A DNA stretch of 64,000 nucleotides from Penicillus capitatus (Eukaryota; Plantae; Chlorophyta): positions 1,317,949 through 1,381,948 of the forward strand of contig OZ287698.1 of assembly GCA_965649825.1 (NCBI GenBank). Reading direction: 5' to 3'. The notes under the pieces are model-generated. The model had not been told where the DNA came from. It saw only the letters and a program-made list of their open reading frames with translations, and did not search any database. The translations under genes were made by a program, and so were the position numbers. This document shows positions 1-64,000 of the stretch, one piece after another (positions within the stretch are counted from its first letter, which is position 1; each line of letters starts with the position of its first letter).

Positions 1-1516
1 ATCTCGAAGAAGTCCGGCAGGACGTACTACTATCATCGAAAGACTCGAGAATCGAAGTGGGAATTGACACAAGAAGAAAGAGCGAAGCTATTGCCGACAT
101 TGGATCCGTACAACAATTCCCTCATCATTCCTCTGAAGGCATTTGTGGAGTTTCCTATGGCGGAGGAGCTTGTGAACAATGCCATGACTTATCAAGTCAG
201 CACCTCTTATGATGATACAAGGGAAGAGGGTGGTGGATAAGGTGTTGGGTCTGTCGAATGCTTCTTACTGGCAAGAGGCGGCCGAGATCCGAAGCTGTTC
301 GGTGCATTACCAACGGGTACAGGAGAAGCTGCTCGAAATGGCCAAGGCACAGATGGACAGAATGTTGCACATCTCACTGACACACAGACTCGATGAATCA
401 CTGCAATCCATTGCCGTGCGCAGCGCCGACGCCACGCGACATGTAGCAGGCCGTGCGTTTCTAGGGGACACTGAGATTGAATCTATCGGGACCGGCATGG
501 AGCGGACATCCCGTTGAATTGCCTATAGAGGACACAGATGTAAGACGAGTGTCCTGTTTGTCATGACAGGAGCACGTGTCTGTATGCTTCAGGAGACGGA
601 ACTGGATTTGGAGAACTGTCGGCAGAATCTGACGCATCTAACAGATATGGAGCTACTCAAACTCCTTTTCAAAGTTTGCCTCGATCTGACAACGTGAACG
701 CCATGACTCAACGCCTGTCCTTGTGGACGACAGTATCGAACACATTTGGACGAGAGTCGCGATGTTGCCAGAAGTCGTCGAAGAGTAACCGCCGCCGCCC
801 ATTCCCTCCATCATTCTTTCGAATGCTGTTCTCCGTGACAGAGTCGATTAACAAAGCGTGAGTTTCTGCCGAGGTGGGACACCGCAGTGGCCAATCTTGA
901 ATACGTCCGAGAGATTCAAGTGAAACAAGACAGACGACGGAGAGCGATCGAAATCTCACCTGCATCATTTCTGTCTTATAGGCAGAAGTCCTGCGAAGAA
1001 GAAAAGAGAAGGGCGAGAGTTTCACGACCTATCCCGAAAAGCGCAAAGAATCGGACAAGAAACAAAGTCCCCTCTGCGCATCGCACCTCTCGCTGCTGTC
1101 ATGATCCGTGCTCCCATAGAGTTGCCTCTTTGGGCAGGCTACGTGCGTTGCGTGAATTCGACCATGAAGAAGATGAAGTTTGGCAAGATACGTACGATGG
1201 CGCATCTTGCTCTTCCGGACGAACGCCGTCCATACTTTACGAAGAAAGCACGTGCCAACATTCCTCAGTCAACCATCGATCTGATTCGAACGAAGAACTG
1301 GATGGATGTCGAGCTCTATGCCTACGCTCTACAACTCTACGAGACGCATCTGAAGTTTCAGACGGAGAACGATCTGTTGCCCGAGATCCCTGAGATCGAT
1401 CTAAACGTCACGAAAGAGCCGCCTCCCAGTAAGTCGGATCGGGGCGGCGATCATGCCGTAGCGTTGTGTGGTGTGCAGAGGCACCCCCTAAGCCCATTGT
1501 GCATGAGGAATTGTGA
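1..1516 (+). CDS. Plant TPST-like sulfotransferase, 5'-truncated by the window edge, multi-exon, with a WW-like segment and predicted C-terminal HEEL
   Basis: AKAQMDRMLHISLTHRLDES and IDLIRTKNWMDVELYAYALQLY resemble plant tyrosylprotein sulfotransferase segments. Frame +1 from base 1 reads SKKSGRTYYYHRKTRESKWE (WW-like). A last intron at 1429-1478 (GTAAGT...TGCAG) gives ...PKPIVHEEL* ending at 1516. Middle exons are only partly resolved. Confidence 0.7.
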
Positions 1517-1614
1517 TGGACGGGTTGATGTTGAGATGACGTGTTCATGACGTCCGCCTGATGGCGCAGTTTCACGTATGACGCGCGACGCTGTGCGAAA
1601 CGTTATCGAATACG

Positions 1615-4194
1615 ATGCTGCGCATCTTTTGCCGACGATCGAACATCGACGATCACTTTTCCACCCTTAAGACGTAAGCTTCGCTCTGGAGGGTTGTATG
1701 ACGTTGACAGATACCGAGTTGTGCTTGACAGGTGGGGATGGATTATGGTGAGACGCTGTTCAACTCTTCCGCCGAAGGGGCGCATCAAAAAGCTCCTCGT
1801 TGCCAATCGGGGAGAAATTGCCTGTCGTGTCATGACCACTGCCAAACGACTGGGTCAATCAGTCGCCGTGGACAGGCCTGGATGTGGACACGGTGCTGTG
1901 TGCTAGGCATTCCATGTGTCGCCGTGTACAGCACAGTCGATCGCTATTCGAGACATGTTCGGATGGCAGACGAGACGGCGTGCATCGGTCCTGCATCGGC
2001 AGCGGAGAGCTACCTCAATGCCTCAGCGATTTTGGAAGTGGCTCGGCGTTATGGAGCGACAGCTATTCATCCAGGATACGGATTTCTCTCGGAGGATCAA
2101 CATTTTGCCGAGCGCTGTCGGAAAGAGGGTGTCGTTTTCGTGGGTCCATCTGCCGATGTGATCCGGACGATGGGCGACAAGAGCGCCGCCAAACAGATCA
2201 TGCGCAGAGCCGGCGTTCCTGTCGTGCCTGGATACGACGGCGATGATCAAACACTCGACCATCTCATGCATCAGGGATGCGCTCACGTTGGGTTCCCTCT
2301 CTTGGTGAAAGCCACCGTCGGAGGAGGCGGAAAAGGAATGAAACTCGTCCACCATAAAGATGAGCTCAAGGTGGCCGTCGATATCTTCCAAGATAAGGAC
2401 ACGACGGAGCACGACCTTAGGATGCCATTTCTTCTGCACAGCGCGAGGCACTGGCGTCCTTCGGTGACAGCCGAGTGCTGTTGGAGCGTTTTATCCGGAG
2501 ACCGAGACATGTCGAAGTTCAGGTGATTGGGGATGTGCACGGAAATGTGCGGCATCTGTTCGAGAGAGATTGCAGTGTGCAGAGAAGACACCAGAAGATT
2601 CTGGAAGAGTCTCCAGCGCCCAACATCTCAGACGCTTTCCGAAAAGACATCTGTGCATCGGCCGTTGCTGCAGCGCAGACGGTTGGATACACCAATGCTG
2701 GCACCGTTGAGTTCATTCTGGATACCGAATCGGATGCCTATTTCTTTATGGAAATGAACACCCGTCTGCAAGTATGGCTGGTTCTGTTTGGCTTCTGGTT
2801 TAACGTCATGAGTGACGGTTAGGTTGAGCATCCAGTGACAGAAGGTATTTGTGGACTGGATCTTGTGGAACTGCAGTTTCTGGTGGCGGCTGGTGACGCG
2901 TTGCCGTTCCGACAGGAGGACATTGAACAAAGAGGGCACTGTATCGAGGCCCGTCTCTATGCCGAACTCCCACATCAGAACTTCTTACCGGGTGCCCATA
3001 TAACGATCCCTTCCGACAGAAAACCATTTCTACGGTGACTGGCACAGGAGCGGGCAAAGTCGAACGGTGGAGGCTCCCCGCAGAGGCATCGGAGTTCTGT
3101 CTGCCATCAGGAGAAAGCCGCTCTCGAGTGGATAGTGGTGTGACTCAAGGAGACGAAATTGGCGTCTTCTATGATCCCATGATCGCAAAGATCATCTGCA
3201 AAGGCGCAACACGAGACGAGGCGCTTCAGGAGTTGCACAAATCTTTCACTGCCCTTCAGGTGATCCACAATTCAGCCTAGGTCGTTCATCGATCTTCATC
3301 CAGGTCTGCGGCCTCCCAACGAATCTTACGTTTCTGGAACGGGTTATCGGGCATCGCCGTTTTAGAAATGCCGAGCTGAGCACAGCCTTTATCGAAAACC
3401 ATGAACAGGATCTCTTTGCTCCTGAGACCATCTCGCCAGAGATCGTGGCAGTGTCGGCGGCCATCTTGTCGGAGATGCTGCAGCAGAGATATCGACCTCC
3501 CGAACAGACATTTATGATTCCTTGGAACGCAGGTCGTCCCAGACGCCTCAACCACAACTTTGAGCAAAGCCTGCATTTTTCCACACCTGAGGGTGCCTCC
3601 TACAACGTCTCTCTGGAAACCACAGAGACAGGAGATGTTCGTGTCACCTCTGACGGCCAGACCATCAACATTTCGCAGCTCTCTGTCCAAGGAGATACGT
3701 TTTCGGCAGAGGTCGGGTGAAATTGGTGCTCTCTGCAGAGGACCGACCATGAGTTTTGCTTTGGCGTAGGTGAATGGCGTCGTGTGCAATGGATACTGCT
3801 GCATGTTTACAAGAGCTCGATATATCAGCATCTCAGTGTGGTCATCAAAAGCGCGTTGTCTGTTGCATATCGCTCTCCCAGAGTATTCTTTCAATTCCGT
3901 TTCTGCCCGGGGCTCTGGGAATATTGTTGCCCCTATGCATGGAAGAGTTGTCAAAGTATAGTAAATATATATATAGATATATACAGCATTCCGGCATTCC
4001 ACTCATTGTTACTTATTCAGATAGCGGCTTCGGAAAAAGATCGAGTGCGGCAGGGAGATGTCTTGATTATTCTCGAGGCCATGAAAATGGAGCATGCAAT
4101 CAAATCACCCACCGACGGTATCGTTGCCGGCATTTCTGTGAATACAGGATCCAGAGTTCACGATGGACAAATTCTCATGACGATTGAGCAATGA
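1615..4194 (+). CDS. MCCA: 3-methylcrotonyl-CoA carboxylase alpha (biotin-containing) subunit, multi-exon
   Basis: Biotin carboxylase motifs [42 protein letters not shown] and [10 protein letters not shown], plus biotinyl domain [10 protein letters not shown] 1615 joins in frame through intron 1674-1710. Assignment to MCC rather than PCC is by overall resemblance. Confidence 0.85.
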
Positions 4195-4785
4195 CAAAGA
4201 CAGCCCTTGATGTTGGTGGTGGTGGTGGCATCTTGATGGTGTGCCTTATTGAAAGAACAAGTATGTCGTGGTTTTACAAATGAGTTTTGCTTCGCTAGAA
4301 CTTGTCCATTCGGAACTACATTGCAATCGATCCAAACATCGGGTGATTGTGAAAACATGAAACGAAATCGACCAATCCAGAATGACGAGTGCCAACACAA
4401 AAACAGGGCCCCAACTGTTTCTGCATTATCCAGCGACTGGTCACATTCTTTACGCATCCTATTGGCACCAGGCCTATATATAGAACAACATTTTTGAACA
4501 GCTGTGTATGTATGGGCTAAAACATATCAGTGAATGCAAAACGAAAGGCGCATGTCGTACAGTCTCCAAGACGAGCGTACAGGGGTATTTGTTTCCATAA
4601 CCAGGCGCTTCAATATCGCCAGAATTATTGAGAGCATATCCTATCTACTATTTGTATGTATGTATATATGTGTATATCTCAGTCATAAAAGAACGCGGTG
4701 TGGAAATGGTGGGTATGAATGGTATTGAATAGCATCAATGCCAAATATGTTGTTGTTGTTGTTGTTGCCGGTTCTTTGCCAACAT

Positions 4786-5671
4786 TCAATCGTTTCTATG
4801 GTGATGATGGTCGTCGGGATATTGCCTAGATGAACTTGCCACGTCTCGCGGCACATCCGTTCCCTCCCTGGCGATACTTTCCTGAAGCTCCTCTATCAAC
4901 TGGTCACGTTCACGTATCTGGGATCTGAGCTCCTGAACGAGGCGATTCATGTCTTGCGTCCAATCAAATACATAGCGCAGCTGTTTATTATTATCGCTGA
5001 TGATACTGTAGAAATTGTTCGTGATCTCTGTCGTCCGTCGTTCCATATGTTGCATATCCTGTGTTAATCTACAACAGACAATGAAGGCGACCCACGTTCA
5101 GTCAAGGAGCACTATCCATATCATAATGTCGCACTCTCTGTGTTTGCGTCTCAGTGTTTTGCACTCTGCCAAAAGCGCTTGAAAATTGGAAGAATTGCAA
5201 GAGAGTCTTTCTAGATTCAGCTCTGGCTCTTCGCTGGGTGATGCACAAACAGCACTTCGTCGTGGTATCAATGGGTCCAGACACTGCACAACACAGAGAT
5301 ATGCATCGGTGATTTTTTGGCAAAGAAATTCCAGAAATGATTCGGTCATGTGATAAGAGAAATTTTACCAGATTTTCGCCAGCGGCACTTCGCGATTCTG
5401 TTCGATGATTAGCCTGTCGCGATGCAGGTGAAGATGAGACAAAGCACCGCGCAAGACGGTTTCGTAGACGATGGGAAAGGCAATTCCCACTCTCTTCGCT
5501 TCCGCTGTTGCGGCGTTCAGGTTTAGGTCTCGATGCTTTGCTCTTTGGCTCCACCATGCTTAATCCGCGTCGACGAATCCAAGAACAGGAGCAGAATTTT
5601 CCGGATTTATTGGACGCCGTTGTTCGTTGACGACGGTTTTGCGCCGAAAATAGGGATGCGCAGAGGGACAT
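4786..5671 (-). CDS. Hypothetical coiled-coil protein, probably 3 exons
   Basis: Plausible GT-AG introns join ...AAGENL / CLDPLIP...KTLRRKHRE / LTQDMQHMERR...NRLVQELRSQIRERDQLIEELQE. The start is ATG 5671 or 5557. No family recognised. Confidence 0.5.
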
Positions 5672-5731
5672 GTCCGAACCACGTCCACAGATTTACATCA
5701 TGATGCGCTTACATTTATCACCATTGACGCT

Positions 5732-7180
5732 TTACAGGCGCGTCAATTCTGGTAACCGTAGCTCTGTCATCTTTGTTAGACTCGTATGCAATCGCTTGCG
5801 AAGTGGAGGCGATCGGCCATTGGAATTATGAAAAGCCAGGCGATGTGTCAGTGGCCATCGAGGACGCAAGTCAATCCACAACTCCTCGTCACTCCCTTCT
5901 CCCACATCGACAGGGGCATCGTCATACAATCCTGCTCCATACCTATCACGCATCGCAATTTGCTTCCTAGATCAGTGCGAGATTCGATCGAGACCTTTCG
6001 ATTCCTGTCCACGCGACCATGACGCCATTGTCTGTACAGAGACGTGGCGGTGGACAGATCAATGCCATTCCGAATTCTGCCGCCGTTTGTTTGAGTCTCT
6101 CACGTACGACGCTGTTAGCTGCGACCCCGCCAGAGACGACGAATCCTTTGTGGAGTCCATCAATGTGCTGAGTGGCCCAGGCAATACCCCGACGGCATTT
6201 GTCTTGGAGATGGCAAACGGCAACGTGCTGAAACGAAGCTGCCAGATCTGCCTGCGTTTGAGAGGACAGGGTCACCACATTCAGTGAAGACTTTTCGTTT
6301 TCGATAGTGAGGCGCACGGACGTCTTCAGTCCAGAATAGGAAAAATCGCACGTTGCGTGCTGCTGCATGGGCACCTTGAACGGATACCGTAGAGGATCGC
6401 CTCTTTCAGCTTCTTTCTCCAGTGCTGCCCCTCCCGACGGTAACAATTCCAAATCTAACATCCTGGCCACTTTGTCATAAGCTTCCCCTAGGCGACACTG
6501 TTTCTCGGCTGCTGTGGACACGCAGGAAAGCAGCATACCGACCCAAAGAGTCATCCAGTGTGGTGCCGATCTGTGTGTAATTCCCGATTCCGTGTACGAC
6601 GAGCAGAAGATTGTGGCCTCCAGAAACCAGAAGACACAGGAAAGGAAACGTCACATCATCGGTCAGCCGAGACACCAATGCATGCGCTTCCATATGATGA
6701 ATCGGAATCAACGGGATCCTTCTCTCTGCGGAAAGTCGCATCGCCGCCTCGACGCCGACCTACCCATCCGTGAACACTCCTTTGCAAGGAACGCCATGAT
6801 CGGTGACGCACTCTGAGGCATAGACTAAGACCGGGACCGACGGTTACTGCCACGGCGTCAAGGAAGGACGTTTGGGATAGGGCCTCGCGGATCAGACCCT
6901 CCATGGCAGCTTGATGGGCTTCCTGGGCCAAACGGGGAACTACACCACCCCAGTGTGCGTGGATCTCTGCCTGCGTCGCGAGCTTTTCGGCAATAACGAC
7001 GCCACCATTCTCCACGACGGCCACTCCGGTATCGTCACAGCTGCTCTCGATACCCAACACTCGATAGCACTCTCTCGGTGCGACATGCGTCCTCGGAATA
7101 CAACGTCGACGTGGCCAAGACTCGCGCCGTACACCGAGACGCAAGCATCCTTCCAGGGAGCCCTTCAAACGCACGTACAT
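5732..7180 (-). CDS. GCP1: Organellar tRNA N6-threonylcarbamoyltransferase (TsaD/Qri7/OSGEPL1 family), multi-exon
   Basis: VLGIESSCDDTG, GPGL, HHMEAHAL, LLVSGGHN, TTLDDSLGE, FSYSGLKT, VVSGGVAAN, CTDNGVMVAW and C-terminal LRPRWPL. Confidence 0.92.
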
Positions 7181-7200
7181 GAATGATACCGACGGCGGAT

Positions 7201-8243
7201 CTATTTCTTAAAGATCAGCGCATCAAAGTCGATCAACGCGGGGAGGAGAATGCGCTGAGGGGGAAAAAGATAGATCGCGGTAAGTGTCTTCAAATCCACT
7301 TCCAGATGCAGAGCTCTGGGAATGCGCAGGGGCCTCTTGATGTTCTTGTCCAAAGGACTGCGATCCTGTTTCATCCAAAACTCAGCGATGGTGGGTCGCA
7401 GTCGTGGATCCACTCGAATGATATCGCCCGGCTCACAGAGATCGGATCCCGATGTGGGATGCTGACCATTGACGGTTACGTGTTTGTGCCTCGCACACTG
7501 TCGCGCTTGGTAGACGGAAGGAAAGAGACCAGCTCGAACAAGGATGACATCGAGACGACGCTCCAGTGTCATCAGCAAATGTCGATTCCAGTTCGTCTCG
7601 CGATCTTTGCCGACTTTGCGTGGTGGTAAGGGACCATAAAGCATCAGGAGCTTGCGTCTTGTGTCGTTGAGTCGTTCGATCTGCGCGACGGGACGCGAAC
7701 CGCGTCTCTGTAGATAGCGTGCAATGCTCTGTGTGATGCCATGACATCCCTTCGACGAAACCTCCCTGCCATCACAAGGTCTCTCACATTCTTGCAGTGT
7801 GCGCGTTCGGAATCGTGTTCTGCTTACTCGGCAGAAGGAAAGAGCTGTAGGGTTGTGGACATCGAACTGCTGTATTTCTGATGAATGGATTGTCCGAATT
7901 CCATCTGCAGGGCGTCATCAGAACTGTTCTGAAGGACCTGCGTGAAACGGCCGCCGGGCATCACTGGGAAGTTCTTGAGAAATTTGTCAAACTGCCGCGG
8001 AGTCAGACGCTTGTAAGGAAAGAGGTTTGTCTGGAAGCCCAGATTTCGTGAGACACGACATCGACGCAGCAACGTATTTCGAACGACCATTTGTGACGCC
8101 GAACCTTCCGATCGTCCGTCGTCTAACACCAACACGACGCCAGACGACGTGGCAGATGGGACGGCGCGTCGGATTTGACAAGACTGTGACGGGATACCGC
8201 GCAGTACGCGTCTTCCTAAAGCCCAGCGATCATGCAGATGCAT
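7201..8243 (-). CDS. rps4: Nuclear-encoded mitochondrial-type ribosomal protein S4
   Basis: S4 domain LERRLDVILVRAGLFPSVYQARQCARHKHVTVNG, RKLLMLYG, and C-terminal HLEVDLKTLTAIYLFPP. An intron GTAAGC...GGCAG near 7775-7830 joins an N-terminal exon RCRVSRNLGFQTNLFPYKRLTPRQ. The start is ATG 8243 (Arg-rich presequence-like) or 8090. Confidence 0.8.
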
Positions 8244-8503
8244 CTCATTCTCATTCTGAGTATATGCGTTGCAGATTACGAAAACCGTTATGAAGCGACA
8301 TGTCGCTATGCGTCTGTCAACGCGCAACCGCTGATCGCCTGCACACGTGGTGAAGCGACCCGATTCACGTGAAGGCAAACGTCACGATCGTTATCTGCTT
8401 AGGAAGAACAGAGCTTCGTCGTGGTTCCAATACTTAATCAAGCACCACAATTCACTTCTCCGATCATAATATCACCGTGTCTGAGGCAAAGCGCACGTCT
8501 ACG

Positions 8504-9011
8504 ATGCGATTCTTCTTCGCCCTCTTACTGCTTGCCACTTGCGTGCCGTCGTCTGTCTGTGCGTCCGGTGAATCCGTGGTCTACGCATGCTGCGACCTTG
8601 GCGACTTCGAAACAGCTGGTGGCCACATCGTCTTCTCTCAGAAAAAGAACGGCGGTCCGACGTTTATTGCTGGTTGTCCTAGACAGACATAGGCGTCAGT
8701 GTCTCGAAAACGTCTTGTTTTCAGGTTTCATTACAAATGTCACGACGGGGTTACACGGTTGGCACATTCACGAATTCGGTATCACTCCAGGAGATAATCC
8801 ATGCGGCAGTGCTGGAGGCCACTTCAATCCTCTGGGTAAGTTTCCGGGCAAATACAACTAGACACAGATTTGGATATTTGGATCCAGATATGACGCATGG
8901 AGCTCCGGATGCCGAAGTGCGTCACATTGGTGACTTGGGTAACTTTGAAGCGAACGAATTCGGCGTCGGTTTCGTCGCAACGGCCGATACGCAGATAACT
9001 TTGGTGGGGCC
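8504..9011 (+). pseudogene. SOD: Secreted Cu/Zn superoxide dismutase, 5' part, interrupted by the LTR element
   Basis: Signal peptide [20 protein letters not shown]; introns 8673-8724 and 8836-8888; motifs [23 protein letters not shown] and RHIGDLGN. The frame runs into the LTR after ...ITLVGP. Confidence 0.93.
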
Positions 9012-9622
9012 TGTGAAGAACTCCCCCCGGCACCCTCTTCCTGCACCTCCCTCTCGACGTCCTCGGCTTGGACGACACGTATCTCTCCCTCGCCTTGGCC
9101 GGGAGGTGGAGGTGGAGCATTGTTGCCGGAGTCGTTCCCGTGTTGGCTCATCTCACAAGCGCAGCGGAAGTCTTGGAATTGGATGAGGATGGGCGAAAGC
9201 TCGGAGGCCACACAAACAGCTTTTGCAGCAAAGAGCGACTTGTTACAACTTTGGGAATAGACAGCGAATGTTTTTGACAGATTGTATGCGGTTCAGAACA
9301 CAAGTGTAAACTTTTGATGTTTTAAACGAAAGGTGGTTTATGTGTCCGACCCTCGTTTAAATACCCAGTCCCCGATGTGACAGTAGGAAAAGTATAAGAA
9401 GTTCAAGAGTGAGTTCATGGTGAGGTTCCGAATGAGACGTAGGAAGTTCATTACGAAACTCTAGAAGTTTCCTGAGAAGCTCAGCGTGAACTTCGCAGGG
9501 ACTCACTCCTTGTCATCGCGACTCAGCAGCGACGGTTACGTTGCGTAGCCAAGAGTGAAAGCAAGACATCACTACTGTCACCGTCACATCACCGTTTCCT
9601 GCACTTCGCGCCTTTCTTCACA
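9012..9622 (-). repeat. 3' LTR (611 bp)
   Basis: No differences from 16928-17538 found by eye; 9-bp terminal inverted repeats TGTGAAGAA...TTCTTCACA. Confidence 0.97.
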
Positions 9623-9748
9623 TGGGCGCACCCGTATGTCCGTATGCGCAAACTCCGAAATTGCGGAGCAAAAGAAAACTCAACCCGTACACAAACCTAA
9701 GCTATTGGTGATTCACTTGCAGGAAGCCCCTACTGGGCCGCGCGTTTG

Positions 9749-10753
9749 TCACACACGCGGGTCTGGAATGCCGATTCTGGTAGTCTCTGCCTGGTGCAGT
9801 ACACCGTTGACTCTGTCGATGGAGAGACGGAACGGGCCCATCACTTCTCTTCCCAATCTCGTCTCCACTCTCTCATTTACCACCATAAGGTGGAGAATGT
9901 GCGTCTCAAATCCCAGCTTCACTCTTGCGGACGTGTATCCGATCACCTCGCTGACTTCTCCATCGGGTCGTACCACACGTACCTCGATGCCAAAGCCTGG
10001 GGGAGGTGGTCCGTGCATGAGGTGAACACGGAGGCCGAGAAGTTCGGCCGTTCTGCGTCCGACGACGTGTCCCGAGAGCTCAGGATCCACAAGGAATCGG
10101 TGCGGGAGGGGAAGTTCCCCGAGTTCCCCTGCCGTGATGCACCTTGTGCCGGGACGACGGCGCGAGGCGAAGGGCGATGGCGGCGGTGGTGGAACGTCCC
10201 GAGGTGAGGACGGCCGAGGTGCCCTCGGCCTCACAGGTGGAGGTGGGGGCGGGTTCCCCATTCCTTGGCGGGAGGTGCCTTCCCCTTGTCTTCCTCGTGC
10301 CCTCCTTTGCTGTCCTCGCCTTGCTGTCCTGCTTCTCGGACCGGTTGCTCCCACCGGCGCCTCCAGAGCCGTCGACGTGCCACCGGCCTCCTCCTCGCAG
10401 CGCCTCTCGATTTCGGTGATGAGGTCGGCCAAGGTTAGGGGGCGGCAGAGCTCCCTGATTTCCGCCGTCCGGGCTTCTCTCAGGCTCCGTTCCGCCGCGG
10501 GCGTGAGGCTCTCCGAGGAGGAGGCCGGTGCCACGCGACGGAGGCTGGTCAGCCGGGCCAGGTTTCCTTCTGAGGTTGAACTGCTTCGTTCCCTCTTCAT
10601 GGCAAACCTAACCAACGCTTCGAAGAGGTAGAACGACAAGAACACCGAGAAGCCGATGCAAAATTCCTGTGCCACCGCGGTCCACGAATCAGCGACTATT
10701 CCCAGAATGACGGCAAGAATGAGTGCGAAGAAACTGAACACAACGAAAGACAT
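9749..10753 (-). CDS. Retroelement ORF3 (334 aa): two N-terminal TM helices, Arg/Pro-rich linker, degenerate retropepsin-like domain
   Basis: Hydrophobic N-terminus. The C-terminal FLVDPELSGHVV...RLSIDRVNGVL aligns by eye with the ORF1 protease MLVDSGSSVCVM...WSLDFAGNRLV. Confidence 0.8.
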   Translation of the reverse strand: MSFVVFSFFALILAVILGIVADSWTAVAQEFCIGFSVFLSFYLFEALVRFAMKRERSSSTSEGNLARLTSLRRVAPASSSESLTPAAERSLREARTAEIRELCRPLTLADLITEIERRCEEEAGGTSTALEAPVGATGPRSRTARRGQQRRARGRQGEGTSRQGMGNPPPPPPVRPRAPRPSSPRDVPPPPPSPFASRRRPGTRCITAGELGELPLPHRFLVDPELSGHVVGRRTAELLGLRVHLMHGPPPPGFGIEVRVVRPDGEVSEVIGYTSARVKLGFETHILHLMVVNERVETRLGREVMGPFRLSIDRVNGVLHQAETTRIGIPDPRV

Positions 10754-10791
10754 ATGCGAGCGAATGGTGAAATCCCGGTGCGGGCGGTCCC

Positions 10792-10797
10792 TTTATA
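10792..10797 (-). promoter_or_regulatory. TATA box of a putative internal promoter for ORF3
   Basis: Minus-strand TATAAA starts 44 nt before the ORF3 ATG, in the 274-nt pol-ORF3 spacer, with an initiator-like TCACCATTC about 25-30 nt downstream. Confidence 0.6.
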
Positions 10798-11027
10798 CCC
10801 CCGTAACCTCCGAGGACACGTGCCCAGCGCGCGCCCTGGCTGGCGGTTATCCTATGGTTCGCCCAAAGTTCATGACATCCGTCGGGAGCTTCGCTCCGCT
10901 GGAGGAAGCTATCTTCCAACCGTTGGGAGTTTCCTCACGCATTTGGTCATCCGTCGCAAACCGTTATGAACTTTTGGAAGACAAAGGTGTATCCGTCAGT
11001 AACCCGTCGGATTATCTAATGAGTGCG

Positions 11028-13889
11028 TCACATCTGCAGCAGCCGTAGCTGGTGCGAGTGACATGACCGGCGATTCCGCCCATCCAGTGTTTCGACCTCG
11101 ATGATATGCGGAGTGATAATAGCGCGGACGCGCCATCCCGACTCCCATTGGGCCGCTAGCTTATGCGCTGGCCGCGGCACCATGATTGCGACCTTGTCTC
11201 CAACTCGCAGATTTCTTCTCGTCGGGATGGTCCGCTCATGTCTCGCTCTTCTTCTTTGGCGCTGGCCGTCCGAGCGTTCTCGCGCCCTTTTTCTGATCCT
11301 TTCCAGCTCTGCGTCCGGGAGCCTGGTGCCATCGGGTCGTTTGCCTGTCATGATGAGCCTCGGGGCATATCCTGTGGCGGAGTGCCACGAGCCATTATAT
11401 GCCGCCTCCACGCGTTGGATGAGTGCTGGCCACGGCGCGCTTGGACCTTCTCTTCGGATACGGCCTAGAATGGTGCCAATTGCTCGTTCCGCCATTCCAT
11501 TGCTCCAGTGAGCGTAGGCAGGAGACAGTGCCATCTCCACGCGGTGCCGGCTGCAATACTCTTCGAAGTCAATGGACACGAAGGCTGCGCCTTGGTCACT
11601 CACGAGCCGGCGAGGGGGCCCGAAGTGATATATCCATTTACGCAGGCCCGCCTTCGCGGCCTCGGCCGTTGGCCCCGCTGAGGCTGTGAGCAGGACATAG
11701 CGGCTGAATCCGTCTATCATGAGAAACACGTGCACGTCATCTTCCTCCTCTTCCCAGTGTATGGGTCCGAGAAAATCGCAAAAAGCCGTGTCGTTGGGGC
11801 AGGGGCAATCCCACGAGCCCCAGACGGGCCGCTGAATGGGTCGTCCGTAGGCCTGACATTGCCTGCACCCTTGGACAAACTGTTGGACATGCGCTTTCAT
11901 TCCTGGCCAGTCTGCTCCCATTGCTTTGAGGTTCCTTAGCGTCGTCTGCCAGTTGAAGTGCCCTTCGTGAGCCTTCTTGATCTGCCTCAGCTGGCCTTGT
12001 GTTGGGCCCGTCGTTGCCTGAGACACCTCAGCTACACCCTTTCCCTTACGGGGTCTGGATAGGAGGTCCGCGCCTCGGTTTTCTGCCCCGGGAACGAACT
12101 CGACAATGAAGTTTTCGTTCCCCAGGAGCCATCCCAGTAGGCGCATCACTCGCTTGTCCTTGAGACTTGGCGCGCTGGTGCTCAGTTGCTCGGCGACCGC
12201 TTGGTTGTCCGTCCGGATGAGCAAAGGAAAGTCCCCTCGTAACGGCTTTGTGGCTTGACAGGCCCACACGATTGCCTTGAGTTCCCCGAGGAAGGATGAA
12301 GTCACTTCCGGCACACTCTTGCTTCCGAGGTCGACGAGGTGCTCGCAATCTGGCCCTTTGGCCCATAGCAGATATCCTGCGTGCTCCCCAGACCAATCCG
12401 TCTCGAGAATGTATTGCGTCGTCCGGAGACCGGGCAGTTCGAGCAATACCTGTCGATCGAGGGCTCGCAGCAGCACCTCCCAGACTTCCCGTCGGGCTTG
12501 GCCCCACCACTCGTCGTCCTGTTTTTTCGCCTTGGCTTCCGCGAGCAGCTGTCGGAGGGGCGCTATCAATCTTTCGAGGTCCACAATGGTTCGCCTTAAA
12601 TAGGAGAGCACTCCGATGAGGCGCTCGAGATCTTTCCAGTGCGTCACTTCCCCGAGTTGGGTCCAACGGCTGCGGAAGTACTCCGTTAGCGTCCATGACC
12701 CATGCGACAGTTCCATTCCCAGGAACTTGACTTTCGTCATCAGGAGCTCGGTCTTCGCGAGATTGACCTTGAGTCCGAACTCCTGGAAACGGGCGAAGAT
12801 GCTACGGACGCGGTCGCAGAGTTCTTCGGGAGTGACGCCGCCTATAAGGAGGTCGTCGGCGTATTGAACCGCACCGAGCCCCTGAACGATCTCGGCGACG
12901 CGCTCAGCGAAAAGGATCGGGCTCCAGGACCATCCCTGCGGCAGGCGCTTCCAGGCGTAGCGGCGGTCTTGCCAGGTGAAGGCAAACGCAGACTGCAGCT
13001 CTGGGCCCACCGGGATGGCGAAGAAACCATCCTTGAGATCCAGCTTTGCGAAGTATCGCCACGCTGGATCCACATCCCATAGTCGCCGCCAGACGTCGAT
13101 CTGGGTCATTCCATGCTTCTTGAAGTGAGCGTTCAGCCAACGAAAATCGTTGGTGAACCTGTAGCTTCCATCCTTTTTGGGGATGGGATACAGGGGGCTC
13201 AAGGCCACGCGCTCACCCATGGAGACTGGTCGTAGATAGCCGCGCTGAACGTAATGTTCAAGCTGCTCCGCTATCTTGCGTCGGTCGGCGACTTGCTCCG
13301 TTTTGTAGGATGTTCGCAACCCTTGCTCTCTGGGTGGCGTCCAGCAGACTTCGTCGGCTCTGACTCGGAGGGGCTCCATTGCGGGCACGATAGGGTGTCG
13401 GCTTAGGTCGCTCACGTCAGGAAAACGACTCGCCAGCTCGTCTCGCAGGGACTCAGCGAGAGTGTCGACGGCGACCGTGTTGATCTTGGCCAGCCGGACT
13501 ACCTCGATGCTGTCGTGTCCATGTAGGGAAACGAGGGGCGTCGTCGGAGTGATTCGGATCACTCTTTCTGACGTATTGTAGACCTCACAACGTATCATTC
13601 CTCCAGACGTCACCACTACTCCAGACAGAACTTCGGGCCGTTGGAAGCAGCTAGCTATTGTGACGCCGCCTTCTACTTCTATCTTCCACGGGAGGTACCA
13701 GCGTTCCCAAGTTCTCGGCGGCAAGAATCTTGGCTTTCCACTCTGCAGCTGGACTCCCTTTGGAGTGATTGAGATCCCGGTTCCATCCTTGATTTCCCAC
13801 TGCTGGTGCACGCGAACAATGCCGCCCCTCCCGTGGCTTTTGGAGGGGGCAGCTAGTTTGGGCGGTGTGCTTCCTGTACTGCCGCGCAC
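11028..13889 (-). CDS. pol: Pol: dUTPase-like fold, reverse transcriptase, RNase H and integrase, expressed by -1 frameshift
   Basis: RT: PKKDGSYRFTNDFR, KLDLKDGF, LPQGW, YADD. RNase H: ETDWS, GELKA, RTDN, ADLLSR. IN: HEGH...CRQC, CDFLGP, VSDQG, MAERA, and a GPY/F-like tail. The ORF has no ATG start (GTG at 13889). Confidence 0.97.
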   Translation of the reverse strand: MRGSTGSTPPKLAAPSKSHGRGGIVRVHQQWEIKDGTGISITPKGVQLQSGKPRFLPPRTWERWYLPWKIEVEGGVTIASCFQRPEVLSGVVVTSGGMIRCEVYNTSERVIRITPTTPLVSLHGHDSIEVVRLAKINTVAVDTLAESLRDELASRFPDVSDLSRHPIVPAMEPLRVRADEVCWTPPREQGLRTSYKTEQVADRRKIAEQLEHYVQRGYLRPVSMGERVALSPLYPIPKKDGSYRFTNDFRWLNAHFKKHGMTQIDVWRRLWDVDPAWRYFAKLDLKDGFFAIPVGPELQSAFAFTWQDRRYAWKRLPQGWSWSPILFAERVAEIVQGLGAVQYADDLLIGGVTPEELCDRVRSIFARFQEFGLKVNLAKTELLMTKVKFLGMELSHGSWTLTEYFRSRWTQLGEVTHWKDLERLIGVLSYLRRTIVDLERLIAPLRQLLAEAKAKKQDDEWWGQARREVWEVLLRALDRQVLLELPGLRTTQYILETDWSGEHAGYLLWAKGPDCEHLVDLGSKSVPEVTSSFLGELKAIVWACQATKPLRGDFPLLIRTDNQAVAEQLSTSAPSLKDKRVMRLLGWLLGNENFIVEFVPGAENRGADLLSRPRKGKGVAEVSQATTGPTQGQLRQIKKAHEGHFNWQTTLRNLKAMGADWPGMKAHVQQFVQGCRQCQAYGRPIQRPVWGSWDCPCPNDTAFCDFLGPIHWEEEEDDVHVFLMIDGFSRYVLLTASAGPTAEAAKAGLRKWIYHFGPPRRLVSDQGAAFVSIDFEEYCSRHRVEMALSPAYAHWSNGMAERAIGTILGRIRREGPSAPWPALIQRVEAAYNGSWHSATGYAPRLIMTGKRPDGTRLPDAELERIRKRARERSDGQRQRRRARHERTIPTRRNLRVGDKVAIMVPRPAHKLAAQWESGWRVRAIITPHIIEVETLDGRNRRSCHSHQLRLLQM
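13821..13862 (-). promoter_or_regulatory. -1 programmed ribosomal frameshift signal
   Basis: In-frame heptamer C CCA AAC (13862-13856) directly before the ORF1 TAG, followed by hairpin GCTGCCCCCTCC-AAAAGCCAC-GGGAGGGGCGGC. Pol lies in the -1 frame. Confidence 0.85.
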
Positions 13890-16714
13890 ATGACCGAGCG
13901 CCCATCCGGGGCCACGAGTCGGTTTCCCGCGAAGTCCAAACTCCAGCCGAAATCTCGCAGAGCGTTGACGCCGACGATTGGGTGCTCAGGCCCGTCTACT
14001 ACGAGAAATGGCACTTGTCTTGTTTCTCCGCCGATGTCTACCGGGAGGCCCACTCGGCCTCGAACCTGAGTGGCCACGCCGTTGAAAGCCTGGACTTCCA
14101 TTGGCTCCGGGAGGGGCTGGATTTCCCAACCGCCTTGTACGCAGCGTTCCGTGGGCATCACGCAGACGGAGGATCCCGAATCCACGAGCATCTGGACTGG
14201 ACTAGCGCCCTCGGCCAGCTTAGCGCGCACGTAGTAGAGCCGCGATGGGTCACTACTTGTGGCGGCGTCCCATACCGCTGCCACTGGTGGCCTGTCGCTT
14301 GGTCCCTCATCTGGTTGTCTCGGGAGCTCACTGACCGGAGGCTGAACCACTTGCTGCCAGAAGAGTGGGCACTCGTTAGTTGCGTGTCCGGATGCGTTGC
14401 AATTTGCACAGCGTCTCTGGTTGGGGCGCCTTGGCGTATGCGTGACTTGCAGCGATGGTCCTCCAACGTGTGGAGCCCGTCTAGGTATTGGTGACGCCGG
14501 GCGCGGTGCGGGAGGTCGGACCATCGGCGGAGGCGGTGGACGTGCCGCCGCAAGGGGCCTTCTGTCCATTTCCAGTTGGTGGAGTCGGTCCAGAATATTT
14601 TCGTATGTCTCGAAATTTGGCGGCAATGCCGGGCTCCGCGAGTGTGGCAACTCTTCGTCTTCACCATCACTGACAGGGCGGAGTTCCCACGCAAGTCGTG
14701 GTTTCGTCCGACGTCGGTCTTGGGTTTCGTCAGAAGCGTAGCCACCTGACCGCTGTCCCTGGCGTCCTCGGCCTCCAGGCGCTCGACCCCCTCGTCTTCC
14801 TCGTCCTCTCTGCCCGCCTCCTCTTCTGTCGCCGCGGGGCGCTTCCTCCCGTGGAACTGGTGGGGACGGCGGTGTGTTTTGCGGAGTCGCTGGAGGGGCT
14901 TCGGGCCTTGGCGCCTCTGGAGCCACTCTTCCCGCTGGTGGCGCGCGGTCTTCAGGCTGACGTGGTCCGGGATTGTTCGTCGACACTTGGGCCACCTCTT
15001 CGACTCTTGGTGCTGTTGGCGACGGACCTTGAACGACTGCCCGTCCCCTGTTCTCCTGTTGCGGAGATGGCTCACTGGTTTGTTCTTCTTGGTGCCCTTG
15101 TCCCGAACTCTGGCTGCTTCGTCCTTGACTCTCCGACCCTTGGCTGCTTCGTCGGCTACGTCGCCCTCTGGCGGCGCCCGCTCGTGGTGTCCTTGGACTC
15201 CGCTGTCGCGGGGAGGCCGGGGCCGGTCGCTCCAGCACAAACTCCTGCCCCAACTTATCCACAAATATCCGGACCATCCACCAGCCGAGTTGCAGGATCC
15301 GGCGGATGAGTCGGAACGGTAGCGCACAAATGGCGACCACCCATTCCACGATCTTCTCGACGGCTTTCTGCAGCGATTCCATGAGGTTCAATCCTCCGTG
15401 GATCATATCCACGGTTTTCTTGAGCAGAGCGCCCAGCACAGCGATTACGCACATCATTACGAAGATCACTATGCCCCAGCCCCAAAACGGTAACCAGGAG
15501 CAGAATGAGGCGAGCAATCCGAGTCCGCTGCGGAGCCACGGCCAGGCGGAAAACAGGTTGCCGGTGGTCTTTGCTCCCCAGCGCTGAAAGTCTTCGAAGG
15601 TGTCCTCGAGTTGCTCCCTTAGGCGTTGGGTGTCGAGATTGTTCTCAATGATACCGTCCTGCCTTGCCTTATCGACCAGCTCAAGCGCCTCTTCGCAGCG
15701 CTTCCTTGCGTTGTCGCAGTGACGCCTGAGCCGGGTCATTGATTCCTCAATTCCTTGCATCTGCTTACTCAGCGAAAGAGTGTTTGCATCCTGGCTTTCT
15801 TTGATCTTCTTTTCCAGGTCGGCGAGCTGTGCCTGGGACAGTTTTCCACTCCTCAGCGCTTCGTCGCGCACCGCCCTAGTCACGTCCGATGCCAATTGAT
15901 TCATCATGCGGTGCGCCCCGGACAGTGTCTCTTCGATACGTTTCTGCCCTTGGGACAGTGGTAGGGCGAATGCTTCGAGCTCCGCAGAGCGCTTGCTTTC
16001 GTAAAGCTTGCGTTCTGCCTGCATGTGCGCAAACATGTGGTTCATCTTACTGAGTTGGAGGATGAGTTGTGCGTCCAAGCCAGAGTTCTTAGTGGATTGT
16101 GCATGACTTAGCGTGTCCACGAAAAGCTCGGCAATTGGCTTGGCCCACGACGTCTTGGGGTCTAGACCGACATATGCCCCCAGCGCCGCCTTCATGCTTG
16201 CGGTAAATGCCGAGTTGAGTTGGAGCTCGTCCCACGCGAAGTCCGTTGTCGGGACGCATTCCGATATCCAGCCCTTCGTATTAAATTTCCATGTCGTTGT
16301 CATCTTTGACCCCCAGGGGCAGCCATCCGGCTGACGTTCGAAGTCACTGAACGCCGCGTAGTATTCGGCGAAACGTTCTTTAGGCGTTTGCCCCTTGTTT
16401 CGTGTGAGAATGACGACGGTCCCGATTAGTCCCAGGAGGAGAAGGGTGTGCAACCGGGAATACCAAATTGCCCTCCATCGCGCCCACGTACGGGGTGGGC
16501 GAGGATTGACGGCTGGAGGGGGTGCGTCCGCTTCTGGTGCGACAACGGGTTCGCCCGCTGGGGCCACCCCAGGTCGGGCGGCGACCGGGGCTCGTCTTCT
16601 TGTCCACCAGTCCTGTAGCTTCTCCAATTGTCTTCCTCCCCATTGGTCGAGATCCGTCAGAGTTTGCTTGAACGCCCGGGCGTTCTCGAAGATAAGCTCC
16701 TCAAATCTACTCAT
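13853..16714 (-). CDS. Retroelement ORF1 (953 aa): TM, coiled coil, TM, Pro/RGG-rich region, CCHC zinc knuckle, aspartic protease
   Basis: TM1 at about aa 88-104 and TM2 at about aa 411-431; CANCNASGHATNEC at 14369-14410; LVDSGS at 14174-14182; IVGVNAL. No capsid motif recognised. Confidence 0.9.
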   Translation of the reverse strand: MSRFEELIFENARAFKQTLTDLDQWGGRQLEKLQDWWTRRRAPVAARPGVAPAGEPVVAPEADAPPPAVNPRPPRTWARWRAIWYSRLHTLLLLGLIGTVVILTRNKGQTPKERFAEYYAAFSDFERQPDGCPWGSKMTTTWKFNTKGWISECVPTTDFAWDELQLNSAFTASMKAALGAYVGLDPKTSWAKPIAELFVDTLSHAQSTKNSGLDAQLILQLSKMNHMFAHMQAERKLYESKRSAELEAFALPLSQGQKRIEETLSGAHRMMNQLASDVTRAVRDEALRSGKLSQAQLADLEKKIKESQDANTLSLSKQMQGIEESMTRLRRHCDNARKRCEEALELVDKARQDGIIENNLDTQRLREQLEDTFEDFQRWGAKTTGNLFSAWPWLRSGLGLLASFCSWLPFWGWGIVIFVMMCVIAVLGALLKKTVDMIHGGLNLMESLQKAVEKIVEWVVAICALPFRLIRRILQLGWWMVRIFVDKLGQEFVLERPAPASPRQRSPRTPRAGAARGRRSRRSSQGSESQGRSSQSSGQGHQEEQTSEPSPQQENRGRAVVQGPSPTAPRVEEVAQVSTNNPGPRQPEDRAPPAGRVAPEAPRPEAPPATPQNTPPSPPVPREEAPRGDRRGGGQRGRGRRGGRAPGGRGRQGQRSGGYASDETQDRRRTKPRLAWELRPVSDGEDEELPHSRSPALPPNFETYENILDRLHQLEMDRRPLAAARPPPPPMVRPPAPRPASPIPRRAPHVGGPSLQVTHTPRRPNQRRCANCNASGHATNECPLFWQQVVQPPVSELPRQPDEGPSDRPPVAAVWDAATSSDPSRLYYVRAKLAEGASPVQMLVDSGSSVCVMPTERCVQGGWEIQPLPEPMEVQAFNGVATQVRGRVGLPVDIGGETRQVPFLVVDGPEHPIVGVNALRDFGWSLDFAGNRLVAPDGRSVMCAAVQEAHRPN

Positions 16715-16863
16715 GACTTGCTGGTTCTCGCCAGGGGGCGCATCTTCCTGGGCCGGGGGAGCGGCCGCTGGTTCGGCAGCGGCTTGTCTTTCTTCTTCGC
16801 GCCTTTGTGCCTCTTGTCGTAACCAACCAAGATGTTGTAATAGCGCGTCGTCAGGTACCCTCC

Positions 16864-17067
16864 TTAATTCAGGAGGGGGTCTTCCTCTTGAGGCTGCTGT
16901 GGCGGTGGACCGTTCGCTCCGAAACCATGTGAAGAACTCCCCCCGGCACCCTCTTCCTGCACCTCCCTCTCGACGTCCTCGGCTTGGACGACACGTATCT
17001 CTCCCTCGCCTTGGCCGGGAGGTGGAGGTGGAGCATTGTTGCCGGAGTCGTTCCCGTGTTGGCTCAT
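16864..17067 (-). CDS. LTR-initiated upstream ORF (67 aa), possibly the true N-terminus of ORF1
   Basis: ATG 17067 lies inside the 5' LTR and reads [17 protein letters not shown]...QQPQEEDPLLN*. The ORF1 frame is open across the same span in the -1 frame. Confidence 0.45.
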   Translation of the reverse strand: MSQHGNDSGNNAPPPPPGQGEGEIRVVQAEDVEREVQEEGAGGSSSHGFGANGPPPQQPQEEDPLLN

Positions 17068-17538
17068 CTCACAAGCGCAGCGGAAGTCTTGGAATTGGAT
17101 GAGGATGGGCGAAAGCTCGGAGGCCACACAAACAGCTTTTGCAGCAAAGAGCGACTTGTTACAACTTTGGGAATAGACAGCGAATGTTTTTGACAGATTG
17201 TATGCGGTTCAGAACACAAGTGTAAACTTTTGATGTTTTAAACGAAAGGTGGTTTATGTGTCCGACCCTCGTTTAAATACCCAGTCCCCGATGTGACAGT
17301 AGGAAAAGTATAAGAAGTTCAAGAGTGAGTTCATGGTGAGGTTCCGAATGAGACGTAGGAAGTTCATTACGAAACTCTAGAAGTTTCCTGAGAAGCTCAG
17401 CGTGAACTTCGCAGGGACTCACTCCTTGTCATCGCGACTCAGCAGCGACGGTTACGTTGCGTAGCCAAGAGTGAAAGCAAGACATCACTACTGTCACCGT
17501 CACATCACCGTTTCCTGCACTTCGCGCCTTTCTTCACA
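16928..17538 (-). repeat. 5' LTR (611 bp)
   Basis: Copy of 9012-9622, followed by TSD GGGCC. Confidence 0.97.
17272..17279 (-). promoter_or_regulatory. TATA-like box in the LTR (copy at 9356-9363)
   Basis: Minus-strand TATTTAAA, placed upstream of the uORF and ORF1 in the sense direction. Confidence 0.45.
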
Positions 17539-17543
17539 GGGCC

Positions 17544-17682
17544 ATCGGAGCAGAGCGTTCTCGGCCGAACCCTCGTGATACACGCCGACGAAGATGATTT
17601 GGGTCTCGTGGGAAATGCTGGAAGCCTTGCCACTGGCAATGCCGGTGCTCGTGTCGGATGCTGCGTCATCACAGTAACATGA
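17544..17682 (+). pseudogene. SOD: Cu/Zn superoxide dismutase, 3' part, resuming after the insertion
   Basis: [20 protein letters not shown]...[18 protein letters not shown]. It is in frame with the 5' part once the element and one GGGCC copy are removed. Confidence 0.93.
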
Positions 17683-17902
17683 AGCTTCACACAGATGCAC
17701 GATGTATAACCTCTTCCCTCTTTCTTTACTGAAGAGAGGGATATAATAGATCTGTATATTCTAATCCATGCAAACATGCGACATGTGTTCGCTCACTGAC
17801 GATAAACCACATAGACGATCTTCCTTCCTTAGAAGGGACTGTTCGTTTTGTTATGCAATCAGCTAGAGTTGCAGTCGTACGGATCGTCCGTCTTTCGACA
17901 TC

Positions 17903-18773
17903 ATGAAAATCTATACGCGTACTGGTGACGGTGGTCAGTCGAGTCTCTACAACGGCGAGCGTGCGTCTAAAACGCATCCGGTGTTCGAGGCGTTGGGAAG
18001 TGTCGATGAGCTGAATTCAGTCATTGGCCTGGCACGAGAATATGCAACACTGCAGGAGCAAGATGATCCCTTGTTGCAACAAGTGCGATCTCCGATATCT
18101 TGTCTCCTCGACGCTCTTTCAGTTGGTCTTCGTACAATCTCGGCTGTTGGATGTGGGATCTGCCGTCGCTACGCCGAAAGGAACGTCATCGGAAGAGGCT
18201 ATTAAACGCGTTGCCTTCGATCCTGAAGCCACAACGAAGCTCGAAGTGTGACGCAGCACTCTAGACACTGTCCCTTTGTCCACTCTATCGGACGTTTAGG
18301 CTTGGATTGATGAGATGAATGAGACACTGCCTCCTCTAAAACAGTTTATTTTGCCTTCAGGTGATCCTCTCCCCATAACCCTCCTGAGCATAACACTCCT
18401 TGACAGGCGGCCTAGCAGCATCACAATTGCATGTGGCCCGATCGGTCAGTCATCTTTATTGTGGGCTCCTACGACTTTTTCTTAGATCTGTCGACGTGCC
18501 GAGAGAAGCATCGTTCCCATGGTCACTGAGGGAGATGTTGATGCTGGAATTGTGGTTTTCATGAATCGGTGAGTGCCATAAGAGCGCCAAAAAGAATGTT
18601 AACAGTGTGATGCGTAGGCTGAGCGATTATCTCTTCACGGCTGCACGATTCATGGTTCGCATACCGTATAGCTTCAGCTGTCGCTTACAAATGTCAACTT
18701 TCAGGCAACAAAATGTGGACGAGCTGAGCAAAAGTACAAGAAGTCTGGAGGGGTTTCAGTAGGTGGACAATGA
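17903..18773 (+). CDS. MMAB: ATP:cob(I)alamin adenosyltransferase (PduO/MMAB type), multi-exon
   Basis: MKIYTRTGDGGQSSL, EALGSVDELNSVIGLA, LPPLKQFILPS, CRRAERS and NRLSDYLFTAAR across short introns; stop at 18771-18773. Confidence 0.92.
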
Positions 18774-19002
18774 CAATCTGCACGGTCATTGGTGCTCAAA
18801 TTCTCAGACCCACGACTTTATGACATCTCAACACATCGAACTGCCCAGTGAGGACAAAAGCGTTGTCGATGGACTCTTATGTTTTGAACCATCAGCAGCT
18901 TGAAATCTTAGCAATAGTATTGATTCCGCCGTCTTACCGATTCTGCGTAGTCATCAGTTGCCGGCATCCTTGGAACGTCAATCGACTCATTGTCATCACG
19001 AT

Positions 19003-21280
19003 CTAAAGAAAAGATATGCGCTTCGAGAACGATGATCTTTGATTGAGTTCCTTACTTGTTCTGGAAGGTGCGTGTCCTCCTCTTCTTCCATTGCTCATTC
19101 CAGGTGGAATGCTATGCCGCTCATCGCGTCTTGCTCCAGCAGATTGCCCATAACCACTGGAATTGGGAACTGACTGCATGAGGCTCACACTCGAGAGCGG
19201 TCCCCAACGATCTTTGAAATCTGGATGCAATCCGGAAGAGGGCTGTTCCTGAGCTGATGAACGCTGTTCGACGGACGGAGGCGGAGGATCGAAAGACACA
19301 AAAGGGACAAACTGACTGCCCGATGGTATTCTGTTGGGTTTCGGATGACCAATACTCTTCTCTGGTTCCTGTGACGGATAGGGATTTGTATTCGATCCCA
19401 AGGATGATCTCTCCAAACGATAAGCATCTGTATATTGCTGATTCTGGATGGTATTTGGGGGCACGGGGTCCCGATTGAGATCTGGGCGCTGTGCCACTGT
19501 CGACTGGTCCGCGAAGAGGTTATTGTTCTGCCTTCGACGATCTGGATGTGAAGGAGCCGAATTGCCAGCCGAAGAAAGAGTGTTGTTCCTGAGAGGGGCA
19601 GTGGCGTAATCTAAAAACATCCTCCTTTGAGATCATGCATGACGCGGGTCACTTCAAACTGGGATCCAATTTTGCTTGTCCGGTCGGTGTCGTTCTTTTG
19701 ACTTGGTAAGGGACGATTTCGTGATGGGTCTGGTTGATTTGGCTTGTTGATGCATACCTACGTCTCAAGTTTAGACAAGAGAAACAAGTACGGCACGGCA
19801 GACATGGCTTCTGGGATCCTTGTGTGCGTTGGTGGGTGGTGGAGGGCGTCGCTCGTTCCGTGTCCCCATGTTGTATTTTGCATCTCTTTGTGAGCAGCAT
19901 CGACGTCGCTCAGTGTGAACGAAGGGTAACCTTGCAGATGCTGATTCAAGAGATCTTCGTTTGCCTTCTTCTGAAGTTTTTCATACACTTTCTGCGTCAC
20001 ACTTTTTTCTCACTCTTTCCTTAAGCAACGCTTTAGCATACTTGATAGTGTTCAATTTCGCGGTCGATCTGACATAACTGGACTTTGGTCTGTTCGGCCA
20101 TGCTCAACAGTCCGTTCAGATTGGGTACAAGCAGACCGTTGATCAGCTGCATGAGACTCTGATAGAAGACACTACTCTGATGCACACGCACCAAGTTCGA
20201 CACACTATATCACACCATCATCGACGGGTTAATGGACTGGATAAACCAACTGCTGCTGATTTTGTTGTATCTTCTGGTAAGCTGTTCTTTCTTCATTGAG
20301 CAGCGTCTTGTGCAAATTGGCAACATCCATCAAACTATACTCGCATTGTTCGACAGGCGTCACAATCTTGATGGGAATTTCTTTGTGTTCGAACTGCATG
20401 GTTGATGATGATGCAGAGGCTTGGGCATCTCTTTGATCTAGTCACATCAGTCATTCCAGTGATTGGCACCAGACAGACATACCCTTTAAGGAACGAAGAA
20501 TTGCTTGCTTCATTTCTTCGTCATCATCTCTATCGATCTCCATGTGATGCAGTCCAACGCCGTTTGGTTGCGGAGCATTGGCCGTTTTTGTCTGGAAAGC
20601 CGTGCATTTAAGTACTTGATCACGATTGAAGCACGAAATGATCAATCCCACAAATCCAGAGTCCAAAGACTGGTGCTGAGCCTGATCACTGTTCGTTTGC
20701 AAAAGCACCAGACATTTCGAGGATCACGTCTAACCTGCGTGCGGAGATCGACATGTGAAGGCTGGACAGTGATGTTTGGATGCGAATGATACCAACCGAC
20801 TACTCTTGTGAGAATACCTACAGATTCGCCCGTCTCGGAGAATCCCCGAGGAAAGATGGATGGTCGTAAACCTGTCTTGTTTGTCAACTCTTCCGCTTTC
20901 GAAATGCATTCGCTGAGTTGATGATGACTGGGTTCCACACGATCCTAACGATCCATATTGCTAACAACAAACCAATGACATTTTCACGCACTTTTCGTCG
21001 GTCTGTGCGTATCTGAGGAATACATCTCCATATGCGACAAATGCTTTTGCCCGTTTCGGACCTCTGTTGATGTGAAACTGTCTTGGACCGTATGCGAGAA
21101 AACATGCGCGTTACCAGTATATCTCCGAGCAGGATGCCCATCACTTCTTCGCTTCCTGTTGTCAATGCATGCAGTGTACAGGTGTGCAACACGTCTGTAG
21201 CCATGCGAAAGTTTGACGAATTGGAAAGCTTGCGTTTAATGCGCTATACCACTAACGACGTTCACTTGGTCGAGAGACAT
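19003..21280 (-). CDS. BRCC36: BRCC36-like JAMM/MPN+ K63 deubiquitinase with a low-complexity C-terminal extension
   Basis: LHALTTGSEEVMGILLGDI, RTDRRK, VVGWYHSHPNITVQPSHVDLRTQ, FVGLIIS and LLNEERTAY. The C-terminal exons (19003-20000) and the first exon are less certain. Confidence 0.85.
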
Positions 21281-21399
21281 TTTTCCAAAGCGGCAAAATG
21301 CAGTCCATTCCGTGCATCATCCCTGAGTTAAAAGGATATGAGGAATTGAGCTAGATGTGGTCGATGTTCCGCTACGTCGTTATGAGACGAAGGGGGTCG

Positions 21400-24300
21400 A
21401 TTCACCTGGTTGCAGAAGATCAGAAATTTTCGAAGGGACGCACAAGAGCAGTCCTTTCCATCAGGTCTGGAATCCGCACTGAGAGCAGCATAAAATCTCT
21501 GACAATTCAGGTTGTCGCCGATTACTCTATGAGCGTTGAGGTTGAATAAAAGAGTGCCGACAAATACTTGAATAGCATTGCAGGTAAGTCATTTTATATG
21601 TCACGGTCACGTCGATCATGGTTGGCCTACCGTAAGCCAACAGATTGTGGAAATCATCCATTCATCCAAGTAAATGTTCTTTTGTTATTGGTAGCGGTAT
21701 TGAGAGTATGCATGTGTCTTATATTAATTCCCGCACGAAACAACAACTGCTTCGTCTCAACAGATGAATTCTCTAATCTGAATCGAAATGTACTGTCGGG
21801 AATCGTGTGACAACACCATTATAAAACTGTAAATCGAATCGCTCGCGACGACATCGATGACAATGCACTCAGACTTACCACTAGAAAATCAAGATTAATT
21901 ACAGGCCGAGTGCCGTCCTTAAATACATGCGATGGTCAAGGATTCCTAACCTTAATTTCCTAACAGCTGCGAACTTGTGCGCGAGTTCAACAACCATACC
22001 TCTATCGTTATGAGGAAGTTGCAAGGGTGTTCTCCATCTGTCGCTCTCCATTGCTTTGGAGCTCCTGGATGGCTGTTAGATGCGCGCAACAGTCGCTATG
22101 TTGTCATCCGCGCTTCGCATGCCAACCTCCAACATGTACAACGAGTACTCAGGAACCCGATGAACAGTTTGTTGATAACAGTATCTCATGTAAACTGAAG
22201 AACAAGGCGTGATAGGAGCTGTGTTGAGGCGATTGGCGCCGATGTGACACAAAGACTCCCCAAGTTTCTGGATGAAAAGTTGTGTTGTGTCGGATGTTGC
22301 GGAGTCGGTTGAGCCAGGAGGCGAACCTGGCTAAAACTTGGAAGACCAGAAAATCGAATAGGTACAGAGTGAACCTTGTGGCACAGCCACTTGAGATACT
22401 CCGGTTGTCAGAAGCTCATCAAAAAGTTCCACTTGCTGTCTCGGAAGAATTCCCGAAGTAAGAGGCAACAATACTACATATTTAATTGGTTGTCTTGTTG
22501 CGAGTTTGCTTATCAATTGTTCCTCGTTCTGTAGATTACCTCATCTCCGGGTTTTCTTTCTGCCTCCAATCTCTGTTGTAACTCAAATGTTACGGGCTTC
22601 CCTGCTCGTTTCGACAAGTGTTTTTGTCGCATTGATTCCGCGGAAAAGGTCGAGGAGGAGGCATGCCGTAGCATTTCTTGCGTCTTCTTTTGGGTAGTTT
22701 CTCCATGGAAGGTTTTGTGGTTTTGGACAATTATGGCACCTTTGTTTTCCGACCTACAACGTGAATTGCCGAATTTTGACATGAGCTTCGTGAGTTTTAG
22801 GAAAGCATGAGTTTGAATCGCAGTTTATTTTACAGTTGCTTTCGCCAATGGCATTTTACGACCCATTACTGGCCGCTAGTTAATTGTTCAAATGCTTCTC
22901 AAACTTCTAGCTTTCACCCGTTCATCTTTTATTGGATCATTCGTCTTTTGGCGACGTCTCAGAAGTGTTATGAGCGAGTCAGCAGTAGGCGCTTCCCAAT
23001 AGAGACGCAGTTCGATGTCCGAGTGGAGGGATATCAAATGTTGATCAGCATCAGGAGTTGCAGAGAAGTAAGTTTACTAATAGGATATTTAGGCTTAGAG
23101 GCCAGAAGTGTTCGACCTTGTTAGACACTGGAAGCACTGTCAATGTTTTACCGGAAGCAGAACCGAGGAAATTGAGAATGTCCATCTCGACCGACCTGTC
23201 CGAAAACCAAAAGCATGTGAGGACTTGTAACAGGCCCAATAGGCAAGTGCTTGACCGGTTACACTCAAGATTGACATTAGGCCTTGGGAGACAAAAGCAT
23301 GTTTTCTTGGTTCGGCGAGTCTTTAAGGTAATCTTAGGTTTACTAAGATTGAGCGACTTAGCAATGAATATCGATTCAACACGTGTAAGGAAAACAAAGG
23401 GAACAGGTTCTTTGTGATGAGTACAAGGACCAACCACCGTAATGTCATCATGTGGATGTGGCTATGGCTGTGTTTTAAGCATCTTGTTTGGATTCGAAAG
23501 GCCCAAACGGACGATCGTGATTAATTAATTGGGAGAAATCGCCGGGTTTCGTTTAATTTACAAAGATGGTAGAACTGGACTATGTCATGGGGAACCTTCA
23601 ATTGTTGGGCCAACGGACTGCATTAGTGAAGTGTTATCCTTTACATTGTCAAGTTAAAGCGCAAGCACAATTTTTCCAAAGCTATCAGCACCTAGATTGC
23701 TTCCATCTTATTAGGTCGATGAAAAGGGAGAGAGAGTTGAGCTCGAATCTGGAATGCATCAACAGCCTCAGTCCGTATCGCAGAAAACGATTTTGCTTGA
23801 GGCGCATTCGAGGGTTGAGCTTTTTGTATGTCAAGGAATTTTTGACTGTGTTATTTCTCTGCAAGTAATGTTGTTGTGAATCCTTCTCAGTTTCTTTCGA
23901 AAGAGAAATAATAAATGCTGTTCATTCTTTGACGCGTCGCAGTTTGACCAGTTCAGAATTGATTTCATGTTGTGAAAGAACGTGGAAGATTTCATAGATG
24001 TATAAAACAAACTAACGGCCTTGTAGAGAGTACATCAGTACGCGAATTAGTTTACGGGGGTCACTTCGTATCTTTTGAATACAAAGAACTTTGATCACCG
24101 AGGTGACGTTTCGGCCACCAGACACGGTCCCGTTTAGACAGAGAACAGACCAATTGCTTTTAATATCCATGCGATTTTCAATGACACAACCAACGACAAT
24201 CATTGAAAAACATACGATGACAAAAGCGTCCAATCTACAGTGTAAGCAATCAGGCGCGTACAGAATTCGGTGACAGCTTTTTATGTGCATTGTTTTCTTC

Positions 24301-25250
24301 CCAAGAATGTTTTTGCTTTTCGGCGTGGAAACTATGCTCTACCGGCAGCAAAGACATCGCTAGATGGATTCATCAAGAAGGTAGTTTCAAACTCTGGTAA
24401 AACAGAAACTCATTGTAGTGCGGATTACCAGGATACAGATTGCCGCAAAACTAAACTGCAATTAAAACGTGATCACTGGTTATCATGGAAGACAACCAGT
24501 TAGAGGCTAGTAGAACTACAAGGCATAAACTCTCAAACTGAAACTTATCCTAAAGGCCTCCAATCTTTGCTGACACTTTTAAAAAAGAAATCGTTTCAGT
24601 TGTTGGAGCAGGTTCAGTTTTTATTATCACCTCACGCGATGTCGCCGCTGAATCACTTTTACTCGACAGATAACCAATTCCAAAGCAGTTTTAGCCTTTG
24701 CATTTACCCGCTCGACGATTTTCTTCTTTTATAACCATCTGGAATTGGAGATTGCGAATCGCATATTCCCTTTATGTTCTCGAAACCATTTGTTACTCCG
24801 TTGTAGAGACAACAATGAATCATTAGTCGTTGAAAACTTGATATCTCTTCAGGTACACCCGGTTTGTAATTTCATGCATGGTCATCCTTTCTGTACAAGT
24901 ATTGTCACCGAAAGGCGTTCTGGCAAAAGGCCGATCTCTTTTCGGTGCTTCCCTCTATGTTTTGTCAGATTTAACTCGCCCTATTGACGATTCTTATCTA
25001 ACACCCAATTGCGAAAGACGAGTAGAACAACCATACGACTTACAGACAATAGACTCATATTATTGAGTCTAAGTTCTTCGAATAACTCAGACGGACGTTG
25101 TTTGTCAGTCAAATTACTTTCAAAGGAGTCCAGGAGAAAGCGTAAGAATTCTTTGTCAGTCAGCAGATCTTTACGATCGTGCACGATCCGGTAGCTTGTC
25201 TCTTGCTTGCCACCCGCCTCATTGACGATCATTTAGTTTCGTTCCTCAGA
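21400..25250. mobile_element. Degraded retroelement relic in an AT-richer, gene-free block
   Basis: Retropepsin-like CSTLLDTGSTVNVL...VILG on + (23058-23417) and a weak gag-like fragment on - (24981-25232). There are many stops and no LTRs or TSD were found. Boundaries are approximate. Confidence 0.45.
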
Positions 25251-25363
25251 AACGCAATACGTCATGATTGGCGAATGCATCTTGCTTAATGAACGCCTAC
25301 GACAGTAGACGGTACTGTTGAGGGAAATAGCTTTTCGTTTGTGTGACGCTTCTTGAGTGTATC

Positions 25364-27250
25364 ATGGGGGGTCTCAAAGACATATACTGTCGGACAAGAG
25401 ACACATTCCTTCGCAAAGGATTTGCAACCCGCAGCATTCAGAATTCATTCGACAATGCGCACGCAAACGAAGGGGGCCTGCGTGCCGTGTTGGGCGTTAG
25501 AGACCTGACAATGCTCGGCGTTGGTGCTATCATTGGCGCTGGCGTCTTTGTTCTAACAGGAGAAGCCGCAAAGGAATTCGCAGGGCCATCCATTATCATA
25601 TCTTACCTCTTCTCCTCAATTGCCGCTATCCTTCTCGCTCTCAGCTACGTCGAATTCGCCGTCGACCTTCCTGTGACTGGAGGAGCGTTCAACTATGTCT
25701 GTCTCGTTCAAGGAGAGTATCTCGCATGGTGATGATCGCTGTCCTTGTCGAGACGATGACAATCTGTTCTCTCCCTTTAGGCTAGCTGGATTTTGCATGA
25801 TGCTGGAATACAGTTTAGGAGCAGCTGCAGTATCCAAAGGGTTCAGTGGATATCTCGCCAGTCTGTTCGGTTTAAGCACATCTGCTTTTGTCGCCTCTGC
25901 ATCTATCTTTGATTTCGATGCCCTTGCCTTTGTCTTGATTTCTACTCTGGCACTCCTGCTGTACTTTGGAACGAAGGAATCCGCCTGGTTCAATTTCCTG
26001 GTCACAGCAACGAATCTTCTCGTGATTCTGTTCATCTTGGCAGTGGCAGTCGGCAAAGGAGATAAGGATCATTTTGATCCATTCGTGCCGCTGGGAACCC
26101 AGAATCTATTTCGCGCAGCAGCCGTCGTGTTCTTTGCATATATCGGGTTCGATAGTCTCGTGACAGTCGCTGCCGAAGTGAAGAATCCTCAAAGAGATTT
26201 GCCGATCGCCGTCGTTGGATCCATCAGCATCTGCACAGTGCTCTATATGTTGATGGCAGCCGCCCTGATTGGTCTGCAAGTGTAAGTCGGTACACTCACT
26301 CGTATCTCCTTGTGATTTGGGCATCGCACAGATACAATGAAATTGATGCGACTGCTCCATTTTCCGAGGCCTTTGTCTCTGTGGGAATGCGATGGGCTGG
26401 ACGGATCGTCTCCCTTGGAGCATTGACAGGAATCGTGACATCTGTGCTCGTGAATCTGCTCGGACAGTCTCGTATCCTCGTCGCCTTAGGCAGGCAGCAT
26501 CTTCTGCCTCCCTGGATCGTGAGTTCTTTCCTCTCTGCTTTCCCTCCTTTCGAGCATTTGTCACAGGCAGTCATCGACGAAAAACATGGCACGCCGAAGA
26601 ACGCATTGTTCGTAAATTGGGCAGCATCGGGTATCCTGGCCTTGCTGTTTGATATCGATATCTTGGCTCGGATGGTGTCGATGGGTACTCTCTTTGTGCT
26701 AACTCTTGTCTCTCTTGGGGCCATCCAACGTATGTACATCTCACGAAACACTCCCCAGTCAAACGTGTGGCCAGCATTGGTATCATCGTCTCGAGTTGAT
26801 CACTCAAAATGGATATGTGATCGCATTTAGATTCGGATCATGGTTTTGCTTGTAGCAGCAATCGTCGAAGGAGCAGTCTTTGCACTCGATGCACCACCAG
26901 TTGTGTTTGTCATTCCCTTGGTTATCGTTCTTCTCGTTACCATTTCTTTCTATCGACTGCCGGTCGTGTATATCCCTGAGAAGTTCGTCACACCGTTAAA
27001 GCCCGTGACTCCATGTGCAGCTGTCCTGTCAGCTGTGCATCTCATGTTCAGTCTGGGATGGGAAGCGCATTTGCTTTTCGTTGTCTGGCTGGTTTTGGGA
27101 TCGATTGCATATATCTGCTACGGTATGCACCACAGTGACGAACCAGTGGAGCAGACGATCAAACAAGTCCAGTTACAGCAAGCCGAAGGCGAACATCACG
27201 ACTCAAATCTAATGTCCGGCATCGCTGAACGTTCAGATGTCGCTCTGTAA
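25364..27250 (+). CDS. Cationic amino acid transporter (APC superfamily), multi-exon
   Basis: LGVGAIIGAGVFVLTG, AGPSIIISY, EFAVDLPVTGGAFNY, FAYIGFD, EVKNPQRDLP, GQSRI and SMGTLF. Confidence 0.93.
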
Positions 27251-27734
27251 CGTCATGTGAATGCAGGGCATTCTATATCACCATTCGTCCTTTCTTCAAC
27301 GCTTCACTTCTTTCATTCCTACGTCTCCTCTTGCCGTCATACATCAACGCCCCCTGTATGGAGTATCTCTTGCATCGCCAAAGATGGCTGATGCAAATAG
27401 TAGTTATTCATTTCAGGTATGAAAAATGGAGGGAGCCCAACAATACGCAGTAGCAATGAGCTTCAAGCGATAGTGTTTCTAAATGAGTGCTGGTGATGGG
27501 CTCTTCTCCTGGATAGGAGCTTCTGTTCATTTGGACAATGATCTGCATTTGACACTATGCCGCAAAACAGCTGACCGTTCGAAGATTGTAAACATCAATC
27601 GCCTCTAAAAAGAAGAAACGGAAGGTTCGGTCTCTGACGCGCGACTTCCCCTTTAATGATGTGACAGATAGACATGATGGCCGCGATTCCGTGCACGAAT
27701 AAGTCTTTGTGTCATCGTGTTCCTATAACACATC

Positions 27735-28511
27735 ATGTTTGGCGACTCCTCCAAAGGATGGATACCGTTCCAGACGGACGTGGAAATGGGATACGACAAC
27801 AGCTTTGACGTCGACGCTCGTCGCGGCTTTATTCGCAAAGTCTTTGGTACGCTTTTGTAAAAGCATCTCCGTCAACAACATTCGGTCGTTCTAGGTATCC
27901 TCAGTCTTCAACTGCTCGTAACGGCCTGCATCGGAGGCTTCATCGTTGGCGTCTCTGCCATCAAGAATTGGATGTTTACGAACATCTGGGTGTTCTATCT
28001 CGTTATGCTGGCCTCGTTTGTGTTCCTCATCGTTCTGGTCTGTACGCCAGATATGAAGAACCGATATCCTCACAACCTCATCTTGCTTTTTGCATTTACT
28101 GCTTGTGAGGGTGTGTTGGTGGGCACCGTATCTGCGACCTATGATCTCAATGCTGTCGTCTTAGCAGCTGTCATCACGACAGGAGTGACCATCGGGCTCA
28201 CGATCTTTGCCTTCCAGACGAAAATCGACTTTACATTGTTCAGTGGCGTCCTGTTTGCATGTTTGGTGGCCCTGTGTCTGACAAGCTTCATTCTTTTGAT
28301 CTTTCCTACAAATGGCACAGGATCCACGATATTTGCTGGACTGGGAGCATTGCTGTTTTCGGCTTACCTGGTCTATGATGTCCAGATGATTGCTGGCGGA
28401 CATAAACACGAACTGGGACTTGATGACTACATCCCAGCTGCACTCGCCGTCTATCTGGACATCATAAATCTCTTTCTTTTTATCTTGAGACTCCTGAGCA
28501 ATCGTAACTGA
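27735..28511 (+). CDS. BI-1/TMBIM family, Lifeguard-like protein 1
   Basis: RRGFIRKVFGILSLQLLVT, YPHNLILL, QTKIDFT, YLVYDVQMIAGG and AVYLDIINLF; one 48-nt intron. Confidence 0.92.
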
Positions 28512-28959
28512 AAAGGGACGACACGTTCTATGTAGCTCGAGGAGACTGAACAAACACACCTTCTACATAATTGTATAGCGCCGCTGTCACCATCACGTCT
28601 GGCTATGAAACAATGATATCAAAGATGATCATCAGCGTGACAATAGAGTAGAAGACATAGAATTACCAACCCTTGTGGAGCGAGCGTACCATCGATGAAC
28701 TTGCATTTCTAAACGCAATCTTTTCGGATTTCTTCGTTCTCACATTTCTGAACCGTTTTGCTATTGTCGAAGGTGAGAAGTACGTAGAATCTTCCTATCT
28801 GACGTCACCACTATCAGAATCTATAATATCGGAGTGATAAGAGTTTCACCGCATTGCTGTGTTCTGCTCGATCTTTCCTCCAGTCATCGACGTTGTATTC
28901 GAACCCAAAAGCTCAACGCATTTCGTCGACGCGATCGTTCGACTCAGTTGGTTGCCGCA

Positions 28960-29724
28960 ATGGACGATTACTCGCCGAGTATTGACAGCAGTTTCCTGAG
29001 AGACTACAGCATCAAAGAGCGACACGGATTCACCGCAAGAGCTTTCGGTGAGCAAAGCGACTTGGTAGTTTGCATTTGAAAACCTGATGTGTCGTCAGGA
29101 GTAATGTCTGCGCAGCTCCTTATAACGTTCATTGTTGCTTCTCCTTTTGTCTTCATTTCTTCTTTTGAAAGCTACCTTAACGATGAAAACCGCATCTGCT
29201 TCATCGTTGTACCCCTTGTCATTGTGGTGGCAGTCGGACTGCAGTTCATCCCACAAGTGCTCGAGGAGAATCCGCAACTGATTGTGGCGACCACGGGTCT
29301 CACCATCGGCGAAGGAGTTTCCTTTGGCATCGTCGCCGCCACTTTTGACCTCAATGCCCTGCTGCTCCTCCCTACTGTTGCCGCCGCGGTAACATTTCTA
29401 CTGTGCATTTACTCATTGCAACGAAAGATAGATTACAACCTGTTTTTCGGATTCCTCCTTTGCTTTATAATGGCGATCGTCGGTACTGTTATCGTGTTTC
29501 TAAAGGTCGACTTTCGCGACGAAATCTCGACAATTGCATGTGGTGCTGCGGCAGGCATCTTTGCTTTTTACTTTGCATATGATATTCAGCGTCTAGCTTG
29601 CGACCTTAGATGTCAACTGAATGATCTGATGGTTCTCTTGGGGATTCCGCTGAAGGCGTATTTCGATATCGTTCATTTGGTGATCAACGCATTTGATTCT
29701 CTAGCTGAAAACAAACCATTCTAA
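28960..29724 (+). CDS. BI-1/TMBIM family, divergent Lifeguard-like paralogue 2
   Basis: RHGFTARAFGVMSAQLLITF, QRKIDYN, YFAYDIQRL and AYFDIVHL; intron at the same position as in paralogue 1. Confidence 0.8.
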
Positions 29725-29760
29725 AAATCGCAGATCGAGAAAGGATTAAATCCAACAGCG

Positions 29761-29982
29761 TTATTTGTCCGAATGATGATGTTCGCCTTCAGAGCTTTCA
29801 TGAAGCATATCCTCTTCTGCGTCTTCGCTCACTGTCGCCACAGTGTCATGATGCGATACGGAAGGATTCGGAAAGAGGTCATCGAGACTGGGCCGTACAC
29901 CCGTTTCCAGCTCCTTGATTCGTAGCATCAACAGGAGCCTCTGCGCTTCAAGTTTGAATAGTGTCGCGTATTCGGGCTTCAT
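29761..29982 (-). CDS. Small hypothetical protein (73 aa)
   Basis: ATG-initiated ORF with an amphipathic helix LFKLEAQRLLLMLRIKELE and an acidic tail. No family recognised. Confidence 0.4.
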   Translation of the reverse strand: MKPEYATLFKLEAQRLLLMLRIKELETGVRPSLDDLFPNPSVSHHDTVATVSEDAEEDMLHESSEGEHHHSDK

Positions 29983-30367
29983 TTGGATGTCGGAGGCAAC
30001 AACGTCGAATCACTTTTGCGGGATCCGTTGTCTAGCTCGCATACGCCATTCGACGTGACGACAGCTAACGTTTGGCCAGTCAATGAGGAGAATGGAACGC
30101 CATTAGTCTCAACGCATTGACTCGGCTTCGGGATGGCGACGCGCTCGGAATGCGCGAGTCCTCTTCCCCTGAGTGTCTACAAAAGCATCCTGAGTCGAGT
30201 CGTCCTGTTTCCCGAAGAGCAACCCCCATGTACTGTTTAGCTAACGATTGAGCGGCTGGAGCTTTCTACTCAGCTGCCATTCTGCATATTCCTTCGCCGT
30301 GTCTGCCTGTCTGTTTTTGCTCTGAATGCACTTTTGATGCGTTTAAAACCTGTAACAGTCTCTCGTT

Positions 30368-32230
30368 TTACCACTGCAAACGTTGCACAACCGTTTTCTG
30401 CAGAGCATCTAATTTCTCGATCAAATTGATCACCGGAGCGTAGTGATCTGCCCGAGTGCTCTTATTCTGCAACTCGAGCACCCCCTGGACCTGAAACAGA
30501 CAGTCGACCACGGAAACAGAGCGACATACGGAATGACTTGATCTATGGAGCCATCGATGCGCTTGTCAAGGATCAACATCACCAAGAGCTGCTCCACATC
30601 CACCAACGAGATATTGAGCTTTTTAGATACGAACTTAAGAGTCACTCTTGTGTACGGCTGAATAAGTTTCAGCAAAACTTGTGTACGGACATTTGTAAGA
30701 AGATCTTCCAAGTATTGTCGGATGAAGGCATCTCCCAAAATACTTTCCCTGACAAACAGACACGATGAAGCTGCATATCTATCCAGTGATTCAATGCTCT
30801 TCTCACTCTTCCTCTTTCAAAATCCTTTCGAAGGAATTGATGTCATTGCGTTGGTAGGCATCAACCAGATCTGTCATAGCTTTGACCTGATGCAGGATAC
30901 AGGTAAGGGGACGCCAGTCGAAGGAGACAAACTTCGGGGTCATTCTTGTACGGCTGAGATTCCTGTGCCGTAAAGGGATCGACGGCCGATTCCATCAACA
31001 TCGTCGCCAGGACTAAGTACTTCAAACACTGAATACGACGCGAGGCACCAGCTTCATCGTAGCTCTTGAACGCCTAATGCCACACGTTCTAAGATAGATT
31101 GCTGGCGGTCTAGATCACTTCGAAGAAATCGGTGGCGGCATTTGACCATTGTTCATCTGCCATATGCATCTTGCCTCCACACTCACGTATGATTCCCATG
31201 ATTCTGCGAGGTATTCGCGATTAAATAGCTCGATGTGCCACGACACACCTTGGATGGGGGATAGCAGATTTCACAGTCAAGGCGTCGCGATAGAGTTCCT
31301 TCAACTTTTTGTTGTTCTTCTGTTCGGTATACATCTGAATCTCGACTGCGTAAATCTACAGTCACACACTGTGATTGCAGAACATCGGTGGAATGTCACC
31401 TCCAGCAGCTGAGTGCCTTTCTTCATATCTGATGAGCCGTCTTCGTTGGTGCAAGACCTATAACATCATGCAAACGCTATTTCTTGTCTCACCGAATCCC
31501 ACACACTTCTTCAATGCCTTCACAAGTTTTTCCAGCCGGCCGAAATCGTTCTTCTTGAAATAAAGGGCACAGAGTTTCAAATTCGTTTTGAACCAAAGCC
31601 TCTCGTTCTGCGATTCCTCCAGCGACTGCAACGTCATCTCATAGAACTGCTGAAGGATTTCGGCGTTTTTCAACTGGGAAAGAAACTCGAGCAGACTGTT
31701 GATCTTCTTCTCACTCTGATTGCGGGTTACCACGTTTTGTTTGACATAATCCAGCATCTGTCTGCACATCGACAGTGTGAAGAAGCTTTTCTGGAAAAGG
31801 CGAACCTGTATGCATCCATCATTTTTGTGTACTCTCCCAGATGACAGTGGATCTTAATGATCTGCTTCAACGCTTTGAATCCCCTGTCGAGAAGATCATC
31901 GCCGTTTGGAGCGAGGGAAACGATCTGACCATTCCCCTGGTTCTGATTCCATTTCCATAATGCTCTCAAACCCTTCGCGAGCCTGGACGAGCGATTCTCC
32001 CTCTCCTAAAATCCCTTCGTGGAATGCCTCGAGATCAGTTCACACAGTGTCGTGATATCGGACGCGTGCCTTTGGAATTGTAGTACTGGTTTTCCACATC
32101 GACGTCGACGTCCATGTCGTCTTCGGAATAGTAGACATCACTGATGTCACTGTACTCGTAGCCTGCGGTAATAGACAGAGATAGACCAACGAGAGTCGTC
32201 TTTCTGCGATAACTCGCCATCATAGCTCAT
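30368..32230 (-). CDS. CSN2: COP9 signalosome subunit 2, multi-exon
   Basis: [59 protein letters not shown] and [12 protein letters not shown]. The first exon MSYD joins through a GC-AG intron. Confidence 0.93.
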
Positions 32231-32565
32231 CGTCGCCACTGCGGTATGGAAACTCTCCAATTCGAAGGCTGAACAATATTGTACGGTGGGCGGTTTCTAC
32301 GGCGTGTTCCGTATGTCAATGACGTAACGATGACGCTCGTACACATCATTACGTGATCAATGAAACTCTGGCCAAATCGAACACCAGAATGACGGACGTT
32401 CGAATCAGCGTTAGTAACACGAGTGAGAATGCGTAGCCACAGTATGTGGCCCAGTTATTTAAGCGGTACAGCCATTCTCGTTTTCATTCTTTGCAAGTGT
32501 TCTCGGTCCTCTTTTCACTGATCTCCAAGGAGCTCTTCTCTGCTCTTGTTTCATATCGACTGACC

Positions 32566-33493
32566 ATGGATCTGCGTTTCGTTCTTCTTCTCTCTGTCCT
32601 GTCTGCAGCTGCTGCTTCCCCGGAAGAGAATTTCTTTTCCAGTGCGCGATCCACTCATCTGTCTGTTCACTAAAGTGTCGTGTTTTCGATGACAGAGGAC
32701 ATTGCATGTTCCGCCTGCAGAATCTACGAAGCCGTTTTCAACCAGACACTGCACAGTGCCGAATTGACGTACACGAGTTTCCTCGAGTTTACTGAAACGG
32801 TGAGATCTTTTGTGCATACTACTGGATGACATTCTGTGTCACATGTTGCAGTTCTGTGAAAGTGATATTCTTCCATTTTCGAAAGACTACTGCATCGACC
32901 AGATCTCCGCCTACAGTAACTCGCTGTCTCTGGAAACGACTCTTCGACAGAGATGGTGTCTGTCTGCAGAGGAGTTTTTAAGCGAGTCGACGTCGTTGAC
33001 AGAAGAAAGACCGATGTGCAAGATCCTCTTCGGATGCCAAGAGAACGATGAGATGAACAGACATCTCAGAATCCTTCCCGAAGAAACCACCTGCAATATC
33101 TGCAAGGTTTGGTGTCCGACAGATGACAGACAGGAGTTTCATATCTCTTCGCTCCACTTGTGTAGGGTGCGGCCCAGGCTGCCTTAAACTACCTCGAACT
33201 GGAAGAGACGATCATGTCGGGAATGGAAGGAGCGCGCACGCTCTGCAAGGAGATAGCTTTCATCGACACAGAAACCTGTGTGTCCTTCGTCGACTCTTCC
33301 GAAGCTCAGGTGTGTGTTTTCGACGTTATCCGACTGTTCGCTTTATGAATGCGCAATGTAGTTTACGGTACCTACTCCGAATGACATCTGCAGAATGGCG
33401 AGATTCTGCAACAGTACCTTGAATGAGCTGAAGACCGCATCATTGACGACTTCGCGCAAGTTCATGCACGGCAGCGTTCCGTTAGTGTACTGA
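32566..33493 (+). CDS. Secreted protein with two saposin B-like domains
   Basis: Signal peptide MDLRFVLLLSVLSAAAA. Spliced Cys patterns CSAC...FCESDILPFSKDYC...MCKILFGC and CNIC...LCKEIAFIDTETC...ICRMARFC. Confidence 0.75.
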
Positions 33494-33837
33494 ACGTGAA
33501 AAGCCTTTCTGATGATTACGTGGAGGGTGTCGGAACAGCCACGACGATGACTGTATCCATTGAGAAGTCACGTGCCATTGCGAAAGTCGAGGTTCTTTCG
33601 GCTAGATGAATGTGGGAACCGTATCCAACTGTTTTAAACTTTTAGTGGTAACCGTGTGAGGCTGAAAGACACGTCAGTCACATCCACCCTATCGCGCACC
33701 CCGCATCCATCGAACTGTTTCGACTGAGATGCCCATTTGCGGTTATTCTGCACCGTCTCGCTTCGGAACTTCTCTTTCCTCCGCGCTTACGCCTCCTGTC
33801 TGTCATCAGGATCTTCTTTCAGCTTCTAAGACCAGCA

Positions 33838-34792
33838 ATGCGATTCAAATCTCGTTCTCGGTCGCCGTCGTGGTCTGCGACGAAATCCGTGCAGTTCTTG
33901 CTTGTTACACTCTGTCTTCTCGCTGGTCTCGCCTATACCAGAGCAGCGAGTACTCTGCTGGCTCATTCAGCTATGTCAACGTATCACCCGGTTTCTGGCG
34001 TGTGCTACAGAAAACTCTGTGTGCTTGGATTGTGAGACACATGACTTCATCTTCCGTCGCGGCGTTCGACATATCGTAGACGAATTTGACCGTGCGATAG
34101 AAGAGGTGCGACCATCCTATTGTTAACCAGTCTTTCACTGTCCCATCAGTTTTGTCGCGAACTACCACAAGACCTTTCAGAACAGTGCAGTGAGGAGACA
34201 GCTGCATACCGTGAGGACCAAAAATTAAGTATCGGTTCCTTACTTTTGCCATCATTGTGCATCAGAGCGCGAGATCCACGAGAGGATGAATCAGCTGACA
34301 TCTCACTCTACGTGCTCTCCTGTTTTTGACTGTGACAGCGAGAAGACATTTGAGAAGGGATTCGCCGCCAATTCGGCATTCTTCAAAGGCCGCTTGTGTT
34401 TTCTATGCAAAGTACCTCCACTCCAGTCCATCTTCTGCTTCGAAGGCGATAACCATGCCACTCAGATCGCGTTAAGTGTCGCTACAGAGGATATCGCACT
34501 GTCACCGGCTGTCAAAGAACTCATTGAAGAATCTTTGAAGGAGTACTGTCGACATTCAGCTTCGGAAGATCGGGATAAGTGCTACAAACGTATCGATCAG
34601 TTTAGCAAGAGGGTCCGTTGCTTTTTATCTCATGCCTATCTCTATGCTGTCTTTCTTTTCGTAGGTCCTGGACCCGACAGTGACGGATTACTGTATGTGG
34701 TTCAAGTTCTGCAAACCCGACATGGGTATTTCTCATGTCTCCACCTGAATTGCTGTCCGTGGAGAATCTGGCGAGCGATGGGACTGAAATGA
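33838..34792 (+). CDS. Second secreted two-saposin-domain protein (divergent tandem neighbour)
   Basis: Hydrophobic N-terminus QFLLVTLCLLAGLA. Spliced CLDC...FCRELPQDLSEQC...TCSPVFDC and CFLC...YCRHSASEDRDKC...SCLHLNC. Confidence 0.65.
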
Positions 34793-35243
34793 CCCATGCA
34801 GTTCAATACCAATCTCCTCGTCAGCGATAATATTTCATCTCCTGTCCCGGTTGTGGACTCAGAAACTGTTTGTTAGCGCAGTTCAGTTTCGCCAATTTGA
34901 TCTTCTGTCTATCAAACAGAAAGAACACTGTGGCTGCACACGCTGTAGAGCTGCTATACAACGTGTGCCTCCCGTAGAAGATTGTCATTTGCGTCCGTCT
35001 TGAGAATCTTCCGCGAGTTTTCTCTGCTCTATAGTGACAGGCGTTATTGTGTTTCAAATTGCCGTGAACGATACTTTCGTTTTGCAGAGTACTCGATAGA
35101 CAGCAGATCTGAGCACCGAAACCGCTAGAAGGCAGCGATCGCCGAAGAACGAATCTCGAACTCGAACGCGATTAACACTCTCTCCGGACACTGTGGATTC
35201 TTTCGCTATCTATCCTGCCAGTGTCACATTTTCTCTCTCAAAG

Positions 35244-35318
35244 CCGGCAGGTAGATTACAGTACCACGTGCCCGTCGCATCAGCGTCCGGCAGGTAGATT
35301 ACAGTACCACGTGCCCGT
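35244..35318. repeat. Direct repeat: two identical 32-bp copies, period 43 bp
   Basis: CCGGCAGGTAGATTACAGTACCACGTGCCCGT at 35244-35275 and 35287-35318. Confidence 0.9.
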
Positions 35319-36707
35319 TGTCACTATCATACGATAAAATGGGGGATAATGACGTTGTGAGATTGTCGTAGAGGACAGCTGTTAGCCTCGCTGTCGTACC
35401 ATCTAGACAGCCGTACCCTTCTGGGTCACATCAACAACTAGATACTTATACGCGCCCCTGTATGGAACTCTGTCTCGTTTGTAATCCATCTCTGTGTTTG
35501 TGGCATCCTACCTCGACGGAGATTATCGGAAAATGGCTTCGATGGTCAACGAATTGATGCGACAATTACTGTGAAAAAGACCATGAAACTGTTTGTGCAT
35601 TTTACTTTTAAGAAACTCTCCTTTTCGAGGTTATTTCATCGCGATTTCCGACAGAGATCTGTTTGACTGTAAGATCTTTGCGTTTACGTGCGTTCGTTCG
35701 ACAAGGCAGTGACATGGCTTCGGAGCGTCGGTCCATAATGCAGCGCACTTTACACGTTTTAGCACTCCTTGTGCTGTCTGTGGTAGGTGGAAAGGAATTG
35801 TGGAGCAAGCGCATGCGAAATCCACTGTGGAGCAGAAAATGAAGCCGGATGACCTAACCGCCAAGAAATATTCGAGACCTTTCCTCGTAATGAGCTCGCG
35901 ATCGAGCAATTGCAGGAAGGATTTAACAATGCCAAGGGAGCGGCGCCCATGCTGCTTTAGAGGCATGCTGCTGTACCTTTCATGTAGTTAGGCGGTTGGC
36001 CTTCCGAATACGCTGTTCGATGATTTCTGTTCTTCATGAGTTCGTGATTCCGCCCGAGGCGACGGAGGGATGTTTGGCTTCCGCCACCGAAAGAGCCATT
36101 TACGTTATATCGAAGCTCTACCCTCGGCGCCGCAGTAGGTTTGAGAGTGTTTGGGCTTTTCGGGCCGCAGGACGCCGCCGAACGTTGCATCATTCTACGT
36201 GGCCTAAAAAACCGGCCTCTTGACCACCGAATCACCGAAGCTGCAATGTTCACTTATCTCGAATCGAAAGTGAACGGCGAAGTTATCCGAGCAAGAAAGG
36301 TGAACGTGAAAAGATGACGGACGGAGAGATACTAGAAATGGATGATGGCTACAGAGTACGGCGATTTGCGCCGAGTAGTACTCAGCGACATGGATGCTCT
36401 CGGAAAGCGCATCGACGAAACATGCAAATGTAAGATCCCGTCAGATGCGAGATGCAGCGAAGCGGGTAAGCAGTCGTGCACTCCAGATTATCTCTGGGCA
36501 ATCGCTCTGGGACAGTGTTGTGACAGGCACCCGCGTTGTACCTCCGTCGTGATACCTAGCCGCACAGAATTCGCATTTTGAATCATGCTTCGTTGCACAC
36601 AGACCATGATGAGAGCTCCGTGGCTTCTGCAATGTCCGGATCGATCTCCATCGGCGTGAACTATACCCCAAATCTCTCACACTTTATCAGTCAAAAGAGT
36701 GAAACAA

Positions 36708-37160
36708 TCATACTTCTGGATGGAAGACATAAGGTATGTCGATGCCAGCGTCCCCGTCCGGCACAAGATCAACAGTCGAATTCTTCCTTAGTACCATTTC
36801 AAAGTTGGTGGGGAAGTCTTTAAAGCACTGAACATGAATCCATAAGTTAGTGAGAGAAGTGCAAGATGTTAACATACCTTATGCCGTATCATATGAATAT
36901 CGGCTTTTGAGATCTTGTAGACTTTCCCCACCCTAATTCTCTCATAAAACGCCGCCGCTACTTCATTGAAGGCTGCACATCGCATTTGCCCTCTCTGGGC
37001 GTCCAACAGATAAAATGAAAACAATCTTCCTGCAGAATAAACATCACATCGCATCTCTTCTATGATATATGCTTGTACCCTTCCCTCGTTGAGTGTCATA
37101 GTTCTTCATCTGCGTCTTGTACGTGTACCTTGCCAGACTCTTCCATTGCACTGAGCAAAT
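36708..37160 (-). CDS. RPA1 (RPA70) DBD-A-like OB-fold exons; 5' extent unresolved, possibly to about 38050
   Basis: Spliced QWKSLARYTYKTQMKNYDTQRGK-GRLFSFYLLDAQRGQMRCAAFNEVAAAFYERIRVGKVYKISK-...NFEMVLRKNSTV, with a stop at 36708. Confidence 0.7.
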
Positions 37161-38406
37161 GTTCAGTTAGCACAAAGGTGCGACGCAATCATCGCTAGCC
37201 ACCGGCCTGGCCGCAGCATAGTTTTCACTACCGGGCAGCATTTGAGTCGTCACCGGTCCGCTCGCCGTGGCGTAGAACCTCGGATGTCTGATCATCGATA
37301 AGTGTCGGAAGGCACGGCAGGCAAGAAGGACAAGTACCCTACGCAGAAGACACTATTGCTGTCAATTTCAACCCGAGTACACACGCATTTTTGTCCTCCG
37401 GTGTCAGAAGAGATCCTGTATCCAGTGGCCTCGACCACTGTTCCCTGCAGAGCAGCAACGCTGCATGTCGACCGCAGCAACGTCCTGGAAGCCGGCGTTT
37501 CAACGTATGCCGGGATACTGTAAATGCCATCGCTGACGACTGCAAAAAGCACCTCACTGCGACGTTCTCTCTCTCATCTGCTCTACACCTGCACCCGATT
37601 CCATCGAAGTCGGACGGTCTCCCAACGGGAACTTCAATCGGAAGCAGAACAACCCCAACCCCTCTGGAATGCCCCAGACCCGCTTGCGGCATTTCTAGCA
37701 GAAATCGCTCAAGAATGGCAGCACCAAGGATGAAGACGGTGCTAAAATGCAACAAGGGCCATGTTGATGTTCTCCTGAAAGACTAGACTCGGACCTCTCT
37801 GATATTTAACCTGAAAAGGGGATGTAAGCGCCACCAGCTTTGTTTTATTGTAAGGCGTCTTCAGCGCTGTTGGTGTCGACGAGCTTGTCTTTGGACAACT
37901 ATCATTCCGCAAAATATGTGTTGGCTGGAGGTCCGATGTGACGTACAGTGAGATGGTATTGGCCACGAACCTGATTCAAGGTCAGCAGACAGAATGGGCT
38001 CCTTCCTGTCAAACGCCATCCCGGCGAAAAACTCTTTGGCATTCACATCCATCTAGCAGCACCTTCAACGGATCTCTTGGATCGATGGCGACGTGAAGAA
38101 GAAGTCATATCACGTGGCACCGTATGCGTTAAATGACGTTTCATTCAGCGCTAAACAATCATCCGATCAAAAGTAACTTCACTCATGTTCTCATCAACTC
38201 TGCAAAAGGAGGAGAAATAATCATCGAAAGAGTTAGCTCTTCTAACCATTAAGTCAAAACAAAAACGTTAGAATTTGGTGCCATCGCAGATGAGATTTTC
38301 AGGCCAAGATTCTTCCATTCACGCTTCAATGCTTTCTGATTTGAACAAACATAACAAAGAAGATAACGGTCATAAAATTGGGAAGAACGCGTGTCTAGTG
38401 CAACAG

Positions 38407-41400
38407 CTATAGAAAGTTCATGATTATGACATCCGAGCACATGTTGCCAATGATTGCTCCGAATTGTTCGGTGACGACTTCAGATGTTGAAGAGGTGCCC
38501 TCGGGTGGCACTAGGTCTCTGGATTCCAAACGGTATTTCCCTTCATCGTAGCATTCCTTTAATCTCTCAATCATAATATCAGTGTCTTCGGTGATTCTGC
38601 TGAAAAGCAAATGGATGTTCTTCTCTCTCAGTTTCTTCATTAAGGTTTCGACAGTGAGTCCAAAGGGATCGCCACGTGGAAATCTGTATGTAAGAGTTGT
38701 AAAAAAGCAGCAGTCAATGTTTACGAACGATCACCTGTCGCTGATATTGCTCCCATGGAGATCTGTTCCATGTCCTGGAGCATCGGCGATAAGAATGCAG
38801 AATTTCACCTTACTGCTCCATCCTTTTAAGTCTGCTGCAGCGTTTAGGCCTCCAAGAACGTCTTCGGCCGTGTCCCCTCCTCCGTCCGCTTTCTGCTTTG
38901 AGAGAAACTCGCGCAGGTTGTTAGTTCCTCGAGTAAAAGGACAACGACATATCTGTTCATCGCCGTCTCCATAATCTCTGTACGCCACCATACCGAAATT
39001 GAAAACCAATTCCACAGGGGAATGCTTTTCCTGAATATTCGCGAAGATAGTGTCACAAATGATCTAGATATCACAAAGAAAAAAAATCAAAGATGGACAA
39101 TCAAGGTAAGCATCTTACGTGGATCTGTTCGACAGCAGCATTCATCCATGGTGACATAGATCCAGTGCAATCCATGCAGAAGCAAATATCCACAGTAAAC
39201 ATAGAAGGTCTGTTTCCACGTATTAATCGCGCTTCTCGCTCTTGGCGCATGCGTGCCAATATAGAAAACACTGCATCGTGCTCCTCAAGAATGTCTCTGA
39301 CGGATTCGTTGGTGCTTTCTGGGAGAAGGCGAAGATTCAACCAGGTCATAGGATCCCCAAGGCTGGCATTCTGCTTCAAAGCTATAGTCTGCATGGCATT
39401 CCTCATTCGTTCGATGGCATTTGGTAACAAATGAGGAAAGGCTGCTGCAATCCACTTGTTGTAGCAGCTCTCGACAAAGGAAACTTCCGGGCCGACGCTG
39501 ATGGCCAGAACATCTATTCCAGAAGCTTCCAGCTTGGTTAGCGCAGCAGCGAGTCGTACACCAGAGCTTCCATATCCATCTGTTACGATAAAGATCTTCT
39601 TGGGTCCTCTTACGTTACTGGATTCCAATAGTTCTGCCGCGAAGAGCAGTGCATCGGCATCCATGGTCGCAGGTTCGTGTATCATCTCTACAGTCTTCAT
39701 GAGCATGGCCACGCATACATCTTCCCACACCATATCGGGTAGTTTAATAGGATAGATCTGTTCGGCAAACAGAATCACAGAAAAGGTTTCAATGTTCATC
39801 TGCTGAAGCGCCCCGATCATCAAGAAGAGCGTTTCCAGAGCGCAAGCCTGGTTGACGCTGTGCTTCATGGAGACAGAGATATCCAGGAGGAGCACGATAG
39901 CATACTCGGACTTGCCGCCGCCCTTCTTGTTTGCAAAGATCTTCTTTTCACTTCCTTGGGTTGCCAGGTGCTTGATGTATCCAGGAATGTGGATTGTTGG
40001 CCCATTCACGTCTGCTCTCTTTCTGGTGTAGACGTTCTGTGGAAGATAGCTCTCCAATGCTTCTATCACACGACTCATCTCCGATCCCAGTCGTTCTGCG
40101 GCCTGCATCCAAGCCGTTTCTGCCGTCTTCAGATGCTCTCTCATTGCTGAATTGGTCAACATGGTGTCATATTGCCTCTGGAGCGTTTCTGACAATGTTT
40201 CAATGTCGACTGGAAACGGCTTCATCTCTTCCTTAATCAGTCTACTCATCTCTTCTGTGAAGGGTATACAATCTGGACGATAGTCGCATTCAAAGAAGCT
40301 TTCCCTTGTGAAATGTCGCGGCAACATAGGCAACATGTTTGTCCCAAAATTTGAGCAGACGGCATCGAAGTCAACGGCCGAGAAGTCTGTCTCCGAAACG
40401 TTGCATACGATTGGGACGGATTTCATTCCATTTTCTGACAAAGCAGAGTTTTTAATGCTGTTGTGAATGCCACACATCTGCTGTTCCATCAGACTGACAA
40501 GAATTTTTGGCAGTGAATCAATGTTCCTCACATGGAGCATTTCGAACTGCGCACCCACACTTTTCCACAGTGCTCTTATTGAGCTCATCAAATCCTTCTG
40601 CAGATCGTCATGGATGTTGAGAACTGCCAGGCTAAAGTCTTTTTCTCTGCACACAGACAGATAGTCTTCTCTTCGTCGTTCTTGCGTCAAGCCGTCGACG
40701 ATCATAAGCATCACTCTGTGGCACTGGCCCTTCTCTTCACCGGAGAGGCCTGAAGGCCACACCTTTTGAGCCACGTTCTTGATAGCTGATGCAGGGAATG
40801 TCCCTTCATCGAAAGTGAAAGAGTCGATGATCTGCTGACCGACGTTGATAGTGAACGGATCTTTCATCAGCTTCTGCATTCTTTGAGAAGTGCTGTCACC
40901 AAAGAGTGCCACCGCAAAACAGAACTCCAGTCTGCGAAGCATCTCCATTACCAGAACAAGGGCTTCTTTCGTTTGGTGCTCTTTCGTGATCATGGATCCT
41001 GAGTTATCGACAAGAAGACACCACTCGATAATGTGTCGTTCAGCAGAAGCTTTATACAGCGCCGTCTGACTTTTTTCCAAGCCGCGCATGATTGTCTTCA
41101 GGCATTTAGCAAAAACAGCGTTATCCAGAAGCAATTGATACGTCCAGTTGTCGTGGCGTGATGGTTCTATATGGACTGGATCTTCTACTTCGTGAGTCTT
41201 CGTCGCAGCGCTGATCTCTTGTTTCTGATCACAGAGAGATGAAATACTGCGCATCTCTTCTACTTGTCTACGAGTAGCTTCGCGGCTAGACCCTCCGGCT
41301 TTTACAAGGATCATGGCCGAATCATTATCCACAGCCCCAGTGAAGAGGTCGGGCTGTTCACGGAGGTCTTCGATCTTTTGGATTCTCCCACCAGAAGGGG

Positions 41401-44400
41401 CAGTTTGGCCTAGCACACCTATGGTGTTCCATGCCATATGCTCTGGGAGCTTGAATGTCCTTGTCTCTTGGGGATCGTTAGCTATATCATCCATTGATCC
41501 TGCTCTACTTCTTGGTGTCCAGATTCGCGCATTTGAGTCGATCTTGATGTCCATTGTCGCATCCAACAACACAGGACATCTTCTTGTGCTCCGAGATCCA
41601 TCCATCACGGCCGTTGACGTCAAGAAACCATAGAAACTGGATCTCTCCGGAAGTTGATCGGAGCCATCTTGCTCGTCGACTTTGAAACGGGGATTTTGGT
41701 GTTTTTGCAATTTTCGAGGGAGACCATAGATGATCGATTTTCCTTGAGTTGAATTTGAAAGGTAATCGTTTGTTGGTGGCATATTGAAGTCTATGGTGTA
41801 TCCGTGGAATGCATCTGCAGCTTCGGCCTCTTCCAGAAGATCTTTAACTTCATCTGAGAGCGTCTTCCTGGGAATTGCATTCAAACAATGCACAACTCTG
41901 CAGCAGACAAGTTGCACAGTGTCTGGTATTTGAAGGAGGCTAAAATCATCCAAGTATTTCCGCAAAAATTGAAAAAGAAAGACAATATCGATGCCTCCAC
42001 AGACAACACGACTTTCAAAGTCCTTTCCTTCCTTCTCCTTCAGACGGCGACAAAAGCGAATGGCCTCTTCAAATAGAGAACACCACTGCTCGGTTATTTC
42101 TTTCAGATAGCTAACTGCAGTCGCGATATCTCTAAATGTAACAGTAATTAGATTGCCATTTTCAGTGATACTCTTTATGAAGTCTTGGATCTTGAGCCGT
42201 CTAGCGATATGTTCAATTGTGGACTCCACGGTCTCGAGACTCTGAAAAAAAGTCGGAGGCAAACTGATAGATTGCTCTACTACATCGTCCGAGTCTGTTT
42301 GATCTGATCCACTTTCCACAGTAGAATCTCGTGAGGCATTTTCTGACAAAAAATTGAGTTGACTGCCTGGGATACTGAGTGATGACAAAAACCACTTCTT
42401 ATTACTGCCATCTTTCGAAACAACAGTATTGATTTCTTGGGGCATGACCTCATCCGGTTGCACTTCAAACGCGTTTTCTGTCTCAATGTCGTCATCTTCA
42501 TCGCTAACTTCTACTCGATACGGTATAGGTGAGAAGCGGGCTTCCTCACATTCGAATTTCACAGGTCGAGCTTCGTGGAGAGCGTTTTTCTCTTTCCAGA
42601 GTTCTTCTCTAATGAATCGATGCAATGAAAGAAGAAGTGTCATCTTACCGAAGACACGCGCTTCATTGGACAACTGATCAGGAATGGAACAAGTACAGAA
42701 GCTGAAAAAGATCTCTTTCAGGACGTCGCTTTTCTTCTCGTACTGGCTCCAGTTTCCAAAAGATGCGATTTGATCAATAAATGACTTTATTTCGAGAAGT
42801 CCAGAGAGTGTCATTCTTCTATCTTTTTCTATGTGACAGACGGATTTTTTGCCTTTTGCGATCTTCAACAGACAGATGAGTGTATCAAAAGCTTCTTTAT
42901 CGTATATCTTGTAGATCTCTTGTTCAGTTTCTTCGTCGATGACCACGGCGTCATTCATGACTTGCTTCAGCGCGTGGACGAGTAAAGAATGATGCTTCTC
43001 AGGTAAGACTGCCTCTATAATCTCCCTTTTGAAGTTCTTATCGCCTCGGATTTCTTCCACAAGATCCAGAACCTTGTAAAGCCTGTCCGCGTTTGAGGTT
43101 TCCTTGGCAAGAATCTTGCAGAGAGAAAGGACGCCGTCCCATGAGAAGTTTGCTGCCACCCCTTTCAACCCATTGATCACTTCAGGTTTCACAATAACCA
43201 CATCCTTTAGAGATGCGACAAACTGAAGGACTCTCGAGGCTAATTCGAATGGATTAGTGGAGCTCGAAAGATTCTCAGGACTGAGAGCATTCAGAGCCTG
43301 CTCGAGAGATCCTGCCTTCTTGTCCAAAAGCGCTTTCTGTTCTCCATCGCTGCTTTTCAGATCGAACCACGCAAGAACAAGGTTCTTGAGTGGATGTACA
43401 AGCGCATGACTTCCTTCGAGGACGAGGTTCGTAATCGTTGACAAGATATCATTGACGGCTTGCCGACGAGAAGGATTTCCCATTTCACTTAGTCTTCTAG
43501 GGATCCGTATATCTGGGTAACGTGCATTGTTCATGATCCTCAAGACATTGTCTTTGAGTGATGCTAGGCTCTCATTTGAAATGCCAATGTCATCCAATTG
43601 CCCAAAGAATGATTGGATAACGATGTGTTGGATGTGTCGCCTTCTCTGCTGTACGGATCTATAATCAGTCGAGTGGAGCAGCGATAGTGGATTCACGAGG
43701 TCTTCAAGATTCTCCCTCCGCAGGATCTCCCGTGTGATTTTCGTTGAATCCGTGGGAGTGTTCACCACACCAACAGGATTGTCAGAATCCTGCTTCCTGG
43801 ACAGCAGCGTATTTATCAGGTGATGTACAATTGCATTCACAGATCCGTTGCTTCCACTTCGTGCCAATGCGCAAAATGCATCAAAGACACCTCCTGCAGT
43901 CTTGGAACATAAGCCTTCTATCACTCCTTGCGTCTCGGCGTTCACCAGGAAATGTCTGAGGACATCAAGATCGATTTCTTCTACACTCCATGTCTTCAAT
44001 GTCATCAAATTCAGAATGACTTCTGGCATGGCGATACGGCGTAGTTTAGTTAAGCTCTTTTCAATTTTTTGACCAAAAAGTTCGCACTCTCGAACCCCGT
44101 CTCCACACTTCACCAGATTTTCGAGCACATCAAGAAACTCAACACGTTCGTTCAGGTTACGCACGAGTATCTTTTTCAATCGCTGGACGCAATTCGCAAT
44201 AGTCTGTCCTCCTTCTTGGCTGCCTTCCCACATCTCTCTGCAGAATTTATCGAACAGAGCTGCCGTCGATACTTCTGATATGCTATCACTGAGGCATGCA
44301 ACTGCGGCATTCCATTGCTGGTCTTCTTGGCAGTCTGCTCGCAGCATGTACAGAGCCACGCTTATTCTTTGATGGAGAGGTGAAAGATCATCAAGGAAGA

Positions 44401-47400
44401 TGGAAGGCAGACATGTCTCTCCCAAACTTTGTTGACTGCCACTCCCAAAATGTTCGCGAACACTCTCAAAGTATTCTTTGATTTTCTGATAAGTGACTGG
44501 GGTCTCGTCCGATTCTCGAATCGAGCCTTCTGCGTACTGAGCACATGTTTCTGGGGCTTTTTCAGGACTGCTGAGAAGAACATCTGTTGCTTTTTCTTCA
44601 GACAATGTCCATTCAGATCTTAGCACTTGCATCTCACTGAGTATCAGAAGAGAGAGCGCCTGGAAGGTGGATGTATGATTCTGGAATGCTAGGAGAAGAC
44701 GGAGATCTGGCAGACAATCATCAGAATTCCCCCAGAGAGGACTGCTTGCTTCACTGGATTTTGAACATAGTCGCATCATCTGATGTGCAGCAGAAGAAGC
44801 AGATCCCACGTATGTCAAGATAACAACATTGTGTCTCAGCGGAAGGCACAGTGACAGGTCATCTTCGATCAGGTAATCATCTTCAGACTGAATTTGCAAT
44901 GTCTCTACGATCCACCCCGAAGCCTCCCCTGCCTTCAATTCGATTTGAGTAACCACACAGTTGTGTTTTGGCTGATACTCTAGTGGCATATCATCCGAGC
45001 CAAAGTTCCATGGTCCCCTTGTGTCAGACCCTGTCTGCCTGATTGCCATTTTTGACTTTAGTGTCAGAAACTGAATCTGGGACATCTCGACTGGACGAGT
45101 CTTTATCAGAACATGTTTCTTGGTTATAATCTTCAGCTCTTTTGTCTTCTGGCCGTTGACATTGACAGGGGCGAAGAAGAAATTGCGAGGACATAACTTC
45201 AGCTCATTAAAACCAGGCATCTTCAAATGCACTGTGAACTTGAGTTTCTTCTGGTTCTCGGTGGTGAAAACAACTGTGGATTCCCTTACTCGAAGAGTCC
45301 TCACTTCCCAATACATTTTGATTCTCGTGCGGCTGCAGGGATTCAGGACATAGTGTGGCTGATCGAAGGTGAAATGTTCACTGCTGGGTGGATAAATCTC
45401 TACACGGACGTTGGCCGTGTTGTTAATAATGTTTGCTGCCTCCAGTGTGACTGATCTGCATCCCTTCTCAATGGCCTGCAAATGTAATCGCTCCATTTCG
45501 AAGTCGACATCCATCTCCAGGAACTGTGGCTTTGGTTCCATCCACTTTCCTTCAACTATCAGTTTCTTTTTGATGCATCCTTCGATTTGGATATTGAGTC
45601 CCTGCTGCAGTGAACCGACTCCTTGGTTTCTCATTGAGAGTAAGATGTCAGAGGATGTCTCGTGAACACCAACAGTGCCGGAAACCCCAATGACCTTCAG
45701 CACCGACGATGACGGAGTAAGACGGTAGACAACAGGAACTGTCCCTATATTTCGAATACGAATGGCTGCCTGTGTTTTCTTTCCTGATGTAATCACTGGT
45801 AAGCGAAATATTTTCCTTCTAATTAAGAGCCCTGTGTCTGTCACCAACTCATATTGTGGCTGTGTGACTTGAGCAATGATCGGAATGTGTTTCATGTTGC
45901 CAAGGATTCCAATGATCATTTCAGTGTCAACCTTCTCATCCATGTTACCAGGACTCATCGTCACTGTCAGAGATTGAGAACTGCGTGCATCCAAGTGGAA
46001 GGATTGTGGAGAGATCGTGAACTGAGTTCGTGTCTGGCTGAACTGCACTTGACCCTTGACCAAGAGAGGAAAATCAGTCACATTATCGATCTTCAAGGTC
46101 TGTTCAATGTCCTGATTGTTGGGGACAACCGTGCCAAAATCAATGGCATCTGTACTCAGTTGTACGGCCAGCCGCTGGACTTCGACGATCATCTTAAATC
46201 TGGCATCCAGTCTTTTGTCGTCGGATGTTATCTTCCACATCTCTGCAATCTTGCCCGTGGCATTCAAATCTATCTTGAATATGAAGTGCCAACGGGTCTT
46301 TCTAGAAAGTACAACAGTCGCTGGCCCGGTCTTGTGAAACAACTGGGAAGACGGATCAATCGCTGAGAGATGAACACGGACAGATTCATTGGTCCGATTC
46401 TCCACTTCGACATCATGGACGTGAGAGCTCGGAGCTGATACTGGGGCATCGTTCTGATGAAGGACAATGCCGAAATCCACTGTGCAATCTAAACTGCTCA
46501 GTGATAACGTTCCGTCTTCCTCACAGATCATAATCTTCGAAGTGTGGCGAAGCTTTGTGCCGTGAAGAATGTTCATCGCATTCTTCCTCAGTCTTTGGGT
46601 GACCTTCATTTTCTCGTCAAGCCGCTGCACAAGTCTTATGCAATCTGTTCGAGCCCTCCCAATGGACAGTGCCACTTCCAACTGCGACTCCCAGTGCAGC
46701 AGCGTATCCTGGTCAAATGGAGAGAAGGATTTCTCAAGGGAACTTTTCCATTCTTGGCAATGATTCTCATCAATCTTCAGTTCTTTTTCTGATGTAAGAC
46801 AAACAGCGTGTTGACATATCTCAGCAGCGTAGAGCTCAAACAAGGTGAGCTTGGCTTCCTTTCCAATGCACTGGAGTTCATTGATGTCGAGCTTCAGCTG
46901 TTCCAGTACAGACTGCATCGTAGTCGTCCATACAGACTCCATCTCCCTCGGTGAAACATCGGCCAGAGACGGTACTTCTTCGACAAGTTTCATCGGAATA
47001 TCAGAATCCACCTCTGGTGGAGATTTGAAGATGAGTGACAGTATCTCGATTCCAACGTTCACGGCATCCATGTGTTGTGTTTGAGCTTCTGTCACGTTAA
47101 GACTGTTCAGGATCTGGTCCAATGCGTGTGAAATACTTTCCGCAAATCTTTTTCCCTTTATCACGGCTTTCACATGCCATGCATTGTTTATATACATCTG
47201 ATCACTCTCACTGAATACAGACGTTTCATTTGTTTCTTCTGCACACCGCTGAAATTTTCTTTCGATTTCCAGGCAATTCGCGAACTGTTTGTAGAGGTCA
47301 TCGTATTCGTGGTAGTGATTCCAGAGCCCCCCGAGGAAGTGACTATAGACTTCATCTGCCCGTGTAAAATTCTGTGTCCCAATGACTCTAGATGAAGACG

Positions 47401-50400
47401 AGTTTCTTATGTACATCTGTTGTGTCACGGCACGGAATGCAATTCGATATCCTCCCGGTTGCCCGAACATCGCCGTCATTTCATGTAATTGATGCAGTTG
47501 GCGCCCAGAAAGTTGTCTCTTGAGGAAGTACCGATGCTCTCGAAAAACAGTGATTGTTAGTCTAAAGAATGATGGGTTTGAAACGATAAACATCATGTTT
47601 TCAAGACAGCTGAGCTTCCTGCTTCTGTCATAGTGAAAGGGACCACCTTGACCGCCAGCGCACTCTACTTCGAGCTTGCTTCCAACCGTATCAAAGAAAC
47701 CGTCATCGAACTCCCAAGATTCCAGTTTGACGACCAGTGGGATAACCTTCAAACCCATCTTTTTCAGCTTTAGAGGTTTTTTGGCAACTGTGTTCCGGTG
47801 AATAGATTTCTGTTTATCCAGAATATCTTGCAACTGTTTAGAATGGTTCAGGAACACCGATCGCGGATTTGCATACCAGTTTGGTTGCATTTCACTTTGA
47901 TAGCTTGCATCAATTTCGCCCCAGAACTCAGCATACAACTTTGCCGTTTCTTTTGCTTTCTGACGCAACTTCCTACCAAGTTCTCTTGTCGTTTGCTTGT
48001 TCTTGTTCCTCGAACTCTCTTGTTCCTTGTGTGCATCCTCTTTAAGTCGCTTCATGTTATCAAGGAGAGCCGAGAGTTCGCTCCGGTACTCTTCTTCATG
48101 TTTTTCACATGCCTGCAAAGGTGCTTTTGCATTTCTGATGCATTCTTTGAGTTCCTCGATGGTATCAGCACTGGATTTTTTCATCCCTTCTGAAAGTTTT
48201 TCACAAAAATGCACTAAGTGACTGCTTGTTATGTCTAGGATGTGCTGCGCAGAGATACCAAAAGGAAGATCAGCTGATAGAAGACTTGAAACATCTGTCT
48301 GCATGAGATTCTTTGAGTCGCTCACCAGCGATTCAATCATTTCGATTCCAACTGCAGAAGGAAGAGTATGGTATTCCTTCCACTTCTTCAGCGTTTTTTG
48401 CACTGCTCCAGTCAACAACTGGGATGCAAGCGATGCCATGGACTTCAGGACTTCAATCTTATGATCTGAGAAATCTTTCAAGACAGTAGTCGTGTTTGCT
48501 TCTAAGAGTGTTGCTTGAAGTGACGGTATATCCTGAAAATCGGCCAGGACAATTACAGATTTGAGATCACTCTCTCTGTGCTTCGCTGCAGCGAGACGTT
48601 CGGATAGTGGCTTGGAGGATTGTTCAGCGCCGCGTGTCTTTTCTAATGCTCTTGTGATACACAGAATGCATTCAGAGTACCACTGCTTGCACAGGTTTCC
48701 CATGTACCGAACCAGAAGTGGCTTCGGATCTCTGCGCGTCCGGATCATCACATCGGACAGATTTCTCAATTCACTCTCCAAAGTAGTGAAGGCCTGTCTG
48801 ATCTGGGAGATGTTTGCATGCACCAGATTCATTTTCAACAGGTCGACACACACACCAAGGACTCTTTTGAAACACTGAGATTCTGTACCCGTCATGCAGC
48901 CATGATGTGACCCATCAGGCGGATTGTGTAAAACTTTGTGCATTTCTGTCATGGTCTCAAGGAAAAGATGGCCGTAACAGGATACACACTGGTACAGATC
49001 AGCATTTTCAGAGATGTGATTCTCCATCAAAGAGAGCAGCTGGAAAGGATTAGACAGAGAATCGCTGTCTATTGCCGACCTGATTCCGCCAAAGCAACTC
49101 TTCCAAAGAGAAGGTAAGCGATCCAGGTCCCGCTGAAAACTGATGTTCGCGGGGGAATGCAGTGGCGGAAGTTTTCGTTTTTCAATGGCCTTTCTGTACC
49201 AGTTTGATGGATACTGGGCATCGACATGGGCATTCTAGTGTCCCACGATTCGCAGCACTGTATCTCCTGTGTATTCTACGGCAGATTTCGACTCTGTGTT
49301 CTGTGCAACGGTGCTTCTGATACTGTGGAGTTCTGTGTGGAGATGAAGAAGATCTTCCGATGCTTTCTCGATTGTGTCTTCATGGAAAGAGTGGACCGTG
49401 CATGCATTTCTGAGAGTGTCAGATCCGTCTAAAAACTCTCTTTCCAATGAAGCAATGCGGTTCAAGTCTACGGATTCTTGGGCAGAGCTGTGAGAGATGA
49501 GCTGCGTGATGCGTCTGGCTCCGAGGGAAGCAACGGTGCAGAGAGACTGCAGAGCATTGCGGAAAGGATCTCCGGTGCTCAGGCATGACAGTTCATTGCT
49601 CTTGAATTTATCCACGTCTTGACACCACTGCTCGAGGTTATCAATCAACTCTTGATCGATTTTAGCTGTATCTCTGAAAATCGAAATACCAGCTCTGGCG
49701 GCATTCTCAATGAATAGAGTGTAAGCAGCAGAAGTCTTGCTGCATGTCGCCAAGCAACTCTCAAAGAGTTCGGCATCACGGCCAAAGATGCGACTGAGCG
49801 AACGCAGCCCCCTTTGTAACAACTTTTGAAGCTTAGAGGACAGTTGCGTACACATTCTAGATTGTTGTTGTAAGAGTTGGTTCTCTGTGTCAACCATCCG
49901 GTTTTTGACTGTTCCTTTCCTCATTGCCCATTTTTCGATTTCTTCTTCAATATGTCGCAATTTGTTCAACTGTCCAGTGTGCAAATATGGAGGACCAAAA
50001 GACTTGCGTTGTTCCGCTTCTTCCTTCTCATAGCGTTTGGTCTTCAACATATCATCAATGTACTTATATTCCATTTTCACTTGCTTCGCAATTCTCTGTT
50101 CTTCAACCGAATCTGATAATTGCAGTAGCGACGACAGGATGTCAAAATTCTGCTCAGTCAGCAGAAAGGACAGCGCAATGAGCTGCAAACTGATTACTGC
50201 TTCCTTCACAGCGTTTCCGCGTACATCCGATTCCGATAAGAGTACTGCTTCCCACTCGAAACTGAGAAAGCACACGACAGCTTCGTTGACAGTGTTCGCA
50301 GTGTTAGCAAAGATAAAGACGGGCTCTGAATTCTTCTGGTAGCTATAGGACAACAGACGGCCTCTTCGACGCATCTTCTGCTCAGGATCATCTGTAGCAA

Positions 50401-53400
50401 AGTCCTGATCCGCATTAACGGTGCGATTCATTAGTGTATCTTGTATTCTCTTGAAGTCCGTACAGAAGAGAACAACGATGTCTTCCACGGAGATCCCGGG
50501 ACAAGCAAAGGAAGATGCTACTTCGGCCATCACTGAAGATTCATCCAGACAGGACGAAAGATCCATACTGAGTCTTCGCAAGGTATTGAAGACAGGATGA
50601 GCCATCAGCATTAAACAGGAGTTGTTTTCTGCGCACAATGATTTGATGGTGTGCACTGCGTCTTTCACTGCTTGGATCCTACTCGGATGAAGCATCCGAT
50701 GTTGTTCTCTGAGAAGAAAATTTGCCTTGGCGTTCATCAACTCGGCAAGGACGGTTTGGAACAGGTTATTGCAGATATCAGAGGTGTATGCATGAAACTT
50801 CAGTCGAACGGACAGAGAACCAAAGACTCCCAGATCTGATAGTTCTTCCAAGACATCTTTCTTCTTACTGAGGTCGTCATCCTCAGAATCGTATCTTCTC
50901 AGGACGCCGATGCTCCTCTGCAGACGTGCATGGAATGCTGTGCACTTGGCCGTCGATATCAGAGTCTTCATAGAATGCTCCGTTTGATACGTGAGAGAAT
51001 CAATGTGTCTAACGATGTCCACGTGGGGATTCTCAACTGGATGCTCTGAAGGAGATGCCCTCGAAGAAATGAACGACAAATCGCAGCTCTGCAGACAAAT
51101 GGATCGATTTCGCTTGAAGATTTCACACTCCTTGAACAAGAATGGTAAACGGCGAGCATCCTCTTTCTCTATCACAGACTGACTCAGTTCATCTTCAAGG
51201 CTGTTGAACCTGTTCTGGTACTGGACTAGCAGAGTTTTGCTGTTTTGTACTGAATCCCGTGTTGTCAGTGCGGTGAGCGACGTAGCAGCTTCTTCCATCA
51301 CTGCTTTGGCCGTGGATTCTCTGGCTCTGAGCCAGAGTTTTTCGAATCCAGCTGTCAGATTCGACACAATGTCGCTTAATCTTTCGCTGTCAGTTCCGTT
51401 CTCGGGAAAGGGTTCAATTGATGAAGAGCTTGCATCCTTTGTAATCTGGAAACAATCTGACCTCATCTTATCCGTGACTTCTGTCTGCAAGAAATCGAAG
51501 TATTGATCCTTAAGTCGCAAGAACACTTCATTGAGATTGTTCTCCTCCAGTGCTGCTTTAGAAATGTCCAGATGTTCAACAAGAGCTTTAAAACTGTCTT
51601 GCCAGTCTTCGAAGTCATACTCTGATTTCTTTCTGTCGAGCTCTGTTCCGTGTCCATCCACGATTAGGAATGCATTGAAATAAGCAATGGAGGCGGAGAC
51701 GAACGTCGACACAGAATCGCACTTAAGCCACAGGACTGGATCTGTTGGGTCTAGACATCCCAGAGAATATTCAATCAAGAATTCTCGAAGGCGCAGAATC
51801 GGACAGATGAGGTCCAGCACGAAGAACAGATCTTTGTAGATTGCCTGAATGGCATGCTCCACTTCAGATCCTCTCTGTACAAGATCCTCATTGGGAAACC
51901 TCTTCAATTCCTTAAACTGTTTGAGAAAACTGTAAGCGATGGAGGCCGATTCTCGATTGCTTCGTGTTGTCAAATGTTTGATGCTTACTATGCTTTCCTT
52001 GATTTCAGATTCAATTCGTGCCATAGTTTGCTTGCCAAAGAGATCATTTATGGATAGTATGTCCGACTCTCGCTTGATACCTCTGTGCTGGAGTCGGACG
52101 AGAATGGAATCGAGCTTCAGAATACCGTGATACAGCAAAGATACCGGGACGGGATCTTGAGATTTGCCGCGGCTTTTCACCTTCTCCACCAAGACGTTCC
52201 AGAAACGAACGGTTTTGGAAATAAGCGCGGTGTCGAGACAAGGATAATGCTGGTCATATGACTGAAGCTTGGCAAGGCAGTCTATTAGACCACTGCCCAA
52301 ACGTGACATGGATTCTGAAGTTATCTTTGTTTCGGGAAGCTGTTGTGTGCTGAAAAAGTCAATCTCATACTCTGTATGTTTCTCCATCCAGTTCTTCAGC
52401 CATACATTCTGTGAAATCTCACTCTGTCCGCGACGATGATGTTGTACAGTCAGAGCTGTTTTCGCGCCAGCGTTCGAGGCCTTCCTCTCAAAAACAACAA
52501 GCGATACCAGTGCCGCGATTCCTGGTCTACTGCTGTTTTCGATTCCTTGTCTACTGCTCAGCTCTGCACAAAGAATGGCAGCAGAGATGAAACTCTCTTT
52601 GCTCCTAAACGGATCAAATGAGATGTTCTCCTCGGTACACAGGATGATCTGACAAGGAATCGGATTCTGCCACTCTGAGAAGCAGACACCAAGCCATATC
52701 AGGGAAAGCTCGTTGACATAAAAATGCTGCGATCGATCTTTCATTCTCAGACCCAACAAAGTAGGGAAACCCGTGTCGAGATCCAGAGGCTTTCCTTCTA
52801 TCTCTCTGTACGTTGAGAGATCATTTAAGAGTTTTGCATGAAATTCCACAGTTGCTATCCATTCGTCCGAAAACAGGAATACAGCGTCTTCTGACTGCAT
52901 AAGCATATCGACCTGCTCGATGAGAGACGTCACGTCAGGACCTGTGTCATTCTCAGGGACGTCGTCTTCGTCGGAATCTTCCAGAAGATAACGATGTTTC
53001 TGACCATAGAAGAGCCACATGGACTTTCCAACGAAATCCACAGCGTGTTGCCAAAACCTCCGTTGTTTCTTGGTTACCTTGAAGATTTTTGAAGCCTCAT
53101 CAACGACCTTCTGTAGGTCTCTGATAATGTTTGATTCACACAGGAGTCTCTGTAGGACGAGTATCTGTCCAGTACTTGCTGTGTCGGGCTGAATCATCAA
53201 AAGACGTTCATCCATCATCAGCATCGTTCTCCATCTTAGAGATGTCATGGCGATCTGCAGCGCCATCTGCCTGCAATCTTCAGCAGGATTCCCATCATTC
53301 TTCAAGAGATTCGTGATGACACGTCTGAGCTTCGTGTCCGGCGAGGCCACTTTTTCTGACAGAAGCTTCTCCAAGTTGTAGCTTACTGCCGGGTCAGAAC

Positions 53401-56400
53401 ATTCGCTCTGCGCCAGAAGCAATCTCTCGTAACAAGATGTGAAAGAGAGATCCTCAAGCGGGGCAAAATAAATGGAGAGATCTTCCACAGTACGCCATTG
53501 CCGCGCGATCCCCCTGACCTTCTCGACGCCTGAAGACTGAGACTGTCGTAACGGAACAGCTTCCAACAAATCAGCGAGCTCCTGGAGCACATCGGTCATA
53601 TCTTGAATCATGAAGCGTCTGCTCTGCCAGTCGGTGTATGTGGAGTTGGCAACAAGCTGTTTACACAGAGACAAAAGCTCCTCTGGATGATCGTAGATAT
53701 AATCCATCTTCCGCATCTCACCATGGGTGACGGCCTTGAAAAACTCCTTTACACAATCACATCCAATCACGTCACAGAGGTGATTGAGTTCAGCCTCATT
53801 CCTTGCTTCTTTGGGAACTTCTTCTGCCAGCTTCCTGATCATCATCTCCTCTTGTGGATACAGCTTTACAGCTATCCGATTTAGAACGTGAAGAACGAGA
53901 CTTTCAAACACATCCATGTCTGAGATCTTCATTATGCATTCAAACAGAATCTTAAGCGAAATATGGACGCCTGTTGCAAAGATCAGACGGATGTTTTCGC
54001 TCTCTGTCAGAAAAGTCTTAACAGCATCTCTATTCTGTCGAATGGCATAAAATTTGGATGGTGGCACCACTGCTGTCGCCTCACAAGCCCTTTGAATGAC
54101 TTCCTTTAGTTTGATCCAATCTGCTTCATCTTCTAGGACGGATGCATAGATCCTCCACGCTCCCCAGACAACAGCATTGAACACAGGTTGATCATTCTTG
54201 AGAAGAGAGGTGACGAGAGAGGCGGCTTCTAGTAGGGTACGGAAACTTATGCCAGAGTCCTTTGCGATTGTAATCTCGCAGTTCTTAGCAAATTCTTTGA
54301 CTCTTGCATGGACAAAGGAGAGCAGACGTGCAGCCATGTTGCCTCCAGCATGCGAAGCAAACTTCTCTGAGATAATCTCGACGACTTCATGTCCCTCCAG
54401 CGATTCGAATGTTGCTTTGGAGATTCCCGCATCAATCTCGGGTAGCCAGATTTTGATCATTCTGTTCAGAAGTGGGTTGGACAGCTTGTATGTGTTGATC
54501 CTCCCACGATCCGCTGTCGCAAAAAGGCGAGTATGTGGATGAATACCGTGGTTTCTGAACAACTTTTCCCCTTCTGCGTGTTCGTAGAGGTTCAAGAAGG
54601 GCTCTTCTTCAAAGAGTGAAAGCACTCGTTCGATCACTTCTGGTGGTGCGGCATTGATGTTGTCGAACAGAACGAATGTTCCAGATTTAAGAGCCTTAAC
54701 GAGATCAGAGGTCACAAAACGGAAGACGATGGTTTCTTCCGCATCCTGCAAGACCAACAGTTTGCTGGAGACCCCGTGCAGTTCTTTAGCAAATGGTAAG
54801 CTCGAGCCTCGATCAACTTCTTCCAAGAAATCCAGTACATCTGTCAGTCCTTGAATAAGTTCTCGGATGGTTTCCGGATCGAGCCTGACAATTTGTCGGT
54901 CATTCACCTCTTCTTGGGATAGAAGGCTGATGTCAAATGTCTTCTTCATCGCTCGATAAAACGCAATCTGCTTCTCTTTGGATCCCTTTTCGCAAAGCTC
55001 AACTCCAGCTTTCATGATTCTATTGCGAAGGTGCAGCAATTTCTGGAGTGCTTCGCTATGAATAGAATCCGTTCTCGCAGGTAACCACTGGCCAATTAAA
55101 TCGGACACCTCATACTCTCTGTGCAGTGAGAGCAGCAACAACGGTCGGCCTGTCAAGGAAGCTAGCTCTTTCACCAGACATGTCTTCTTGGAGCATGTGG
55201 GTCCCTCTAACAAGACAGTCCTAGTGGACTGACTCGCCGCCGCCAGCAATTCAAGTTGTGCAACTGTCTCTTTTGTGTGCACCAGACATCCATTAGATGC
55301 ACGATTGGGATTCTTGTTGAGGTAAACTCTTCCGATGCGCACGAGATTGCTGACAGATGTATCGATAGACGTGCTGTTTACCTCGTCGGCCAGGAGCTTT
55401 GGCGGTTTGATGATAGCATCAATGGCCTTCTGGACACATGCCTGAGCTGTCTGGTCCTCGAATCGATGCTTGAAGACGAGCTGCAATGCATTGCGGAGAA
55501 CAGAGTTAATCACAGATGCCTTGTCTCCCTTTGAAAGTTCCTCCCTTGAACTACTCGTGGCAACAATCTTGTAGTGGGACAATTGGTCGTTGACATTGCT
55601 GGCGACAATGTCTCTAACAGCCACGAGGTCACGCAGATTAAATCTTTGTCTTCTACTGGCGCCTTTAATCTCTCCCATTTCGACCAACGACTGCACTTTC
55701 AAAAAAACTGCGAAGAGCTGATGGACGCTGTCTTCATTGACCACGTCACGATTGATGTGGTCCCTGAAAAGCTTCTGTAGAATCTCAGACAATTCATCAT
55801 TGCCCTGAGGATGGAGCTCTACGGTTGTGAAGAGGTTCCTGATGGATCTGGAGAGTTTCGTTCTGCCTCCACCCTCAGCAGCAGGATTCATCGTGGCAAA
55901 AATGTAGACATCATTCACCGCCAGCTTCTTCGCTCCTGACTGGCCTGGAATGACCATTCCATGTTCAATTACCGATCCGTTGAGTAAGGGAACGAGAGAT
56001 TCCAACACTTGAGGTGACAGCAGATTGATTTCGTCCAACAGTATCCATCTGCCTTTTTTGATCGCCTCGACGAGTTTGCCATCCATCCACTCAAACGTTC
56101 GTCGACTGTCTTTGTACTGTGGCACGACAGACCCAAACAACTGCTCTGTTGTCGTGTCGCTCGAACAGTTGATGCGCTCGACACCTGTCTCCAAGAGCCC
56201 GGCCACTTCAATTACTGCTGCCGTCTGCAAACAAACACAGACATTGGAGATGTTTAGATACGACAACCTAATTCTGTTACTTTGCCAATCCCTGGCGGCC
56301 CTTCGAGAAGTAGAGGCGTCTTGGTACTGATAGAGGCAAAAATGCGAGCTGTGTTGTCCATGACAGTTGGAGTTGGATATAGAGATGGTTTCCACTTGTT

Positions 56401-59400
56401 ATCCTCTCTTGTTTGGCTCTCCTCAATACAGGGAAGGCTCAGTGTGAGACCTACACCATCTAATCGAGCCAGGCGATCGCCCTTGTCACTTCGATCATCG
56501 ATATTCATGGTAATAAAAGCGTCACTGTGTCCTTCAGTTACTTTTAGTGCATCGAGCTCATTTTCCAATTCTCGAACTTCGTCACTGAAGTGATTCTGGA
56601 GGATGTTCTTCTGCTTCTCTGGCGGTAATCCAGCGAGGTAAAGGTACTTGGCCCCCAGTAGGATGATTCTCTTGAAAGACATTGTTTCTCTTGGATGGTG
56701 TGTAACGAATCTGACCCATCGAAGAACTCTTCGAAAATCTGCGGATGGGTTCTCGTGCGTTTCTCCCATGGACTCGAATCGGATAGCTTGGATAGCTTTC
56801 TTCAGAGGAGGGGCACAATCATCATAATCATCTCGCAGATCACGGAAGACCTCTGCATCAACGATCGACATGATATCATCATTTGAGTATGCTGGGATAT
56901 GGATTTGCGTAATCCTGCTCTTGGTGGATGCTGAGAGACGCGGTTTTGTGGAGGAAGAAGCCAGATTTGCCGTCGCTACGAAAGCATAGTCTTTCTCAGG
57001 GATTTCAAACCGCTCAGCTCCAATTTCACTGAGAGACGAATCTTCAGGGATTGAGAACGATGGATCCACCTCCAATGCACTGTTCAGTCGTTCCGCAACA
57101 GACTGCGGACATCGATCGTAGTCCTCGATAACGCAGATGTGCTTCAAGGTGATGGCATTGACAAACGGGCCATCACAGAAGACAAAGCAACCTTGACTCT
57201 TGATGCGTTCGGCAGATGAGATAAACTCACACATCTGTTCCATCCGGCGAACTGCTCGTTTCAGGGCAACTGTGAAGTGTCCGTCAAATACCATGCTCAA
57301 CAAACTGATAACCTCCCTGACAGTTTCGCGGAGAGATTCAAATGCGCTGTACTCGGGCTCGTCGATTGGCTCACTCGTTACACGGATCTCAAAGCCTACT
57401 TCCGCGTCCGATTGTTGTTCGGAACCGTCAGATGCGGCTGTTGATTCGTCTACTCTCTGATCGGTGCCTTCTTCTTCACCATCAGATGCTCCCCAGAGGG
57501 TGTCGCTACTCGAATCATCATACGATTCTCTGTCCTCTGTACTGGATGAGTGAGGAATGCTGGATTCGCCTTCAGAATGTGCAGATTGCGTATCATTCAC
57601 TGTTGTAAAGGATTCCCGATCGTATGACATCTCTGATCTTCCTCTGAGGGTTTCGATGAGTACATTCACTCTTCTGGGTAAATCATGTGAGCAGTCTAGC
57701 CGTCGAATACTGTACTCGCGTTTCCTTGGCATGTTATTCACAGCAAGTACTCCTTCGATTTCTTTGAGAATGAAGTTGCCAATGGACAACATCATTTCGA
57801 GGACCTCTACTATCGATGCCAGATGCATTTGGCCGATCAGTTCTGTTGCTTCGGAATCCGAGGTCAAGTGTATCATCTGCGCTTTGCCCTCCATCTGAGA
57901 GATCTCTAGCCATGTTCTGATGAGTTCTGTCTTGAACGAAGACTCTCCATACAAGAGAACTGGTTCTTTTGCCTTCATTGCAAATGCCAGTTCAACAAGC
58001 TTGTCTTGAAAGATCTTGGGCGGCTGCTTTTCGATACTGTCATGTTTCCACAGACGGCTTCGATTGAGTCTGTATCCGCTGAAGGAAACACGCAGAGGCC
58101 CTTGGAAGAACAGAAGTTCATTTCTCTTCTCTTCAATGTACTTCTTCATGCAGGATCTTGCGACAACATCTGCTCCTTCTCCAAATGCCTGCTTGATAAG
58201 TGAAAAGAGCTGCACTTGCTCGTCTTCTGTTGAAACCAGGGGATTGAGCAATGACATGACGACAGCAGGCCAGGAAGTTCCATTTTTATTCTCCACTTGG
58301 AGAAACTTGAATCTGCGAACCAGCTTGATCAAGTCTCTCATAGTCAGACGGAAAGTCCCGGAAGATGCAAAGTAGAGAGTGGACAGGTTCTCTGCGTCTT
58401 CCATGGTCACAACACCTCGATACTCTTCCTTTTGGAATCGCCTGTAGATGATGTTAGCAAATTCGTCTTGCTGAAAGTCGTCGACATCCACCTCCAGAAA
58501 ACGATTTCGTACAGTGACGGGGAGAAGTTTTCTTCCATCTCCTCCTCCGTGGAAGGGATTCTGGGTTGCAAAGAATCTGAAATCTGGATGTACATTGACT
58601 GTCATGCCGGTGCCTGGAATCTGAACGATGCGTGATCCCTCCAGGAAAGGCATTAATGCTGCTGCAACAGAAAGAGGCGCAAGATTAAACTCATCTGCCA
58701 CAAACCAGTCTCCATTCTCCATCGCTTGGATGAGGACACCCTTCGAGTAACGGAATCCTGCCTTTCCAGGCAGCCATGTCCCAAAGTAGTCCTGCAATGT
58801 GGTGGTGTCGCTGTTACTCAGAATGGCGACCTTTTTGCAGAACCCGCGAAACTTTCTTAACCCACTGACCAGAGCTGTCTTCCCCACTGCTGGTTTTCCT
58901 TCGAGGAGAACTGGTTTGTTTGTACAGACACCGAGGAGGACGACATTCGCATAAGCTTTTCTTGAATCCGTCAACACCAGATCTGGATGGATATCGACGC
59001 CGTCAAGCAATTTCAGTGTGCTCATCGCATCAGGTGGACAGCTCATGTGATAGAGCAGTTCTTTTCTTTGCTGAGCGTCCTTCATGCGGAGGGCAAAGAC
59101 TGCCATCAACGCAGAATGCAGACAGTCTTTGAAATCCGTCTGGGGGTATTGCGCCATAAGATTTGTCGTGATGTCCAAGAATGTGACAAAGTGTCCGAAG
59201 TTGCTTCTTCCTCTCTTCTTGCTGAGATAGTTTCGAATCTCTAAGCAGTACATGCGAATATCTTTGACATGCACTCGACAACGTTTATCGCACAGAGAGC
59301 ATTCCAGCACAGCGCTCAGGACAGAGCCGAACTGACTGTCTGGCAGCTGACCAGGATCATCTACATGCACTGTGAGGAATCGGTTGGCGAGGGAAGCAGT

Positions 59401-62400
59401 TAGTTCATTCGATGTGCTGTCATATCCCCTCGAAGCGACGCCTTTTGGAGTGTAGGTAGCAATGAACTGGAATCCTTTTGCAGGACCAGGCACCGTGGAC
59501 ACTGTTCCATCACTCAGAATACGACAATGGTGGCTCCCCGTTTCTCCTTTCTCTGACAGACAAAGGACCTTCGGAGATTCCAGGACAGGATTGATTCTCT
59601 CTTGCAGCACTGCTTCTGCTTGGCCAATGTTGTCCACAATAAAAACAGTGCCCTCTTTAAATGACCTTGTCAGTGGACCATCCCTCCATTCAACGGAGGG
59701 ATCCTCACAACTGTTCTCCTTGGGCAGATGTTCTCCAAGCATGGCGGAAGGTTCACTCTCTGCCGTGAGGGCGATCTGTTCATATCGGTTTCTCAGGAGG
59801 AAGGCAATCGTCTTTGCCAGACAGCTTTTGCCGGATCCAGCGCATCCTTTGATTAGAATGGGCTGTTCACTTTGCAACGCAGCGATCAGGACCGTCAGTA
59901 GTTCGCATGTGTGATCATTAAGTACTACAGGCATCTCTGGCACGACGAAGCTCTGAAGGTTCACAGATTCTCGATCGATACTCCAGTTCTCCACAAAAAT
60001 GTCGAGAATGACCATCCGGGCTTCGTGGTTTCTGAAAGCAGAGCAGTAGATCTCGGCGCCAAGTTGACCAAGTTCTGCAGAACTGTCGCTTCCGAAGCAC
60101 CCTTTTTGCAGTGCATTCTTTATCCATTTCACCAGCCAAAATTCAGAGAATGAAGTATACACTCCATAACATTGCATGAAATCCGGCTTGAGAATAGCTT
60201 CTGCGACATCTCTGTGAACAGACATGCACTGCTCGATCGTTTTCCTGTCACTGTCCTGCAGTGATCTCTTCGCAGAGAAGTGTGTTTTCCAAAGGGACTC
60301 TGCATTCAATTTGCAGCACTGCTTATCATTGGACCTCAGAGCAGAGTATGCCTGGATCATCCTGTCGATATTGGCGACAGATATATCTGATGAGACGTTC
60401 TGTTGGCCGACAGACAAGCCGTTCTTGTTTAGAACATTCCTAACCAGCTGCCGGCCATCTTCTCTAAAACGGCAGCCATAGATGAGCCATGCATAATTGC
60501 CGAGATCTATGTCTTTCATAGGAAGATGTTGAGCAGTTGATATCATTGCCGTCCACATCAACAGCTCGCGGTTTGTAATGACTGTGTGGCTGCCCGTCTC
60601 GTAGCACTTGTTCTGGATGACGTCTCTGACATTCCAGTGAAACTTTGTCATCTTTCTGGCCACGTCACGAACGAGATCCATCTCGGCACTGCCAAAGTGA
60701 TGCTCTAATGTTGACTGTACAATCAAATCCCACTCTTCCTTTGGTAGCTCTTTGAAGTGCATGACAGAGAACTGGGAAAAGAAGGCAGAACTCATTCGCT
60801 CTCTCTTACCAGCTTGCCACGGATTCTGAGTGGCAAACAGTCTGAAGTTTGGATGCTTCTTCAGGACCCGCGGAGGCGTCAGTGCGGAGCTTCGGTCACA
60901 AAGCACTATTTTGCCGTCCTCTAGTGCATCAACGACCACCTTGAGTGTACTCTCTTCTGCCAGATTCATCTCATCAAGCAGCACCCAATTCCCTTTCTCG
61001 AAGCTCCTGGCGAATGGCTGCACATCGAGCACAATCTGGCCGCTGGAATCGAACGATGTCTTTGCCAAGAAGTCCTCTGGAGTAAGATTCGAAGACATGT
61101 TAAGACGGATCAGTTCGATGCCCTTCAAATTTGCCAGCTCCATCAGAGTAGCCGTCTTGCCCACTCCTGAAGATCCATAAAGCAATACTGGGCGGTCATA
61201 CGTTACTACCTCTTCGATCTTCTTGATATTCTCTTCAGTTGTAGACGTTTTGATGAGAGATGTGGTCTTCTTGCTAAAGTGATCGCCAGAGCTTTCCATT
61301 CTCTCTTCGGCCTTTAATGAAGATAAGATCTCCTTTCTCAATGAGGCACTTGCCAAGTTCGGTTGTTGTTGTTGTTGGTGGTGGTGACTGAACATACCAG
61401 CCATCTTCCTTACATCATCCAATGATGCCGTTTCCGTAACGACTTGAACTGTTTTGCCTTCGGGAAAGGTGGCGGAGAAGAACGGCTGCAAAGACATGTC
61501 CTTCAAAACATCTGCTTCCATGTCTGCTTCTGTTACACTCTCTATTCTCTCTTCGATGGCAAGATACACCAATTTCATCAGACTCTCTTTCTGGGCATGG
61601 ACTTCATCTTTTTCGAGACGATCGAACACCATGTGCAGCTTCTGATTGATAATACTGCAGAGAGCCCTTTTGTCTTTCTTTGACTGCCTCTTCACGAAGG
61701 AAAACAGCATGTCAAAAAAGGTAGTGTCAGAAAGAGACTCTTTGGTGAGACCCGCTTCGAAAGCAGCTGACAGCATCTTCTTTACGACAACATCCGATTG
61801 ATGTATGTCTCGTGTCATAATTCGCATCAATAGATCGAACTCATCGTCGGGTATTCCGAAATTGACAACACCCTGTGCGGTCAATTTCAGAGCCGGTACA
61901 GCAGTTTCGGGATGCCGCAAGTACAGCAGCAGATGCACTAGACGAGTCAAACAGAGAACAGTCTCGATGTTCTGTCCTCTTGGGACACTCATCAGATCGA
62001 GGATGCGATTGCGCACTTCTGCCCAAGTTGACTCATTGATGTCAGCGTCGTGCAATGCCTGTTGTCCGTTAGCAGATTTCATCAGCCAACTCAATGCCAG
62101 ACGAAGCCAGGTTCCTTCGTCATCATCGTGACGCAGAAAAAGATCAACAAGCGTGCAGGCTTCATCGATTTTGGGGTGCTTCGTCCATCCGAGGATCATC
62201 TCCACAGAACAGGATTTCTGAAGCGGCATACAGAAATGCTCTCCATTCTTAAGTGCCAAGTTCAACAGGCAGGGAAAAACGCAAAAATCAGCAATGTTGT
62301 GACAGTAATGAGTAAAGGATTCAAGTTCAGAAGACAGATCTTTTGACCCTTGTCTTATATGTGCCAAATCTAGATAAGGAGGCGTAAAGAGAAACAAACT

Positions 62401-63711
62401 TCCAAGCGACTGAAACACGTCGACATTAAGATTTGAAGCAGGTACAAATGCGACTTCGTCAGAGAAGAAAACACTAAAAAGTAAAAGGCGCTCAAATTGC
62501 CATGCCTTCTTTATATCGCTCCCAGGCTGAAAATCTGTGATGCGCCTATAACAGGTTTCAAAAAAACTGTGTGGTAATGGATGATTAATTGTGCGAGCAC
62601 AGGAAGACACAAAGGCATAGAAATCCCCAACAGTGAATGCAGTGAGATCTTTAAGAAGAAAAGAAGCTTCAAAAAAATAACTAAGGATGTCAAGTATGAG
62701 AGGACCGTTTTTGATCTCCTTCTTTAGTAAACTGAAACGCAAGGCTTTAAACAACTCGTCATTGTTCGAAAGAAAGATAGTGTTAAAGATTTTGCTATGT
62801 AACTGAGATTCGGCGAAAGCAGAAGATGCGTCATAAGCACGTGAGAGGCCCGAGATCAAGTTGGCCACATCATTAGGAAACAACAATGATTTTAATGCAT
62901 CAACGATCAGATCGTCGGGTCTCTTTCTTGGACCGATGGTGCAGTAACAGTCACGATCTTGTCTTTCATCACTCCATGTCAGCTCCGTCATTTCCTGCAC
63001 GGAGATCTCTAGACATGACTGACGAGGAAACTGGTCTGTGGAAATGGGATTAATGACCAAGGGATTCAGGAAAAGAGCAAGAAGCTCATCAGAGCGAACA
63101 ATTCTTCCAAGGGCTTTCTGAACCACGTCATGCTCTCCGGAGTCACTTGACGAGCCCTGTTGCGTCATGTGCGTTCGCATTTCGTACAATGCCATTTCGA
63201 TGAGACTCACAATGGCATCTATCTCCTGCCCCGTACACAGCGGGACGGGCAGGAGATCCAATAAGATACCCAAATCCGGCTGCTCTCTGCAGTATGTGCA
63301 GTGCGTTTCGCGTTTATTGAATTTTCCTTTTGTCACATCGGCGACGCGAAGCTTTGATGCATCGTACTGTCGCGAAAAGAGAATAACGTTCCAAAAATCG
63401 CGTTGCGTCTCCGCATCCGTTTGTCGTACGAACCATTCGAGAAGACGTGCCAGTGGCCCGCACAACTCCCCCTTTTGTTCAAGCACTCCAACGGCGTAAG
63501 CGTAGACGACGCAGCGCAAAAGGGCCTTGGATCCGTTCTCTGTGAGTTCAGTTTTGTCTGCCTCGACGGAGTGATGCTCAAGGAAAGAGTTGATGCAGTT
63601 GCGCGCGTCGCTGAGCGAATCTCGTTCTAGACGTCCTTCAATGGAAGACTCCTCCAGTGCTTTCTGGAGAACGTCGAGTTCCCGCCACTTTTGTCTTGAT
63701 AGACGCGACAT
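38407..63711 (-). CDS. Giant (about 8365 aa) midasin-like protein: six AAA+ modules, long linker with Ig-like repeats, three VWA domains
   Basis: Exons 63711-56281, 56224-49280, 49234-39119, 39063-38735 and 38683-38407 sum to 25098 nt, a multiple of 3. GT-AG introns are 56, 45, 55 and 51 nt. Six Walker A/B sets are present, and MIDAS motifs DNSGS, DISVS and DCTGS. Confidence 0.9.
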
Positions 63712-64000
63712 CGCAAACCGTTCCTGTTCAGTCCAGAACAAAAAACTCGTTAGACGTTCTAACCATTTGAGTGTCAGCGGCGTTGTCTCGCGTCAGGACT
63801 TCTAAACGGAGAGATTTGTTTTCGCGCGCCGTCCGTTTGGCGAAAGGGATTCGCTCGTTCGTTCATTCACGTGGCGGCGGTGGTTGGTCGCTTACTTGTA
63901 GAACTTCAGAAGTTGAAAACAGCGAAGACGTTCAAGCAAGCGACAGCGTTATGGACGAAAAGAGGAGGAGAGGAGAGACCGCGTGCTTGTTGTCAAGCTT

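Follow-up and report, generated by a model that had tools for sequence, protein, structure and literature searches.

A third gene with a predicted membrane anchor and a retropepsin-like domain of altered active-site motif in a Ty3/gypsy-type retrotransposon of Penicillus capitatus

The element and its insertion site

The locus lies in a window of 64,000 nucleotides from Penicillus capitatus, the window being the whole stretch of DNA that was analysed, and it holds an LTR retrotransposon of 8527 bp on the minus strand, which runs from 17538 to 9012 and carries three genes (ORF1, pol and ORF3). The features outside the third gene are as follows.

16928-17538, minus strand: 5' LTR, 611 bp, with termini TGTGAAGAA...TTCTTCACA, to which the 3' LTR is identical
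9012-9622, minus strand: 3' LTR, 611 bp
17539-17543, minus strand, with a second copy at 9007-9011: target-site duplication GGCCC, within a Cu/Zn superoxide dismutase coding sequence
16916-16927, minus strand: primer-binding-site-like TGGTTTCGGAGC, directly after the 5' LTR
13853-16714, minus strand: ORF1, with hydrophobic segments, a coiled-coil-like region, a CCHC knuckle and the retropepsin motif D845-S-G
13856-13862, minus strand: heptamer C CCA AAC where ORF1 stops, a predicted -1 frameshift site with a GC hairpin after it (region as a whole 13810-13870)
11028-13985, minus strand: pol frame from stop to stop, with the Pfam domains RVT_1, RT_RNaseH, Integrase_H2C2 and rve in Ty3/gypsy order

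The LTRs are direct repeats with TG...CA termini, the target duplication of 5 bp fits the 4-6 bp of Ty3/gypsy-type elements, and the domain order PR-RT-RH-IN revealed by Pfam is also that of Ty3/gypsy. The element is therefore of the Ty3/gypsy type, and its family is multi-copy and recently active. Membership in Troyka was considered and rejected, because the available text of PMC12440569 gives CG...CG termini and a 3-bp target duplication for that group, while the element has TG...CA and 5 bp. Because the 611-bp LTRs are identical, GGCCC is duplicated and the superoxide dismutase coding sequence is interrupted, the insertion is very young. The flank of the element matched Sod_Cu (E 8e-7), and the host coding sequence is split into 8737-9011 and 17539 onward on the plus strand. 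Contigs from 4 runs (at most 3 samples, 2 studies) matched the element; three cover 30/30 bins and one covers 29. No priming tRNA was identified for the primer-binding-site-like TGGTTTCGGAGC, and no polypurine tract was found before 9622, there being no purine run next to the 3' LTR. At 9620-9670 (minus strand), where such a tract is expected, we observed two small hairpins with a CCA end just before the 3' LTR (z -2.0).

At the Gag position, ORF1 resembles a membrane protein, with hydrophobic segments around a Cys-containing, coiled-coil-like region. The CCHC knuckle is present, and none of 16 ORF1 proteins matched a Pfam capsid family; this combination of a membrane-like protein and no detected capsid may be as unusual as ORF3 itself. 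P0046, a sister ORF1 protein of 96% identity, has its start farther upstream, within the LTR, and its frame runs on across the primer-binding site. Compared with P0046, the 5' part of ORF1 at 16860-17070 (minus strand) lies here in a different frame from the rest of the gene, and this copy or its assembly is therefore broken there. The pol frame differs from that of ORF1 and overlaps its end. C CCA AAC and the GC hairpin after it, whose z is only -1.7, are likely to be a -1 frameshift signal; a P-N ending was found in all 19 ORF1-type proteins of more than 900 aa that were compared. Among PDB structures, the reverse transcriptase matched that of foamy virus best (6e-35), followed by Ty3 (2e-25) and other retroviral enzymes (2e-22 and weaker). 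It shows the retrovirus-like motifs LPQG and YADD (11028-13598, minus strand), and the integrase also has its best PDB match in the foamy virus integrase. By eye, we take the approximately 150 aa before the reverse transcriptase (13400-13850, minus strand) to resemble a degenerate dUTPase; this stretch at the start of pol had no Pfam or PDB match.

Elsewhere in the window, an isolated, weak aspartyl-protease-like frame with a DTG motif at 22989-23414 (plus strand; Pfam E 0.005) is probably a remnant of another element. Three very long frames of 3377, 2387 and 2512 aa occupy 39101-63792 on the minus strand, and by eye we presume that they encode a giant, midasin-like AAA+/von Willebrand A protein.

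The third gene and its putative promoter

9749-10753, minus strand: ORF3, 334 aa, between pol and the 3' LTR
10601-10753, minus strand: ORF3 aa 1-51, predicted two-helix membrane anchor (hydropathy, predicted helices, alignment)
10148-10387, minus strand: ORF3 aa 123-202, variable RG-rich and Pro-rich linker (20-59% identity, closest relative excepted)
9752-10147, minus strand: ORF3 aa 203-334, retropepsin-like domain (hereafter the C-domain), with D-P-E at 10087-10079
10792-10797, minus strand: TATAAA box, putative internal promoter of ORF3, the sole TATAAA on the sense strand of the element
10763-10772, minus strand: initiator-like TCACCATTCG, some 30 nt downstream of the TATA box, with a predicted start near 10767

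ORF3 is a real, conserved gene. A single-sequence search returned relatives in 6 clusters (53-94% identity), and a profile search of 1.84 billion representatives returned 8 proteins; two of them are P0037 (332 aa, E 7e-35) and the shorter P0042 (253 aa, E 5e-4), with C-domains 35% and 27% identical to that of the window. Conservation in relatives, on which an earlier, sequence-only reading of this DNA had staked its case, is thus borne out by intact copies down to 27-35% identity in the C-domain. Among ten closer relatives the C-domain is 59-95% identical, whereas the linker shows 20-59% identity in all but the closest; the C-terminal extension DRVN...TTRxGxxD is conserved. Relatives of ORF3 and ORF1 agree in the length of their longest contig in 11 pairings, which suggests that they occur in the same elements. 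All five ORF3 variants among those listed (40 of 1432, from related copies) were synonymous. In the anchor-coding region, 9 of the 19 variants listed (from 40 of 42 rows) were synonymous, against an expectation of 24-31%, and none of the 19 introduced a stop. Scans of the JGI metagenomes and of viral contigs found no ORF3 locus; the scan of the JGI metagenomes for ORF1 found 16 loci, which carry an unrelated protease family and showed no ORF3 match.

The N-terminal part of ORF3 contains two hydrophobic segments (aa 1-29 and 30-51 by hydropathy) that are predicted as helices with a pLDDT of about 75, in agreement with the transmembrane helices first proposed, and we likewise found no zinc knuckle. 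Two relatives, P0001 and P0042, were called without the anchor. A basic motif, Met54-KRERS, follows the anchor and is kept in the alignment by the closer relatives and P0037; Met54 (10594, minus strand) could start an anchor-less form, or the motif could act as a nuclear-import-like signal. A 38-nt inverted repeat lies within the coding region at 10369-10541 (minus strand) and predicts a long hairpin (z -4.4); the region was picked from a self-BLAST, and among 39 fixed windows along the element the strongest gave z -3.3.

The TATAAA box begins at 10797, 44 nt before the ATG of ORF3, as had been noted. This hexamer occurs 9 times on both strands of the 64-kb window, and a chance match 25-80 nt before the ATG has a probability of about 0.4%. 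Among the variants listed, which come from related copies, 0/16 positions of the TATA box and the initiator-like motif were variable, compared with 19/80 of the other positions in 10755-10850 (p 0.036, with the initiator window picked after the variant table had been viewed). A contig of greater divergence can be aligned as far as 10797, where it departs, and the initiator-like motif recurs in the loose end of another contig. The reading frame opens 13 codons before the ATG, and because this short stretch holds no pyrimidine tract with YAG, splicing into ORF3 is less likely. An internal TATA promoter of ORF3 is thus probable as predicted from these motifs.

A retropepsin-like domain with an altered motif

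BLASTP of ORF3 against ORF1 was not significant (best E 0.23; E 0.55 for the protease region). Comparison of profiles with hhalign, in contrast, aligned the C-domain with the ORF1 protease family at E 1.8e-4 with the first profile and, with distant members added, at a probability of 85% and E 5.9e-6 over 107 columns with a score of 38. Shuffling of the columns (100 shuffles) gave a score of 12.5 +/- 2.3 with a maximum of 22.4, and the maximum for 69 control segments, taken from pol and from long host ORFs, was 16.7. With one Ty3-type protease family that is unrelated (9 close sequences), the score was 17 (E 0.038), compared with 39 when the family of the element itself was used, and a duplication within the lineage is therefore favoured, as judged with this single outgroup. 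Thus, profile comparison makes the homology of the C-domain to the ORF1 protease well supported, and the alignment of the two that the sequence-only reading had called for gave the expected result.

Evidence from known structures points the same way more weakly. ASPRV1 and Ddi1 accounted for 8 of the 13 PDB matches to the C-domain profile at E<=10, and the four best matches (E 0.16-1.1) were among these 8. Single ORF3 members matched Pfam Asp_protease_2 at E 0.014-0.13, and each of the PDB and Pfam matches is non-significant by itself (E 0.014-1.1). Full-length ORF3 profiles returned only noise from the PDB. The single-sequence model of the C-domain had a pLDDT of about 32, and a full-length model from 13 sequences had a pLDDT of 46, with the C-domain mostly under 50. 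With these low-confidence models, Foldseek found no match at E<=0.001 in PDB or BFVD, and a VIA fold search matched the N-terminal helices alone. The claim of a retropepsin-like domain therefore stands on sequence profiles, and the fold assignment rests on sequence while the structure models are of low confidence.

It had also been claimed that ORF3 repeats the whole layout of ORF1 as a mini-paralogue. The claim survives for the protease domain; the membrane parts are not detectably homologous. The N-terminal parts of the two proteins could not be aligned (hhalign E 0.29 and 0.72), and the anchor of ORF3 is an N-terminal two-helix structure, while the hydrophobic segments of ORF1 instead flank a large domain. 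The RG-rich patch is present as quoted, but it is a low-complexity look-alike and not a sign of homology. The same applies to the Pro motif, which is present with 14 of 17 aa matching but is borderline against shuffles: 35/1000 composition shuffles were as good, the whole linker gave z 1.3, and z was above 2 in 5/52 comparisons of 13 ORF3 linkers with 4 ORF1 proteins, with a maximum of 3.0. The motif is not retained in most ORF3 relatives. Recent copying of the motif as DNA was rejected, since the codon is shared at just 3 of the 14 identical residues.

The hhalign alignment puts D223 on the catalytic Asp, such that D-P-E at aa 223-225 corresponds to D845-S-G of the ORF1 protease, which is the change from DSG to DPE originally described. 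In alignment A5, the site is covered by 15 of the 18 sequences (3 fragments miss it, and many of the 15 are close relatives rather than independent events). The Asp is present in 15/15, the next residue is Pro in 14/15 and Thr in one (D-T-Q), and Gly is found at the third position in 0/15, where E, Q, K, I and C occur instead. The flap glycine and the glycine of the second motif are conserved. In retropepsins, the Ser/Thr of D-S/T-G is described as essential for dimer formation (PMC7072860). Since the fireman's grip loses its hydroxyl and its backbone NH alike when Pro takes this place, normal catalysis by ORF3 appears unlikely, and we hold this view of the motif with some confidence. The description of an apparently dead protease accordingly finds agreement in a motif that is broken across the relatives.

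An alternative is that ORF3 is an atypical but active aspartic protease. It would work as a homodimer, or the ORF1 protease would form a heterodimer with it and receive its Asp, and it would cut membrane-proximal ORF1 sites or a host membrane protein. An Asp that is invariant down to 27% identity could mean catalysis of an atypical kind, and the two conserved glycines agree with this explanation. Feline foamy virus protease has Gln in place of the Gly (PMC7072860), as does the D-T-Q of one ORF3 relative. However, with Pro in 14/15 sequences the fireman's grip is gone, the third position is free to vary, and divergence is far faster in the ORF3 domain than in the active protease of ORF1 (median identity 68% versus 95%). 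We consider an active enzyme unlikely. D-P-x-x is a common helix-start motif, and the invariant Asp may be structural in this way.

Possible roles and known systems

To compare the two genes across elements, we used 36 pairs from 9 contigs, with one contig that carries two ORF3 types dropped. The identity of the ORF1 protease ranged over 85-100% (median 95) and that of the ORF3 C-domain over 59-100% (median 68), with a rho of 0.01. ORF3 domains of about 60% identity accompany ORF1 proteases of 95-99% identity; the ORF1 closest to that of the window (96%) is paired with an ORF3 domain of 60% identity, and the closest ORF3 (95%) is paired with an ORF1 of 44% identity. The ORF1 and ORF3 modules are freely shuffled. 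The rho of 0.01 gives no sign of a matched pair of ORF3 and protease, and binding of ORF3 to a near-invariant protease is compatible with the pattern.

These data bear on the explanation that ORF3 is a dominant-negative subunit, which would form a heterodimer with the ORF1 protease and limit copy number as Ty1 p22 does for Gag. Trans-dominant inactive monomers of HIV protease are known. Homology to the element's own protease and the probable internal promoter speak for such a role, and Ty1 p22, made from a sub-genomic transcript according to the available text on it, is a precedent. In addition, the beta-sheet platform of retropepsins accounts for most of the dimer contacts (PMC7072860), and the C-terminal strands of ORF3 are conserved. 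However, ORF3 keeps the Asp and loses the dimer-stabilising Ser/Thr, while the reverse would be expected of a tight-binding dead partner. Very different ORF3 types accompany near-identical proteases, and the family has reached many copies and been active recently. We regard this explanation as rather unlikely, and the scaffold that the sequence-only reading had offered as its other option fits better than a poison subunit.

Fast, modular divergence that is uncoupled from ORF1 would also be expected if ORF3 were directed at the host, as a decoy or counter-defence in which the dead protease fold binds a host factor, with the anchor and the basic KRxR perhaps placing it at the nuclear envelope. 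The separate promoter, the conserved Met-KR motif and the RG-rich linker agree with this view. However, no host target was identified, and the synonymous nature of 5/5 listed ORF3 variants gives no sign of an arms race; such a role seems quite improbable to us. The position between pol and the 3' LTR is that of env, and transmembrane 3' ORFs are known, such that ORF3 might instead be a membrane protein that resembles env or a fusogen and serves cell-to-cell spread, with an incidental protease-like domain. Its N-terminal hairpin anchor lacks a cysteine-rich ectodomain, however, no env or fusogen family was matched, and few parts of the protein are as conserved as the protease-like domain, so this explanation is very unlikely.

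Compared with these four alternatives, we favour the explanation that ORF3 is an inactive, membrane-tethered pseudo-protease that serves as an accessory binding module for maturation, with a probability of roughly 40%. Under this hypothesis, an old duplication likely placed a copy of the element's own protease domain on a predicted membrane anchor. The resulting ORF3 would be transcribed, as seems likely from the motifs upstream, from the internal TATA promoter, and the protein would be inserted in a membrane and likely be catalytically dead. It would then likely act as a tethered binding scaffold that times or localises the maturation of the membrane-bound ORF1 polyprotein. ORF1 and ORF3 could meet because both look membrane-bound. 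The least certain step is the identity of the partner, which might be ORF1 or Gag-Pol; contact with it would be made by the conserved C-terminal strands or a residual peptide cleft and not by the active-site loop.

A bolder form of this proposal is that a lineage of elements with a membrane protein at the Gag position and no recognisable capsid duplicated its protease into a separately promoted, membrane-anchored pseudo-enzyme, which would form a pair with the genuine protease and act as a switch on the activity or the specificity of the latter; we regard this proposal as doubtful. If ORF3 does regulate the ORF1 protease, it would be a natural case of retropepsin control by a pseudo-enzyme and would allow a direct test of the timing of maturation at membranes. 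The family is unusual in any case, with a membrane-bound ORF1 as predicted, no detected capsid, a foamy-like best match of the reverse transcriptase, and shuffled ORF1 and ORF3 modules.

Plant LTR retrotransposons commonly carry extra 3' ORFs, which are mostly unexplained (available text of PMC7264820). The ORF3s of the bdelloid elements Vesta, Juno and TelKA encode env-like proteins, a GDSL lipase or a DEDDy nuclease and are typically spliced, according to the portion of PMC5408684 available, and an excerpt of a study of insect elements reports small, transmembrane, fusogen-like ORFs (10.1101/2025.03.14.642691). Like ORF3, the env-like aORF-3S of plants and the bdelloid ORF3s are described in the excerpted texts as conserved between pol and the 3' LTR and often transmembrane (PMC7264820, PMC5408684). 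The products described for this group are env-like, lipase, nuclease or unassigned. ORF3 instead has a domain copied from the protease of its own element, together with a TATA box, and shows no evident splice acceptor. With the retropepsins (retroviral and Ty3 PR, ASPRV1 and Ddi1; PF13650, PF13975), it shares a profile alignment over the full domain with the Asp in register, but it differs in having D-P-x for D-S/T-G, in scoring below the Pfam cut-offs, in its N-terminal anchor and in its location outside Gag-Pol.

Two systems resemble ORF3 in expression. The internal promoter of foamy virus drives 3' accessory genes. It lies inside the provirus (available text of PMC7828637), as the putative promoter of ORF3 lies inside the element; unlike foamy virus, the element has no recognised env or transactivator, a single RNase H, a Ty3/gypsy layout and a third gene that is protease-derived. 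Ty1 p22/p18 is, in the available parts of PMC4599808 and PMC8458377, self-encoded, produced from an internally initiated transcript and related to a core protein of the element, while ORF3 is a separate gene that is about 23% identical to the protease and has a hypothetical inhibitory role. In the open-access literature searched, supplements excluded, we found no protease-derived third or 3' ORF. ORF3 belongs to the known class of extra 3' ORFs and is an unusual member of it. Most extra 3' ORFs of LTR retrotransposons lack a known origin or function (available text of PMC7264820), whereas ORF3 can be traced back to the protease of its own element, as a copy from which the active motif was lost and which has stayed constrained over deep divergence.

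Follow-up and report, generated by a model that had tools for sequence, protein, structure and literature searches.

The element and its insertion site

The window (the whole stretch of 64,000 nucleotides analysed) holds an LTR retroelement inserted in a host Cu/Zn superoxide dismutase gene, whose last exon it interrupts. Its outer features are as follows:

9012..17538 (-), whole LTR retroelement, 8,527 bp, bounded by direct repeats with TG..CA ends
16928..17538 (-), 5′ LTR, 611 bp, within which the N-terminal extension of ORF1 starts
9012..9622 (-), 3′ LTR, 611 bp
9007..9011, target-site duplication GGGCC, left copy, 5 bp
17539..17543, target-site duplication GGGCC, right copy, 5 bp
16916..16927 (-), PBS-like (primer-binding-site-like) 12-mer TGGTTTCGGAGC, directly 3′ of the 5′ LTR
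9623..9633 (-), conserved 11-mer GGGTGCGCCCA, adjoining the 3′ LTR
8737..9011 (+), last coding exon of host Cu/Zn superoxide dismutase, part before the insertion
17539..17681 (+), the same exon, part after the insertion (end coordinate approximate)

The two 611-bp LTRs of the window copy are 100% identical and end in TG..CA. LTR pairs are likewise identical in three other copies (L002, L086, and L087), and these identities, together with the insertion into a host exon, indicate recent activity, as a sequence-only reading of this DNA had proposed. That reading also held the ORFs to be intact, which is true of the 953-aa ORF1 body, pol, and ORF3, all open in the window copy, but not of the 138-aa N-terminal extension of ORF1, which carries one single-base frameshift. 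The target duplication is also 5 bp long in relatives L086 and L002; the ends of L001 were checked and lack one.

Judging from the window sequence and sister copies, translation of ORF1 starts in the 5′ LTR and passes through the primer-binding site. In four subfamilies the identical 12-mer TGGTTTCGGAGC directly adjoins the 5′ LTR; it lies in frame within the ORF1 extension, where it codes for the peptide HGFGA. L089 and L090 have this peptide too, and the variants HGFEA (L003, L007) and HGFVA (L088) also occur. No tRNA gene matching TGGTTTCGGAGC was found in the DNA searched. At the other end, GGGTGCGCCCA sits where a polypurine tract is expected, yet it is not purine-rich.

ORF1 encodes a predicted membrane module fused to nucleocapsid and protease

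The features of ORF1 are listed below; its topology is throughout a prediction based on hydropathy.

13853..17127 (-), ORF1 gene including the N-terminal extension, beginning inside the 5′ LTR
13853..16714 (-), ORF1 open body, 953 aa
16460..16714 (-), aa 1–85, N-terminal region, predicted cytosolic, Trp/Arg-rich
16403..16459 (-), aa 86–104, hydrophobic segment 1 (Kyte–Doolittle 1.72)
15554..16402 (-), aa 105–387, predicted luminal/extracellular domain with Cys pair and long helices
15479..15553 (-), aa 388–412, Trp-rich membrane-proximal stretch
15407..15478 (-), aa 413–436, predicted transmembrane segment TM2 (Kyte–Doolittle 2.77; summed apparent free energy −3.3)
15230..15406 (-), aa 437–495, predicted cytosolic tail, amphipathic part aa 454–480
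14420..15229 (-), aa 496–765, low-complexity linker rich in Pro, Arg, and Gly, with RGG repeats and a single PTAP
14369..14410 (-), aa 769–782, nucleocapsid (NC), a single CCHC zinc knuckle (CX2CX4HX4C)
13955..14212 (-), aa 835–920, retropepsin (PR), Pfam aspartyl protease (E 1.7e-7)

This domain order, with its hydrophobic segments, bears out the sequence-only reading that the Gag slot is occupied by a predicted membrane module fused to nucleocapsid and protease, and the individual parts that it had named (Cys pair, Trp-rich stretch, TM2, amphipathic tail, Pro/RGG-rich sequence, one CCHC knuckle, and a DSG protease, the active site lying at aa 845–847) are all present. The first membrane span, placed by that reading at aa 88–104, corresponds to hydrophobic segment 1, whose core of only 15–17 residues makes it signal-anchor-like; the segment is weak in one subfamily (L001). 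The region ahead of it has the conserved residues W25, D35, and R39. TM2, a hydrophobic stretch about 24 residues long, is the top-scoring segment in every relative. By hydropathy, the order of signal sequence, large ectodomain, C-terminal anchor, and tail is predicted in the window copy and in 11 relatives.

Within the predicted luminal domain, Cys132 and Cys153 (CP.G...C) do not vary among the four subfamilies that can be aligned, a pairing that fits a putative oxidising compartment; a C-X6-C motif at aa 333–340 is present in two of the four. The long, heptad-rich helices of the sequence-only reading were recovered in part: helices are predicted across aa 163–407, at low confidence, in AlphaFold models, and a single 30-residue window (aa 252–281) exceeds 95% of shuffles, but the heptad signal is modest. 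Knuckle number in relatives is mostly one to five, with none in L011 and a variant spacing in L088.

Frameshift signal, pol, and ORF3

Downstream of the protease lie the following features:

13856..13862 (-), −1 slippery heptamer CCCAAAC, just ahead of the ORF1 stop
13821..13853 (-), GC-rich hairpin 3′ of the slippery site
11028..13889 (-), ORF2 (pol), in the −1 frame relative to ORF1
first in pol, ahead of RT (-), N-terminal domain, conserved
12708..13184 (-), reverse transcriptase (RT), Pfam RVT_1, pol aa 236–394
12057..12506 (-), RNase H, Pfam, pol aa 462–611
11514..11987 (-), integrase (IN) zinc domain and core, Pfam Integrase_H2C2 (pol aa 635–681) and rve (pol aa 697–792)
9749..10753 (-), ORF3, 334 aa, N-terminal TM helices and a Ser- and Arg/Pro-rich linker
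9749..10216 (-), C-terminal retropepsin-like domain of ORF3, inactive, a paralogue of the protease

The LTRs and the order PR-RT-RNase H-IN support the reading as an LTR retroelement with a Ty3/gypsy-type pol. In all 12 elements (12/12), a −1 slippery heptamer and a hairpin lie at most two codons from the ORF1 stop, and the hairpin structure is retained in relatives despite differing sequence. This canonical signal would join RT, RNase H, and integrase to a fraction of ORF1 chains. The best match of the pol N-terminal domain in the PDB was a dCTP-deaminase and was nonsignificant. By its sequence features, ORF3 is a membrane-anchored, inactive paralogue of the protease, and its dN/dS is 0.15.

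Relatives, selection, and exchange of the membrane module

The pol of related elements is 36–89% identical to that of the window copy. Each of the further elements with an alignable ORF1 has the same ORF1 plan (11/11), a recurrence that chance does not explain, and the membrane module is in frame in 12 elements from at least six independent assemblies. Several relatives carry, instead of the internal hydrophobic segment, a plain signal-peptide-like one at the N-terminus. The luminal domain is homologous across the lineages of the window copy, L001, L086, and L002, which share CP.G...C and other invariant columns; L089 and L090 match by eye in this pair and in domain order. In distant relatives the luminal part is much shorter, about 100–130 aa. 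No relatives of the membrane module were found outside the element family, nor any relatives in IMG/VR viral contigs.

Comparison of the window copy with its sister L087 (dS about 0.18) gave dN/dS values of 0.038 (segment 1 plus ectodomain), 0.094 (NC-PR), and 0.108 (pol). No part of ORF1 is more constrained than the membrane module, which is under strong purifying selection. Between the window copy and L086, aa 1–600 are about 20% identical, in comparison with 96–100% in PR and 90–96% in pol, a mosaic showing that the membrane module has been exchanged between lineages.

The sequence-only reading did not mention this exchange, ORF3, the start of ORF1 within the LTR, or the frameshift that its extension carries.

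Search for a capsid or a fusogen

That ORF1 has no recognisable capsid, as first claimed, agrees with Pfam, in which no capsid family was found in ORF1 of the window copy or of ten further relatives (eight ORF1s, the window copy and seven others, were scanned at E up to 0.1–10, and three, including L087, were assessed from precomputed Pfam marks). Against the PDB, sequence (phmmer) and profile searches with ORF1 gave no match, and no capsid even at E up to 10. Two AlphaFold models of the ORF1 region were poor (pLDDT 47.6 and 48.8), and Foldseek against the PDB and BFVD returned no match at E ≤ 0.001, a weak test because the query model is poor. We therefore regard a capsid-like fold as ruled out through sequence methods and the logic of topology rather than through structure. 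Nor was a capsid candidate found elsewhere in the element, in either the pol N-terminal domain or ORF3.

The term “envelope-like”, used in the sequence-only reading, is not supported by homology, and the features behind it are generic. Pfam, PDB phmmer, PDB profile, and Foldseek searches gave no significant similarity to a fusogen; the only R-x-[KR]-R in the window ectodomain (aa 328) is missing in L001, L086, and L002, so that no furin site is conserved; no fusion-peptide-like segment is conserved in the ectodomain; and the window ectodomain has zero N-glycosylation sequons. The membrane module makes up the first half of ORF1 and precedes NC-PR-pol rather than following pol.

A proposed membrane-integrated polyprotein in place of a capsid

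On balance, we lean towards the view that ORF1 is a membrane-integrated structural polyprotein replacing a capsid-forming Gag. Hydrophobic segment 1 would direct the ORF1 chain to the ER, and the domain with the Cys pair and helices would cross to the luminal (topologically extracellular) side. TM2 would act as a stop-transfer sequence and keep everything after it (tail, RNA-binding part, protease, and frameshifted Pol) on the cytosolic face, where the CCHC knuckle and the RGG region would bind element RNA at the membrane. Lateral contacts among luminal helical domains and amphipathic tails could then cluster the protein and curve the bilayer away from the cytosol, the outcome being a membrane-bounded compartment or particle that performs the enclosing role of a capsid shell. 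Dimerisation of the protease would release the enzymes for reverse transcription, which may take place inside such a vesicle, and ORF3 probably modulates protease activation. The weakest step is the return of the DNA–integrase complex to the nucleus, which might proceed via an open neck or by fusion. It is also conceivable, and would count against this view, that a spliced mRNA lacks the membrane module.

A bolder alternative is that the lineage, having no capsid, is an enveloped, retrovirus-like agent, possibly transmissible from cell to cell, in which Gag and Env are one chain: a single transmembrane polyprotein would build the particle, and its luminal domain would be both coat and attachment or fusion machine. 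This would suit an ectodomain that is the most constrained part of ORF1 and a module that is swapped between close elements in the manner of env genes (the window copy vs. L086), as well as the Trp-rich membrane-proximal stretch, the long helices, and the C-X6-C of two subfamilies. The PTAP in the predicted cytosolic linker of three copies points the same way, but it is patchy (L086 and L002 lack it, as do the distant relatives) and arises by chance in 9.5% of shuffles. The ectodomain, moreover, resembles no known fusogen in sequence or fold, it is without a conserved furin-type site, a fusion-peptide-like segment, or (in the window copy) sequons, its heptad signal is modest, and IMG/VR viral contigs gave no relatives; TM, Cys, and coil features are, in any case, not specific to env (PMC5408684). 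We consider this alternative unlikely, albeit worth keeping in mind.

It is rather improbable that the membrane module merely targets or regulates, the RNP being held at the ER or nuclear envelope, or hidden from host defences, as an open tethered complex with no compartment. Membrane-associated, capsid-less proteins in the gag position have been discussed for the esterase ORF1 of some non-LTR elements (PMC5408684), an extracellular phase is unnecessary in a unicellular host, and the luminal parts of distant relatives are, as noted, much shorter; however, a simple anchor does not need a 300-aa luminal domain at a dN/dS of 0.04, nor a Cys pair and a membrane-proximal motif kept over deep divergence.

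That the N-terminal half is instead a highly diverged capsid, with the hydrophobic segments as buried helices, seems to us very improbable. The region is all-helical in both AlphaFold models, structure prediction is too poor to exclude any fold, and a Q-x-Q-G that is invariant in three subfamilies loosely recalls the major homology region, but this motif is lost in L002, and the predicted helices, at 35–60 residues, are not capsid-like. The length of TM2 and its strongest score in each relative also speak against burial, as do the relatives that begin with signal-peptide-like segments, which would place the homologous domain outside the cytosol; Pfam and the PDB, searched at E up to 10, offered no capsid. 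An artefact, in which a single copy of a gag-less element gained a host membrane-protein gene through chance fusion or an assembly error, has in its favour only the lack of relatives of the module beyond the element family, and we dismiss it, given that the module is in frame in those 12 elements from at least six assemblies, lies between LTR/PBS and NC, and is under purifying selection.

If ORF1 is indeed a membrane-integrated replacement for Gag, its significance lies in an exception to a general rule, the capsid/nucleocapsid Gag being held to be the canonical structural gene in every recognised group of LTR retroelements (domain schemes in PMC12440569). The family would be a deep, active lineage with an integral membrane protein in place of a capsid, and a natural case in which lipid, not a protein shell, encloses a reverse-transcribing replication complex. 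Its module, swapped as env genes are, is relevant to the gain, fusion, and exchange of envelopes and structural proteins as retroelements evolve, and ORF3, a membrane-anchored dead-protease paralogue, is an additional unusual component. No published description of such a capsid-less, membrane-fused Gag design was found in the literature. Because ORF1 starts inside the LTR, the PBS lies inside an ORF, and there is no gag match, standard TE annotation pipelines may miss or mislabel the family.

Comparison with known systems

One of the nearest known systems is the Ty3/gypsy group (Metaviridae), with which the family shares TG..CA LTRs, a 5-bp target duplication, a CCHC nucleocapsid, the order PR-RT-RNase H-IN, in which RT is followed immediately by a single RNase H without a tether, and an integrase with H2C2 zinc and DDE domains. 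The family pol profile is colinear with Ty3 Gag-Pol over RT-RH-IN (positions 213–933, E 1.4e-59), and the integrase C-terminal GPY/F motif (W.GP[YF] or GP[YF]) occurs in 23 of 40 relatives, being degenerate in the window copy's own subgroup. Among PDB structures, the RT region scored 150–157 bits with foamy virus PR-RT, 121 with CaMV, and 114 with Ty3 RT/RH, which is a ranking of structures and not an RT phylogeny. The family differs from Ty3/gypsy elements in having the membrane module where Retrotrans_gag/CA would be, a protease in the gag frame ahead of the −1 frameshift, an ORF1 that begins in the LTR and runs through the PBS, and a tract beside the 3′ LTR that is not purine-rich; ordinary Ty3/gypsy pols are only 22–28% identical to the family pol.

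Membrane proteins without classical env homology are found in other LTR retrotransposons. In ORF3 of the bdelloid Vesta4, cysteines lie between two hydrophobic regions, and a coiled coil is also present (PMC5408684); sORF2 of the Drosophila MDG1 group is a short, fusogen-like TM protein (PMC11952523). In both cases, however, the membrane protein comes from a small ORF of its own, and the element has an ordinary Gag that forms a capsid; neither protein is fused to NC-PR or takes over from the capsid.

A transmembrane Gag also arises in MLV, in which an upstream extension in the gag frame adds a membrane span to give glycoGag (PMC12530543). That protein is type II, with MA-CA-NC outside the cytosol, and it retains its capsid and is accessory to a normal Gag, whereas NC-PR of the window element, with its two hydrophobic segments, is predicted to be cytosolic, there is no CA, and no second gag is encoded. 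Gag of the intracisternal A-type particle, a mouse endogenous retrovirus, goes to the ER membrane, and its particles bud into the cisternae in an intracellular cycle. It keeps MA-CA-NC, forms a protein shell, and is peripheral or signal-targeted, whereas ORF1 of the window element is predicted to be integral to the membrane, crossing it twice, with a large domain on the luminal side.

Foamy-virus Env (leader peptide-SU-TM) is a parallel in predicted topology, with a long cytoplasmic N-terminal part, an internal hydrophobic targeting segment, a large luminal domain, a C-terminal span, and a cytoplasmic tail. The two differ in that no homology of sequence or fold was detected, ORF1 has no furin sites, and foamy Env has its own gene downstream of pol and works with a separate Gag, whereas the membrane part of ORF1 is continuous with NC, PR, and Pol. 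Lattices of foamy-virus Env are able to drive budding and to release capsid-less subviral particles (PMC7828637), and, by analogy, they offer a precedent for the shaping and budding of membranes by a glycoprotein without a capsid.

Element structure and insertion site

The element ends in two direct repeats of 611 bp that are 100% identical, start with TG and end with CA, and it is flanked by a 5-bp duplication (GGGCC). Its features and the interrupted host gene are as follows (window coordinates):

9012-17538, minus strand: whole LTR element, 8,527 bp
16714..13853, minus strand: ORF1, a single ORF of 953 aa in the Gag slot
-1 frame, downstream of ORF1: pol, 953 aa, with Pfam matches to RVT_1, RNase H-like, integrase H2C2 zinc, and rve core
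9749-10753, minus strand: ORF3, 334 aa, between pol and the 3′ LTR
8737-9011 and 17539-~17681, plus strand: host Cu/Zn superoxide dismutase gene, final coding exon (another exon lies upstream of it, at about 8.6-8.75 kb)

Joining the two flanks, with the duplication kept once, returned a continuous Sod_Cu match (profile positions 52-133 of 133, reaching the end; E = 2.2e-22). LTR pairs are 100% identical in the window copy and in the related elements L002, L086, and L087; in L001 the figure is 99.85%. Because a host exon is disrupted and the LTRs are identical, the window insertion is very young. The sequence-only reading had called this design recently active; identical LTRs and the exon insertion uphold this for the family, but not necessarily for this copy. 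Adjoining the 3′ LTR, at the expected position of a polypurine tract, lies GGGTGCGCCCA (9623-9633, minus strand), which is not purine-rich; three subfamilies conserve this sequence, and L002 has a closely related form of it.

In sister copies and three other subfamilies, ORF1 starts within the 5′ LTR, and its frame crosses a 12-nt primer-binding-site-like sequence, TGGTTTCGGAGC; in the window, the stretch from this start through the primer-binding site is 16916-17127 (minus strand). The peptide HGFGA (variants HGFEA and HGFVA) recurs across the proteins of the lineage because these conserved nucleotides are translated. A single one-base indel separates the window copy from its 96%-identical sister, L087, in the 138-aa ORF1 extension, so the open frame of the window ORF1 begins at an internal Met; this indel may reflect either a genuine mutation or a fault of the assembly. 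The earlier claim of intact ORFs therefore holds for the rest of the copy, which is open, but not for this extension. No tRNA genes or Rfam matches were found within the 64-kb window.

Two low-coverage contigs, those of L003 (ctg203420_2.17x_c, 15.6 kb) and L004 (ctg19334_4x_c, 24.8 kb), each carry more than one tandem copy of the element, with repeats of 4,042 bp at 99.98% and 2,042 bp at 99.7% identity. We read the “c” ending of the contig names as a circular flag; the repeats are either real forms (tandem or extrachromosomal) or artefacts of assembly.

The host is a eukaryote with introns and ~47% G+C, metagenome-assembled at 18-167x coverage. Its superoxide dismutase sequence was not discriminating as a host marker. 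Genes near the element at 25343-29724 (plus strand) are split into short exons, as read from ORF translations, and include an amino-acid permease-like gene (25.3-27.3 kb, plus strand, from its ORF translation) and two adjacent multi-pass membrane-protein paralogues (27972-28511 and 29089-29724, plus strand) that look by eye like members of the Bax-inhibitor/TMBIM family. Farther along, three very long open frames (39101-63741, minus strand; 3,309, 2,386, and 2,495 aa) together make up a giant midasin-like protein in which multiple dynein-type AAA domains are combined with VWA domains and Ig-like domains of the HYDIN/ASH type. Among named proteins, its 600-aa AAA block has no relative above ~34% identity across one third of the query.

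ORF1 is a predicted membrane protein with no detectable capsid

Hydropathy, Pfam, and motif reading gave the following layout of ORF1:

aa 86-104: hydrophobic segment 1, with a core of 15-17 residues
~300-aa domain: Cys132, Cys153, Cys333, and Cys340
aa 388-412: Trp-rich stretch
aa 413-436: TM2, a strongly hydrophobic helix
after TM2: amphipathic tail, then a linker dominated by Pro, Arg, and Gly
aa 769-782: one CX2CX4HX4C knuckle (NC)
aa 835-920: DSG aspartyl protease (PR), a Pfam match

All parts of the layout proposed in the sequence-only reading are present. Its description of the helices as heptad-rich fits modestly, with one window (aa 252-281) above the 95th percentile of shuffled controls. 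TM2 is unambiguous on two hydrophobicity scales, and segment 1 resembles a signal-anchor more closely than a complete membrane span. The region between TM2 and the knuckle is of low complexity. Among the copies compared, no late-domain motif, furin site, or N-glycosylation sequon is conserved in ORF1, so none was counted as evidence.

Sequence searches for a capsid were negative. With permissive thresholds, Pfam returned only the protease and zinc knuckles, and no capsid family, in eight ORF1s; the precomputed Pfam marks of L087 ORF1 hold nothing beyond these, and the contig-cut L088-L090 have no Pfam data. PDB searches, run once from the single sequence and once from a profile of four lineages, returned nothing better than E = 0.28, except for one match to a designed PPR protein (E = 3e-4) that is short and of low complexity. 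Elsewhere in the element, the N-terminal domain of pol and ORF3 (both described below) yielded no capsid candidate either. A Q-x-Q-G motif considered as a major homology region was dropped, as the positions that follow do not fit and the motif is absent from L002. AlphaFold2 gave poor models of ORF1 (pLDDT 47.6 from the single sequence and 48.8 from a 14-row alignment), and Foldseek found no match to them in the PDB or BFVD at E = 0.001, searches that are uninformative because of the low pLDDT. The earlier statement that no capsid is recognisable is borne out by the sequence searches, and the structure models did not help; the case for an element lacking a capsid is one of sequence evidence and a topological argument, not of fold.

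Distribution of the family and its shared plan

Several metagenome assemblies, from ENA, JGI, Logan, and one NCBI WGS set, contain relatives of pol (36-89% identical); ordinary Ty3/gypsy pols are only 22-28% identical to that of the element. One relative comes from JGI sample 3300000977 (“BBAY70”), which probably belongs to a macroalgal-surface series. Scanning IMG/VR viral contigs with pol and with the membrane module (the N-terminal half of ORF1, carrying the hydrophobic segments and the predicted luminal domain) returned no relatives. ORF1 aa 1-497 had no match in a word-indexed protein search, and an exhaustive search of 1.84 billion representatives matched three clusters, all of this element family.

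We compared 11 related elements (L001, L002, L003, L004, L007, L011, and L086-L090). At least one hydrophobic segment precedes the protease in ORF1 of all 11, and most of their ORF1s carry one to five CCHC knuckles (none in L011, variant spacing in L088). No capsid family is on record for any of the 11. The luminal domain can be aligned across the window copy, L001, L086, and L002, with invariant columns that include a C-P-x-G...C pair; in L089 and L090, a C-P-P-G...C pair, a helical region, the Trp-rich stretch, and TM2 are recognisable by eye. This ORF1 plan is a trait of the family and no accident of a single copy. Six relatives (L003, L004, L007, L088, L089, and L090) have their first hydrophobic segment at or near the N-terminus and signal-peptide-like, so the homologous domain is likely outside the cytosol, in the lumen, and NC, PR, and Pol inside. 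The invariant Cys pair fits a non-cytosolic placement.

Selection on ORF1 and exchange of the membrane module

We computed dN/dS between the window copy and L087 (dS ~0.18). The lowest value was that of segment 1 plus the ectodomain (0.038), so the luminal domain is the most constrained part of ORF1; values were 0.14 for the ORF1 N-terminal region, 0.14 for TM2 and the tail, 0.19 for the linker, 0.094 for NC-PR, and 0.108 for pol.

Identity to other lineages changes along ORF1. Compared with that of L086 (3960-7037; from the same sample), the window ORF1 (13853-16714, minus strand) is ~20% identical over aa 1-600, whereas the protease is 96-100% and pol 90-96% identical, and the window LTR ends are close to those of L086. 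The pattern is reversed against L001 (3885-6965): the membrane module is 64-84% identical, PR 46-50%, and pol 59-78%. This mosaic indicates that the membrane module has been swapped as a unit between lineages by recombination.

Expression and classification of pol

ORF1 ends in ...CCA AAC TAG, where C CCA AAC matches the X XXY YYZ pattern of canonical slippery heptamers, and a GC-rich hairpin of 11-12 bp starts two bases past it. All 12 elements have CCCAAAC or AAAAAAC at most two codons from the ORF1 stop, followed by a hairpin (12 of 12) whose sequence varies by lineage. A -1 shift at this site enters the pol frame directly, so part of the chains would carry RT, RNase H, and integrase on the same predicted membrane-anchored polyprotein. 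Between the frameshift site and RT lies one further feature:

13434-13889, minus strand (pol aa 1-152): conserved domain of ~140 aa, apparently beta-rich

This domain has no Pfam match, and its best PDB profile match, dCTP deaminase, is not significant (E = 0.18). Some more distant relatives (e.g., P0026) have a clear dUTPase between RNase H and integrase instead.

The family pol profile aligned with Ty3 Gag-Pol in one continuous alignment over RT, RNase H, and integrase (E = 1.4e-59). With the RT region alone, foamy-virus PR-RT scored highest among solved structures, and the best integrase match was the prototype foamy virus enzyme. These matches, the absence of an RT-RNase H tether domain, and a GPY/F motif in 23 of 40 relatives place the lineage, on its pol sequence, within the Ty3/gypsy-retrovirus assemblage. 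By published criteria (PMC12440569), we rejected identity with Troyka, which has CG..CG termini and 3-bp duplications, and with Loki/Odin, which have the tether.

ORF3 as an inactive protease paralogue

ORF3 is conserved in the window copy and three relatives:

10136-11128: ORF3 of L086
13375-14391: ORF3 of L087
9951-10946: ORF3 of L001

It evolves under purifying selection (dN/dS 0.15-0.18) and encodes a predicted membrane-anchored protein: TM helices at the N-terminus are joined to a C-terminal domain by a linker rich in Ser and in Arg/Pro. Its divergence is discordant, with dS = 1.9 against L087 compared with 0.18 for ORF1. BLAST between ORF3 and the ORF1 protease was not significant; profile-profile alignment (hhalign) matched the ORF3 C-terminal domain to the family ORF1 protease over 127 columns (probability 97.9%, E = 4.7e-13). 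The catalytic D-S/T-G position is D-P-x in all four copies, so ORF3 is an inactive protease paralogue. Retropepsins act as dimers, and an ORF3-protease heterodimer would therefore be inactive. We infer that ORF3 may regulate when the protease becomes active at the membrane.

A membrane-integrated Gag substitute

The best-supported reading of these sequences is that ORF1 would be a membrane-integrated Gag substitute. Its RNA-binding and enzymatic parts would face the cytosol, the conserved helical domain would sit across the membrane from them, and clustering of ORF1 would yield a replication complex enclosed in lipid instead of a protein shell. The enclosure may be an invagination that stays open, or else a particle, either closed off within a cisterna or released from the cell. 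Because the luminal domain is strongly constrained and has been exchanged between lineages, it probably does more than anchor. That this domain is an envelope stays a minority view because it has no fusogen signature; TM segments, cysteines, and coiled coils are not env-specific (Rodriguez et al., PMC5408684).

Two known systems bear on the membrane-integrated Gag substitute. Foamy-virus Env forms a glycoprotein lattice that is able to drive budding, with release of particles that lack a capsid (PMC7828637), and in MLV glycoGag an upstream extension makes Gag transmembrane (PMC12530543). In the open-access full-text literature, we found no description of this lineage or of an LTR element with an integral-membrane, capsid-less Gag. 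The nearest described cases are elements that have kept a normal Gag and carry a small TM ORF apart from it. We rate the present element as an LTR retroelement whose structural-gene design is new.

What the first reader, a model, noticed from the sequence alone, without database searches (positions are those of the whole stretch)
38407..63711. An 8365-aa midasin-like giant that is not ordinary midasin
Seen: an N-terminal helical region of about 830 aa with a short polyQ, six AAA modules, more than 4000 aa of linker including Ig-like repeats, and three VWA domains. Established: Mdn1/Rea1 is about 5000-5600 aa with a long D/E-rich tail and a single MIDAS domain that pulls Ubl-domain factors off pre-60S particles. 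Inference: a paralogous mechanoenzyme with different and possibly multiple substrates, conceivably a surveillance or defence role like other giant AAA proteins such as RNF213. Its function appears uncharacterised.
Basis: partly seen in the sequence, partly recalled or inferred. Interest (0 to 1): 0.75.

Follow-up and report, generated by a model that had tools for sequence, protein, structure and literature searches.

The report
Giant midasin-like ATPase, separate family
The window holds a 25-kb gene for a giant six-module ATP-driven protein machine that is related to the ribosome-assembly factor midasin but belongs to a separate, widespread and unstudied family, and this copy carries a premature stop codon.

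Summary
The gene is real. It lies on the minus strand at 63711-38407 and has an 800-aa N-terminal region with a QQQQQ run, six AAA+ modules, about 4,200 aa of linker with a β-rich ASH/HYDIN-type Ig array, and three VWA domains.

Only three introns are supported. The fourth "intron" is conserved coding sequence holding an in-frame TAG (49237-49235) where three close homologues have TAC (Tyr). The reading frame is therefore 8,380 codons, broken at codon 4807.

The protein is not canonical midasin:
- Canonical midasins form a clade with 100% bootstrap support that excludes it.
- Walker B is intact in AAA1/3/5, not AAA2-5.
- It lacks the AAA2 insert and has a 270-430-aa insert in AAA4.
- It has no D/E-rich region.
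- It has two extra VWAs. Only VWA2 carries the midasin-type pre-MIDAS element.

Relatives with the same ring signature occur in rotifers, Monosiga, Bryopsis, Chlorarachnion, Ectocarpus, Hondaea, Epipyxis and many environmental eukaryotes. Databases leave them unnamed or label them "Midasin", "Dynein heavy chain" or "MoxR-like ATPase". I found no paper on them.

The likely mechanism is midasin-like, with MIDAS-mediated pulling on unknown substrates. I found no evidence for a defence role.

The parts
38407..63711 (-). Whole gene: ATG at 63711, terminal TAG at 38409-38407; 8,380 codons after removing three introns
   Evidence: N-terminus matches L004 and P0074 from residues 1-7
56225..56280 (-). 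Intron 1 (56 nt, GTAACA..TGCAG); splits the AAA5 Walker A motif GPPGIGK|T
   Evidence: same position in L001 and L004; P0005 is continuous there
49235..49237 (-). In-frame TAG at codon 4807, where L001, L002 and L004 have TAC (Tyr); a premature stop, not part of an intron
39064..39118 (-). Intron 2 (55 nt, GTAAGA..TCTAG), inside VWA3
   Evidence: the spliced product aligns without a gap to Monosiga P0067
38684..38734 (-). Intron 3 (51 nt, GTGATC..ACAG), inside VWA3
61312..63711 (-). N-terminal region, aa 1-800; no Pfam family; QQQQQ at aa 779-783 (61377-61363)
   Evidence: partly conserved in Bryopsis P0092 and colinear in P0074
59962..61254 (-). AAA1 (aa 820-1250): Walker A GSSGVGKT, Walker B LLDE (intact)
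59002..59961 (-). AAA2 (aa 1251-1570): Walker A GCAGSGKS, Walker B IVDN (no Glu); no H2 insert
58042..59001 (-). AAA3 (aa 1571-1890): Walker A GKPAVGKT, Walker B VADE (intact)
56422..58041 (-). AAA4 (aa 1891-2430): Walker A one residue short (GESSFKT), Walker B IED; 269 aa between the two motifs, including an acidic/Ser-rich insert (about 57864-57202)
55346..56421 (-). AAA5 (aa 2431-2770, interrupted by intron 1): Walker A GPPGIGKT, Walker B LLDE (intact)
53756..55345 (-). AAA6 (aa 2771-3300): Walker A GPTCSKKT, Walker B LFDN (as in midasin AAA6); 174-aa spacing
46532..53755 (-). Linker part 1 (aa 3301-5708); no significant Pfam or PDB match; contains the premature stop
44792..46531 (-). β-rich Ig-like array (aa 5709-6288, room for about five ~115-aa repeats); Pfam detects HYDIN/ASH-type Ig in two stretches
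   Evidence: the low-confidence model is all-β
41039..44791 (-). Linker part 2 (aa 6289-7539), no family match
40436..41038 (-). VWA1 (aa 7540-7740), MIDAS motif DNSGS intact
39326..40108 (-). VWA2 with a midasin-type pre-MIDAS element (aa 7850-8110), DISVS; counterpart of the midasin MIDAS domain
38515..39208 (-). VWA3 (aa 8150-8345, spans introns 2 and 3), Pfam VWA_4; signature DCTGSM..AYRDY..GGGD..DAPGHG

Best explanation
The gene encodes a member of a distinct, old and widely scattered eukaryotic family of single-chain six-AAA+ ring mechanoenzymes. The family shares ancestry with midasin (MDN1/Rea1) but is not its orthologue.

Shown:
- The ring is colinear, module by module, with the midasin ring.
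- AAA6 shares the DN Walker B with midasin AAA6.
- VWA2 carries the midasin-type pre-MIDAS element.
- The family keeps intact Walker B motifs in AAA1, AAA3 and AAA5. AAA2 and AAA6 have DN, and AAA4 has a shortened P-loop.
- It lacks the autoinhibitory AAA2 insert and has a 270-430-aa insert in AAA4.
- It has no D/E-rich tail.
- It has an ASH/HYDIN-type Ig array and two further VWA domains.

Inferred by analogy with Rea1/Mdn1 and bacterial MoxR-VWA pairs: ATP turnover at three alternating sites remodels the ring and the long linker. The C-terminal VWA domains, whose MIDAS motifs DxSxS (VWA1, VWA2) and DxTxS (VWA3) are present, each hold a metal ion that grips an acidic residue of a partner protein. 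The machine would then pull partners out of a large assembly. The substrates are unknown and are probably not the pre-60S factors.

In this window the copy is interrupted by a TAC-to-TAG nonsense codon at codon 4807. As assembled, it would yield only the N-terminal region, the ring and part of the linker. The exceptions would be a sequencing error, a heterozygous allele, or bypass of the stop.
For: Domains.

PDB: the ring matches only Rea1/Mdn1 (E 1e-106 and 1e-80), then NorQ/CbbQ/CobS.

Score tiers: family hits reach 700-1019 bits, canonical midasins from all supergroups at most 392 bits.

Trees:
- The family clade has 95% bootstrap support, apart from midasin.
- The canonical midasin clade has 100% support and excludes the window.
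- The window groups with L001, L002, L004, P0074 and Bryopsis at 100%.

Ring signature: the Walker motif pattern is conserved in about 25 family sequences. Insert pattern. In Rea1, AAA2-5 are functional and AAA1/6 lack Walker B (PMC6286127). No D/E-rich region.

VWA region:
- VWA2 matches the MIDAS domain (hhalign E 5e-12).
- The pre-MIDAS element is aligned.
- The triple VWA is conserved in Monosiga, Chlorarachnion and Rotaria.

One gene: L001 is colinear over aa 1-8380 with only the three introns. P0235 and P0075 run from AAA5 to VWA3. The transcript-derived Chlorarachnion ORF of 7,408 aa spans ring to VWA3.

Selection: dN/dS against L001 is 0.12-0.36 in every segment, including downstream of the TAG.

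Nonsense codon.
Against: - No experiment, localisation or partner is known for any member, so the mechanism rests on analogy.
- The linker shows no detectable similarity to the midasin linker, though the profiles were shallow.
- Structure prediction failed, so docking geometry could not be examined.
- Deep branches of the family tree are weakly supported, at 26-65%.
- The Bryopsis member has lost all Walker B glutamates, so ATPase activity is not universal in the family.
- This copy has a premature stop, and the second copy in the same assembly (L004) has an insertion and a frameshift.
Confidence: 0.7

Rival explanations
1. This particular locus is a recently inactivated allele or young pseudogene. 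The family is real, but the copy in this window no longer makes the full protein.
For: The in-frame TAG lies where three homologues have TAC, inside conserved coding sequence. The only other copy in the same assembly, L004, carries a ~184-nt insertion without GT..AG ends and a frameshifting deletion.
Against: There are 3,573 codons downstream of the TAG with no further stop or frameshift. dN/dS there is 0.12-0.36, the same as upstream, so any inactivation is very recent. A single-base assembly error or a heterozygous site would look the same. A 45-nt cryptic splice that restores the frame cannot be excluded without RNA data.
Confidence: 0.35
2. It is the organism's only, merely divergent, MDN1 orthologue and acts in pre-60S maturation.
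For: The best PDB and Pfam matches are midasin. VWA2 has the pre-MIDAS element. Some relatives are labelled 'Midasin' in UniRef.
Against: It lies outside a canonical midasin clade that has 100% support and includes plants, green algae, animals, fungi, oomycetes, kinetoplastids, parabasalids and apicomplexans. It differs in Walker B pattern and inserts, has no D/E-rich region and has extra domains. Members also occur in rotifers, within animals, whose sampled canonical midasins form their own clade.
Confidence: 0.03
3. It acts in the cilium, basal body or centrosome, with the ASH/HYDIN-type Ig array targeting it to microtubule-based structures.
For: The Ig hits are to HYDIN/CFAP65/ASH/Cep192-type families. 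The Ig array is conserved in Rotaria P0007, P0080, P0081, P0111 and P0113. From general knowledge, not tested here, all named hosts have a flagellated or ciliated stage.
Against: The PapD/MSP-like fold is widespread and not specific to cilia. Most eukaryotes have cilia, so the distribution says little. There are no localisation data. The phmmer map detected the Ig array in Rotaria P0007 and four unnamed relatives only, not in the other named members, some of which are partial models.
Confidence: 0.2
4. It has a defence or surveillance role, like RNF213 or bacterial MoxR-VWA conflict systems.
For: Bacterial MoxR-VWA modules form conflict systems (PMC7159879). The family is patchy in distribution and has several copies per lineage with disabled copies. 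The linker evolves faster than the ring.
Against: No effector, E3, nuclease, protease or death-type domain was found. PADLOC gives only P-loop-level hits, and the EAD11 match (E 0.02, 15 bits against a cut-off of 26) is noise. All segments are under purifying selection.
Confidence: 0.1
5. The region holds several adjacent genes rather than one.
For: Prokaryote-style gene callers split it into 2-4 ORFs in every assembly.
Against: The splits fall at the short introns or at the TAG. L001 is colinear over aa 1-8380. Single ORFs in relatives span AAA5 to VWA3 (P0075, P0235). A transcript-derived ORF spans ring to VWA3 (P0104).
Confidence: 0.03

Closest known systems
Midasin (MDN1 / Rea1)
   Same: Six AAA_5-type modules in one chain, alignable module by module, with midasin AAA lid domains. 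AAA6 has a DN Walker B in both. There is a long linker. VWA2 is a C-terminal MIDAS-type VWA preceded by the same basic pre-MIDAS element.
   Different: - Separate clade.
- Walker B is intact in AAA1/3/5 instead of AAA2-5.
- No AAA2 H2 insert, and a very large AAA4 insert.
- An 800-aa instead of a ~300-aa N-terminal region.
- The linker is more than twice as long and has no detectable similarity.
- An Ig array, no D/E-rich region, and three VWAs instead of one.
Bacterial and archaeal MoxR-VWA pairs (RavA-ViaA, CbbQ-CbbO, NorQ-NorD)
   Same: The same AAA+ clade is coupled to a MIDAS-bearing VWA partner that binds the substrate. NorQ, CbbQ and CobS are the next-best PDB matches after midasin (PMC7159879).
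   Different: Those are homo-hexamers of one small AAA+ protein with a separate VWA protein. Here six diverged modules and three VWAs are fused in one 8,380-codon frame.
Dynein heavy chain
   Same: A single-chain ring of six unequal AAA+ modules with a mechanical linker. Relatives are sometimes mis-annotated as dynein, for example Hondaea GBG29381.1.
   Different: No stalk or microtubule-binding domain was found, and no significant dynein-specific families. AAA_6 falls below its cut-off and AAA_7 matches only around the P-loop. The linker is C-terminal rather than N-terminal to the ring.
RNF213 (mysterin)
   Same: A giant protein with a six-module AAA ring of which only some sites are active.
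   Different: No RING or E3 module or any other catalytic domain besides the ATPase was found. RNF213 did not appear among the PDB sequence matches.

Membership tests
Canonical midasin (MDN1/Rea1) | Six tandem AAA_5-type modules in one polypeptide | tested here: met
   Pfam AAA_5 in 4+3 stretches and six P-loop modules, colinear with midasins
Canonical midasin (MDN1/Rea1) | Groups with canonical midasins in a ring phylogeny | tested here: not met
   The canonical clade has 100% bootstrap support and excludes it; the family clade has 95%. These are NJ trees only.
Canonical midasin (MDN1/Rea1) | AAA2-AAA5 hydrolysis-competent; AAA1 and AAA6 lack Walker B (PMC6286127) | tested here: not met
   Here AAA1/3/5 have DE, AAA2 and AAA6 have DN, and AAA4 has ED with a shortened P-loop
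Canonical midasin (MDN1/Rea1) | Autoinhibitory H2 insert in AAA2 | tested here: not met
   Walker A to Walker B spacing in AAA2 is 65 aa here, against 149-169 aa in midasins. The large insert is in AAA4 instead.
Canonical midasin (MDN1/Rea1) | Long D/E-rich region before the MIDAS domain | tested here: not met
   No 100-aa window reaches 28% D+E. The two canonical midasins profiled have 45-52% over several hundred residues.
Canonical midasin (MDN1/Rea1) | Single C-terminal MIDAS domain with a pre-MIDAS element | tested here: inconclusive
   VWA2 has the element and an intact DxSxS, but it is flanked by two further VWAs.
Canonical midasin (MDN1/Rea1) | Homologous ~1,700-aa linker | tested here: inconclusive
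   hhalign of a three-sequence family profile against a midasin profile found nothing outside the VWAs. The profiles were shallow.
Canonical midasin (MDN1/Rea1) | Removes Ubl-domain factors (Ytm1, Rsa4) from pre-60S particles | not testable with these tools
   This needs biochemistry or genetics.
New midasin-like family (window, L001, L002, L004, Rotaria, Adineta, Brachionus, Bryopsis, Chlorarachnion, Hondaea, Epipyxis, Ectocarpus, Monosiga) | Ring signature: AAA1 DE, AAA2 DN, AAA3 DE, AAA4 P-loop one residue short, AAA5 DE, AAA6 DN; no AAA2 insert; large AAA4 insert | tested here: met
   Two members depart from the Walker B part. Monosiga shares the inserts and the triple VWA but lacks DE in AAA5. 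The Bryopsis copy has lost the Glu in AAA1/3/5 and has EN in AAA6.
New midasin-like family | C-terminal VWA1-VWA2-VWA3 module | tested here: met
   Conserved in L001, L002, P0075, P0235, P0080, P0104, P0109, P0111, P0225 and Monosiga. Not detected in Rotaria P0007, Bryopsis P0092 or GEMP01 P0008.
ASH / HYDIN-type Ig (PapD-like) domains | Pfam match above the curated cut-off | tested here: met
   PF22544: 41.3 bits (cut-off 25.5), two stretches. PF15780 ASH: 28.9 bits (cut-off 27).
Dynein heavy chain | Dynein-specific AAA_6/8/9 modules, stalk and microtubule-binding domain | tested here: not met
   Only P-loop-region matches: AAA_7 over 65 residues, and AAA_6 below its cut-off.
RNF213 | E3/RING module attached to the AAA ring | tested here: not met
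   No such Pfam match anywhere in the protein at E<=1.

The most novel reading that the evidence does not exclude
The family is an ancient, possibly LECA-age, third lineage of single-chain six-AAA+ ring mechanoenzymes beside dynein and midasin. It would run on three alternating active sites (AAA1/3/5). It would use three MIDAS-type VWA 'hands' and an ASH-type Ig array to remodel a large non-ribosomal assembly, perhaps at the cilium or centrosome. It would have been lost repeatedly, which would explain its patchy distribution.
Probability: 0.3. Interest if true: 0.8.

Novelty: new variant of a known kind. Interest (0 to 1): 0.6.

Why it matters
Midasin and dynein are the two well-studied single-chain six-AAA+ ring machines. 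This is a separate relative with about 50 representative clusters at 50% identity. It is found in rotifers, a choanoflagellate, green and brown algae, a chlorarachniophyte, a labyrinthulid and a chrysophyte, and has never been studied.

It differs from midasin in exactly the features that control Rea1: which sites hydrolyse ATP, the autoinhibitory insert, the flexible acidic tether, and the number of MIDAS domains. It is therefore a natural comparison for asking how ring chemistry is turned into pulling force.

It probably points to an unknown cellular assembly that needs mechanical remodelling.

Databases label its members 'Midasin', 'Dynein heavy chain' or 'MoxR-like ATPase', which hides the family and can mislead orthologue counts.

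Tried and rejected
- AlphaFold2 on the VWA region and on the Ig array, with three-sequence alignments, gave pLDDT 31 and 37. I ran no fold search on these models.
- hhalign on the full 5,000-column post-ring profiles gave one-column artefacts. I repeated it in pieces.
- Species identification failed:
  - CSN2 scores about equally to a 439-aa and to the human-length CSN2 chains in PDB.
  - In the database, CSN2 hits only unnamed environmental proteins at about 55% identity, then plants and Closterium.
  - The S4-domain ORF is simply organelle- or bacterial-type.
- The look-up of a window ORF by exact product failed.
- Two ENA canonical midasins (P0046, P0047) come from other samples, so co-occurrence with MDN1 in the source genome stays untested.
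- PADLOC found nothing specific.
- Four literature searches found no description of the family.
- I considered a stop-codon reassignment and rejected it, because the gene's own terminal stop is also TAG.
Full report
OBSERVATION. The minus strand between 63711 and 38407 carries three very long ORFs in series (2495, 2386 and 3309 aa as listed) plus two short terminal exons. Pfam finds:
- AAA_5 in 4+3 stretches (E 3.7e-60 and 8.9e-31);
- the midasin AAA lid twice;
- a HYDIN/ASH-type Ig domain;
- three VWA domains, matching VWA, VWA_2/CoxE and VWA_4.

Six P-loop modules start at aa 846, 1289, 1605, 1922, 2471 and about 2818. The first 830 aa match no family, and QQQQQ sits at aa 779-783.

GENE MODEL. 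Three introns are well supported, at 56280-56225, 39118-39064 and 38734-38684:
- They have GT..AG ends and are 51-56 nt long.
- The first restores the Walker A motif GPPGIGK|T.
- All three recur at the same places in homologue L001.
- The spliced product aligns without gaps to the Monosiga protein.

That segment is not an intron:
- In P0002 (73% identical) the region aligns residue for residue without a gap: VLRIVGH*NAHVDAQ against VLRIVGYYNAHIDAQ.
- At the DNA level L001, L002 and L004 all have TAC where the window has TAG.
- Most other differences in the segment are at third codon positions.

The frame is thus 8,380 codons with a nonsense codon at codon 4807. A code change is unlikely, because the gene ends on TAG too.

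Downstream of the stop there are 3,573 codons with no other lesion. dN/dS against L001 is:
- 0.36 for the linker after the stop;
- 0.33 for the Ig array;
- 0.32 after the Ig array;
- 0.12 for VWA1-2;
- 0.19 for the ring and 0.32 for the linker before the stop.

Any inactivation is therefore very recent, or the base is an error or one allele of two.

RELATIVES.
- The window comes from ENA assembly ERZ25074695, contig ctg340422_42x.
- A second copy, L004, lies on another contig of that assembly.
- Two more copies, L001 and L002, lie in ERZ26696514.
- L001 is colinear over aa 1-8380 with only the three introns.
- L002 has one extra canonical 53-nt intron.
- L004 has a ~184-nt insertion without splice ends and a frameshifting deletion, so it looks disabled.

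A search with aa 1-4799 gave clear tiers:
- the close copy at 65% identity;
- a second tier at 706-1019 bits (an ENA protein, Rotaria sp. Silwood1, EukProt GEMP01, a Logan protein);
- canonical midasins of animals, plants, fungi, an oomycete, trypanosomes, Trichomonas and apicomplexans, all at 392 bits or less;
- other giant AAA_5 proteins, including a 7,261-aa Monosiga protein.

An exhaustive HMMER search with AAA5-AAA6 plus the post-ring region found 3,005 representatives. Several dozen of them align over the family-specific post-ring part.

Named members are:
- Rotaria sp. Silwood1 and Silwood2, Adineta ricciae and Brachionus calyciflorus;
- Bryopsis sp. KO-2023;
- Chlorarachnion reptans;
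- Hondaea fermentalgiana (labelled 'Dynein heavy chain'/'Midasin');
- Epipyxis sp.;
- Ectocarpus sp.;
- JGI 'MoxR-like ATPase' entries.

The Rotaria gene sits between an I-set Ig gene and a nuclear hormone receptor gene, so it is a genuine animal gene.

The Ig array and the triple VWA recur in many of these. The Chlorarachnion ORF is transcript-derived (MMETSP) and runs from the ring to VWA3. Together with L001, P0075 and P0235, this argues against several genes.

NOT CANONICAL MIDASIN. In NJ trees of the ring (1,717-1,721 columns, 100 bootstraps):
- canonical midasins form one clade, with 100% support in the larger set, that excludes the window;
- the family clade had 95% support in the smaller set;
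- the window groups with its close copies, ENA P0074 and Bryopsis at 100%;
- deeper branches inside the family are weak, at 26-65%.

Ring identity is 34-39% to family members and 22-25% to midasins.

The module-by-module alignment gives a clean signature:

| Module | Family | Canonical midasin |
|---|---|---|
| AAA1 Walker B | DE | ED |
| AAA2 Walker B | DN | DE |
| AAA3 Walker B | DE | DE |
| AAA4 | P-loop one residue short, E[DN] | GETGxGKT, DE |
| AAA5 Walker B | DE | DE |
| AAA6 Walker B | DN | mostly DN |

The midasin column agrees with the Rea1 structure paper, which states that AAA2-5 are functional and AAA1/6 lack Walker B (PMC6286127).

Spacing between Walker A and Walker B shows that the family lacks the AAA2 insert: 58-71 aa, against 149-169 aa in midasins. 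In Rea1 that insert is the autoinhibitory H2 bundle. The family instead has 269-433 aa in AAA4. Monosiga follows the family pattern.

No 100-aa window reaches 28% D+E. The two canonical midasins profiled reach 45-52% over several hundred residues.

Profile-profile comparison of the post-ring part matched only VWA2 (E 5e-12) and VWA1 (E 6e-10) to the MIDAS domain, and nothing in the linker.

VWA2 alone carries the basic pre-MIDAS element seen in all midasins. VWA2 is therefore the counterpart of the MIDAS domain, and VWA1 and VWA3 are additions. VWA3 has the signature DCTGSM..AYRDY..GGGD..DAPxHG, which is shared with Monosiga.

MECHANISM (inference). The shared ring order, the shared AAA6 DN and the shared pre-MIDAS element indicate common descent with midasin. 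They make a midasin-like action the best guess.
- ATP-driven ring changes would be passed through a long linker.
- VWA domains, each with a DxSxS or DxTxS motif present, would grip partners through a metal ion.
- Partners would be pulled out of a complex.
- Three predicted active sites alternate with three degenerate ones.
- With no D/E tether and no AAA2 insert, control must differ from Rea1.
- Three VWAs allow several ligands, or multivalent binding.

The ASH-type Ig array hints at cilium or centrosome association, but that fold is not specific to those structures. No effector domain supports a defence role. PADLOC gives only P-loop-level matches, and a 15-bit EAD11 match is noise.

ORGANISM. 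The source was not identified.
- CSN2 in the window scores about equally to the two kinds of CSN2 chain in PDB.
- Its best database matches are unnamed environmental proteins at about 55% identity, followed by plants and Closterium.
- The nearest named relative of the giant is from the green alga Bryopsis.

A green-algal or other poorly sampled protist source is possible, and a metazoan source is unlikely. The neighbouring genes I examined (CSN2, the biotin carboxylase, TsaD) are cut into many small exons, whereas the giant has three introns in 25 kb.

LIMITS.
- Trees are distance-based only.
- Structure prediction failed because few sequences could be submitted.
- The source assembly could not be searched for a canonical MDN1.
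- Four literature searches found no description of this family. That shows absence from the held library, not absence from all literature.

Noticed in passing
window 9012-17227: A full-length Ty3/gypsy-type LTR retrotransposon. It has two identical 300-nt LTRs (9012-9311 and 16928-17227) and two 953-aa ORFs on the minus strand. One ORF holds an aspartyl protease domain; the other holds RT, RNase H and integrase. GC is about 60%, against 45-52% around it. Identical LTRs suggest a recent insertion.
   Followed up: partly
L004 ~17213-17395 and ~22100-22115: The second copy of the giant gene in the same assembly as the window looks disabled. It has a ~184-nt GC-rich insertion without GT..AG ends that brings in a stop, and a short deletion that shifts the frame.
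   Followed up: partly
L002 ~9936-9988: This homologue has one extra canonical 53-nt intron (GTAAGG..TTTTGCAG), at the equivalent of window aa ~4556, that the window and L001 lack.
   Followed up: yes
P0092 (Bryopsis sp. KO-2023, GMH34713.1): The nearest named relative has lost the Walker B glutamate in AAA1, AAA3 and AAA5 (EG, DN, DG). It may be an ATPase-dead member of the family.
   Followed up: no
P0114 (4005 aa, source not looked up): A different giant with six nearly identical, fully canonical AAA modules (GPTASGKTS / DE in every module) and a C-terminal VWA. It appears to be another, separately derived six-AAA+ VWA protein.
   Followed up: no
P0066, P0068, P0070, P0072: Further giant AAA_5 proteins outside both midasin and this family. 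They are a DEP-domain fusion (4,517 aa) and a group formed by a Blastocystis protein (5,773 aa) with two ENA proteins that have a VWA2-like domain (100% bootstrap).
   Followed up: partly
window 1-38400: The neighbouring genes examined are split into many small exons, with introns that look about 50 nt long. They are a biotin carboxylase-type gene (1562-~5000, +), TsaD/Qri7 (5967-7180, -), an organelle-type S4-domain ORF (7204-7914, -), a Cu/Zn SOD exon (8403-8858, +), an amino-acid permease (~25695-26285, +), TMBIM/Bax-inhibitor ORFs at 27861-28508 and 29089-29724 (+), and CSN2 (30433-31853, -). The giant gene is strikingly intron-poor by comparison.
   Followed up: partly
window 49214-49279: Two 45-nt GT..AG segments span the premature TAG and would keep the frame if spliced out. 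Such a rescue would delete 15 conserved residues. Only RNA data can tell whether it happens.
   Followed up: partly
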